NCBI GenBank assembly: GCA_043228905.1
Contig: JBHGNT010000003.1
Span: 7,564,001 to 7,628,000, forward strand
Direction: 5' to 3'
DNA: 64,000 nt
Source: Azolla caroliniana
Taxonomy: Eukaryota; Plantae; Polypodiophyta
Under the pieces are notes generated by a model, which made no database searches, was not told the DNA's origin, and saw only the letters and a list, made by a program, of their open reading frames with translations. Positions 1 to 64,000 of this stretch are shown piece after piece. Positions within the stretch are counted from its first letter, which is position 1, and every line of letters starts with the position of its first letter. Made by a program: the position numbers and the translations under genes.

Positions 1-1146
1 ATGCCTATTCCTGAGAGTCCATGGAAATCTATTTCATTGGACTTCATTACGGATCTACCACCTTCCAAGGGTTTTGATTCTATTCTCACGGTAGTAGATC
101 GTTTTACCAAGATGACACATTTTCTTCCCTGCACAAAGGCCATTACGAGCCAAGAGACAACCGAGTTACTCATGCGAGAGGTGTTTCGGCATCATGGTCT
201 TCCTAATGATATTATCAGTGATCGGGGTCCCCAGTTCATCTCAAAATTTTGGCGGCACATGTTCAAACTCTTACATACTTCTTGCAAACTCTCTTCCGGC
301 TACCATCCAGAAACTAACGGACAGAGTGAGCGCACCAACCAAACAGTAGAACAATATCTTCGTTGTTTTGTCAACTATCAACAAGATGATTGGGTTGATC
401 TATTACATTTGGCGGAATTTGCTTACAACAACTCAGAACATTCTTCTACTGGATATTCCCCATTTTTTGCAAACATTGGGTACCATCCTCGTTGGACTAT
501 GCTTGAACATCCCGAACTCCCGACAAACCCGGTTGCTGAAGATCGGCTCACCCGACTCCAAGAAGTTCAAGATATCCTTTTGCACCATTTATGTGATGCT
601 CAAAACACTCAAAAGAAGGTTGCTGACCGTCATCGACGTGATTCATCGACTACGTTTCAAGTGGGGGATCGAGTATGGCTTTTACAAGGTCGCATTAAAA
701 CCACCCGACCTTGCTACAAATTGGATTATCAACGTTTTGGCTCATATGTGATATCTGGTAAGATCAATGATGTGGCATTTCGCCTTGATCTTCCCCCTCA
801 TATGCATCTTCACCCGGTCTTCCATGTTTCACTTTTGGAGTTGTACACAACCAGCTCTATTCCAGGCCGTCGTACATCTCCCCCACCTCCAATCGAAGTT
901 TTGGATGGCTCCGAATATGAAGTTGTTGCCATTCTCGACTCCAAGATCGTTCGCAACAAACTGTATTATTTGGTTGACTGGTTAGGTTATACACCTAATG
1001 ATCGAACATGGGAACCTCTTGAGAATCTTGCTAATGCCTCTGAAATGGTTGCTGCATTTCACAACAAATATCCTCATAAACCAAGTCCGAAATCTTGTCT
1101 TCCGACTCGTGGAACTCGTCGTCGAAAAGGGGGGATAATGTCATGA
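1..1146 (+). mobile_element. Ty3/Gypsy chromovirus (Tcn1-like) pol 3' end: integrase core, GPY/F region and chromodomain; runs off the window start
   Basis: Uninterrupted ORF with WKSISLDFITDLP, VVDRFTKM, IISDRGPQF, YHPETNGQSERTNQ, HPVFHVSLL and a canonical chromodomain (EYEVVAILDSK...YLVDWLGY...TWEP). Purine tract AAAAGGGGGGA lies just before the LTR. Confidence 0.95.
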
Positions 1147-1159
1147 TGACATACATTTT

Positions 1160-1232
1160 GGCCTTACAAGGATTCGAGCCCAAGACGTCTTGGTCTATAT
1201 GTTAGACCTTTAACCATTATACCTACATATAT
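1160..1232 (-). ncRNA. tRNA-like Pol III cassette inside LTR U3 (degenerate, not a functional tRNA)
   Basis: Minus strand: A-box-like TAGGTATAATGG (from 1225), hairpin GGTCTA-ACATA-TAGACC, B-box-like GGCTCGAATCC (1180-1170). T8-to-T54 spacing is 47 nt. Confidence 0.6.
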
Positions 1233-1283
1233 GATGTATAATATAATAAATGTATTATTAGTTATTACAAGACATTTAGAGTG

Positions 1284-1400
1284 TTCTAGAACATTCTAGA
1301 GTGTTCTAGAACATTCTAGAGTATTCTAGAACATTCTAGGATATTCCATGATTATATTAAATATCATAAATATCTAAAATATTCTAGAACATTCTAGAAT
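1284..1400. promoter_or_regulatory. Heat shock element array in LTR U3
   Basis: TTC/GAA(GAG) alternate every 5 bp from 1284 to 1336 (20-bp unit x3). A second block TTCtaGAAcaTTCtaGAA at 1382-1399 sits just upstream of the TATA box. Confidence 0.7.
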
Positions 1401-1723
1401 ACTCCATAAGGACTTATAAATAGGTGTATATTCATTCATCACAACTCATTCGGTTCAACACCAGTTTGTAGCCCCTTAACCTACTCTTTGTAATCCTTGC
1501 TCTCTCATAATATAAACTCTCTTTCCATTTCTAGTGTTCTTTCTCTCTCTCTCTCTCTCCCTCTCCCTCTACCTTCTAATGTCATCTTATTTTTCTCTCT
1601 CCTATTCTCAAGTCACGACAGAATCATCAGAATAGGAAAACACGGTGAACATCTATACGTGTGGGTTAGCCAAGCCAAAGGAAAACATAATGGGCGATGA
1701 TTAGGCCATGCCAAATTTAGCAA

Positions 1724-2290
1724 TGGGCCCGGTTCAGTTTCTTTGCCTTGAAACCAAATCGAACTCAACCGAACCATTTATATAAAACAAAAACCAAACC
1801 ACACCGTTTATGAACTCTCAAGCCATTTAAACCAAACCACTTAAGAAAAGGTAAACCAAAACCATTTAACCCAAACCGTTTAGGGAAAAGTTGAAATAAA
1901 TCCAAACCTATAAACCAATAAACCCGAGTTTTGGAACCAAACCGAATCGTTTATTAAAAATCTAAACTAAACCAAACCATTATTATTTTGGGGAACCAAT
2001 AAACTGATAAACCCGAGTTTTAGAACCAAACCGATCCGTTTATTAAAAATCTAAACCAAACCACACCATTAAATTTTTTTGGAACCAATAAACCATGGCA
2101 TAACGATTTGGTTCGATTTGAGCCGAAGTCGGGGGCCTATAGCTAGCCAGATTGGAGATCACACAGACCGAACTGTTTATTAAAAATCTAAACTCCAATA
2201 AACCGTTAAACCATGGCATAATGATTTTATTCTATTTGAGCTAAAGCTGGACCTATAGCTAGCCAAATTGGGAGCTCACACAAGCCGACA
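1724..2290. repeat. AAACC/CCGAAC-rich non-autonomous DNA transposon (MITE-like) remnant with internal duplications
   Basis: Repeated aaaccaaacc/aaccgaacc motifs and duplicated blocks such as ataaacccgagtttt(g/a)gaaccaaaccga. A related palindromic motif cluster lies at 25564-25625. No TSD identified. Confidence 0.45.
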
Positions 2291-2617
2291 AATGATCTAC
2301 GAGAATCTTCTCGGCCTAGAACATACGCGCACACGTGGGGGATGAACATATACGTACATGGATTTCTTCACTTCTTGAGGCATATGGCCCCCCTTGGAGA
2401 AAAACACGCAAAGCGTTAAGGAGCTCTTTTTTTTATCAGGAAGGGTGAGATAAAAAACAAGATAAGACCAAGGAAGAAAGATACAGACATACATACATGT
2501 ATGTATATTAATAACGTGGTTTTTAGGGCCAAAATGGCCTATCTCTCTCTCTCTCTCCGATTATCTATCTACATATAGAAGAAGAAGAAGAAAAACTAAG
2601 AGATTCATTCATTCATT

Positions 2618-2900
2618 CATAGTACGTAATATACTCGAATGCATTGTCAAACTTTTTTTTTCATACGAATTCAAACGAATGCGTATGTTATCAAAACATT
2701 CGTATATGTTTTTTCTTTACAATTTTTTCACCTTTACTTTCTTACCTTAAATTTTTTTTTTTACCTTATAATAAATAAATGAATACAAAAGTATGGTATT
2801 TACTATTTACCATACTTCGAGGGTGTTTACCATACCCGAATGATAGAAACATTCGCAAATGCGAATGCGAGTATGGTACGTATGGTTCATACTTACTATG
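2618..2900. mobile_element. Putative MITE remnant
   Basis: Ends CATAGTA...TACTATG with subterminal cgaat/catac/gtatg motifs. TSD not convincing. Confidence 0.3.
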
Positions 2901-3111
2901 CATGATTCATTCATTAGTACTCTTCCTTCATCATTATAATTTATAATTTATCATCATAACCGTTAAAAATTTAACTAAAACCAGAAAATACATACATACA
3001 CAGAAAACACAGATGATATGCATGATTCTGCAGAACAGAATCGCCATCGCCATCGCCATCGCTCTCTCGGCTGGCCCCATCTGACACTTAAAGCCGGATG
3101 ATGTTCTTGCC

Positions 3112-6100
3112 ATGGTGAAGGACAACGCCGTCTCCCAGAAGCTCCTGGCTGCCTTGCCCTCTGATCCTTTCGAGCAGCTGGAGGTGGCCCAGAGCATCAC
3201 CTCCATGGCTGTCATCGCCGGCGTCAACAAGCTCCAGGCCGAGAGCGGCCGCTTCCGCGAGACCCTGGAAGAGCGAGAGAAGACGATCCACTCCATGCAA
3301 CAACGCATTCATGAACTTGAACACAGCCTCGAAGAAACCTCCGCCCGCCTCTCTCAAGCCCTGGAACACCAGGTAAACCAACTAACTAACTACGTCTCTC
3401 TACTTACTCTTCAAAACGCTACCTTTTCTTTTACTTGGTTCTCTGGAGAGACACAGAGACAGACGTTGTATTAATGACTTCAAACGGTGCCCTATAGTAC
3501 CTATGCCACTGATAACCAAAGGATTTTTTTTTTGAAAATAAGCAATCTAAAAGACAGATAAATGGAACAAATATTCATATGTTCATTTGTCGATGCCAAT
3601 TTCTAAAAGGAATAATTGAATTGAAGCGTTTGTTGTTTGAATAAATATGACATTTGGTTCTAAATTATGTTTTCAGGAGAAAGTTACAGATGAAAGAAAT
3701 GCTCTGGCTAGAATGGTTCAAAAACTTCGTCGGGAAATATCAAAAGTATGTTTGTGTACTTTTACAGCATATTCATTCAGTTCATATCTGGGGATTTCAA
3801 ATAGCCATATATCGAATAAAGGATCTGACATACATATGTGTGTGTGTGCCTGCGTATATATCTATAGATGCTTAATTCACGTGTGTACATGTATACATAC
3901 ATACATACATCCATGCATGTGTATACATATGTACATCTATACATACATACACACATACATACATCCAACATTTGCATACATATGTACATCTATACATAAA
4001 TACATACATCCATGCATGTGTGCATGGATATGCACATATAATTCTGTATATGCTCTCACTGCGTTTAGAATGGAATACATTTTCGTAAAGATGAGAATAT
4101 GGACTTCAACTTCATCATGGTTTCTTGATGTTAGAAGGTTTCTACTTGAAAAATGTGATGTGAATATGGTTTTCCAAAAATTTAAAAATAAGAACTTGAA
4201 CTTCATGGTGTCTAATTTGTGAACAATCATGAAGCACATAAAGTTAATTGATGATGCAGATAAGTTTTTTCTAACTGCTCAAACTTATTCAAAAACTATA
4301 TCCTCTTTCTTTTTTGTGTCTTTTTAGTTAGAAATGTTTAAGAAAAACCTACTGCAATCATTGCAAGAAGATGATGACACAGCATCTGTGAGTATTGATA
4401 ATGAAATTATTTTGTTTATTTTTTATATTTAATATTGTATCAATAGACATGAACGAAGGCTTCATCTAAAATGATTCTTCTTGTAGTCTAATTGTTATGA
4501 AGGAGTTGTTTTGAATTTCCTCCTTGTTTTACGTCAAATCTTGCCTATCTTTAAATTTCTAGAACAGCTAGCACTGTCTCTATTTCGAGACAGGCTATAT
4601 CCCGTCATCAAGTACAAGGCATTTCTGCATATGAAAACAAGCACTATTTGTAGATTAGCATCAAGAGAATGTAGAAAAAGAGCACTATAATGGTTTTATA
4701 TATTCAACTGAACTATATGAGTATAACATTTTATTGCATTTTGAAGATAGTGACTGATATATTCAATTCAAGAGTGATGATTAGGATTGTTTAAAAAATT
4801 AAAACAGGGTGACCTTCGAATTGGTAAGGGCAGGTGGGCATTGGGAATTAGTGTGTAATATTTTGCAAGCAAGCTGTGTGGAATTTGGCAGGGTTGGTGT
4901 GGTGTGGGAGTGATGTTTTCTGATTTTTGCTATTTTGCTTTGCATGATTAAATTTCAATTAGTTTTTTGGAGACATTAGCCGTAAATTAATGGAGGGCTT
5001 TCTGTTTGAGATGTACAGTTTCTGTAGAATTAAATCTCTATTTTCAACAACATTAGCTGGAAAGAATAGCTCATCTCTGTGAATATTCAGTGTCTTTTGT
5101 AAGAGATATCCAAAAAATGTCGCAAAATTCTTGTGTACCCTGAGAATATTGCATAGCTGATGTACACAGCAACTGACATGTCAGGCAGCTGTACAGTGTT
5201 CGGAGACATCAAAGGTTGTAAAATTGTCCACAGCCATGAATATGACTGGATGTATGCTGTGCAGCTTGATCATTTCATTCTTCCTTGCTCATGTCATTTC
5301 AGATGTATGATGTGGGTAATCTATTGAGCTAGTAATTGGAGTGGGGGAGAGCACATCTATTTTCAGGCTATGATCAAATTAAAACTATTCCTATGAGTCA
5401 GACTAACTGAGAATATCCCCATTTTCGCCAGTTTCTTGATGAGATAAAAGCCTCGGGAACTAGAATGTCTCTCTGAATGCAAGTCACATTATTGAAGGAC
5501 AAAAGAAAGTTCCAAAAAGATATGAAAAATATTTAGTGCTAAAGATGAAATAAGGGCTAGTCAGATGTGTGCAGATCTACTGTACATTCTCAACACAATA
5601 CAGATCTGCAGATAGGTACAGGGTTGTTTGTATCTCAGAATACCTAGCAGGTTAAAATTAGGTCTTGCAAGACCTTCACTTATAAATGTCTTTACCTGGA
5701 CAAAAGGTTATTCCTTATGCTTGTTTCATTGGGTTTTGTAGGAGGTGTCGTCAGGGTCTTGTGTCAATGTATAGAGTGCAGTAACTCTCCCATTCATAAG
5801 AATATTGTGCATGGAGGTAAGCAGCTCTGTGTTAATAAACATGTTTCAGTGTGTGAGTTTCCATAGTATGGCTATGTGCTTTTGAGTGTAGCCAATGGAG
5901 AGACAAGAGGATTCGTGTATGTGAGTATGTGCTTTCAAATAATTCTCCATGAGGTCAAGTACGTGACCATGTTGAGTTTTGTGCTTGTGAATGAAACTCA
6001 AGAAAGTTTCAACAACTTTATTTTATGTTTATGGAAAAGATTTAGTTTAAGGAACATGATGAGCACTATGTTGAAGCATTTTATATGCCTATATGCATGT

Positions 6101-8429
6101 GGGTGTGACTGTGAATGGAGCTCAAGAAAACTTTGATTCCTTCATTTTATGTGTAAATATGAGGAAAATGAGAATTATGCCGAAGGCCCATCTAACTTTT
6201 GAAATGGCCAACAGACAAGGATGCAAGTTCTCTCGGCAGTGAAGATGTAGTTAGTCTTCCCTAAATTGTAAGGTGAGCTTATTGGATTTTCCATCCTTCT
6301 GATAGTGTACCACATTTGGGCTTGGAGCAACTGGTTACTTTTGTAAGCAGTCATTCTTGTGCAACGCCTATCAATCCTTTGCACATTTTTCATGATATGT
6401 TTTCCCCAGAATTCTATTTCTTATTGTCTTTTGCTTTATACCTGTTGCCGAAAGACCCAGTATCACTAGTTCCATGTACCCATTAATGTTCTCTTAGTGA
6501 ACTTTGACTATTTTGCTTTGTCGTGAGCTTCAAATGTACCTCATATATTTTCTATCTTAACAAATGACATTAATTTCATGACACAAAGAACTGTGTTCCA
6601 GCTTTGCTATGTTTTTTAAAATTCGCTTTTCTTGAAATTGTAAATTATACTTAAAGAACATATGCTATGGATGAAATCCAGCAAAATGAGGATCTAGAGG
6701 CTACATCACCCATGTATGCAAGTTCTATGCACAGGACTAAAGGTATCACTCTGTGATTTGTGTTTACATGATTTAAGAGTTCAAATATAACTTTATATAT
6801 TTAAGTTGGAAAACATGTCAAGGTCATATCTTGAGGGAAAGTATTTGTAAGATACTCGCATTTAACCCTACCTTTCCTATTTGACTGTTAAAATCATCAT
6901 GCTGTAATAATTTGATGGTGCTAGTAACTGTTGTAAGCTATCTAGGAAAGGGTAAGTCCTTTCTTTGGGGATCCTAGTTGATATAGTTTGGGCTATGAAA
7001 AATCGATTTTGGCTGATTTAGCTTTGATTATATTTATGGATTGATTCAGCCTTTGTATTTATAAATTAAGATTTAGAAAGGTAAAAGCCACCATGGTAAT
7101 AAGCTGAGTAAATTATTTTAGGCAGCTTTATATATAAGAGTATTGTACATATCCCGTGAGATAGATGCTGGTTAATGCTACTTTCCATGTTATTTGCATT
7201 AGTGTGAATTTTAAATTGATCACCGAAAAAACCTTCTGTGTTTAGCGATTTGGGTTCGAAATGCTTCCAGCACACTCCCTAAAACTAAAATGTTAGTCCT
7301 TGATGTTTTATCATTAGCCCCAAGGTCTCAAACTTTGAAGGGTGAGATTGTAGCATAGACTGTAGCATGATTACCACATCTTGGCAACCAAGCTCACTAA
7401 CCATAGGTGGTTAGTTGACAAATTGATTAATCTCCATTATCAGCTGTTAACTACATATTGTGTTGTAAAGACAAAGATACATAATTCAGTGAAGAAATCA
7501 GTCTCGCCAATTTCTTATGTTGCGCTGTATAGAATTAATATTTTATGTTTGTCATCTTGGTATGAGTATTTTCATGTTTGAGGTTCTGATAGAATACTGT
7601 ATCCTGTAGGTGATGATAGAGGAGCCTCATCAATCCCAAGGCCTAGTGATCAAGGAGATACATACCGATCGTATGTATCTTCTACTGCAACCTCAGATGT
7701 AGATGATGATCGACATAATTCCATTTTAGATGGTAACTTTTATCTTATTTAGAAACTAGTTTCTTGTGAAAATCTCACTTGATTTTGGAGAAAGATATTC
7801 TTAGTCTCTTATACTTCACTTTTCTGGAACTCAGCTTTTCCATTGGCAAGCTCTGCGAGTAGATTAAATATAGTGAATGGGCATTCTTCGAGTTCAGAAT
7901 CAAGATCTGTACGATCGCCAGGGCAAACTCCCAGAGTGGATGGAAAGGAATTCTTTCGAGAGAGCAGGTATGGTGAACTTGGATGCTATCATATCATTGT
8001 CATATATTTGTAGTTCTTTAGAAGACTTAATGCATGGAGATGATTTTGCAGGAATCGTCTATCGTACCAGCAATTCAGTGCTTTCTTGTCTAATATAAAG
8101 GAGTTAAATGCGCATCGACAGTCAAGAGAGGTTTGTGCACTCCAATCCTCTTCTTATAGTGATTTTATTCTTATATCTGGTAAATGTTTCCACAAAAGAA
8201 AGGGAGAGTGTGGATTATTATGCAATCATCATGATATTTTCTTCACTATTGTTGTTTCATGTTGGTGATATAAAAGCAGTATTTAAAACAGAATGTGAGG
8301 TACATATGAAAAAACCATATGGTTTTGATTTTACAGGAAACGTTGGCAAAGGCTAAACAAATTTTTGGGCCTGATAACCAGGATTTGTATTATGCATTTG
8401 ATGGGTTGATCACTCGACACGTCACTTGA
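3112..8429 (+). CDS. NAIP / At4g15545-like coiled-coil protein (8 exons)
   Basis: Exons 3112-3372, 3677-3745, 4328-4387, 6682-6742, 7610-7732, 7835-7967, 8052-8130, 8337-8429, all GT-AG and in frame. Motifs LPSDPFEQLEVA, LEMFKKNLLQSLQEDD, RVDGKEFFR..RNRLSYQQFSAFLSNIKELNAH..ETL..A..IFGPDNQDLY. Confidence 0.9.
3830..4040. repeat. Degenerate (CATA)n/(TG)n microsatellite in intron 2
   Basis: Runs of atac/catg/tgtg. This explains the spurious overlapping ORFs here. Confidence 0.85.
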
Positions 8430-10572
8430 TTCCTGATATGTAAGAAAAGCAATCAATCCCTCATTGCATCACATACAAGCATATTAGTTTTCAATTTAGC
8501 AGTAGAGGCATGTTCTTTATCAAAACATGCTTCAAGTTTCAATAATAATGCATTATGATTTTAGACAATGCCAAACCACCTCTGTTTCACAATACAATGT
8601 CCTTGGGTTTCATCAAAATGATGCATGATCTAAAAACAGTCTTACTTCAACATATAGGAAAATTACACATGCCACTTAGTGTTTAGTATGTGTCCATCAT
8701 TGGTATTTTTGTGATGAGGGGGAAATTTTTGTTTGTAGAACTTGCTGCAAATGTTTGAGATGCATCCTACATCCCAGATCCTGTAGAGCCAAGAAAATTA
8801 GAAGCATGTAAAACGAGGGTTTTGATGGAAGGCGGACAAAGTTGAAGGCAAATTGAGTTGAAGCCCAAGCCATGCCTGTAAGGCTATATTGAGCATATTT
8901 TTGTACTATGATAGAGCACCCATATTCGTTTTGCTACTAGTGTACTTAAACAGATTGAGAGCTAGATATGTCTTAATAGAAGTTATAATATGTATAGCAT
9001 GATGGGGATTGCAACTGGAAATCTGAATCCATTCTCAGTAACATATGTAGAATTCATATCGAAACATCTAGTATTTATAACACCATGCTGAAAGTTGTTT
9101 TCTGTTAAAATTTATTTGTTTTATGAAAACCTAAAATAAATTCCAGAAAAACGAGAAATTGTAACATAAAGATGAACTGAAACGGCTGTGAGAGATTATG
9201 TTGATATTGGTAAAAAACATGAAACTATATCAGATCAAATCAAGGAGCTATGTCACATCTGTACCTTTGTAAGTATAGAAATTTACATGCCTTCAACTCA
9301 TTCAATGGGCTTTTGATGTTTGCATGATATATTTGGCACGTATGTGGTCAACAAAAGAGCACATTGATAAGATCATGTTAAAACATGAAAGATCAAAGAA
9401 GCCTTCTACAATACACCATACTATATATGCTTTATAAGCATTGTTATTAAGAAATTACATCGGCGTATACCACTATCTTATAATGGTGAAGTAAAGCTCA
9501 GGTGGATGGATCGAGCTTTACTAAACATGGAAATGGCGCAATGTTAACTAAAACTTGATGCTACTTTTGGATAACATTATTTGAATGAACTCCACACATA
9601 GTGTTGCAATGTTGATATGCCACTTTTAAAGTTAATGCATGTATTACCATTATTCTAGTTCAAGGAGACTTGATACATATAGATCAACTTAATCTTTCAA
9701 AGTAAATGGCAACTATTATCAATAAAAGTTTATGTTGTAATTCGATGCTTTGGACTACTAGAATATTTGGTATTAACATGACATTAAGAGCATGTTATAT
9801 AGCCTTGCGAAGAGGTGGTAACACTTGCCAAGACATTCAAAAGAGGGGGTAACACACGCCAATATTAGGGATCAACACGATCTTTAGAGAGTGTTATAGC
9901 CTTGAGAAGAGGTGCTAAACCTTACCAATACCTTAACATAACGTTGCCTTCTCATGATTTTATGGAGCAAAACATGTTATAGTTGTCTAGACGTGGAAAA
10001 ACTCCATGAAATGAATGTTCTTTCCCAATACATGAGAGAAAGATGCGGTTCGTACAAATTATCCTCCTTGTGGGCAATGCCTATTACCTATCATCACACC
10101 ATAAACTCGCAAATGCCTTGACCTTGGGCTCGGAGGAACCAACCCATGGGCCTTTCTCCAACTGGCAACTTGAATAGAACAAATTAGCCTCCTTTCATCC
10201 CAATGCACTTGCAATTTCGATCTTTTAGTTTGCATGTGGCAAGCACGCGTAAGAGCGGGAGAGTTTTCCCATTCTTGTACTTTTCCACGTGACAATTGAC
10301 GTACGGATAACTCTTATGATAACTATTGTTGAGATGGTCAAAAGTTGCGGCAATGTCATCATAGTCATGGACCATGGTCATGAAACAAAAGAAGTTTTGA
10401 CAAAGAAAAATGAAAGAAGAGATGAATAATTAACCAAAGAAACGAACAAAAAGAATATTTGACAAGGAAAACTGGTTGTTTATTTTCTGACAAGGGAAGT
10501 ACGTATTTCACTAATCACTCTCATTGTGTGTATCAAATCCTACAAACTACTATACATTGTTTAAAGAGGGAA

Positions 10573-13500
10573 TCATGATCCATCCTTCCTTCCTTCACCA
10601 ATTGAATTAAGCCTCGCACAAACATCTAGAACCTCTTCGATAGGAGCCCAATCTCCAATATTCCTCTCTGCAAACTGATAAGCTACCCCACCCTTTCCGG
10701 GCCTCAATACTAGAAGGCCCCCCTTGACCAATCCATTTCCATGCAAGTTATTGTGTATTCCGGATTCCCGAGCTCTTTTCAAGTTTCGGCGGGCCACTGA
10801 ATTGAAGAGCAAACCAGTGATATAGTTGTCAGTGGGAAGATTCCCCCCTCCCAACGCTCTAAAGAAATCGCAATTCTTGTCCACGACAATCATACCACCC
10901 CAAAACCGAGGCCAAAAGAAGCGAACCTGGCCAAAAAACACTACAAATTTAAGATCTTGTGTAAAAGAATGCCAGGATGTATTATGTAATTCTGTATGTT
11001 AGCCATAAGCATGGAAAACAAATAGAAAAGCACCACAAGCTACTAATTTTAAAAGAGCTAAATTAATATACGAAGACTCTATACAAGTCCCAAACCCTTT
11101 GTCATGTTTTTATTAAATTAAATAAACACAAATTAATTCACACTATTAGAACATCTAGCCACTCCCAAACATCTCACCTTCTTTAGGTGACAAAGAAGTA
11201 AGATTCCTAAACCAAATCAAAATCTCTTCTTCTATCCTAAAATTGCTAGAGTATTGTGATCATGCAAATATTAATTATCATTTCGTAACGATATTAGATC
11301 TTAATGGGATGGTTAAACAACCTCGGAATTAATGTGTTCGTGAAGAACGGCGACGAGTTGCACTCCGAGAGCATCGAAGATCGGTTTCCTCGAATAAAGT
11401 TTATGTGCTTCGGCTCGGCACATTACACATCTACAAGCATAAAACGATTACGATGTGAGAACAAAATTATGGATCGGAATTCAACCCAAAACCATACATT
11501 TGGACCCTAAACCTTAAAACTATGTTAACCCTAACGCTAAACTCAAATCTCACCCTGGCCTTCGGATGCAATAGATAATTGTGGCTTTGGTTGCCCAAAT
11601 ATCCGAGGCTTTCATGGGAGGGGGAGCCCTCACGTCGAACTTGCCCCAAGGGTCGACGCCTACACGATACTCGGGGGCGAGCTTTTGGACGGAAATCTTC
11701 TCCAACAAAGAGATGGAGATGATATCGTCGGCGACACGTGACGGTTTCAAAAGCCCGCACATTTTCGGGTTCGCAGGCCCGGCTGAAACGACACCCTTGA
11801 AGGTGGCCACCGCGAGGGGCATGTTGGGTCTCTCGTTCTCGGCATTCACGTGCTTCTTCTTCGGGCTTTGCTTCGTCTCACCAATCATTTGTTGGGCCTC
11901 CTCACCAATCAATTGTTGGGCTTCATCATTTCTCGTGGTCTTGCGATCGGGGGAAAGTGTGGGGGAAAGTGTGTCGGCATAAGTGTGATGGGCGGGTTCC
12001 ATGGAGGAGCTTAATGGAGAGGTCATGTAGATTTCTTCTTCGTGTGGTGGCCCCGAAACTGTAGATATTGTGGTGGCCGAGGTACGTTGGCGCCGGGCTG
12101 GGGCAGGCACGAGCGGGGTAAGTGTGGGCGGGACCACGAGCCCACATGGGATGGTCCTATCAATGAAGCGAGCCACGTGGCCCCTCTTCATGCCATAGCG
12201 GGAGCTCAGAATGGCCGGGCTCGTGGCCAGGAGCTCTGGTAAAGCTTTCCCCGAAGCCTCCAGCGTGTCTGCGTACTGCATTAGCGAGCGATCGTGGAGG
12301 TAGATTCTAATCTCCAATGCATCCTGTTTTTCAATGATTCGCCCCCCAAAAAAACAACAAAAATCAATAACAAGCATCGCGGTAAGGATTAGGGTACCAT
12401 ACCATAAGAAATTAGGGTATAGTAAGAATTGTTCTTAAATTTTTTTTTGCATATGAGGATTACAGTCCTTTCTTCGGATGATTAGGGGTTAAGTTCTGTT
12501 TATCCTGCCTAAGGTTAGGGTTAGATTCTAATCCCCAATGCATCCTGTTTTTTAATGACCCCAAAACAAAAATAAATACAGAAAAAAACAGCGGGGTAAG
12601 GGATTAGGGTACCGTACCGTAAGAAAAGAAATTAGGGTATTCGTAAGAATTGTTCTTAAAACATTTTGCATAGGATTAGAGTCACTATTTGTCTTGCCAA
12701 GGATGATTAGGGGGTTAATTTGTTTATCCTGCCTAAGGTTAGGGTTAGATTCTAATCTCCAATGCTTACTGTTTTAATGATCCAAAACTAAATAAAAGAA
12801 AAGCGTGGTAAGGATTAAGAAATTAGGGTATCGTAAGAATTGTTCATAGAATTTTGCATAGGATTAGAGTCACTATTTTTCTTGCCTCGGATTAGGGGTT
12901 ATTTGTTTATCCTGCCTTAAGCTTAGGGTTAGGACTAGAGTCACTATTTTTCTTGCCTCCTATTAGGGGTTATTTGTTAATCCTGCCTTAAGTTTAGGAT
13001 TAGGGTTAGAGTCACTATTTTCCTTGCCTCGGATTAGGGTTTACTCGTTTATCCTGCCTAAGCTTGGGATTAGGATTCACCTCCTGCCTAAGATTAGAGG
13101 GTTTAAGTTTTCCCTGCACAGAATTAGGATTTGGATTAGAGTTAGGCTGCCTGAGATTATAGCTAGGCTTCTTCTTCTTCTTTTTCTCTGCATCGGACTG
13201 GAAGGATGAGGGTACGAATTTCTTTTACATGCGATTTAGGGTTTAAATAGTCAGTCTTCAAAATCTGATTCAGATAAGATTAGGGTTTTCTATTCTCGAC
13301 GCACACACGAGGGGAGGGGGTCTAAATGAGAAAAAAAGCTTGTGTAGCGATAATTTAGGGTTAGGGTTAGGGTTTTGTTTGTTTTGTTTGGGATTCCTTA
13401 CCCGTTGTGGCTGGGTGAGCTTCTGAGCTTCCATGTCTTGGGAGGTCATCATCTTGAGGGTGGGGACATCATCCCATCCTTCGTGGAGGAGAGAGGGAAG

Positions 13501-13578
13501 GATGGTGTGCAGGGAGCCGCGGCCAACAAATTCCTCGAGGGAGAAAGAAGCAGAGAAGCTGGAGCCGAAGATGGCCAT
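10573..13578 (-). CDS. SAM-like N-terminus fused to a peroxiredoxin-like 2A (FAM213A/AhpC-TSA_2) domain with CxxC (4 exons)
   Basis: Exons 13578-13402, 12323-11554, 11430-11322, 10926-10573, in frame. Motifs EGWDDVPTLK, DALEIR.YLHDR.LMQY, GMKRGHVARF, CIRRPGCVMCRAEAH.LYSRKPIFDALG, FWPRFWGG, YQFAERNIGDWAP. Confidence 0.9.
12300..13380. repeat. About 222-bp tandem triplication spanning the intron 1/exon 2 acceptor, plus shorter TTAGGG-rich repeats
   Basis: tagattctaatc(t/c)ccaatgc..ctgtttt recurs at 12301, 12522 and 12746. Many gattagggtt motifs; TTTAGGGTTAGGGTTAGGG at about 13354-13372. Confidence 0.8.
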
Positions 13579-13721
13579 GGCGCAGAGCAGAGCAGAATCA
13601 GAGACAGAGACAGAGACAGAGACAGAGACAGAAGCAGAGTCAAGAAGAGAACAGAGAGAAGGAAGAGTCAAGACGAAGAAGAAGAAGAAGAAGAAGAAGA
13701 TATGTAGGCCTCCCGGAGTGC

Positions 13722-13731
13722 GCCACGTGGC
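13722..13731. promoter_or_regulatory. Palindromic G-box upstream of the PRXL2A-like gene
   Basis: GCCACGTGGC, about 145 bp upstream of the ATG. Confidence 0.5.
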
Positions 13732-14045
13732 ACCTGTTTGACCAGGTCTTTGGTTCAGGCCAGGTGGATCTTTGACCGTGTCTTGACCTTGACTCTATTT
13801 GACTCTCCACCGCCCCCCCCCCAACAAAAGAAGCCGCCCATTTCATTTCTTTTACTTTTTACTTCTTGCTTTTGTTTTCCAAACAAATTTACTTTTTCCT
13901 TTTCTTTTACCCTCCTCTCTCGCCTTTCTCTCTCTCTCTCTTTCTCGTAATTAACACTACGAGCACTCTGTCTTGGGTTCGAAACCCAATTTTCTCTCTT
14001 CTCTCTATTATATAGTCTTCATATATCTCTCTTAATTCACTAGAG

Positions 14046-14131
14046 GCCACTATGGAATGTAGGGGGTTGAACCCATATGACCACTTGGTCTCCAATGGGC
14101 AACCTTACCAACTGAGCTACATCCATCTGGG
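14046..14131 (-). mobile_element. Free-standing tRNA-derived (SINE-like) unit
   Basis: Minus strand: A-box TAGCTCAGTTGG (from 14119) and B-box GGTTCAACCCC. Aligns by eye to 62492-62573 with about 7 substitutions and 4 single-base gaps over about 86 nt. Abuts a (CT)n tract. Confidence 0.7.
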
Positions 14132-14132
14132 T

Positions 14133-14190
<58 letters not shown>

Positions 14191-15450
14191 GAATCGGTAA
14201 ATACCCCATTTTTGTTGTAAACAAATTGTCTCATGGGCCAATTTTGGTCTTAGAAGAAGTTAATATTTCTTTCTTTCTCTCTCTCTCTCTTTCTCTCTCT
14301 TGTCTCTCACCATCATGGGCGCAGGCCGCAGCCTGAAAGCATAGGCATAGTTTTGCACCAATTGGATGGATGGTTGGTCCCTCACCCAATTGGTATGCCT
14401 ACTCTGCCACATTGGAAAGGAGCTGCTTCCTACAAAATTGTCCTATCGGTTGTTATTGCCCAATGGATGCCCATACATTCTTTGTAGGCCAATATATCCA
14501 ATAAGACAATATCTTGGGGGTGTCCAAAGATTGAGACATTGTTTTAGAACATTTCAAGAAAAGGATATTGCAGGAAATGAGACCTAGACAAGCATATGAG
14601 AAGTGAAAGCATTGGGGGTTTGTAACACATCAATTGGATAACTAATAAAAAAATACATATTGGCAATTGATATCTCTTTGCTTGCCGCAAATTCTAGGCT
14701 TTGCAAAGGCTTGTGTTATGTTAAAATGCCGCACAACTTTTTTGAGTGTGTTTGACTCCTATTGTATATGGTTTGACAACACGTTTTGAAGTTGACATTG
14801 AACTTGGTTTTTGTTTGCGATACACTCCTTTTTTTTTCAAATGCCTTCAAGATGTTGAGATATATACATGTCAATGGTCTTATTTTAACAAAAAGTGAAG
14901 TGAAAACGTGTTACCTCTTTGCAAAACATTTCTAATGCTTGTGTGAGGATCCAAAAGCGCTTGAAAGAAGAGTCCATGATGGGTTTTAGCCTTTCCTTTT
15001 TCATGCAAATGAAAATAACAATATAAAACATGAATAGTTTCGGAAAAAGCATGGAGAGAGACACTAACTCTCCTTGACCCACTAAACATACCACCCAACC
15101 TCCCTTTGTCCAACTTCCAATATATCTCATGTTGTGAGTCACGGGTGTCTTCTCCATGTGTCAAGAAGACTTAGAAGCCCATGTCTCACAGGGCCTTCTC
15201 TACCCATCGAGAAGGCCCTCGCCTCAATCTGTCGAGGTGATGTGTCGTGGTTTTGATCACAGAACCCCTCAACACAAAGGATGTGTTACAATGGGCACCT
15301 TCTCTACCCGTTGAGAAAGGCCCTCACCTCAATCCGTTGAGGTGGTGTGTTGTGGTTTTGATCATGGAACCCCTCAACACATCAGATATGTTACAATGGG
15401 TGCCTTCTCTACCCGTCGAAAAAGGTCCCCACCTCAATTTGTCGAGCTAG

Positions 15451-16209
15451 TGTTGTGGTGCCTTTCGGCACCATATCGTTGCGTGAGTTGGGTGGGAACC
15501 GCTGGGGTTTTGGACTAGGAGGAAGAAGAATTTGAGATGAATCTAGTTAAGAATATATTGTAAGAAATATATAGGAAACTTGTGAATCCCACAAGAATAG
15601 TTTGTTAGTTTTATTAATATTTAAAACCTAATTGAACTTTGGAATAGCTTAGAATCAATAGGAATAGATTGGAAAAGAGAGATCAAAAACCTTGTGAATC
15701 CCACGAGTATTATATTAATCAAGATTTAGACCCTCAAATCAACAACAAATCTTTACAATTTGCTTCCCCATCCTTATATAGTGATGGGAGAGTCTAAGTT
15801 TACCACACGCAAGCATCATGCCTTTTCTAGCTCTAGTGTACATGCACACTACATGTCCATGATTAACTTTCCCCATCATGCTTTTCCTTTAACTCAAGTG
15901 TTCATGCACACTACACGTGCATGATTAACTTTTCTATCATACTTTTTCATTTAACTCAAGTGTGTAAGCATGAATAACTTTATCTATCATGCTTATCTAG
16001 AATATTTACATGGGATAAAGTTTAGTATAACTTTAGTATTTATAATGTGCTAGTGCAATGGTAATGCTTAAAATTATTAACATGGAGGTACAGGGTTCAA
16101 ATGTTGCCTTATGCATGTAATTATTTTAGTATTTTCTCCTATTTCTTTATACTTAGTCAATCGGGTTCTCCACACATATTTTATGTAGTGTACAAAGTAT
16201 ACGACAACA
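15451..16209 (-). mobile_element. Solo LTR-like insertion
   Basis: TGTTGTGGT...ACGACAACA (8/9 inverted repeat), splitting the third 105-bp repeat unit. Minus-strand TATATAAG at about 15773-15780. No clean TSD. Confidence 0.6.
16044..16115 (+). ncRNA. tRNA-like Pol III cassette inside LTR U3 (degenerate)
   Basis: A-box TAGTGCAATGG at 16051, then GAGGTACAGGGTTCAAAT (variable loop plus B box, T54 at 16096). Spacing 45 nt; TTTT at about 16124. Confidence 0.6.
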
Positions 16210-17200
16210 ATGTGTTGTGGTTCCAATAACGAAACTCCTTAACACATCGGATGTGTTACAACCCAAATGTATTCCACTGTTAAACCAACAAAGCAAGACA
16301 AAGACTCTCCTCTCCCCTCCCATGAATCTCATGAAACATTCGAAATTAATAGTGAGAAAATGAACCTTCCTCCTAACCAAAAACATTGTAAATGAGGGTC
16401 AGGTTCATACGTATACGTTTTCTATAGCCCTCCATCTGAAAATATTTCTAGCTAAAATTGACCCATGAGAAAGGAGAACCTACCGCCTAACCAGACCAGA
16501 CGTTGTACGAAATCGAGGGCCAAGTTCATACCTTCTATTGCGCTCCATTTCAAAATACTTCCAAAGTCTGTCACTCACCATGGGCCCTTCCTCTCCCTCT
16601 CGAAGCTCTCAGTCAACTTGTTTGTAGTGCCTAACATCTCGAAAAACCAAGAGATCTTACAGAACACACACACGCACACACACACGTATGTGTGTCGTGG
16701 GGCCCGAGCTCACACGCGCGCGCGCTCACATCATTTAGCACCGTGATAGGCAGTTGCCACTTGTCCGCAGCTCATGCCGCCACGTGTCACACAGGCGACG
16801 ATGCCACCTGGCGGAGGTGACACGTCAGTCATCTCACGGCAAACCTTCCTTGCTGGTCTTTCTTTTTCTTCATCTTCTCCTTCTTCTCCTTCTTCTTCTT
16901 CTTCTTCTTTGTCGTTGTCTTCCTTCTTAAAATCGGCGAGAGCTCTGCAGGTGAGAGAAATGATGGCGGAAGGTCCATCCAACAGAAGCAGAGCAGACGA
17001 ACCAGCATTGCCAGAAGAAGAAGACGAAGACGAAGACGAAGACGAAGAAGAAGAAGAAGAAGAAGAAGAAGAAAGAGAAGAAAGGAGGGAATTGTTCTTC
17101 ATCTGCATCGCTCTCTTCTCATCCATCGTTCCTTCCCCTTCTGCTTGCTGCTGTATGCACTAACTGTTCAACCTCCTCTGCGGTAGAGGTAGAGAGGGCC

Positions 17201-20200
17201 ATGTTCCCATTATTTCGAAACGTTTGGTAAGTTTTAAAAAAGTGCGCCTTTTTGAATTTTTTTTTTGCTTTGTTTTTTGCATGCAGATGATAACGCTTTA
17301 TTTAGGGTTTATCTGTGTAAGTATTTATGTGGGTTAGTCTTTGTAAGAGAAATAGATAGATAGATAGATTATATTATCCTCTTCGGAGAGAGATAGTTTC
17401 TTCTCAATAATTTTCTGTTCTTTGGGGTGAATCAGGCAAATAGAGAAGATCTCAGGGCCTTGGGAGGATGCCATCATCTCTGTCTTCCTGGTGTTGTTCG
17501 GAGGTCTTATGTCAGGTCTCACACTGGGACTCATGTCCCTAGACCTTGTAGAGCTCGAGGTTCTTCAAAGAAGTGGTAGCCCAAGAGAACAAAAACAAGC
17601 ATGTAAGAAGATTATTGTCTTAAAAAATCTGTTTTTCTTTGTCTTAGGGTAAAAATTATCTCCATGGGTTCATTCTTTCTAGAGGTTCGTAAAAGACCCC
17701 TGTTTAATGCATCCTTTCAACTGAGGAATCATTGTTTATTTGTTTAGAACAAGGCTTCCAATAAGTTGAATGACACTTGGATTGACACTTTGCATGTGGT
17801 CGTACACACACACACACACACGTTACACACGCACCCTAAAACTGTGACTTAGGCAATGTGGACTTTAGTTGAATGAACATTGAAAAATGGATAGGAAATA
17901 GGGTTTCATCAATGCACTGTTCTAGCAAATGTGGTAGTGGTAGCCTTGAGGATTTTGTACATTAATAGCTGAGGATATAAAAGCATATTATCTGATCGGA
18001 AAAACTAGCTCATCAATATTATAGCATAAGGAAAAGAAATATTTCTTGAAACAGGTAGAAATCGTTTTATTACATGGACTTATCGATTGAGTGCAATTGA
18101 AAGGAATCACTGGAATCATACATATAGTGCACATTAAAAAATAAATCGACAATGTATTCATTACCGTCAGCATTTTACGTCCAGACCTGATTTGCAAGGT
18201 GCATGGGCAACATTTCATAAAAAAAAGGGATATAAGGGAAGTTCTAGAACTTCTAGAATTTTCTTTCTACCTCGTAATGATAGTTTGGTGGTACTGTCCC
18301 ATGACAAAATTATTCATTCCTTACATTCCTTTGACATCATTTTTCCTCAAGTGAACATTCTACGAAACCCATACATAACTACTTTTAGATGTCTGTTTAC
18401 TCAATTATTTGGCAAACTACTGGTCTAGAATCAAGGCATAAAGGATTATGCTAGTAGTTGGTTTACTTTAGTTCTCTACCGAGACAAAGAATCACTTCTC
18501 AGCTGCATACTGATTCAAGATATTGTGCTCTTTGTATTTTATTATTCTGTTGGAGTTTGAGCTAATCAGACATATAGAGTGCTCTTCACCAGAATCATTT
18601 TCATTCAAATTTAGACTTGGTCTTAATTTTCTTAATCGTTTTTTGCAGCATCAGTTCTACCAGTTGTTAGGAAGCAACATCAACTTCTAGTAACACTTGT
18701 ACTATGTAATGCTATTGCAATGGAGGTACACACTTGTGGTGTTCTTCTTGTTACATTTCATCAGAATAGTACGAATTAGGTGCAAGTTCAAGAGCTAGGA
18801 TTAACATTTTACAGGCATTGCCAGTCCTTTTGGACAACATGTTTAGCACTTTTGTTGCTGTTATTCTTTCGGTCACTTTTGTGCTGGCATTTGGTGAGGT
18901 AATCCTACTTGAATTCTCTCACTTAAAGTTGAAGCTATTTTGCGTTAAGTATCATTTCATGAATTTGGTGTTTGCAGATAATTCCACAAGCGATTTGTTC
19001 AAGGAATGGGCTGGCTATTGGAGCGTACTTAGGTTGGCTAGTTCGGATATTGATGGTTATATGCTTTCCGGTAGCTTATCCGGTTGGAAAGGTGAATCAC
19101 CCTCTGACAAGTTGCTAACTCTTTTCTTCTTTTCCAGCCTAAGTGGAATATAGCATCTACAATCTTTCTGGGTGTTGCACTTACTGCAATATTTTCTTGT
19201 AAATCTCTAATATTTTGACCAAGGAAGTGAACTGGGCATCTAATCCTGGTCTATTGAATATGGTCTTATGGTTTGTATATCTTTGATTGGGTAGTCCAAA
19301 TCAGGTTGGTTATGTTCCCAGTGTTTGCAACTCTAGCACACCTGGCACCACATAGTATATATCTTTAATCTCAAATCTATGCATTGACGTGTGAACTGTG
19401 GAATCAATTTAAAAGGCTGTTTGTTTCAGTTGCTTGATTTCTTACTTGGGCGTAATCAATCAGAGTTGTTCAGGAGGTGTCAACTGAAGGCCTTTGTATC
19501 GATCCATGGACAGGAGGTAAGATTAGGATAATTAAGAAAATATGTGATAATTAAGAATAAGATTGCAAAAATCTAAATACTACTTTTAAAATATAAAAAA
19601 TGTCACTTACTCAGAAGAGGAAGAGGGTGGACACACATAGCACAGGTTACTATAGATTATGTCACACTAGACATAGATCCTGAAGTTTCCCCAAATATAC
19701 TAGTCCTCAATTGATATACCATTAGATTTTTGAAGGATCCGCGAGTGTTCGTCTATACTGGAGTACTGTTGTCTCTTTACTGGAGATTCTTTTAAACATG
19801 ATGATAACCAACATTTTCTCGCATTCATTTAAGAAATAATGTTATATTGATATAAAGGTCCTACAGGCATATTGAACCATCGTGGGTGCTCATAACTGAG
19901 AGGAATCAGCTTTGAAAGAAGAAATAACTTTTTGTTGGGCTTCTAGAAACATCCAAAGTTTGGATACTCTGGTTATCTTCATACAAACTATGAAATTAAG
20001 TGCATTATAATTATTGATACACTACCCAAATAGAAGAGGATACGTAAAGGAAGAAGGTATAGAGGATGAAAAATGAAAGGAATGTCATATTGATCTCTGT
20101 TAAAAAAGTTGACCTATTAACGGAAATTAATCTGGTATAAGACCAAAAGATACAACAATTTGGTATAGTACCAAGGTTACGCAAAAATCTAGAGAGAGTG

Positions 20201-23200
20201 GTAATGAAGGTCTTCATATGGAGAGTAATGACTGGGGGTTTACCTTTGGGATTGACACTAAAGAGATGTAGGCTAGCAACATGCATTTGCTTCTTTTGCA
20301 CTGTCAAGTGGAAGATAATACTCATCCTTTCATACATTTCTCAATTGCTCATCAACAGACGTGGACTAACAGCAAGCATCACTTCTTTTGCACTCTTCAA
20401 GTGGAAGATAGTACTCATCTTTTCATGGAACGCCTGATTGCGCATCAAGAGACATGGACTAGCCACAGGAAATTGCTTCCTTTACACTGTTCAAGTAGAA
20501 GATAGTACTCATCCTTTCATATAATACCCTATTGCTCATCAAGAGACATGGACTAGCGACTGATAACTGCTTCTTTTTTAGTATTCAAGTGAAAGATAGT
20601 ACTCATCCTTTCATACAAGGCCTGATTGCTTGTCAAGAGACATGGATAACAAGTATTTGCTTCTTTTGCAATATTCAAGTGGAAGATAGTGCTCATCCTT
20701 TCATGCAATGCCCAATTGCTCGTCAGTTTTGGGTTACATTCCTCAGATTTGGCAAGTTTTGTTGCACTGTTTTGACTCCAAGACAGTGAATGTTTGCAAA
20801 ATCTACATAACTTGACTTGTGATAAGAGATGGAGATCATTTTCCATTTTCTGAGATATTAGGGGTTACGTCATGATTGGGATATGTGCAGTACTTTGTTA
20901 TTTTGATGGTATAGCATATTTATGAAAGTTGAAGGGAGCATTGATGTGGAAATTTTGTTTATTGGACCAAGTCGAAATTATTTGCTTGGTGGAGTGTTCA
21001 TCTTGCCTATTGGCAATTCAGCATGTCCCAGTACTCATGTAGCGGTGACACTACCCAATTGTGGTACTACAGTAGTGTTTTACACACACACAATTTTAGT
21101 GATGTAAGTGTCTGTTTCCACCAAGGGAGAGAGAGATAGATACATATCCTTTTTAGGGAGAGAGAGAGAGAGAGAGAGAAAGAGAGTCACTGTGGTCATT
21201 TTGAAGATAGGAAGGTAAAGGAGGCGAACTTTCTCAAAATGAAACAAATATTATAATCGGTGCTCTTGATCTTAGTCTGAAGGTACGTGATTGTCCGCTT
21301 CCCCTTCACATTTTGTAATCTTTTTTTAAAGCTGGATGTGTCCTGTGTCTTGCAGACTGTAAAAGAGGCAATGACCCCGATAGATTCAACCTTCTCTCTA
21401 GATATAAATTCAAAGTTAGATTGGTACTCTCTCTCTCTCTCACACACACACACAGATTCATTACTGTTTGTATCAAAACTATAAACTCTTAGTGATCATA
21501 AGGTTTTCTAGCTAAGGGTTATGTGTTTCTTGATTTGTAAATGTATGCAGCAGACTTTTTTGGTATGGCTACATGTCCGTCAATTCCATATGTTTCGCAT
21601 AGAATCATGGTCTTCTAATGCTGTGATGAAATATCTACTCTTATTTATTTGTAACTTCCTTGTTTATGGGTATGCTGAAGAATATACTCTTGTAATCTTA
21701 TTAGCGATATTTTGCTATATTTTATCGGAGGATTACATTACTGCAGGGAAACATTGAATAGTATATTGTCCACAGGACATAGCCGAATTCCTGTGTATTC
21801 AGGAAACAAGGAAAATTTGATTGGGATAATTTTGGTACTATTTCACACGTTCCATTTGTTATATATTAGTTTAATCATGTATGAAAACAGTAATCCATGT
21901 ACATCATTTTTTTTATAAGGTAAAGAGCCTTTTAACCCTGCCTCCTGAAGCCAACACTCCCATTAGCACTGTACACATACGGGAATTACCAAGGTGCCAA
22001 TACATTCTCTTATCTATTGATCTATTAGTGTTGAGTAAGAAAACAAAGGTTTTAATGGTTAGTTTATTGACAATGGTTTCATGGTATGTTACCAGAGTGC
22101 CTGCAGATACACCTCTGTATGATGTATTGAATGAATTCCAAAAAGGGAAAAGTCATATGGCAGCTGTAGTGAACAGAAATGCAGGTAAAAATCATTGGAA
22201 GGTAAAATACTCACTGTCAAGATCTATTGGGTAGAATTGTAGACATTTAACATATGACGTTAATGTGAAAGGTATAAAGCATGCTCTACCTGATACAACA
22301 TCAATTGCTGAAGCAGAATATAGTAAAGTTCGTATTGAGAAAAAAGATATCAAGGCAGGTTCTGAAGATGTAAAGTCTAATATAGACTATACAAGGACAG
22401 TTGCTGAATGCAAATCTGATATCAATCATTATGAGCATATAGTAACTATTGAGAATCAAGATTCAGAGGGGGCTTCTGAGTGGCATCGAAAAGATGCAAG
22501 CGACAAAGCGAAGTATAGGTCAACAAAATGGCATTCTGACGGTCAAGGGGATGAGGTCATTGGAATAATTACACTCGAAGATGTTTTTGAAGAGCTCATT
22601 CAAGTAAGTTAATATCGTCAGTATATGCGAATCAATCTCTTCATACCGTTGTGTGTTGATGTGAACTATAGCATGAGGTCAGGTCCATGTGTATGAATAA
22701 ACATGTGATAGCTGAGGAAATGATTGTGTGCATGACATGTGTATGTGTGTTAGTACAAGGCTAAACATTTAGCTGTGAAATTGTGAATTATTTCAGTACT
22801 TTGAGGGAAGCCATTTGTTATATTGGCATGTTATTGCAATCTGTAAACTTTGTACACACTTGGTAGTTCTATCGCTACTGTTCCAGGGATTAATCTTTGT
22901 ACCATGCATTTATTATTTGTCCATAATTATTTAAGTTAAAATGGAAGTGGTAATATGTATAATAAAATTGTGTTGTTTATACTTTAAATGTTTTAGGCAA
23001 TTTATTTGGTATAATTAAGCAGGGTAGTATCTATCTGTGATCATCCAATGTTCCATGTAGTTCATTAACATAATAACTCTTTCTGTCTATTTATTTATTG
23101 TTAAGATTATTCTAATGTGATTTATTAATATATTGAAGAGATCACCTAGATTGTACTAAATAGAGATATATGATAAACTATATACAGGGGGAGATCGTTG

Positions 23201-23688
23201 ATGAAACTGATCGATACATTAATGTGCACAAAAGGTATATATGAGAGTCTCTTTGCAATTTCGAGCCATTTTGTGTGAATTTACTTCATTATTGAAGCAT
23301 ATCTTCTTAATATGGAACTATTGGTAATATATGTACTAAGTTCAGAATAAAGGTTGCTGTTGGATCTGAGGCCCCAGTCTTTTCGTTTCGTCACAATCAA
23401 GAATGGCATGTGAGTCTCAAGCCTTTTGTTTAAGTGCCCTTTCATTCATTTACTACTGGTGTAAGAAATTGAAAGAGGAAATACAATCATTGAAACAGTA
23501 AAAATACAATATTATGAGCATTACTATTCTCTTTTGAAATTGAACGAAATAAACTGATGCCTTCTTTTGTAATGTAGAACGAATTCGGATCAAGCGCCAT
23601 GACGAAGAGCTTCATGAAGGTTCCAGATACAAGTTCTATCATGGATACAGTTCATGAAGTTAGAAGACCACTTCTGGATGAAACATAG
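17201..23688 (+). CDS. CNNM / DUF21-CBS domain membrane protein, putative Mg2+/metal transporter (15 exons)
   Basis: Exons 17201-17226, 17436-17602, 18649-18725, 18815-18898, 18978-19091, 19430-19516, 21211-21282, 21356-21423, 21747-21834, 21920-21993, 22096-22184, 22272-22603, 23188-23234, 23346-23409, 23578-23688. Motifs LVLFGGLMSGLTLGLMSL, QHQLLVTL, FGEIIPQAIC, GHSRIPVY, LNEFQKGKSHMA, GIITLEDVFEEL, EIVDETD. The first exon is least certain. Confidence 0.9.
19860..20900 (+). mobile_element. L1-type LINE 3' fragment (zf-RVT region) with a 94-bp x5 tandem array, in CNNM intron 6
   Basis: KVFIWRVMTGGLPLG..LKR...CFFC..E...H.F..C motif. Repeat starts at about 20262, 20356, 20449, 20543 and 20637. 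Resembles the LINE end at about 51850-52150. Confidence 0.7.
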
Positions 23689-25274
23689 CATAACAATCTC
23701 AGAAGGAGCTTTGTTTTGCAAAGTTGAACATATTTTTTATTTGGATGAATATGTTCACGATTGTAAATATCACTACATAGTTAGAGACAAGATGGAGCTT
23801 TTAATTAATGGTGCTAGTTCTCAAGGCATTCAACCATGTTTTGTCTTATCGGTGAACCATAATCTTGTCAAGGAAGAGCTCTGAATCGATGTGGTAGGAT
23901 TTGTAAGTTAGATGTTCCGAGTGATTGATATTTGAGTGCGATCACGCTGACATGAATCAAGGCGGCAATTACTGGTCATATTGGTGAGTAGGCATCCTAT
24001 TTCTGTTACTAGTGAATACTTCAAAAGCCCTACACTTCTAGTGAATATTGATGTGATTATGGATGCTTTTGCTTTTGTAGATAGTATAATCATGTTTTTG
24101 TCTTCAAGAAATAACTCTTTATCTGTGTGATTCCTCTCTATGGAGTTTGTCTTGAAATTCCAGCTTTCCATGGACTGGTGATTGCATTCATACAAGGATC
24201 TTGGAGGCTGGCAAACCTAAATGTTACCTAGTCTCCATATGCTAGTATTTTGCAGGCTTGGAACCTTAAATGTTTAAAGAATATTAAAGAAGGGAAGAAA
24301 ACCTTGTTAAGGATTATGAAGTTCTTTCTTCATAGATTGTGGTATTTTTCTTATAATTTCCTGTTGTTTCTTGTAAAGGCATGAATAACATGTGTAGTTT
24401 GTAGGGTTGATGAAGAAGAGATTCTCTTGGTGTATACAATTGATGTTATTTATTAGCATAATGATTAAAGTGATTATAACAAATTTTCATTGGGGGATGA
24501 ATGATTAGATAGAGCAGCAAAGGGCATTATGTGGAATTAGAAAGATGAGGCGAGTTGTGCGTTGATTAAAAGCCAAATTGAGCCGATTTACATTTGTATT
24601 AACATGTTCTCTTATTCCTGAAAGAGGTTTGAATCTTCATATCTGGAATTTACATATATATCAAAAATATATTTATGATTCCATGAAATTACTAAGCTAC
24701 ACAATTGTTTGTAAAATCCACGTTGGTTTAATTTGTTTATCCATCGGATTCAATGGCTAAGGTAGTATTTCTCCTTATCTCATTTCACGACGATATTGCA
24801 AATGATTGGCATAGAGACTCCGGGTACAAGGCAATTTGATAAAGAAAACTTTCTTGATACTGTGTAATTAAGATGTGAATTCTATTTTGATCCTCGGAAA
24901 ATGCGTAATTTTATTAAAATTGTTGAAAACATGATGAAGAATCCAAGACATGACTCATATTGCATAGAACTAAAGTTGTTCATGGAATCTTGGAGATCTT
25001 ATGGATATGGATTGTGTTGGTGTTATTGCATTGTTGGCAAGGCCATCATTGATATCTTGATATACACCTACAACAATACACCTCACACCCAAATAGACAA
25101 TGTTCACTAACATAGGTATACACTCGATCTTCGATGAGATATAGTAAAGATAGACTTTCATGTTTCCTCGCTGAGATTAAAAGCAAAGTCTACGGTAGTT
25201 TCCATGATCTTTCTCACAAATGCTGATGTGTTAAAAAGCCTACATATAAAGATGTACCGAGCAGTTAATGTTTG

Positions 25275-25492
25275 TATCGAATCGATCGACTAGAGTGTGC
25301 GAAGAAGCTGACTTGCAATCGATCGATCGATTTGATTGCGATCCATTGGATCGCAGAAGAAGTGCCCATTGGATTTCAGAAGAAGTTGAATGCAATCCAA
25401 TCGATCAGATCGCGGAAGAAGCTAGTTTGCAGTCCATATCGGATCGATTGATCGATTGATCAGATTGTGTAAGAAGCGCCATCGATCGATCT
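25275..25492. repeat. GATC/ATCGAT-rich imperfect repeat upstream of VPS37
   Basis: Many atcgatcgat, gatc and gaagaag units. Confidence 0.7.
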
Positions 25493-25777
25493 CTATATAC
25501 AATTCCAAGTGTTTGTGAATATGTACGTATATACACATTGTTATTCACACGCACGCAAGTATGAACCAAGCCGAACCGTTTCAAACGGTTTCACGGCCCG
25601 GTTCGGCTCGGCTTGAGCCGAGCTGTTATCTACACACACACACACACCCCATCATGCCCAAGCTTGCGAGACACAGCTCCCGTACCCCATTTCTCTGCGT
25701 TTTTCTTCTGTAGGAACGAGAGAGAGAGAGAGAAAGAGAGAGAGAAGCTACGCGAACGAGAAGGGAAGCATATCATC

Positions 25778-26809
25778 ATGTACAGGCCTTACGCGTAAGA
25801 TCCACATCCTTCCCCATTTTCTTTCTTTTTGTTTATTAATCAAACACCTGCATTATCCTTGGTCCTTCTCATGCTAAGCCAAGCAAGGATATGGTTTCTT
25901 TTCGTTTTGGTTATTTCATTTCTGTCCGGCATATTTTCGCATGCTTTTTTCTAAGGGAATGTATTTCTCTCCGTTAGAGAAAGAAAGATATGTTAACGTC
26001 TTTGAAGAGGCCAAAATTACCTATAAGACCATAATAGAGACAGAGAGAGATTTCACATGTTTTTTGTGTATGTTTCTCTTTTATCTTTCTTCCTCTGATA
26101 TATATCACAGATGTCGGCCTTTATTGTGAGAGAAAATTACCATAATATATGCTTCTATGTATAAAGATAATGAAGCCTTTTTATGAAGATTATTTTCTGA
26201 GAAGATGGAAATGCGTTTTTTGCTGATTGCAAGATTTAATTACTAGTTAGAAAATTTAGGTCGCCCTATCGCACAAAGTAGAATCTTAATTTGATAATTA
26301 TGGTTATAATCAGAAAATAAGATATCATAGTTGAGAGAATTAGAAGCGTTATTTTCTAATTTTTCACTTTATCAGTATCTCAATTTATTAGTTAGGGTTT
26401 TGATTTGGAGCAATGTAATCAAACAAATTTGCATGCATTATAAAACAAGGGTACCTGCTCACTAGTTTCTATGAAACTATGGGGTTCAAACTTAAAGTTG
26501 CATGCAACTTCAAGAAATGGTAATTTTCATTATTTTTCATAAAAAATATGGGATTTTGGACTCCAATTTAGACTCTTCACTTTTATTTAATCCAGAAATG
26601 GCGCTTATCCGCCATATCCAACGCAGGTATGGTATCCTCCTGGACAAGGTGGAAATGAAACTAATGCACCAGGAGGCAGCTCGACAAACAATAATTCCAG
26701 ACCATATTCGCGTCCACAATCTACAACATCAAGTGCCTCTGACATTTTTCTTTCACTAAGGAATAAGAGGTGAGTTTTTTCTAAACATTCTGCTTGCAAA
26801 ATGAATTCC

Positions 26810-26862
<53 letters not shown>

Positions 26863-29800
26863 GCCGATGATCTATTAGTCATTGGAAGGGAAAACAGATT
26901 ACAAGGACATCTCCGCCTCCATAGACAGTATAAAATGCATTTAGTTCATATTGGACCATCAATATTGGAGGGAAACATTTGCAATTCCTGTATATGTTTC
27001 AAGTCATAGTGCAAAGTATTACACCCCATGGTATTGGAACTGCTTTAGTAGTGCCCATGTAGAAATGTGGTATCTGAGGCCTACCAAATAGTGCCTTTGT
27101 AGAATTTTGTACTTTCTTTGCAAAAGGTCCTTTGCGTTTTATGAGGCAGGGCCTAGCCCAGGCGAGGATCAAACTTGAGCTCTCTCAATTTTCTGACTTT
27201 AATGCATATCTCTTGTAGAAAGAACTATAATAATCTGTAGTTAAGAGTAGTCTATGAGTCTAAAGAGGTGGCCAAAAACCCCTTTAAAGAGATTTTGCAA
27301 CCATTTTTCAATCTCTTAATATGATGTAAACATAGAAATGCAATGATATTCAGTATCAGGTTCCTTGTGGTAGTCTGGTAGAGCTGGCATTTACTCCTCT
27401 CTTCTGGAAATACTTCTATACAAAGTTTTCCTATCTCTAGCTGATGAGAGGAAGTGTATAGGTTACCAATAACACAACGTTCATGGAACAAGTAGGTATG
27501 GATTCATCCTCTATGCTATTGACCAAAGTTTCGTGATTAAAAGTTGTCTTCGTTCGTAGCTCTTTTGAGGGGCGACCATGTCGATCCATCTGAAATGAAT
27601 GAAATAAAATGATTGATAGAGTTTATTATTGTCTTTGGAGATCAAATCTTACATATGAGACAAAAAATGTAATGTTTTTGCACAATACATTTGAAAGTAA
27701 GTAGCGACTCCCGATGTTCAAGAACATTAATAATGAATGTCGCAATTGAAGGATTGGGTTGGACGAAGATGTGTGGAAAGCATAGTCAAATGTAATGAAA
27801 GGTAGAGCATTGTTTAAAAGTGTGATACTCAAACTCTTGAACTTGTTTAGGGAAAAATGTGCATAGTTGACTAGTCTTATCACTTGTGCCCCAATGTCCC
27901 TTTCACATTGAAGCAAGTTTAAACTAAGTCATACGGAAGCAATGGCTCAAATAGCAAACAACAAGATGGGCGATACAATGGCATTGCCAAAAGGCCTCAT
28001 TCACATAGAAATCTATTGATGCATCATGAAGCAAGTGTATTGCATCCCATCTTCAAAACCATTTTTTAGTATCTTGCATCCAACTGGAACATGAAAATTT
28101 TCTTATGTATTTTAGCTTGCTTCGCATACAATTCTAGGAAATCAATGTGAGTGACCTTTCTGAATATTAAGCTTGTACTCGACTACCCTCTCCATGACCA
28201 TGAATTGAATGGGAAGTGACACCGTCTCAAGAAGTAGGAAGGTGTATAGCATTTGTTTCTTGACTTGGAGAAACTTTGTAAGAAAATGTGCTTTGACATT
28301 TTCAAACTCTTTCCAAGTAGACTCAGGGATGCCATTGCCCTTACTTCCACCCCATAGAGAAGCACCAATGCAATGAGTTTGGGATGCCTAAAAAGGCAGC
28401 TTTTCTTGGATGTGATAGCTAGAGTGCCATATATTTGGTAAAGGATGCAATGTTTCATGCTCGCACAAAGCATATTGATGTGAGATATCACTTCATCAAA
28501 GAGGTGCTAGAGGATGGCCTAATCACTTTGATCAAGGTCAATACTTACAAAATCCTGCAAATACTCTCACAAAGTGTCTACCGAAGGCACAACATCAACA
28601 ATGTATATAGATGGTGGGAGTAACTTAACCTAAAGGAGCCTCCTTGGTCCTTTAAGTGGGAGGTTATTGTGGATAAAGGCCCCAAGGTCTCTCCTGTTTT
28701 AGTATATTTTGACCCTCCCTACGAAAGCTCTCTTCTAGAGCTTCCTAGACATACTTTTACTGTATCTTTGGCCCCAATTTGAGGGGTTATAGCCATTTAC
28801 ATTATTTTTGTCATTGGCTATGTGTGAACATGCCAAAATGGCCTAAAAGTTACTTATCAATAATAATTGGTTCCAAACCTCTCATTATGAGACAGGGACT
28901 TTTAGCGGCTAGGATTTCCTCTCCATTTTTCTGCACAATTTTCTCTACGACCACAGCACCCTTGTCATCGACAGATAAAGGCCATTATCTCCCGCCATTG
29001 CAGGTGCTTCCCTCGCTTTGGAGACCTCTCCATTCTGAATCAACCTATGCTAGAGATCTTTCGAAGACAAAAGTTACAATATGTCTAACTTGAGAATCTC
29101 ACATGTGCTGAAAACCAGATTCCCTCATCTGTTTTTATCTTACTTACTTGTATATTTACTGTGTACTACTTATTCTATTTTGATTTGTTGTTCTCAAAGA
29201 CGAGACAACACTTACGATGTAATCTCTTGTTTGGTCTTATAGGCCATTTTGGCCTCTTAAAAGACGTTAGTGTATCTTTCTTTCTTTCTTTCTACTTTCT
29301 CTCACCTCACACAATAGCCCCATACTAAAATAACTACTTATTCTATTTTGATTTGTTGTTCTCAAAGACGAGACAACACTTAAGATATAATCTCTTGTTT
29401 GGTCTTATAGGCCATTTTGGCCTCTTAAAAGACGTTAGTGTATCTTTCTTTCTTTCTTTCTACTTTCTCTCACCTCACACAATAGCCCCCTACTAAAATA
29501 TTCTAAAATAAGAGAGTGCTTGGGGCCTTTATGCCCAACATGTTTCTTGACTTGGAGAAACTTTGTACAAAAATGCGCTTTCACATTTTCAAACTCTTTC
29601 CAATTGCCCCGCACCAGTGTCACCAAAGCGTCAAAAAGGTATTTCTTGAGGACCAAACACTTAATTTTTCCATGGTTGCATGCATTCTCGAATGCACAAT
29701 ATGCTCCCTTTCTCACCTCAAGGTGGTTGGTAGCACATTTATCCCATATATGATTTGAGAGAACTTCAAGGCCAAGGTATTTAAAGCTTTCCACAACTAT

Positions 29801-32533
29801 TGACACTAAATTTAGTATATATGCAAAACTCTTCCAATGCCCTCACATGCTTTTGTGCATCACCTAAGGTATTTGAAGCAGTTGGTAGCACATTCATTCC
29901 ATATATGATTTGAGAGAACTTCAAGGCCAAGGTATTTAAAGCTTTCCACTACTATTGAGTATATATTTAAAATTCTTCTAATGCCCTCAGAAGCTTTTCT
30001 GCATCTCCTAAGGTATTTGCAAATAGGACCACATCGTTTGCATGCACCAATAGCACATTGAGGCAATTACAAGTTTATGTTCTCTTGGCACTCCGAGTTC
30101 TTCCATGCATCTCCAATGATGTTCATAAGGTACCATATCAAAAGCTTTCTTGAAGCCTACAAAGCAAAAATATAAACCCTTACCTCTCAAGCGACTTCCT
30201 TCTATTAATACTTGAAGCGTGACTTGGTGACTGATGGTGCTATGTGTTTTTTCTATAAGCTCTCTTACCATTTTAGCCCATGCACTTACCTTTAATTCCA
30301 TTATACATCCAAATAGTTTTGCCAGTAGTGAGTTTAACACGATGGTTCAATAATGGTTTACATTATTTATATCTCCACCTTTGTGTAAATGTTTAATCCA
30401 ATTCGTAGTCCAATCATAGGGCATGCCATGTTGCAATGCATGATTAAACATATCACTTGTTCATGCATATGCTTCCTTTCTCATCCATTTGAACGTTTCG
30501 TCCTTTTTACATTGAAGATCGCTTGCTTTTTGAGAGGCCAATTTCTTAAAACATATGCATACATCGTCAATCTTAAAGAAGGGAGCCTTCTCACTCTCCA
30601 ACCTTTTCACACATTTGAGGTCAATACATAAAGTCCTACAATTGGATTTTGGTGTCCATTCACCAAGTGAGAGTTTGTGTATGTGATCCAAAACACCTTC
30701 AAAAAGTAGCTCATAGTCAATCACACTGTTTCCACTACGTTTTCTATATGTAAAATTATTACAGTTGGGCCATAAGGGTACACCATTTGCAATAAGCATT
30801 CCGGTACTATTGTAGATTTGTAGGAGTAACCTCCCAAATTGATTTAGATCTTTTTCATCAACAGCAGAGAGACTATATATTTGAATATCCTCATGCATTC
30901 TTGAGATGTGTGGCATGAAAGATTGTTGTGTATCAAAAGTTGCAAACTTCTTGTATGAGCATTCACATCACCAAAGATAATAACTTGCCCCTTGGCTTGA
31001 AATAACCAATATCATTTTCTAGATTGACAGAGAGTTGGTCTTTAGCCAACAAGCATATAAATTAGAACCTTGATGAGGATTGTAGCATCCAACTAGGGGC
31101 ATATCATTTGGTGTTTATTTTTAAGTCATATGTAACATTTATGTTCATCATTTTTTATGATTGACACATATTTCTTTACTGTTTGCAGCACAGAAGAGCT
31201 GCAAAAATTGCTTTCAGATCAAGATGCTTATTCCTCATTTCTTTATTCCTTGGAATCAGTAAGGCAAATTGAATCAGTAAGATGCCTACCCATTTCTTTA
31301 TTCATCACTTCCAACTATAGATCTTGATGACTGATACTGAATATCAATACTTTGTTAATCAGAGTCACTAGACTGAACCTTATATGTATTTTTTTTTATT
31401 GTACTAGCTGTGGACTGAGCTGTTAAACCAAAATGTTGAACTTGCAAGTAAGATATCTTTGAGCTTTAAGAGTTCCCCGAGGGACAAGTAAGCAATCACT
31501 AATGTTATAATTATCATGCAGAAAAAAACCTGGAAAAAGAATCAGACATATTCCAGCTGAGAAATCAGGTGTGCAAATAATAATTTACTTCTGTGATCAT
31601 GTATGCCAACAACAGTTTATGTAAAACAATCTATCTCTGGAAGTTTGTATCTCAAGAGCGTCTTAAAAAAAGTTTTGGTTATTAGGTATAGCGTGCTATA
31701 ACCAGTCCTGAGAATCTGATATCCAGATTATTTTGTTAGGATATCATTAAGGTATCCTTAAGATCTTGTAAGGATGACAAAATATAGCCCAAATGCTGCA
31801 AGCATTAGCTCCTTAAATAACTCTAAAAGGCATTGACAACCTATTACCATGTTCTGTAAATTCCTTCGAGGTGTGATAGTTTCCATCTCCATAAAGAATT
31901 CATTATTTATCTGTGAGGTTGTTCTGTAGAGATAACCATCATCAGCAAGAAGGTTCAACGCGAGTGTATATCTCAACTTAGTTTTAGGAGAATATGATTT
32001 ACCTTCATGAAGTACACCAGAAATTTTGTTTACATATTTGTTTCCAAATAATACTACTGTGTTTGACTGCTTGGTATTAGCCTTTGATACAGCGATGGAA
32101 TCAATCCATTCTAATTGGGAATCTTATGCAGTGCACTATCATTAGAACCACAGAGCTTGCTGCAGCACAGGAAAGATTCAATGAGGTTCATAAACAGGAA
32201 ACGGATTTGAAAGCAGTTTACTCTCCTGTTGTGCTTTTGGAGAGACTTCATGGTTAGTTATCATTATAAAGCTAGATTGTTTTTCCTTTTCAAATTCTTC
32301 TCATTCTTCTATCATTTTTGAGAGGTTGAAACTAACTTGACTGAATTATATATTTTTCTTTAGATGCTGCATCAAAAGTAGATGAAGAATCAGAAATAAT
32401 CTATCAGCAATTACTTTCAGGGGAAACCAACTTAACTGAATTTTTGCAGAACTATCGAAAAACACGGTTATTGTACCATAAGCGCACTTTGATTCGACTT
32501 GCAGCAAAAACTTCAATGGGTTTTCAAGGCTGA
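25778..32533 (+). CDS. VPS37: ESCRT-I subunit VPS37 (7 exons)
   Basis: Exons 25778-25794, 26596-26769, 31189-31276, 31408-31447, 31522-31568, 32132-32252, 32364-32533, in frame. Motifs WYPP, LRNKSTEELQKLLSD, NLEKE..I.QLRNQCTIIRTTELAAAQE, VDEESE, YHKRTL..LAAK. Confidence 0.9.
27250..31150 (-). mobile_element. Degenerate LINE (RTE-X/L2-like; APE, RT and C-terminal region), antisense in VPS37 intron 2
   Basis: APE: NQFGRLLL..IANG..FTY...GNSVIDY (30461-30916). RT: CFVGFKKAFDMV (30008-30340), FKYLGL, LFDALV, LLYGVEV. C-terminal TSSHQLEI...EER..CQL (27252-27491). Confidence 0.8.
28435..29540 (+). mobile_element. Ty1/Copia RNase H 3' fragment, PPT and 3' LTR (28665-29540), nested in the LINE
   Basis: FHARTKHIDVRYHFIKE motif and PPT AAGTGGGAGG. 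LTR ends match 19/22 as inverted repeats. Internal duplication of about 170 bp at about 29164-29500. Confidence 0.8.
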
Positions 32534-33699
32534 TTTGAGGTTTTTTGAATATGTTTATTTACTTAACAAAGACCGTAACTTTGTGAATATATAGTACCAA
32601 AATTTTAAGCACATTCATTGCTTCTAATCATGAAGAGTCGAGAGGGAGTATAGTTCTTTTCAAGTGGTATGCGTCTAGCTATTTTATTAGTTGATATTTC
32701 CTACAATTTGAAACTGGAATTAACACCATCTATCCATTTGTAACGATCATTTACATGGAAGAGTGGTATATTAGTGTAAGTAAGATCTATGTTTAGACCA
32801 TGGTTGGGGTTGAATAAATGCTTCTCAATTTCCACTAGCCTTCATTAAGTCCTAGGTATGCACCCACTCATTATGGTTTTTAGCATATTTTGCAATGACA
32901 TGGATGTACACTATTGCGGCAAGATGCAATTGTGGGCGTACATTATGTAAGCATTATATATGAGTATTTGTCTCCTGTATAATGTTTTAGTGCCCTTACC
33001 AAATTCAATTTCCACTGAGACCCAAAATTTGTGGTGCTTTTGTTCATCCATTGGCATTTTGTGAACGAGGCAGAAAACAGTTTGATGTTTGCAGAGTGTA
33101 ATTATAATTGCCCAAATTTAAGTAAGATTTACGTTGAAGAAACCCAAAGTCAGGGTGGCCTCTACCATTGAAGACATGGGAACCTGATCTGCAATGACTT
33201 TGTGAATATTGCCAAACACTTGGACGTAATACCACGAGCCAAAATTACAAAGATGTAGGAATTAGCCAAAGTCAGGGGTGACCTCTCTACCATTCAAGAT
33301 ATGGGAAGCTATTCATATGAGTGTAAAACCTCCATTGATAGGTTGTAGGGGTAGAGACTACTTATGGAAATTGGGTACCATCAATTATTACACTTGAGCT
33401 CCAACTTCTAAAAGCTTGTAAGTTGTAATTACATTTTGGAGGTTAGGCATGAGTAAGGTTTATGACATTTGAAAGACCTAGAAAAATAAAGGGGAAAGTA
33501 TTTGTAATGAGAATTTTCTAATGGTTTTGAATATTAGTTGTACGTTTGAGGTCTCTATTTAGGTGTAATGACATTTCAATTTTCTTTGGATATGTATTAT
33601 AAGTATTTATTGATCCAACATGTTAAGTACAATATTAAACAAAAAAATGAACAATTTGGTCGAGTAACTTAAGGTATAATATGTGTACCATACACAAGG

Positions 33700-36600
33700 T
33701 ATTCATACCTAAACATTAAATACGTATAAGTGGAAATCCTTGGGTGAAACACTTGTGTCTTTTGTCAACAATGTAGCAGGATCGAAGGCATAGTTGTTGA
33801 CAATGCTCTCCATCTTGCTTTACATGGGTGACATTTTGCTTGTACTCTTAACTCACTATGGATGACGTCGGACAATAAATTCCTACCAAGACAATCTTGC
33901 CATTACTAGAGTGGAGTGGCCATTGTGTAAAGCACCAAATAACTCCATTGAGATACATGGTAATAAACATATTTTGATAGTGAAAACATAATGAAAAAAA
34001 TCATGGATAAAATATTAGCATCGAAATCAAATGAGTTCCATGTTAGGCCACCCCAGTACACATTGAACCATGGCATACCATTGAAATGTTCTTGGGACTT
34101 GTGTCATTGGCTTCAGAGAAAATAGTCATGTGATAAAATGACTTGTTGATCCATCATATCCTAAGGACTTGTTCAAAAAGAATATATTTATCATGTTCAA
34201 TTGGGGAACAAGCCTATAACATAAACAAATGTGGTGTAAAGATACAACCCAAGAAAGTTCTAACTTTACGTGGTTAGAGTCCTATAACCATGTGGAGAAT
34301 CACAAACCACGACATCATCATCCCATTGGAATGAATGGTTCAATAAAATAGTCTATTTGTAGGTTATGTAGTGCTAGAATGTTGATGATGGATTTGATTG
34401 GGAGTTCATCGCCCTTTTATCACCTCCGCTCCTCCCATTCAATTAATTCTAGTTCTAAAAGTAGCATCATTCTAAGAGAAAAAAGAGGGAATTCCTTTAA
34501 TGCTAGATGCAGCAAAGTAGCAATAGCTATGGCTTGAAATTGACATTATTGTATCTCTCACAAGTTGTGTCATACATAATGATACTTATAAGTGTATCCA
34601 TTTGGTAGGTCATTAGTAGAATATTCTAGGTTTAAGTATAGATGAAGTTGGAACTAGTTTGAGGACGTACCTTCAATCTTATGGTCCAAGAAGTGAGAAT
34701 ATACAAAAACATTTTTAATGAGGGGGTGAATTTTCTCCAAATTAATCATTCTTGCTAGCTGGAATTTTGTTAAATCATTATAGGCTGTTAGTCTAGGAGT
34801 AGGATATGGTAAGATGTTTCAATCATCATGGAAAGAATTTTATGTGCAAGATAAATGGTACATTATTAGTGTGTATTCTTTTGTCTTGTCTCTCTCTTTG
34901 TAGCTTGCTTGCTTGGCTTGGCTTTGTTGACAAAAGGTGTCAAACATGTCATATCAAAGAGAAAGCTATAGAATTTTCTCTAGTATAAAGCTTCTCTTTT
35001 ATGTATTCTTCAAGGCAATGAGAAAGCTATTGTTAATACGTTCTTATTATATATGCATTGTGTTCTTCCAAATCAAAATTTCTTTAAAAAGACTTACAAC
35101 TTCATGTGCTAATGTTCTTTCCCCATGTCTTGTAATAACAATCATATGCATTTTGTGCTCTTTTTGAACCAAAAATTTTGATATGTCCATCGTGTAAGAA
35201 GTAAAAGCTTGTTGCAAGACTCTTGAAAGTTGAAAAAGAACATGTTGAAAGAATAACATGACTGATTGAAAACATGTGTTGATGTGTCATCGTTGTACCT
35301 AGGAGGCGATATCGATGTAGGTCATAATTTATGATGCTCTATATCTAACACTCTTCGCCTCATGTACAATGAGGTTTGATCTTAAGTGAGGTGAGAAGAC
35401 CATTTGTTATGATCAAGCTAGAGAAAAAAAATGGTAGTTGATTTTGAGGATGGATAACAAAATAATTTTCAATATGGAAAACATGTTATAAACATTCACA
35501 TATACAAAATTTGACAAAGGTTACATGTAGCTTGAGGTTCAAGAATCTAGTTTGGAGCCTTTGTGTTTGTTTGATTCCATTGGTAGCATTGCTTTGGGCT
35601 TGGCAAGTTTTGTCCCCATTGTACAAACATGCATACTAGTGTGAACTTGTTCTTTTTTTATCAAGCATGTAGAGCTTTGAATCCTCCAACGGTTATTGGC
35701 ATGGAATTGTTGTCGAACGATTGGTGCTCGTATTCTTGGGACTTGATTACTTCGAGGAGAACATTGTTGTCTTCAAATTCAATGTTACAACTCAATAATA
35801 CTACACTTGTTCTTGTTCTCTTGCAAACAATAAATTATCGTCTTTTATAGCTTTCAGAATAAACCCACTTAAATCCTTCACAAAGTCTTTGAAACCTAAT
35901 TGAAATTGGCTAATGAGCAAGGTTCATCTAAGTCACATATGCATTGTTGGAATAGATACCATGAAACAAAAGTTGGGTGTTAAGTCCTTGTTGTATTCAT
36001 GTCCTTGAGTATAAGGTTCAAAATCACGGAGAAGATTGGAAATATTCTAAACATAAGGATGCAAATCACAAGGGCAACAAGAGAACCATTTAAGCATCAG
36101 AGTGCCTATAAAGCTAAACAATTGTTAGCAAATACGAAGGACAAGAGTGGGAGGATCCTTATATAATAAACAGGTAAAACAATATGTAAGGAGTTGTGTA
36201 GCACATATAAATGTTGGACAAATTATTTGTTGATCTTCCTCAATTTCCTCGTAGAACTCCCTCATGCTCATCATTACTCAAGTCTCCCTCCATGCGCTCA
36301 ATAATATGTCTTCATATTACTTCCATTAATCAAAGTTGTGAGTCTTTTAAATAAGATATTATAAATTTCATCCAAACCCTTAGTAACTTTCCTCCAATTG
36401 AATCTATGGACTCTAGGAAAGGTTAGGTTTCTCGTATGCAAAGCTAAAATCAACCATACAATGTATTGCATTCATATGAACTCATAGGGAAATTACCAAC
36501 ACAAGTGTCATAAATGACTCTAGGAAAAATATGATTGATTCTTTTTAGTACAAAGGACAAGTGATTGGCCTACTTATCTTGCTCAATAGAAGAACCAAGT

Positions 36601-37500
36601 AATCAAACTCTATGAGCATTACTTCTTTCTAAACTAGGTGGCACAATTAGGCAACTAGTGAGAAGGATAGTTATCGAACCTTCGATTTTGTTTTAACCCA
36701 TGAACCTTGATATCTAGGTGGGAACTTCTTCGTGACTACCATATTACCATGAAAGGAAATAGGGCAATATAAATATGGGTTTTATGTTGATTCACATCGA
36801 TCTACAATCGTAGCCTATAGGTGGTAAGGTTATCTTCTAAATGCACGTTGTTGTATAGCCTTGACCTCAAATAAGTTGACAAGCTCACTAATTAAAGAGA
36901 ATATCATTCATTGGTAAGGACCAAATATGACTTTTTAACAAAATTGTTTATCTATCTATTCAAGCCACCTTCAAACTTGCATAAAGCCGAAATGAAATAC
37001 ATTGTAAATTGTAATCTAGAGTTCTAGAGTTCTTCTATTCAATATCGTGGGGACAATTCAGACAACTGCCAAAGTTAAAAAGGAAAGAAAAACAAATTGG
37101 TCGTGGGCACGTTGTGGATGCTTGCGTACATTATAAAAAAAGGCATGCTACTAATGAAATTTCGATAGGCTACCCTCTTCAATATTTTGTCCAATCTTAA
37201 CAAGTCGGACAAAAATTTGGTGTCACACAGTTTTTGCCAACCCGGATGATTTTGCCTCATCACCATGAATTGCCAACGAGGCAGTTGACCTCCAACCTAA
37301 CCTTGGTATCATTTCACCATAGTACACTCATATTGCTTATTGGTGGAATTGAATGAAATTTCATGGTTTATTGATTTCATCAAGCAATTCTCCAGGAGTG
37401 GCGATTGATTGACATGTGGTTCATCTACCAAACCTAATCATGCACATTTGAGATTCCTTCATTTTTGGAACTTTCTTTAGACCTAGCATAAACATGTTTA
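33700..37500 (-). mobile_element. Highly degenerate Gypsy pol remnant
   Basis: Only faint RT/RNase H/integrase-like codon remnants and no long ORFs. Boundaries approximate. Confidence 0.4.
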
Positions 37501-38149
37501 TGACCACATTATGGTCTTTTTTGAAAAACACGTTTCAACACAGCATGGCTAAAAGTAATCCTCCATTATATGCAAATAATGTCAAGCACAAACGATTACA
37601 ACCAAGCAAATTTGTCCATCTAAGATCACAATCCAAGAGGAGTCTCCTAAATTTATTTCAATAATAGACAAAAAAAGGTTGGACATAAGCAATTATTGAT
37701 TATACTTTCCTTTCATTTGTTATTTCTGAGCAGTAACTTCTAAGTTTCCACAAAACCACATTGATGCATGGCTCCACGTTGATGCCGAATATAAACAAGT
37801 TTGGCTTCTTTGCAATGATCCAATCATAGGTTGCAATTGTGTCGCATATGATTTGGGAATTGGGATGCTTTTTCATTCAATAGTTTTCTTGATATTGAAC
37901 ATGGTTACTTTTCATGTATTATTTCCTTTTAAATCAATGTCACCAAATCGCATACTTCCATAAGTGCATTATGAAACACAAGCAACTTGAAGAATGCATA
38001 ATGCCATTGTTCTTGAATTGTAAATATGTTGCTTTTGAAATGCAAAGTGTGTTTTTACTATGATGCATGCGGTTTGATGTTGAGACTACTTTATTTGTGG
38101 TTTTTTGGATAAAGATATATAATATTATAGTATATGCAGCATGACTAGA

Positions 38150-39130
38150 ATATGTATTTCTATGCTTTGGATATGAAGATGTGTTCCGTCACGAGTCATC
38201 CCTATGGGAAAATATATTTATAATGTAAAGGACGTTCATATGTCATACATCCATCTCGACCAGATAACGTAAAGATATATAATGCAAGTAGACCAATATT
38301 TGTGGCTTATCTTGAACATGATATCATGTTTTGTTGCAACAATTATGCATTTAGTAGCTTCGTTATGATTTCATTATGCATCAATGATATCTATCACGGA
38401 GATTTCCCTGATTGCCTTACCATATGTTGGGGAAATGTAGAGATCTTACTATACATCTATCAAGTGCTTTAGGATGCAAAAATGAAGAGTACTACTCAAT
38501 TCCATTTGTTGGATATATATTTTGAATGGGGCATATGTTAGGCCACCATTCATGGTGCATGTTCCTATTCTTTCATAATGACATTAGGAGGGGGGAGATG
38601 TGGCCTTTGTCTTTGGATTGTGTGTGTGTTTGTGGAGCTAGATCTCCAAGGAAAGGGGGACACAAGACCACATTTAATAGCAAACGGATATGTGTGCACA
38701 ATGTAAACTGGTTTCAAAAATGTCGTAGATCTAGATGTTGATGGGATCATAACTTAGATAGGATGAAGAATGGATGGGCGTGCATTGTGTATGTGTGCAC
38801 ACATCCTCACTCACAATCACGAAACCCCAAGTTTGATTCCGTGTAGAAGTTTCAAGTTATGCACGAAAACCAGAGAGAGAGAGAGAGAGAGAAAGGCAGA
38901 GTATGCTCAGGTCTTGTATAGAGAACTACCTTGAGGTTCGCGCCCTAAAGAGAGGAATAGAAGCTTGAGTGTGTGCCATGTGCTTGAATCTTGGTATTGA
39001 TAGTAATAATTGTTTTTTGTGTGTAAGAGCAAGATCTACAAGTTACAACTTACCATTGTCCTTTAAAGAATGTATGTATATGTGATTCAGATCTTGTAAT
39101 GATGTACTACTGACTAATACTAATTGGCTC
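38150..39130 (+). mobile_element. Possible degenerate Gypsy integrase end, PPT and LTR
   Basis: DVFRH-like remnant at about 38178. Purine tract AGGAGGGGGAGA is followed by TGT at 38598. Confidence 0.3.
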
Positions 39131-42100
39131 TCTCCCCGTATATATTTCTCAAATGTATATATGTATCAATGGATGGATTAGAGTGCCAGTGAGAGAACAC
39201 CATCAAGGTACAATAAAAATGGATTGATGAGGTCATGGCATCTTTTCTAGTAAAATATCTGTTTTACGCTTTTTCTTTTTCTCGTGGAGACGAAAAATAT
39301 CGATGCCTTGGGCCTCTCATCAATTCAAAACTATAGAGACGAGTATTGTTTATGACTATACAATGAATAATGAGATGGCATTCAAAGAAAGAGCCTTACC
39401 AATAATACTTTAAAACAACAACAGAGCTATGCTTGTACTTGAAGAAATACATTAGCTGAGTAGTATCTCTTCCAGCAAATGGACCCTTGAAGCTTTTGCG
39501 GTTAAGTGCAACTTAATGTCCCTCGGACTTCCAAAAGCAACATTCCTTATGTCATCCCGCATTTGAGAACATCCACACTTTTGAGAAGCGCAGTTGGCTT
39601 TTGCTGTTCTTCTCAAGTTGGCACTTGCTCACTACAAGTTGTCAAATCACATGGTGTGGACCCGCCCGATAGCATGCATCTCCTAGAGTAAGGGAGCTAG
39701 CCATGTGTGGACCTATTGGAAACTTAGGTACTCATGTGGAACCTCCAATGAACATGTCTGTATAGTGCCCACAATGTCACTATGCGAGACCCAATGTATT
39801 TGCCCCACAACTTGCATGAACAAAGATGAAATTCCGCAAGAAAATGCACACAATTTCTTCCATTTCATAATGACTTGTAATACAATAAAAGGAAATCTTC
39901 TCCAACAACACAATTGTAGAATATATATGTATATGTATAGTGAGTGCATAAGCCTAGATCTTTAACATAATTTAAAACCATTTAAGCACTTTATTTTCAT
40001 GTCTCAACTTCCTTTCTAACCAAACATGTCAAAGACTTTATTATAATGGAGTTGTTAGATGGTCTTAGAGCTCATATTCAGGAAATAGTGAACTCAAAGT
40101 ATACTATGCAATGACACACAACAAGATTTAAGAAACCCTTTGGAATGTATGACTTATCTTGTATCATGACACACTACATAGGAATACAAAAGGAGCGAAT
40201 AATTCTGGTATGATGGGGTAGGTGCCTCTTTTGAAGTGCATATCCTACTCAACTCCTACTCTCTATAATGTTTGATTCATATTTATTTCATGTAGACTCT
40301 GTCTGTGTACAAAGGAGAAAACCTAATCAATATTGTTGATGTCTTGCTTTCGAAACAACATGCGTGTCCTATACAATATTGCTAATGTCTATAGGTGGCT
40401 TCGACAGGCAAACTCGTGACAAATTACGAGGATATTGCAAAAAATTTACCATCATATGTACCATGACCTAAGATTTTGTGTACTTCTCTATAGAGGTCTG
40501 ACATATCCTGATATGCATCCCTCTTGTAGAAAATGGATTTACTAGTTTTTCCTATGACATCTAGAGTACATTTCTTGGATTTCACCGAACAATTATATGC
40601 GACTCTTATAAGTTATTAGTTATGATTTTAATGAATCTTATCTTTTGGGGGTTGAGGTATGTATAGGGTGCTCACAAAGCAACATGTAGAGGGATGTTTT
40701 TAAATTCATTGTTCACTGCATTAGGAACATAAGGATATGAAGTGGGTCTGTGTGAATGCATATATACATATACATATGTGCATGTGTGTGATGATATGCA
40801 TATGTATTTATTTATGAAGATATTTACATCACACACAGAATAGATACATGCGTCAATGTATGCAACACCCCCAAGTCACTTATATTATGCGTTTCATTGT
40901 CTACCTAGTGTAACACGAGAAATAAACTAATCCTTGAATTGGTTGTCTTGCACTTTCATCACGTGATTATAGATTTGTATCGATATATGCGGAGAATTAA
41001 CACAGATATCTAAGTATATATGCATATATTTCTATATGTATGTTTGTGTGTGTATATATATATTTATCAATACACACGTTACATTTGGTTTTTAAAAGAT
41101 GAATAACATGCTTGTTGAATTTTTTAAAGGAACACATTCCTCCTATCGCTAGTTCACATTAGAATTATGTAAATGTTAAACATATTCAATACTAACACAT
41201 ACTTATTAAACACACAACGTTTACAATGCTCATTTTTCTCAACAGAGACCATTTGCCTATCCTACTACATTATCTATATTAAAAACTTCAAGAATCGATC
41301 AAGTCTCCCAATAACCTTATAGTTTATTACAGGACATCATCCACTTAAGTATGTCTCACTTTAGAAGTCCATAAAATGTGACATTTACCTTCCTTTAAGG
41401 ATCACGACAAACTCTAAAACCAATTCGTTATTTCTAAAAATGGTCTCGAAATATTGTACTAAAGGTTAGTTTTTCATGAGCTCTAGTTGGCTAAGGTACA
41501 AAGTTTTGCACTATTTCACTTCTAGATGACCTTGGGGGATTTAAGGGTTGAATATGTGGCCTTCTTGCTTCGTTGCTTTCTCCTTCTCATTTATATCAAG
41601 AGTTTGATTTACATCTTGTTATTTAAGAGTTCTACGGATATCACTTTTTCCTGGAGTTCCTTGCATTTTTTTAGATCAATGAGTGTAGATTTTTGAAGCC
41701 TTCTATTGTGATAGATGTTTTGGGGGAGTACATGGAGTATTCGGAGTAGTCGTGAAGCCTTATATCACCATAATGGTTCAATCTATTGATAGGGAAGCCA
41801 TCTCCGTGCTTATACCATCCATCATGTCATAATTGCGTTATTAAATGTAGATTGGATGAATGTCTTCACTTACTTAACTACAAATAGTGAGAGAGCTATT
41901 GAGCTAGGGAAATGATGAAGGGAAAATGATGCCCCTAGTAATAGTGGGTTATATATGTAGGGACAACTAAAAGAGCAATCCATCTTTGAATCGTACATTG
42001 AGGGCAAAAGGTGAGCCGCTAGATTCTAGACATAGTTTCCCTTATGAAAAACTATGTACCAACAATAATGATGTTCTAAAAGGCTATCATAGGAAATGTT

Positions 42101-42937
42101 ATTAATAAATTTAGGCTTTTATGGTCCACAGGATGACAAAGTAACATTTCATTAATGCTCCAAAAAAATCTAATGATGAGGGAATGAAGTAAATTCATGT
42201 AGCACCATGATAAAAGAAAATATCTAGTCTGTGTTCACAACAAATAGTCTTGCTAATTCGAGACCTCGTGTAGGCATCTATATCCAAAAGGAGCATCTCG
42301 TTAATAGGTTTGGGCATCATCTTGATGGCACGTGTGTCTCTCCTATTCACACAAACCAAATGACATCATAGTACTGGTAGTGAACTAACTGAAGCTCGCG
42401 ACGTACACAATGACAATTGCAAACAAGCTGGGCGTGTAGTAATTAATCAAAAATTGATCAAAATTCCCGATGGTAAGAGCCATCGATGTAGGAGTTAAGA
42501 ATCAAGATAGGAAGGTAGGTAGAGTTCTTTCCGATGAGGGTGAAGGTGTGTCCACACCAGTCAGTGGCCATCACAGGAAAAACACCCCAATGAGCTAGCT
42601 ATGGAGGGAGGAGGGTAGTTGCGGTGCAAAAAGAAAACGATATTGAGAACGATCCAAACGAGACAACAAAAAAGCAAGAGACGAAAAAACGAATGATCGA
42701 ACATGTGTGAAAGAGGCAAGAGGGGACGGGAGAACCACAAGATTTCGACCATACATTTCGTACACTTGGGACGAACGAAAGAGCGGACAGATGGACACAC
42801 ACGATGGATGAGTTACTTGTATGGGTGTGTGTCAATCTATATCTATACATACATATATGAATTGTGTACACACACACACACACATAGAGAGAGAGAGATA
42901 TGAATGAGCAAGTAGTAAATTGTAATAATAAGTATTA

Positions 42938-42983
42938 TTACCCAAATAAGGAAGGGAATTTAATCCTTTCCTTATTTGGGTAA
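42938..42983. repeat. 20-bp inverted repeat with a 6-nt loop
   Basis: TTACCCAAATAAGGAAGGGA-atttaa-TCCTTTCCTTATTTGGGTAA (one G.T pair). Confidence 0.9.
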
Positions 42984-43009
42984 AGTATAGGGCACGCAGT
43001 TTTTGGTTT

Positions 43010-43826
43010 TTAGGACACGTGACTCAAAAGTGCAAAGCATTTAAGAGTTTTAAAGAAAAGGAGAAGAAAAGAAAAAAGAAAAAACAAAAAAGAAAGGAAG
43101 GAAACAGCTGGCTCTGTCCCTTCTTCTACACGCCAGCTCCGCTCCCACGTCAGCAGGCCGACTCCCCGCCAATCGCCTAGCGCCACCTGTACACCAGCGC
43201 CTGCCACGTGTACGCGCCAAAGAGATGCGCTGGCAGCTCTCAACCGCCTGCGTATGTGGTGGGGGGAGAGAAAAAGCGACAGCTGTCTGCCACGTCATCC
43301 GCCACGTCTGCCGCCAGCTGGCGGCCATCAAAAGACCCAGGAAATACATATGCGTCTCTCTCCATCCCCGTCCGTCGGTCAATTTTCTTTCCCGGCGGCC
43401 GGAGCCGACACGTCGGCTTAAGCTCCCACGTGGCGAGCAGCGCGAAATGCCACGTGGGAGAGGCGCGGATGCGTCTCCGCCACCTGGCAGATGGATGGGG
43501 TCCAATCGCAGCGGACAATTTGCCTGATTAAGTAAATAATAGCAATAATATTTCGGGGGCTCTCTCTCTCTCTCTTAAAAGCGAAAAACAAAAACAAAAA
43601 CAAACAAAAAAAAGAAAAAACTTTATTATTTATTATTTACTATTATTAAATGGAACGTTTGAAATAGGCAAAAGAAAAATAAAAATGAGGGAGCGCCAGC
43701 TCACGAGACACGGAAAGAGAGAGAGTGGAGGTTGACCGTCGGATGCCCGTCCAGTATGCTGACGTGGACAGTCGGATTGGCGCCACGTGGCTCCAGCTGC
43801 TGCGTCCGTCCACCACGTATAAAAGG
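43010..43826 (+). promoter_or_regulatory. GC-rich promoter of the EXORDIUM-like gene with a dense G-box/ACGT cluster and TATA box
   Basis: About 11 CACGT/GACGT cores (e.g. 43016, 43146, 43205, 43291, 43303, 43409, 43427, 43451, 43761, GCCACGTGGC 43782-43791, 43814). TATAAAA at 43818. Confidence 0.7.
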
Positions 43827-44029
43827 CCCCCCTCAGTCTCTCTCTCTCTCTCCTGCAGCAACACTTCACTCTTCTTCTTCATTCGCCATTCGCCATTCGC
43901 CATTCGCCATTCTTCTTCTTCTTCAGACAGACAGAGACAGAAAAGACTGTCTGTGGTGTCCAAATCTTCTTCCTTCCATTCAAATTCTTCATTTCTCACT
44001 CCCTGATCCCCTTCCTCACACACCCGGCT

Positions 44030-45265
44030 ATGGCTTCTTCATCCCTTCTCCCCACAGCAGTTCACACACAGCTCGCAAATCCAGCTATGATTTCTTCTTC
44101 TTCTTCTTCTTCTTCAGCCAACAGACAGTCTTCCGATTCAGCTATACCTTCTTCTTCTTCTTCTTCTTCTTCTTCCTTCTCTTCTTTCACTGTCCGTTCT
44201 GGCCCCCTCTATTACATTCTTTTCGTCCTCCTCCTTGCTCTCTCATCCTTCCCGGCTGCTGTGCTAGCCTCAGAATCTTCTGTATCATTCCAAGTCCGTG
44301 TTCCTTCGTCGCCTTCATCGACTCCATCGCCATCATCTTCAAGCTCCTTTCGCTTTGCGAAAGCAGCTTACCAAATCGTCACTCCCACTGTGGACGTCCG
44401 ATACCACAATGGGCCTGTTCTAACGCCGAAGATCAAAGTCTTCCTGATCTGGTATGGGAGATGGCAGCCATCCCAGCAATCCATCATCAGAGATTTCTTG
44501 AACTCCATCGCCAAGGATTCCGCTTCCTCCTCACCCCCTCCTTCTCCTTCAGTTAGCGAATGGTGGAGCACCGTCCAGCTCTACACAGACCAAACGGGAG
44601 CACACATCTCAGATTCTTTGAAAATCGTGGGGGAGGCAACAGATCTCTATTCCCATGGCAAGATCTTAACAAGAATGACGACGCAGGAAGTGATCAAGAA
44701 TTCTCTGAAGCCATTCAATGGAACCTTACCAGTGGCTCCCCGAGGAGGTATCTACATGGTTCTCACCTCCGAAGATGTAGTTCAACAAGATTTCTGCAGT
44801 GCAGCTTGCGGCTTCCATTACTTCACATATTCTTCCATTGTCGGATTCACCTTACCATACGCGTGGATCGGGAACTCTGCAAAACAATGTCCTGAGACCT
44901 GTGCATATCCGTTCGCTGTTCCATTTTACATGGCGGAGAGTATAAAGCCGATGAAATCCCCGAATGGCAACATAGGAGTGGACGGGATGATCAGTGTGAT
45001 AGGACACGAACTTGCAGAGATGTCATCGAATCCATTGATCAATGCCTGGTTCGCTGGTACAGATCCCATGGCTCCTACAGAGATTGCGGATCTGTGCGAA
45101 GGTATGTATGGACCTGGCGCAGGTGGTGGTTATGCTGGTACAGTCTCTCAAGATCAGTCAGGTGCGAGCTTCAATGTTAATGGCGTGAATGGCCGTCGAT
45201 TTCTTATTCAGTGGCTATGGAATAACGAAATCAAAGCTTGCCGTGGCCCCAACGCGTCTGCTTAA
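44030..45265 (+). CDS. EXORDIUM-like / Phi-1 family secreted protein (EXL3/5/7-like), single exon
   Basis: 411-aa ORF with a hydrophobic signal segment and motifs YHNGPVL, LIWYGRW, WWSTVQLYTDQTGA, FCSAACGFHYFT, YAWIGNS..QCP..CAYPF, PNG.IGVDGMISVIGHELAE. The start could be 44030 or the next Met. Confidence 0.93.
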   Translation: MASSSLLPTAVHTQLANPAMISSSSSSSSANRQSSDSAIPSSSSSSSSSFSSFTVRSGPLYYILFVLLLALSSFPAAVLASESSVSFQVRVPSSPSSTPSPSSSSSFRFAKAAYQIVTPTVDVRYHNGPVLTPKIKVFLIWYGRWQPSQQSIIRDFLNSIAKDSASSSPPPSPSVSEWWSTVQLYTDQTGAHISDSLKIVGEATDLYSHGKILTRMTTQEVIKNSLKPFNGTLPVAPRGGIYMVLTSEDVVQQDFCSAACGFHYFTYSSIVGFTLPYAWIGNSAKQCPETCAYPFAVPFYMAESIKPMKSPNGNIGVDGMISVIGHELAEMSSNPLINAWFAGTDPMAPTEIADLCEGMYGPGAGGGYAGTVSQDQSGASFNVNGVNGRRFLIQWLWNNEIKACRGPNASA

Positions 45266-45399
45266 CGAAGAGGGAAACAAGCTGTAAAACAGATCCAACA
45301 TTTTGCTTATTCCTCAGAGAAATTTCTTCATTTCTGAGTTAAATCCTGTTCTATCCTAACCTAATCTTACAAAAGAGACGTATTTTATCTGTCTCACGG

Positions 45400-45545
45400 G
45401 CTCCATTGCTTCTTCCCTGTCTTCATTGTCAGAGATGCATACTATCCTTCTCTTCAGTTCCATTGCTTCTTCCCTTTCTTGGTTGTCAGAGATACAGTAT
45501 CCTTCTCTTTGGTTCATTGCCTGTTCCCTTTCTTCGTCTTCATCG
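45400..45545. repeat. About 56-bp imperfect tandem repeat x2.5 in the 3' region of the EXL gene
   Basis: tccattgcttcttccct...tgtcagagat...tatccttctctt repeated. Confidence 0.7.
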
Positions 45546-46262
45546 TCACGTTCTTCTTTCTTCTTCTTCCAAAGAAACAAATTGAGCTTCCTGCAGCTTC
45601 TTCTTCCTTCCCTGTACTGTGCAATGGTAATGGTGTACACGAATGATTCTTCTCCTTCGCCTGAAGCAAAGCAACGCAGTCAAATCGGGCCTCACACTAT
45701 CTCTGATCGGCCTCCTTTCTTAATGATTTGTGCATAGTTTATATAATTCCTAGCATTACACACATACACACATACAGACAGATCTACAGACATTATAGTT
45801 TTCTTCTCTTTTTCTTCCCTCAGATCACAAAATTTTGGCTTTACATTCGATTGAACAATCGTTTTAATATTTACATTTGCATTCATAGCAGCAACAAAAA
45901 CTGTTCTCCTCTTTTTTCTCACTCTGTTTGTCCAATCATCTTTGCTCAATTACTTCGTATATCCATCCATTCAGTGGAAAGACCGTATACCAATGAAAAG
46001 CTTCATTCTCTTCTTCTGCACACCACAGTCCTTCCTTAATCCATCAGAATCCGAGGATTTAGAGGAGGTTCAAGAAAAAGAGGGGGAAGGATTTAGAGGA
46101 AGCCATTGAAAAGACCAGAGAGGAAGGATCAAAAGCAATGAATCAATAGAAATGGAGTAATGAAGAGAAAGCGAAAAATCACCAGAAAATGTGATGATGT
46201 AGAGCAGATTAGTAAAAAGATTGGAGGCAATAGAATTGGCCTCAGTCCCGTAGAAGCCTTAC

Positions 46263-46304
<42 letters not shown>

Positions 46305-47079
46305 TATCATCACAGGCTTCTGCCATAGCTTGTCATTAATTAATATATAGGAAAATCCATCAGTCGTTCCTATGGATTCCTCCCAAATGCCCCTTCCTTT
46401 CCCCCTTCTTATCTATGTTTGTGTTGTCTCCCCTCCGATCCACCCAAATGTGGCGCCTGATTTCCCTTGTAAGGAAAACATTTACATGTATCTGACCGAC
46501 TTCCCTGCGAACTGAACTGTCAAGCATTGATCGATGTGATCATGCACAACAAACATGTATTGCTCCCCTATCGGATTGAAGGAATGTGAAGGCTGCATTG
46601 TTAATCCTTCTAACGTGGTCAAGACAGGATTAGATATTAGAAAATTGAACGAATGGCGTTTAACTCGACAGCAAGATCTATTTATTACTTATTGGTGGTG
46701 GCTAATCAATCCTTAAGCCTGACAGCAAGATTATATAAGAAATTGAATGACAGAACTAAGTGCCTGGATAGGCCTCCAGAGCACCATCATCATGCCTGCA
46801 TGTTTTTTAACCAAGTAGCATAGTGTCATAGTATATGTAGCCAAGCCATCAAGCAGAAAAATATCTTCTTTGTTGGGGTTGTGTTTGGAGGTTGTGTAAT
46901 CTAAATCACTGGATTGTCGGATGACCTAAACCCCCTAACCATAGGACTGTTAACCTAATAAAAGACCCTCCATTGGAGCAGGAAAACTAAGCTCGAGGTT
47001 TGGAAAACCTAAAAAACTCGACCTTACCTATTCTATATGTCATATATCGGAGAGAAGGCGTTAGACGAATTCAAATTGC

Positions 47080-47170
47080 ACCCAAGAATCCAAATGAGAG
47101 GCACCATTGGATCCAAATGTGAGTCACCATTGGGTCCAAATGTGAGCCACAATTGGATCCAAATGTGAAC
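47080..47170. repeat. About 23-bp minisatellite x3-4
   Basis: caccattgg(a/g)tccaaatgtgag units. Confidence 0.75.
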
Positions 47171-47714
47171 CTGGCATTCATGACTAACTTTCAAGGGATT
47201 TGGCCTACTGGGAGAGTTGTTGAGATTAAAAGCCATATATGATACTCAGAATGTATGCTTTGACCTCTGGGAGAAGATTTTTATCGGGGAATTCCAACTT
47301 CTGATGAATATATTCAACAGATTTACTACAAATCTATCCACAAAATGCTAGTAGAGCACAAGAAGTCCAAAGGCACTAAATAAATAGCGCATCTGGTGGT
47401 GGAGGATGGAATGTTCATATGACATACATTCTCTGTTTTGTGAGGATTTATATGAACAAAGAAAGAGAGATCAAAGTGAACCTCTGCTCATTCGAATGCA
47501 AACCCTGTCGGTCTAGCATTCAAATCTCTCTTAGTTTTACTTCCTTAATACCTCTCATTATATCATTATAGCCTCAAATATGAGTGTGCTTAACCCCAAG
47601 CAGGTATCTCACAAAAGTAACTAAAACTTGGGAAATTTCGGCAAGATTACAAAAGAAAGAAAAACTCTCTGGGGGTATCTCCGAGTTTGTAACTTAACCT
47701 ATAGTGGTAATATG

Positions 47715-49013
47715 TGTTGGGAATATGGGATTGAATTGGGATGATTTAAACTTCAAGCACAATTAACACTAGATGAAACCACAAGACGAAAATGAGAGTA
47801 CATAAAAAATTTTAACGTGGAAAACCCCAAATAGGAAAAAAACACGGGAACCATAGGTTCCAAACAACTTCACTATATTTTTTAGTACAATGGAATACGA
47901 CCTCACTAGAGGAATTTATCTACCTCAAGGCAATGACCTTGGTTACAACCTTCACCTAATCCGGTGGATAGAATAACAAAGGTTACAAACTGTGTACGAC
48001 CTCTCTAGGTTTTGACTAGAGGAACGTACAAACCTCAAGGCAACAGCCTTGGCTACACAATAGTGAGTACAAATGAGTACTGACTCTCTAGGTTTTGACT
48101 AGAGAAAATGTCCTAGCCTCAAGGCAACATCCTTGGCTATAATCTTCACCCGATTGGGTGGATAATACAACAATAAGCACAAGAAATGTGCTACCCTTAA
48201 GGCAACATCCTTGGCTACAATCTTCACCCGATTGGGTGGATAATACAACAATAAGCACAAGGAATGTGCTAGCCTCAAGGCAACAACCTTGGCTACAATC
48301 TTCACCCGATTGGGTGGATAATACAACATAAACACAAGAAATGTGCTAGCCTCAAGGCAACAACCTTGGCTACAATCTTCACCCGATTGGGTGGATAATA
48401 CAACAATAAGCACAAGGAATGTGCTAGCCTCAAGGCAACAACCTTGGCTACAATCGTCACCCGATTGGGTGGATAATACAACAATAAGCACAAGAAATGT
48501 GCTAGCCTCAAGGCAACAACCTTGGCTACAATCGTCACCCGATTGGGTGGATAATACAACAATAAGCACAAGAAATGTGCTAGCCTCAAGCCAACAACCT
48601 TGGCTACAATTGTCACCCGATTGGGTGGATAAACCAACAAGCAATAATCAAGATTATAATTCCTCACCCAACTAGGTGGATAGAAATACTAAGAAAAACG
48701 GAAATAAGAAAAACATAAAACGAAGAAACCTGATACAAGTAGATAGGATAGGTGTTGTTCAATTGTGGTTCTCTGACAACACGAACAATCCCTCGTAGGT
48801 CTCTATCTCTACATTGGTAGAACGCTCTTCCTCATGCTCACTCTTTTGTTTTCTATTTTTCCTTTCTCTCTCTCGTTTTTTCTGTTTTCTCTTTGTTTTC
48901 TGATTTGCTATATATTCTCAGAAAAACCCGCTCTCACTCTGTTTCCTCCTCCTTTTATGTTTTTCTCCTTGTTGTCCAACGTCTATATACCTATGTTCAC
49001 ACATACACACACA

Positions 49014-49063
<50 letters not shown>

Positions 49064-49326
49064 ACATATATATGTGTATGTATATATTTGTAAATAGGTA
49101 TATGTTAATATAGTTAATTATATCTTTTGCCCTTTTTTAGCCCCAAGCCGATTCGACAGAATGCCGAATCGACACCTAGCCAATTCGGTGCTTAGCCTGT
49201 AGGTGGTTGTTAGTCGACTCTCGACTTTCTGTCGATCCTTAACCAGCTCTAAGTCGGCTCTTTGACCTCAGTCAACTCTTTGGCCTCAGGCGGTTGTGGG
49301 GTCCACTTGAGTGGATAGATCCAACA
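47715..49326 (-). mobile_element. Solo LTR (Copia-like), 1612 bp
   Basis: TGTTGG...CCAACA ends with a 5-bp TSD ATATG (47710-47714 and 49327-49331). The acgtggaaaacccc...aaaacacggg motif near the left end suggests minus orientation. Confidence 0.88.
48104..48645. repeat. 78-bp tandem array x7 inside the solo LTR
   Basis: Units start at about 48104, 48181, 48259, 48335, 48413, 48491 and 48569 and are near-identical. They produce the 26-aa repeat ORFs in the track. Confidence 0.95.
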
Positions 49327-49859
49327 ATATGTATGTATATAATGGAGTTAGAGCTCCGAATCTATATATGCAATGGACATTTTACTTTGGGTAGGACATA
49401 TAAAAATGGTCCAGAATTCGCAATCAGCCTTAAACAAATAAGGCTTGGGAAATCATAGCTAAAATCAAAGAGTGCCCAAAATATTTGGCTAGTCTCCCTC
49501 CATCTCGGACTTGAAGAATGATGGAAATGAATTAGTGAGGCAAACCATGAGACTGATCTTATATTATTATATACCATATATACTAGTGAAGTCGTGACGT
49601 GCATTTCAATCCAGAATATGCTTAAATTATCTTTGAAAAAATTCCTATAATAGAGTGAGTCTTTGAGTTTTGTTTTATAACCAATGGTGATGATTTGAGG
49701 ACATTTCTAAAGGGCAATGCAACATTACCTCCTTTTGAGCGTAAAAGTACTTTCAGAGATTTAATAGAGCAAGGGTCATGAACTTCCATTGAAACATTAA
49801 TAAGGTCATTGACATCCATACCTCGAGGTGCTTTCGGCATATATTTGAAGAAAAAAGTG

Positions 49860-52330
49860 TTATGCGAGGGAAATCAGATCATCGATGGCAATGGCAAGCA
49901 CAATATTGTTCTCCATTGTGCAAAAGACATAGGCAATGCAACTTTTGGTATAAGATTTTTGCCAAAGTAATTGCAAATAGACTTCAAAAGGTATTGTTGT
50001 CTGTGGTCCATCCAATGCAATATGGATTTATTGAGGGAAGGGACATCCTGCATAATATTATAAATGTGCAGATGGCAGTGGATTATGCAAAGGAAGGGAC
50101 ATCCAATGCAATATGGGTTTATTGAGGGAAGGGACATCCTGCATAATATTTTAAATGTGCAGATGGCAGTGGATTATGCAAAGGAAGGGACATCTAATGC
50201 AATATGGCTTTATTGAGGGAAGGGACATCCTGCATAATATTTTAAATGTGCAGATGGCAGTGGATTATGCAAAGGAATCCAAACAACAAATTGTAATGAT
50301 ACAACTAGACATCGAGAAGGCATATGATCATGTACGTTGGTCTTTTATTACTCAAGTTATGTCTCATATGGGTTTTAGAGAACGGATGTCTCGAATACCT
50401 TTGTTGTTAGGGTTGGGTGCAGTGTCACGCATTATGCTAAAGGGTGGAGTTACTAAGGTGATACCATTAAAAAGATCATAGACAAGGATGCCCATTGAGT
50501 CCATTATTATTTGCAATTGCGACACACCCGATTTTGGTGAAGATGCCTGAGTTGGCAACATCTGGGGAAATAGTGGGATTAGCTCTACCATAAGGGAAAC
50601 AATTAATAACTCAAGCATTGCCTGATGATTTATTTTTATTTCTCAAAGCGGTACCTGATAATATAGCTAAAGCCATGGAGGTGTGGAAGGTATTCACATT
50701 GGCGTCAGGATTACATATAAATATGCAGAAGTCGATGCTTATTAGATGCACTGACAGTGATCTTGTTGATCTTGGATGGGGTGGCCAAATATTAGATCAA
50801 GAAAATGTATGTCGGCACTTAGGTTATCCTATTGGTGTTGATATCTCATCGTCGCAAAGTTTGAATTGGATATTAGGTACCATTTTGGACAAATTTATGT
50901 ATTGGAAGTCCCAAGCATGGCCATTTAGTACTCATCTCAAAGTGGTACAAGCTATAATGATTCCAATGATTTCTTATTTTTAGCCATTACTATCGTTGAC
51001 AAAGAAATCACTTGATCATTTAGCTCGTTCACTTAAATATACACTATGGAAGAAAGAAACAAAACTTGGTATGAGTTGGATATCATGGGACAATATTTGT
51101 ACCCCAAAAAGGTTAGGGGGGAGTTGCATTACTAAATTTAGAAGATCATATGGTGGCTCGAAGATTCAATCTTTTGAAAGGTATGTGCATAGGTACCCAA
51201 GCTTGGGTAGGACTAATTAGTTATTTTGTGGAAAAGGTTGGTATATATCATGGGAAAACGAGAATTACAGCTTCGCGGTGGCATGTTGTTAATAGTACCC
51301 GAGAATTTAAATGTTTTGAATCTATTATGGTTCAACAATTGGTGCTTTCTTGGCAGTGATGTTTGAGTGGAAGTCTCTTGAGTGTAGAAAAGATTTAAAT
51401 TCCTTGGCAACAGAGGTGTCGGTAGCTTCAAGGATATTACACTAGGATGGAAAGGAAAGCCTAAATTCACAGTTCAATCGAATGACAAGGTTAGGCTTTG
51501 TAATTGTGGAAGATGGTATATTAGAGTCATGTATGAAAATAATGGTGTTTTGGACAATTAGACATAAGTTTCATGTGCCACGTGGATATGGGCATATTTG
51601 GCAATCAATATTGGCATTACCTAGATTAGTTTTCCCGATTCCAGAGTTGGTGGTCAAGGACCCATGGAAAGATTGGTCATTTGGTATTGGGAAATCGATT
51701 TTAATGGTGCACACTAATGATGTTTTTATCATAAGTTGGTTGAAGATAGATCTTGGTTAGCAAATAAGGTTTTGGATACGTGATGTATTACTTGACATGT
51801 AAAGTGGTGGTGTAGAGTTTTAGATGCGGGATGGCAGTCTCATCTTTCATTTCGTGCAAAGATGTTTCTTTGGCATGCTTTAGTTGGTGCATTGCCTTTG
51901 TCGATCGCCTTAAAATGAAGACATATTTCGAGTGGGTTTAGGGTTTTTTTTGTATGGTGGTTGAAGACGATGCCAGACATAGGTTCATTACCTGTCCAGT
52001 TGCTAAAGCCATTTGGGTGCTTATATCACAAATTTGGGCATCGATAACTTCAAATATTTTGTCAACCTTATAACTGGGTTTTTATCGATAAGGATAAAGC
52101 TATGCCTGCACCATCATATAAGGTTGTGTTTGACTACCTCAGAAATTGGGGGATGTGGTTTAATTGGACCGAGAAATGGGTTCTTATTTGATGGACTTCA
52201 TGGGGTAACACAACTTTGTAGGATAAAAGGGAAGTTGATTTGGCAATTTTCACAACTATGTTATATGGGGATGTTGTCCCGAGAGGAGATAGACTTAAGT
52301 CATCTAGTTTTATAACACTAGAGAGGGTTT
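49860..52330 (+). mobile_element. 5'-truncated degenerate L1-type LINE (RT and zf-RVT)
   Basis: YKIFAKVIANRL, QYGFIEGR.ILHNI, LDIEKAYDHV.W, RQGCPLSPLLF (frameshifted), PDDL, HLGYPIG, WISWDNICTPKRLGG. Multiple stops and frameshifts. Confidence 0.88.
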
Positions 52331-52865
52331 CCTTTGCACTATCAATCTTTATGAAGTAGTGACGATAGCAAGGGTTGTATTATTATTTTGTTTTCATAAC
52401 AAACATCAATTTACAAGAAAAAAAACCCCTGTAAGTAATGCAATAGAAATGAATATGGATACCATTTCAAGCAACCATTTGAAACCTTGATATATTCGAT
52501 TTAATCTTCAATAGCAAATCCCAGAGTTATAATGTAGAATTTGTTTTATTCATTGACCAAAACAAAATTTATTGGTATGTTGCAATCTTTTACTCCGTGT
52601 TTGGAAATTATTCTTGAATGCATACACTATTTCCTTTGGGATGGCATCCGGGGTATATTCTTTTCTCTCTTGGACATTTTCCTCCACCATCACATCTTAA
52701 TTTTTCTCTTCTTCTTTAGGAGCTGAATAAATGAAGACATATTTTTCCTGAGACTACGTCAAAACCTGTACAAGCCCTAGGAAAAACATGTCCGAAAAGT
52801 ATATGAAACAAATGATCGACATCTTGTCTGGTGGCCAAATTTAAAGCAACAGTATAGCTTAATCA

Positions 52866-55800
52866 TCACGCCCATATAGCCAATGCCGACATGGATGCCG
52901 CCCCAAGAAAAAGGGACATGTAGGAAAGAATTTGTAAAGCGCGAGTGCAACTTAAGCGTTTGTTCAAAAAATCGGCAGCGATGAGATCTACCAAGGCCAT
53001 GTAGATAAGAATTCCAGCTGATACGGAATCGAATACTCCTTCAACAATAAGGGCCCCGGGACTGCTTGCATTAAATCTTGATGCGATACAAGCCCCGACA
53101 GCAATACCGAAAGGTGTGGTTAATGTAAAAAAAACAGTCATCACCATTGTTGATAATGACTTAAACCCAGCCTACACAAAGGAATACAAGCACACATATG
53201 CACAAGGAATTAGACATAATCGAAAGAAATATCAGTGTTCAATCGAATCATTGATGCTAACAACCATTAAAAATGTGGCCTATATTATTATATATTAAAT
53301 GGTTCGTGCAGTTCAAGAAGTAGGCAGAATGTAAGTACTCACGTACCTTAGAGAGGCAACCTCCAAGAGCAAAGCCCTCGAAAAATTGATGAAATGAGAG
53401 GGCTGCAAGAAGCGGCCTTATTGTACATGGGCTTTCTGACACCCCCAAGGACATGCCTATGATGATAGAATGTGTCACAATTCCAAGCTCCAATACCTAC
53501 AACCCGAAATGCGTCGACAATTAAAAGATAAACAAAGAAGACCAGGAGGTAAGAGAGAAATCATTTAAATACTTACGATCTCTCTTTCTCACATATGAAT
53601 AGCTCAAATTTGAACTAATTACCATTCTTTAATCACTAACAAGCAACACTAACTGGTTTTTGAAGGGCAACATAGCACTAATATTTTGGGTTTGTATCAG
53701 GATAGTGTACAAAAATATTTTTAGTACCAGAACATCCTTACATTGTATTGATTTAGTACTTCAGAGGGGCATCAAGGTGATTTTCAGGAGCTCAGGGATA
53801 TATCCGCTAGATATCCAATAACATAGGTGTGTATTGGATTGTGTAAGACATCTAACACATAGTCACATTTTGGGACAGGGATCAGGACAAAAATGGCAAG
53901 GATCCATTGAGACTACATCTAAAACAAGCAAGTGGAAACACATGCTAAGAGAAAAAATATACAGTAACTGCTTAAAAAGAGAGATTCACCTGGGAAACCA
54001 CAACATGTCTACTATGAGCGGCTATATCTTCAGATGACGCAGATTCTTGAATTACCAGCTTATGTTGATGTTCCAAAGTCTCACCATCTATATCCAAGAA
54101 ATGATGAAACACGAGGAGATGGCCATGAATACTATGTGATGCAGCATGTGTAAACCAGAGGACTTGCTACTTTTCAAGGATTTGGGGAAATGTTCGGCTA
54201 ATTTTTATGACCATGGTTTCCAGAATGAAATTTTGACAATAAAGAAGCAATAAAAAGTAATATTTGCTCAACCATATTATTGCCCAACTTCATATACTTT
54301 TGTGGGTGTTTTCATGACCTATAGATTCATTCAAACCATTTATGTTTAGTAAATCCATTATGTTCCTCATTTTCCCCTCCTGAAATCAATACATCCCAAC
54401 ATTCATGTGAATACACAGTAAATACATCTATGAATGTAGCCCAACTGAGTTGTCATACATACCAGAAGGAAGGATATGAGAATGGGAGGCAGCATGCGCG
54501 TGAATGCCCACTACATGCATGTTCTTAGTATCCTTGTCATTGACAACAGCATCACTAGGAGTTGTTCCAATGTCTTGCTTTGTTTCTTCCCGTTCTTTTG
54601 CGTGCTTCTTTTCATAATACTCTGTACCTAACACATCCACCATAAGGGTGCCCAGAGCAGCCAACATGGCGATACAACCCGAGAAAGGGAAATCTTGCCA
54701 TGGGAAGTCAGGTAAACAACTATCGGTTAATGCAGCCGTAGCATTGGGAAGTATGTGGACGAACCCGGTGGCTAAAATTACACCTGCGGCAAATGCCTTT
54801 ACTATTGTAAAGAATGGTCCATCGGTCTTCAAAACCATTAGTTTTTTCCCCAGTAGTGGTAATGCTATCCCTAATGCACCCGCGAATAGAATACTTAAAA
54901 TAGCGATCAACTTTAAGTGTAGTGCTGTGGTCTCATCTCGGCAGTCGGAATCGCTGTCAGTAGTACAGCTTGCTTGAAGCGCCATTGCCTTTGATTTCCA
55001 AGCTGTAAGAAACCACAATCAATCATCGATTCTCTCCCTCTTTTCTTTATATTTAGATTTTTTATTGCAATGGGCTTACCCTAATGGAAACTATTAGGTT
55101 ACCAACACAAGTCTATGGATTAAGGTTACTCTACTCCATCATGTTTGCAACATTTCCCATGCCCACAATTGTCTTGCATCTTGACCTAGGCCCTACATAG
55201 CCCACAGTGAATTCACTAATAAAATCCATCATGTATTAACAAAGTCTTATGTATTAAGATTATGCCATCATGTGTTATCAAAGTCTATGTATGTAATGGA
55301 GGTTAGAGCATCATATGTTTATCAAAAGTCTAATGCATTAAAATTAGACTGTGAAGTCACAGTTTGTGATATATTGATCTTCATATCATTGTCTTTAGAC
55401 TACATCGATTTCCTAATTACTAAGCTGGATAATATCAAAACATATGCTGAGTGTGTAAAGACAGCATTTTATCAAGGTCACTACGACATATCCTGATCAA
55501 ACCAAATTGTAGAAGAAATTGAGCACAACGAGATGTACGCTAGGCTCATTGAGCAAAGCATCATCATGATCTATCACATGTAAAGAATAATTTGGGAACT
55601 TTCATCGGAGAATGCCTTCCTATTTTCATAATATGTTGACATATAAGATGTTCAAATAATTTATCATTTGCTGGCATACATATATGGCCACTTTTATTTG
55701 AATTTTCCATTTGTGAAAATCACTCTCTATATACAATGCCACTCGAGTGGCAATGCACCAACAACGTTATCATCATCATTTCTCACATGATTCATAATTA

Positions 55801-56387
55801 TATATCATTCATCACAACTGACTTCACCATTTACCACGTCTGAATTCATCATTCATCATGTCTCACATGTACTATTTTCATCAAGCCTGTAATGTTTTTG
55901 GCCCTTTGAACAAAAGGATATGACAAATGAAAGATTTGAATCTTTGAATTTACACGGGAATAAAATGACAATGATAAGAATTAATGAATTGAGCTATATA
56001 ATTATACATATATGAAACCATGGAATTTGATTTTGTTTTTCATAGTAATTCATAATATATATCATACATCACTACTGAATTCATTATTCATCATGTCTCA
56101 CATGTAACATTTTCATCAAGCCTGTACTATTTTTGGGCCTTTGAAGAAAAGAATATGACAAACGAAAGAATTTGAAACTTTGATTTGAAATGGGAAAAAA
56201 AGGACACTGACAATGATGATTAATGAAATGAGCTATATATTATTACATATAGATGAAACCATGGAATAATGATTTTAGTTTCTCACAGTAGACAAGAGAA
56301 GCTCTTACATGCTATGAAGATTTGAGTTTCCTCTCTGATGAGAAGAGGAAAACAAGAGAAAATCCCTGTTGCACACCGGTCCAGCAT
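52866..56387 (-). CDS. ZIP family Zn/Fe transporter, ZIP4/IRT3-like (5 coding exons)
   Basis: Exons 56387-56309, 55002-54463, 54087-53990, 53496-53347, 53171-52866, in frame. Motifs [91 protein letters not shown]. Confidence 0.92.
55841..56290. repeat. About 236-bp direct duplication in the intron between ZIP coding exons 1 and 2
   Basis: tgaattcat.attcatcatgtctcacatgta...gaaaccatggaat occurs at 55841 and 56077. Confidence 0.85.
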
Positions 56388-56913
56388 CCTTTAATTCTCT
56401 GGCATAGTACAGATAAACATAAACCAAATAAACAACGGAAAAGGTTCCATATATAGGATTGGAAAAAGAAAAGAAAAAGAGAGACTCCAGAATTGTTTGC
56501 AAAGGAAACAATAATGCAGGAAGTCAGAAATGGGTATTGAATTGCTCAGAAGGGGGAAACCAGAGATTGGTGTATATATACATATATGCACATACAAATA
56601 TTGATTACCTATAAGAAGAAACAATGGATTGGCATTAAGGAAGCTGGGGCATTCAATGAATTGAAGCGGTGTGCTTATTATTAAGCTGTAAAATGAAAAC
56701 AAACGGAGTAGCGATGGTGAAAGTTGCAGAGAACAGAGGATCGTTTATATAGGCTCTCTTTTTTTTCCCACAGGAAAGAAACAAACAGACTGAGACAGAC
56801 AGAGAAAGAGAAACAGACAGACAAGAGAAGAGAGAGAGAGAGAGAACAGAGCATTGGTCGTATCTGGACCGTCCGATCCTTTCTTTGATCCAACGGCTCA
56901 GATCCCGTCAAAC

Positions 56914-56923
56914 ATGTCGACAT
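56914..56923. promoter_or_regulatory. Zinc Deficiency Response Element (ZDRE)
   Basis: ATGTCGACAT matches RTGTCGACAY exactly, about 165 bp upstream of the minus-strand TATATAAA (about 56744-56751) of the ZIP gene. Confidence 0.88.
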
Positions 56924-59900
56924 ATTACAAATTTCCTCTCTCTTTTTTATTTTTATTTTTCGTTTATTATCCAAATTGTTTTCTAAAACACAAAATGCAG
57001 AAAGATACATCTAAATTTTCCCCCGCAAAAACTCCTCCACCGTCGGATTATCCCTCAATTTGCAGCGATCGAATCGGACGGTTTATATTACTTCTCATTC
57101 CTACCCATTCAATTTCCTAAGGTTCTCTCAATTTCCTAATGTTCTCTCCCTCTTCACACACACACACACACACACACACAAAAGAAACCACTTTTACATG
57201 GGCCAACACTTATATCTCCTTCCTTCCTTCTTTTTGTCCATGGGGGGGGGGGGGGGGGCATCTTTTGTATTGTATTTTCCGTATCCGTCTCTCTCTTTCG
57301 CCACAACCGTTCCCGCTAGATTGTTCCCCTCTGCGTTTCGTGCCTTAAAGAAAGAGAACATCGGTTGCTTCTGCATCAAAACGATTTATAACACAATAAC
57401 GCGCTCGCATCTTACCTTTGGTTCTCTTTTCCGTTCCAGTAATAATGAGTAAAGACTTTTGCATCTTCCCTGTGCTCCAACCATAATTCGCAAACTCTCA
57501 TTATATATAATACCAACCGAAAGAAAAATGGAGCATGCAAGTTGTGCGCAAAGGCCAAGTATTTTTACTACTGTTGATCAGGGACGTGGAGGAAGGGAGG
57601 GGTTGAGAGAAAAATGATGGTGGAACATTGCATTTTTGGGAGGTTGAAAAAGAATGTAATGAGTGGAATGAAGAAATAAGAGAAAGAAAACAATCTACGC
57701 AATTGATGGCCAACACATCCTAAATTGAAGAGATGCGATCATTTTGTCTCACAAGATCTTCCATGGCATCGCCTCACCAAGAGAGGTGGCAAACGGCTTT
57801 GAGAGGCCTAGCTTGAACAAATATTTGTTAAAACTCTAGATTTAAGGAGTAACGAAATAAGAATAGCGAGTTCTAGGAAAAATAAAATTGAAATGCATGT
57901 TGATCTCTTTGGTCTTTGTGAACATATATGTTGAATTTCCAAACTGATTAAAAGATACATGTACCATGTTGTTATATGTGCACATTCGTGGTTTTTCTTC
58001 ATGTGGTCGTTATTTTTTGTGAGATGCTCTAAGAATAGGAGGACAATTATATCACATTGTGCCTCGCACGTAACATGTTGTTCTTTCTATGAAGAAATTT
58101 CAAATCGCCAAAGTTGAGCAAATAATGGATCCTTATCAACACAAGTGATTATCTACAATAACATACTTATAAACTTTAAATAATATTGTTTGCATAAATT
58201 ATCCTACTTTTAAGTGTATCTTCAAGTCCTATATTCCATGGGCACCTCCTAATTTGGAATATCTATGTATTTGAATTTTGTAAATACAATGCTAAGACAA
58301 GCTTGAATAGACACTAATTGTTTGTATACTCTCTTCCATGTGCATGGATGTTATCGTTTTGCTATTTCTTTGCGATGTAAAAGGTACTGGACCTACCCAA
58401 CACAAAGTCATCACTCATGCTATGATGTTCTTTCAGGATTACCTTTAAACTTTGAAGGTGGATATTACAGTATCTATACCCTATAAATAATGGGAGATTT
58501 TGTAAGTGTTTTTGGAAGGCAAAGTTTATCATTGTGATTCTAATAGAAGGAACTGCATTCTTTCAAAAGCTTTAAATTGCCTCGTATTCTAGAATAATTG
58601 TAAGCATATGCGGAAAATTGTTGATAAAGGGATGGCTCCTATGTTGCTACGCTAAGCTCTCAAAATTGATCATCGAAGTTGAAAGAACATCTATTGCATA
58701 TTTCTTTGAGAGTACATCGGTTAGTAGATATTTTGTTGATATTGTATCTCGATTCACATTAACTTGACCCAATATTCATTTTCATTGCATGTATAATTTT
58801 CAAACCATTAAGTTCTTTTGAGTATACTCTAGCACCTAAAATTTCTAAGAACCACTTATAGTCTTTACCATCATTCCAAGAAAGAACAAATCTTACACTT
58901 CACTTGCAACCAAATGATTGAAATGAATTGTGCCGTATAATGTAAATCTAAAACAATCTACATTTAGCTGCATTTTTTGTTGCTTTTTCAAGTTATTGGC
59001 TTACACAAAGGGAAGATGTTGAAAGTTTTCTTTGTAGAATATGTACCAAGCCTTTGATATTTGTTTTTCCCCTTCTATAATGTAAAGTGTGATTCATCAA
59101 AATAAACATTCTATCTTTCATTTTGCATACACCCGTGCATTTCATTTGCTTATGCATGTGTACACAAAAGGGGTGCCAACAAGAATTGTAGCATAAATTG
59201 TGAAGAACTACGTAGTACCCCCAAACCATCGATGTGTGACGGTTGCTTTCACATTCTGTTCAGAAAACAGTTTTCGCTTTTTATGCTACCATAACACATC
59301 GACAAGAAATGACAAGACATAGATTGATCTTGTCTTTTTGTGCTATCTCTCATGTCTATGCAAACAATCAATTAAAACAAGAGGTGATGTTTCTTTGCCT
59401 TCGATTTGTCTCCTTTGAGAATGCATGTCGACCAATAAAATGTGCACATGAGGGAGAGCATGACCCTAAATATTGCTTCGTCTTCTTCCAAATGTGAAAT
59501 GATGAATGACAAATATTCCAATGAATTTGGCTCTATCTTTCCACAATAACTAAAACATGTGCACATGAAGCAGTTTTGATATCTAAGAAATATAAAAGTT
59601 TGACTTTGTTCTTATGTCAATTATTGTTTACTACTTTTCCTCTCTTTTACGAGGATGTCGATTAGGTCAAAACTTTCTTGACGCCATACAAATTATTATG
59701 ATTATATGAAGTGCACCACCAATAAGTGCTATTTGATTTTTTAAAGTCTAAGAAAACAACCCATCTTGTTTTTTGTAATGTGAAAAGATTTACTAAAATG
59801 CACAAAGACATGCTTTATCGCCTTTCTACTAAGTCATTTTAGATTGGATGACAATTATTTTTCGAATTACTGCTATCCTTTGACGAAGTAGCCAATCTTC

Positions 59901-62215
59901 ATATCCGTAAACCTTTATTGGTACATTAGGAGTGCCTCTCTTTGTAGTGACAAATCATAGACCTCAATGGAACTATCAACTTCCATGGACCCTTTCTTGA
60001 TATAAAAACAACATGTTAATGTACCTTATTAAGGTTCAACATCCATGTATAAGTTGTTTTTGTATGTACAGGTTTAGGTGTACATACATTGTCTTTTATT
60101 CTACGTTGTAAGCCTACGGGCAGATAACTTTTACTTGTACTTTTTCGATGTTTTTAATACTATTGAAGGAAATCTTTCAAGGAAAAAAAAAATTGTAAGT
60201 CGATATTTTTGAGTAAATTAATATTTTTTTCATTAACCATTTATCATAATGTAGAGATATTATCTCTTACATTATAGCTCTGTATTGCTAGATGATGTGC
60301 AAAAGCATGAGGATTTGTGTGGGTTGGTGGAACCATTGGGGTTTTGGACGGGGAGATATTATCTCTTACATTATAGCTCTCTATTGCTAGAGAATAGGTA
60401 CATGATCTAAGATGTCTCATAGAAGGGGAAAGAGGTGTTAGGAAAGAGAATATGTAGGTCAAGATCTTGGCTTATGAAGTTTCAAAACCTCTAGTGTTAT
60501 ACATACTAGAAACTAGATGCTTAACCCAATCGAGAAAGGAAGGATATAAAGTAGACATAGTTAGTGGTTGTAGTCTAGATAGAATTTTTTGTTAGATTTT
60601 TCTTTAGTATACTTGGGTCCCTTACCTCAATTAATGAGTTGCTCTTATATAGGCAATAATGGCTAAACACATATCACCACTTGGCACACATGACTTAACC
60701 TTTTTTCAAGTACTTATAATGCATTTCATGCTTATGTTACAAGGTTTGAGTCTTATTCTCTCAATAAGGTTACACTACATTACACACACACACACACACA
60801 CACACACAACCTGCTTGACAATCGCTACATGTGTGAAAACCAATTACTACACCAATTGTGTGGAGGCAAAGGCAACACAACATCCTTAGTGGTATGATTC
60901 CTCTTTGAACAAATATGGTATTGATCCAGATGTTTGATCGAAGCTATTGATCAATCATGCCATTAAGGACCTCGCCGACTGTTATGGCATGCTGCAAAAG
61001 TGCAATACTACGCAAACAAATAGACTAGCCAAGTTGACACACAAGAAATTTCACAAAACATCCCAAACAAGATCGTCAACAAAGGTCATCAATTGGGATC
61101 AAAAGATTCAATCCACATTCTAGGGATTGTGGAAAAATTATAAGGTGATTGATCATTTAGGCCATTTCGTGCAAATGTTCAATTGTGAATCTTTTCAAAT
61201 CCAAGGGAAGGAACGAGTCAATAAAGACATATCCCAACACAAACACAAACTTTAGATGCTCCACCTTGCCAAAGATTGACTCAACAACATGTTGCACTTG
61301 GTTATCTTATAATAGAAATGCAAGGCTTATGCCAATTGTTGTCACTATCATTGTGAATTTCTCTTCAGAAAAACAAACCGGTTCACATATTTTAGATCCA
61401 AAATCCTCTCATTCTTAGAAATCTCTTAATATGGTGTATAAGCTTATGTTGGATTGTGGTTGTTATGATTAGAGCAACTAATGATATTATTGAAAATAAA
61501 GAAATAAATAATTGAGGATGTTGTTCCTCCTATTCATCCTCGAGCAAAGGATTTGGGATGATCCATCCTAAACCCCAATGGCATCCCATACCACCATCTA
61601 TGGAGATGCATCTTGACTTAGAGTAGATGTAGATGATAGGTGCCTTGAAACAAGTGATCTGCCAAACTGCCAAAGTCTCATATTCTCATCAAGGAGATAA
61701 TAAAATGAGATAGCTAGTACCATATTTATGTCTTAAGGTGAACACCCCTTGACTGCCACATAGGTTTCTATGTGTTTCAGACCATGCTAGGTTGCCTCAA
61801 ATCCTAGGATAATTATCCCTCCTCATTTATGATAAACTATCCTTCCCATTTAGATCTAAAGTTATGTCCATAACATAATCTCCCTCTTCAACTCTTGCAA
61901 TGAGATTTGAGAAAAAATTGTTCTGAGAATTTCATCTCTCTCCCAAGTGGTGTCATCTAAAATTTTATCCATCCATTTAATTTTGAATTCTCTATATTGT
62001 TTGGAACATAAATTTTTAGTTTTTATAACAAGAATCTATCTAGTTCATGAGGCTTATAAGGTAAATCCTCAAGAATCACAAATTCTTCAATGTTAACCGT
62101 GTTATCGTGAGAACCCAAGACTTCTTTTAAACAACTTACATGAAACATGGGGTGAACTTTGACACCTTGTGGAAGAGCAAGCTTAGGGGAAGATGAACCT
62201 ATGCGTCTAAGAATA

Positions 62216-62599
62216 TGTCACAAACAAGTAGAATAGAGCAGAACCGAGATGAGACCAAATACTAAGAGAGAGATGAGACAAGAGAAAGAGAACAAGAACT
62301 CAACTAATGCTTCAATAATTGGTGTTATTCACCTTGATTGGAATCAAGGTGCACCCAAGTATTTATACAAGAAGGTGCAGGTATGCACACAAGCTAAGAA
62401 TATTCTAGAGAATGCATGAGAATGCATACAAATAAGGGAACTTCTAGTGTTCAATATACAATGCATCAAGTTGAATTTTATAAAAGGATGCCCCGATTGA
62501 TGTAGCTCAGTTGGTAAGGTTGCCCAATGGAGACAAGTAGTTTATGGGTTCAACCCCTACATTCTACAATGGCATATACATGTCACAGACGCTTTGACA
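62216..62599 (-). mobile_element. Solo LTR (384 bp) inserted into the older integrase
   Basis: TGTCACAAAC...GCTTTGACA ends with an exact TSD GAATA (62211-62215, 62600-62604). Removing it restores GPFTILRRIGS. Minus-strand TATAAAT at about 62361-62367. Confidence 0.92.
62492..62573 (+). ncRNA. tRNA-like Pol III cassette inside the solo LTR U3
   Basis: A-box TAGCTCAGTTGG at 62503 and B-box GGTTCAACCCC with T54 at 62549 (spacing 46). Partial acceptor-stem pairing GATG/CATT. Confidence 0.72.
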
Positions 62600-64000
62600 G
62601 AATAGTAAAAGGTCCATAGTAACGAGGACATAATTTAGTACACTTGCCCATAGATAAAGTTGTTGAATTACAAGGCACATGTAAAGGTCCATAGTAATGA
62701 GGAGATCATTTAGTACACTTGCCCATAGATAAAGTTGTTGAATTACAAGGCACATGTAAAAATACCTTCTACCTAGAGAGGGCCAAACATTTGAAGTTGC
62801 CTATTGTGATTGTAAAAAAGAACATGCTCTATCTCTAGTTATTTCAATATTTTCTCATACAAAACATATCTTGCATATCCCTTAGGAAGTTTTGTGTACT
62901 CTGTAACTCAAAAAGACTATATCTAGTCGACACATGTTTCTAACAACTACTATAAGAAAGTTCAAGCATAGAAAGATGTTTGCTTTTACCTAGCTTTTTG
63001 GCTACATAAGCTCGAAGTATATCCTCCATTATTTTGTTAACTCGTTCGGTTCGTCCATTTGTTTGAGGATGATTAGATGAACGCATGCTCAAAGCAGTTT
63101 CTAGGTTTTTAAAAACCCGAGCCAAACTTTGGTAGTAAACTTAGAATCTTTCTCACTTATTATATCCATCAGTAACCCATAAAACGTAGTAGTTCATCAA
63201 CGGATCAATAAGCCATTTTCGTAGGAATAAACATGGTTTCAAGTTGTTACCTTGGTTTTGGTAGGAATAAACTTGGCCATTCTTGTTCGTTGATCAACAA
63301 GCCCCAAAAATGGCATCATTGCCTCTTTGAGTCTAGGGTAAACTAACGTTAAAATCCATAGATATACTTTTCCATTTGTTATTGCGAAAGCCCAATGGAT
63401 GTAGAAGGCTTGCAACTTTGTGTTCGTTAGGCCTTATTCACTTGATATTGCAAGCATTTTGTTACATGTTCTTGAATGTCATGACATATGTTTGGCCATT
63501 AAAAATGAGTAGAGACAAGAATGAGTTGGTCATGTTGATGTGGGTAATAATTGATTGTGTGTGTTTTTTTGCTTGTATTTTCTAATCCTTCAAAAATTAA
63601 AATTTGATTAAGTGATTTATCCAAGGTTAATTCAACTTTATTATTAATGAGTGTAAGAGCGTTGAGGTGAAGCTCAATTATATTAATAGCACTAGCATTG
63701 ACGAGCTTCGGGATTAGTTTGACACCCATACTTAACCATGTTACCAACATTAGGGTAAACATTGATTCACCCTACCTAACAATCTCGATGTGGAGAGAGG
63801 ACTCCTTTGATGAAGAAATGTGTTTGGGAAGAAGGCCTAATGCAATATTTCTCTCTTTAAAAAGTGTAAATTTAAGTTGACAATAATTTTGAAGAATTTA
63901 CAAAATAAAGAAAATAAAACATACTTCTTAGTCTAGATCTGAGAGCGTTGCATTTCAACATCTCAAAAACACAAGCTTGAACAATTAGTGATTATAGATT

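What the first reader, a model, noticed from the sequence alone, without database searches (positions are those of the whole stretch)
1139..62599. Three different LTR families carry an antisense tRNA-like Pol III cassette at the U3 end
Seen: LTRs 1139-1620 (+), 15451-16209 (-) and 62216-62599 (-) do not align with each other by eye. Each has an A box and B box with tRNA-gene spacing (T8-T54 of 47, 45 and 46 nt), about 20-100 bp from the U3 terminus, upstream of the LTR TATA and on the strand opposite LTR transcription. Established: A/B boxes recruit TFIIIC, tDNAs can act as chromatin barriers, and Cassandra TRIMs carry a 5S rRNA Pol III promoter in their LTRs. Inference: the shared position and orientation suggest a maintained LTR module, a tRNA-based analogue of Cassandra. 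It could insulate the Pol II promoter from silencing or produce an outward-facing antisense RNA. I do not know a description of this, but could not check the literature.
Basis: partly seen in the sequence, partly recalled or inferred. Interest (0 to 1): 0.82.

Follow-up and report, generated by a model that had tools for sequence, protein, structure and literature searches.

The report
Antisense tRNA-like promoter in fern LTRs
A whole branch of protein-coding jumping genes related to one in this fern DNA keeps a backwards-facing, decayed tRNA gene at the very start of its end repeats, with the promoter letters preserved and the tRNA shape lost, so it is likely a docking site for the tRNA-transcription machinery that may shield or regulate the element's own promoter.

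Summary
LTR1 is the 3' LTR of a Tcn1-type chromovirus in a fern. Among fetched relatives with a readable LTR start, an antisense A/B-box cassette in the first 130 nt scores <=4 mismatches in 11 of 13 close elements (sense strand 0 of 13) and 1 of 48 distant ones; all cassette-bearing rows fall in one clade. Across 9 families the ten tRNA-invariant positions are kept (8.4/9 vs 6.1/9, p 5e-5), spacing stays 45-46 nt, and the cloverleaf is lost. LTR3 is a true solo LTR, but its cassette is the head of a far more abundant non-LTR, SINE-like repeat; LTR2's cassette is flanked by a possible 10-bp target duplication and its LTR ends are unproven. A tRNA analogue of Cassandra is already published (Helenus), but it is non-autonomous, sense-strand and near the LTR 3' end. 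An antisense, U3-terminal, clade-wide cassette in coding elements was not found in 10 literature searches. No binding or expression data. New variant of a known kind.

The parts
1..1146 (+). 3' end of pol of a Tcn1-type chromovirus (Ty3/Gypsy): integrase core, Tf2-1-like SH3, chromodomain; frame open for 381 aa to the window edge
   Evidence: PF00665, PF24626, PF00385, all above Pfam cut-offs
1124..1135 (+). polypurine tract, 3 nt before the LTR
1139..1620 (+). LTR1, 3' LTR, TG..CA with short terminal inverted repeat
   Evidence: 76% identical over 484 columns to the LTR of L003
1162..1238 (-). antisense tRNA-like cassette of LTR1: A-like box 1214-1224, B box 1170-1180; no cloverleaf
   Evidence: family-level by bridging contigs
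1284..1400 (+). array of heat-shock-element-like units (5 three-unit matches; 7 in the whole window) between cassette and TATA
   Evidence: identity as HSE is from recalled consensus, untested
1415..1421 (+). TATA box of LTR1
1448..1463 (+). predicted self-priming segment at the start of R (in relatives complementary to the PBS)
   Evidence: complement of the PBS with 1-2 mismatches in 13 nt in 4 of 6 loci examined
13930..14135 (-). non-LTR, GA-microsatellite-flanked, SINE-like repeat with a perfect A box (14108-14119) and B box (14063-14073), and a second B-like box on the opposite strand near 13975
   Evidence: (72% over 268 nt to L021:218-449)
15451..16209 (-). LTR2, probable solo or 5' LTR in a 105-bp tandem array; ends and superfamily unproven
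16032..16134 (+). LTR2 cassette (A 16051-16061, B 16094-16104) with a 10-nt direct repeat at 16032 and 16125 (possible TSD)
   Evidence: (held-out hit of model R1, E 4.8e-6)
62216..62599 (-). LTR3, solo LTR with 5-bp TSD (62211-62215, 62600-62604), TATA near 62367
   Evidence: empty site in runs X3 and X7
62489..62575 (+). LTR3 cassette, perfect A (62503-62514) and B (62547-62557) boxes; same family as the 14-kb repeat head

Best explanation
A clade of coding, self-priming Tcn1-type LTR retrotransposons carries an inherited antisense tRNA-like A/B-box cassette at the outer end of U3, and it is likely kept as a DNA binding site for TFIIIC / RNA polymerase III that would act as a boundary upstream of the element's polymerase II promoter. 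Shown: presence, strand, position, single clade, preferential conservation of promoter positions, loss of the cloverleaf, self-priming PBS (so it is not the primer). Inferred: one old capture of a tRNA or SINE head; purifying selection on the boxes; antisense orientation is favoured because it points transcription outward, away from the TATA box, and keeps a tRNA-like fold out of the genomic RNA. Predicted, untested: TFIIIC occupancy and barrier activity against methylation or nucleosome spread from flanking DNA. LTR3 and probably LTR2 are separate, younger captures of SINE-like heads at a comparable place; whether these are selected is open.
For: Antisense cassette <=4 mismatches in 11 of 13 loci at >=57% protein identity, 0 of 13 on the sense strand, 1 of 48 below 57%; 39 of 100 loci had no callable LTR start or under 95 nt. 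14 cassette rows lie in one clade of 17 (SH-aLRT 94, quick tree), with no cassette-free row inside. In an unanchored alignment of 9 families the 10 tRNA-invariant positions average 8.4/9 against 6.1/9 for the other 45 and 5.2/9 for the anticodon arm, permutation p 5e-5. Spacing is 45-46 in 9 of 9 while B-box-to-LTR-end distance ranges 15-48 nt. Acceptor and anticodon stems pair 40% of cells, chance level about 41%; RNAalifold finds no consensus structure. No conserved T-run terminator: inside the LTR in 4 of 9, in the PPT complement in 2, none within 80 nt beyond the end in 3, which fits a binding site better than a defined RNA. In 4 of 4 runs laid, depth runs on from the chromodomain end through the cassette, and contigs bridge PPT and cassette or start at the LTR start with unrelated flank.
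Against: No binding, chromatin or RNA data. The A box is degenerate: T replaces G at tRNA position 10 in 4 of 9 families and many copies of the LTR1 family also lack it; 2 of 13 close loci score 5 mismatches. The five bases of the variable loop (7-9 of 9) and exact tRNA spacing are conserved too, and D and T stems pair 64% and 71%, more than a TFIIIC site is known to need (recalled), hinting at an RNA-level constraint. Related Tcn1-type elements replicate without it (48 distant loci; Selaginella SM-Tcn1 and the first 400 nt of the moss RLG1 transcript by eye). All cassette-bearing loci come from one accession series and may be one host genus. Clade support is 94 on a quick tree.
Confidence: 0.55

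Rival explanations
1. The cassette is a working antisense Pol III gene and the RNA is what matters: a short tRNA-elbow-like transcript complementary to U3 (and, from the 3' LTR, to the PPT) that would tune the element's RNA, seed small RNAs, or spawn SINE-like offspring.
For: Exact tRNA spacing in 9 of 9 families, conserved variable-loop bases, partial D and T stems; one D-stem pair is kept in 9 of 9 with three pair types. A SINE-like family shares its head with LTR3. Foamy viruses make Pol III small RNAs from U3 (PMC3993851, passages).
Against: No common terminator; covariation score not above shuffles (31 of 500 as high) and no consensus fold; folding z below -2 in only 2 of 9 families.
Confidence: 0.2
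2. An old SINE insertion was fixed in the clade's ancestor and is carried neutrally, or a few of its bases are kept for an unrelated reason (a Pol II factor site, integrase end recognition, RNA packaging on the sense strand).
For: Single clade fits a single insertion; the A box is degenerate; the segment lies next to the conserved LTR end; relatives lack it.
Against: The conserved positions are the ones predicted beforehand from tRNA promoters (p 5e-5); the CG of the B box survives in 7 of 9 families; the DNA between cassette and LTR end varies freely in length; apart from the near relative L003, LTR1 aligns to the other families only in short stretches.
Confidence: 0.15
3. The three window cassettes are independent SINE insertions in a genome rich in tRNA-derived repeats, and the shared position and strand are coincidence. 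This probably holds in part for LTR2 and LTR3 (about even odds) but not for LTR1.
For: LTR3 cassette depth 3,000-115,000 against 180-1,650 in adjoining LTR sequence; most contigs leave at its edges into GA/A-rich sequence on one side and the 14-kb repeat's tail on the other. LTR2 cassette has a flanking 10-nt repeat (121 of 20,000 shuffles; 6 of 425 AT-rich window positions). Model R1 scores LTR3 at only 9 bits, E 0.11.
Against: Contigs 13-18% divergent from the window bridge the LTR3 body and the cassette in 4 of 4 runs, so other LTR3-like copies carry it; no shared word of 5 nt flanks the LTR3 cassette; no flanking repeat above 6 nt in the 9 Tcn1 families; R1, built without LTR2, finds its cassette at E 4.8e-6.
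Confidence: 0.1

Closest known systems
Helenus (TRIMp3; Kojima 2024, PMC10886601; read: parts 1-4 of 6 of the text, supplement part 1 of 11 and one passage)
   Same: tRNA-like sequence inside LTRs, boxes A and B conserved, mostly not a functional tRNA, not the primer, proposed to come from a SINE insertion; one plant family (Selaginella).
   Different: Helenus is non-coding and 311-1263 bp. In the fungal consensus LTRs read and in Helenus-1_SMo and three wasp LTRs the cassette is on the sense strand in the 3' part of the LTR. Here it is antisense, at the U3 end, in TATA-bearing LTRs of coding chromoviruses. The paper expects autonomous partners to use Pol II and not to share long LTR stretches with TRIMp3. 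It also notes that 'not a few' Repbase LTRs contain tRNA-like parts but follows up only TRIMs under 1000 bp, so similar cases may sit undescribed in Repbase.
Cassandra TRIM (as described in PMC10886601)
   Same: Pol III internal promoter carried in both LTRs and conserved over long times.
   Different: 5S-derived, sense, the element's own promoter, non-coding.
Tcn1 clade of chromoviruses (PMC2864245, passages and file S3; PMC6317226, passages)
   Same: Chromodomain integrase, non-seed plant host, self-priming instead of a tRNA PBS; the PBS/R pairing seen here matches SM-Tcn1.
   Different: Neither paper's passages mention a tRNA-like U3 piece; the SM-Tcn1 LTR has tandem repeats there instead (by eye).
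Foamy virus U3 Pol III miRNA cassettes (PMC3993851, passages)
   Same: An autonomous LTR element carrying Pol III A/B-box units in U3.
   Different: Animal retrovirus, hairpin miRNA precursors with terminators, expression shown; here a tRNA-shaped spacing, no conserved hairpin or terminator, opposite strand to the element.
tRNA-derived SINEs (general knowledge)
   Same: Degenerate tRNA head with boxes kept and stems lost; the LTR3 and 14-kb cassettes look like this.
   Different: The Tcn1 cassette has no tail or flanking duplication and moves with the LTR.

Membership tests
Helenus / TRIMp3 | tRNA-like sequence with A and B boxes inside the LTR | tested here: met
Helenus / TRIMp3 | non-coding, short (about 0.3-1.3 kb) element | tested here: not met
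   LTR1 follows an open integrase-chromodomain frame; relatives carry gag after the PBS. Not testable for solo LTR2 and LTR3.
Helenus / TRIMp3 | cassette on the element's sense strand, able to drive its genomic RNA | tested here: not met
   antisense in 11-13 of 13, sense 0 of 13; Helenus sense by eye in the part of Data S1 read
Helenus / TRIMp3 | tRNA-complementary PBS | tested here: not met
   PBS complementary to the element's own R start in 4 of 6 loci examined
Cassandra | 5S rRNA-derived LTR segment | tested here: not met
   no 5S hit in Rfam scan at E <= 10
Tcn1 chromovirus (LTR1) | Ty3/Gypsy integrase followed by chromodomain | tested here: met
Tcn1 chromovirus (LTR1) | self-priming PBS | tested here: met
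   in close relatives L005, L006, L009, L015; the window copy lacks its 5' end
Tcn1 chromovirus (LTR1) | RT-RH-INT phylogeny with REXdb Tcn1 references | not tested
   reference FASTA of PMC6317226 too large to read; tree has no named references
functional tRNA gene | cloverleaf with paired acceptor and anticodon stems | tested here: not met
   (ARAGORN 0 genes in 17 loci)
SINE insertion (LTR3, LTR2 cassettes) | same head found outside LTRs at high copy | tested here: met
SINE insertion (LTR3, LTR2 cassettes) | target-site duplication around the cassette | tested here: inconclusive
   none for LTR3; 10-nt repeat for LTR2 in AT-rich DNA where the 8-nt core occurs three times locally
TFIIIC-bound barrier (tDNA/ETC type) | TFIIIC occupancy and barrier activity | not testable with these tools
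   needs ChIP and reporter assays

The most novel reading that the evidence does not exclude
Coding LTR retrotransposons of ferns have repeatedly domesticated tRNA/SINE heads as a third LTR module: an outward-facing Pol III promoter at the U3 edge that recruits TFIIIC to insulate the Pol II promoter, inherited across a whole chromovirus clade and refreshed by new captures from (or feeding) an abundant SINE-like family, so that every insertion plants a tDNA-like barrier in the genome.
Probability: 0.3. Interest if true: 0.85.

Novelty: new variant of a known kind. Interest (0 to 1): 0.62.

Why it matters
Known small-RNA-derived LTR pieces (Cassandra, Helenus, Ajax) replace the promoter of short non-coding elements. 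A cassette that faces away from the element and is conserved in coding elements needs another explanation. If it binds TFIIIC, it would be an anti-silencing or boundary device built into a transposon's own promoter, would scatter many Pol III/TFIIIC sites through fern genomes, and would give a direct test of whether tDNA-like barriers work in plants. It also warns that tRNA/SINE annotation in ferns can be confounded by LTRs.

Tried and rejected
No whole genome is held, so no genome-wide census. Run search listed no RNA holder among 20 holders: no evidence on expression. A single-protein scan of viral contigs found no relative; the alignment scan found 2 distant loci without a callable LTR. Functional tRNA: rejected. 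Cassette as reverse-transcription primer: rejected, the clade self-primes. Chance: rejected for the Tcn1 clade. A recollection that the main moss Tcn1 family has the cassette was not borne out: the first 400 nt of the RLG1 transcript show none by eye and the cell is cut there. L077, outside the clade, has a B-like and variable-loop-like piece by eye but scores 5 mismatches and E 0.064: left open. LTR2 as a Helitron (terminal hairpin 15456-15473 followed by CTAG) was considered; the target bases do not fit cleanly. Earlier-findings look-ups by sequence and one by words returned nothing. Literature: 10 searches found no report of an antisense U3 tRNA-like cassette in coding plant LTR elements; Repbase, subscription papers, five .DOC supplements of PMC2864245 and two large files of PMC6317226 could not be seen and may bear on novelty. 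The careful tree did not finish; the quick tree is reported.
Full report
Setting. The window is gene-rich plant DNA (37% GC). The best named near-full-length hits of a zinc-transporter exon are ferns (Ceratopteris, Adiantum, 58-60% identity; higher bit scores only for multi-domain angiosperm records covering about two thirds of the query), so the host is most likely a fern. No whole genome is held.

Observation. A scan for A box plus B box at tRNA spacing gives four sites with at most two mismatches: 1224(-), 14119(-), 16051(+), 62503(+), against 0.4 per shuffled window. None is called a tRNA by ARAGORN or Rfam. Each of the three lies upstream of and opposite to a TATA box. The LTRs share no alignable sequence beyond CT repeats and short words. 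The LTR2 cassette is further in (105-159 nt) than stated.

LTR1 is a coding chromovirus LTR. It follows an open 381-aa frame with integrase, SH3 and chromodomain and a polypurine tract. Contigs of four runs laid on 1030-1690 show depth continuing from the chromodomain end through the cassette, contigs that bridge PPT and cassette, and contigs that begin at the LTR start with unrelated flank; no variant at 10% or more is listed in the B box, four are listed in the spacer, and the window copy is atypical at three A-box positions (40 of 56 variant rows were shown).

The cassette is a clade character. An alignment of 41 integrase-end/chromodomain sequences fetched 100 loci. In 61 an LTR start with at least 95 nt could be called; 39 could not be tested. 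Antisense A+B with at most 4 mismatches in the first 130 nt: 11 of 13 loci at 57% protein identity or more (the other two score 5 in the same register), 1 of 48 below; sense strand 0 of 13. The 13 include near-copies and reduce to about 8 families beside the window's. On a quick maximum-likelihood tree of 98 rows (of 101 candidates) all 14 rows that I labelled cassette-bearing, including the two 5-mismatch rows, form one clade of 17 with three untestable rows and no cassette-free row (SH-aLRT 94). A sequence-only model built from 9 families recovers the held-out clade members L003, L004, L005, L010, L012 and L018 at E <= 3.4e-4 and no U3-end hit below E 0.05 in the distant loci; it also hits one unrelated place in L028. 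All cassette-bearing loci belong to one accession series, so host breadth may be a single genus. By eye the Selaginella SM-Tcn1 LTR and the first 400 nt of the moss RLG1 transcript lack it.

What is conserved. In an unanchored alignment of the 9 families, the ten positions invariant in tRNAs (numbering recalled) average 8.4 of 9 identical, the other 45 positions 6.1, the anticodon arm 5.2; permutation p 5e-5. Pairwise identity: B box 0.75, A box 0.61, anticodon part 0.33, acceptor parts 0.31-0.38 (box-anchored, so somewhat inflated). Spacing is 45-46 throughout while the distance to the LTR end varies 15-48 nt. Acceptor and anticodon stems pair at chance level (40%), D and T stems 64% and 71%; the covariation score is not above shuffles, although the count of pairs changed on both sides is (9 of 500; a measure that divergence alone can raise); no consensus fold is predicted. 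There is no common terminator. The variable-loop bases are as conserved as the boxes, which I cannot explain by a minimal B box. The clade primes reverse transcription from its own 5' end (PBS complementary to R start in 4 of 6 loci, including one with compensating changes; expected for Tcn1, PMC6317226), so the cassette is not the primer.

LTR3 and LTR2 are different stories. LTR3 is a true solo LTR (5-bp TSD; empty site in 2 of 4 runs). Its cassette is 87% identical to the 14-kb copy, which sits in a GA-flanked repeat also present in L021. Summed depth over the cassette is about 100 times that of the adjoining LTR sequence, and most contigs leave at its edges, so it is the head of an abundant non-LTR, SINE-like family; yet diverged contigs bridge LTR3 body and cassette in all four runs, so it is in other LTR3-like copies too. 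Depth here is summed contig depth, not a copy number. The direction of exchange is unknown. LTR2 lacks TSD and PPT, its right end resembles the tandem unit it sits in, and its cassette is flanked by a 10-nt repeat (p about 0.006-0.014), which suggests an insertion; on the other hand model R1 finds it at E 4.8e-6. No reads were laid on LTR2 (cap reached).

Mechanism. Most likely (0.55) the Tcn1 cassette is kept as a DNA-level type 2 Pol III promoter that recruits TFIIIC and faces outward, acting as a boundary for the Pol II promoter. Steps shown: inheritance, strand, selective retention of promoter positions, loss of tRNA fold. Steps inferred: origin from a tRNA/SINE head, selection, advantage of the antisense strand. 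Steps untested: binding, transcription, barrier. Rivals: a functional antisense RNA (0.2), a relic or unrelated constraint (0.15), independent SINE insertions throughout (0.1 overall, about even odds for LTR2 and LTR3).

Comparison with the known. A tRNA analogue of Cassandra is published as Helenus (PMC10886601), but it is non-coding, and sense and 3'-located in the consensus sequences I read; three defining features fail here, so this is not Helenus. Foamy viruses carry Pol III units in U3 (PMC3993851), a precedent for function in an autonomous element. tRNA-gene targeting through TFIIIC/TFIIIB is known for TRE5-A (PMC3159450, abstract); nothing here shows such targeting. PMC13570524 (passages) cites only Cassandra, Helenus and Ajax for such LTR motifs, and PMC6786969 (passages) does not mention them. 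Ten searches found no description of this arrangement, with the limits given under Tried and rejected.

Verdict. Observation partly confirmed; interpretation partly supported; new variant of a known kind; interest 0.62.

Noticed in passing
window 13930-14135; L021:280-540: GA-microsatellite-flanked, high-copy SINE-like repeat with tRNA-like cassettes on both strands facing each other (three box sets in L021, one sharing its A box with the L001/L011 LTR cassettes); tandem heads seen as 'goes back' joints.
   Followed up: partly
window 1284-1400; L008, L009, L010, L003, L018: Arrays of heat-shock-element-like units in U3 between cassette and TATA (5 of the window's 7 three-unit matches); absent from L005, L006, L007, L011, L015. 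Suggests heat-inducible families.
   Followed up: partly
window 1448-1463; L005, L006, L009, L015: The self-priming segment at the start of R resembles a sense-strand B box (1 mismatch in most), but changes with the PBS in L009; SM-Tcn1 shows the same pairing although PMC2864245 reported no priming signal.
   Followed up: partly
window 15212-15450 and 16210-16261: 105-bp tandem unit with several internal hairpins, interrupted by LTR2; LTR2 ends in a perfect 7-bp hairpin (15456-15473) that could be a PBS remnant or a Helitron-like end.
   Followed up: partly
L028:11603-11668 (-): Degenerate cassette matching model R1 (E 1.1e-5) in a record from another collection series, not at a recognisable LTR start; similar pieces may occur in other non-seed plant repeats.
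   Followed up: partly
L077:2740-2830: Tcn1-type LTR outside the clade with a B-like box and a short internal duplication; possible eroded cassette.
   Followed up: partly
window 62321-62396: The TATA/start region of LTR3 has far higher contig depth than the rest of LTR3, so its core promoter is shared with an abundant LTR family: LTR3 looks modular.
   Followed up: no
window 48028-48717, 50009-50281, 29165-29500, 12276-13071, 20289-20753: Tandem arrays (78, 91, 168, 71/221, 94 bp); the 91-bp one lies in a decayed LINE reverse-transcriptase frame (49.8-51.4 kb), another LINE remnant at 28.1-31 kb.
   Followed up: no
window 43823-45265 (+); 52866-55018 (-); 18770-22612 (+): Host genes: an EXORDIUM-like ORF, a ZIP zinc transporter, and a CBS/DUF21-like gene (names for the first and last from recall of the translations).
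   Followed up: partly
L083-L100: Eukaryotic chromovirus fragments inside bacterial and archaeal genome records: probable contamination of those assemblies.
   Followed up: no
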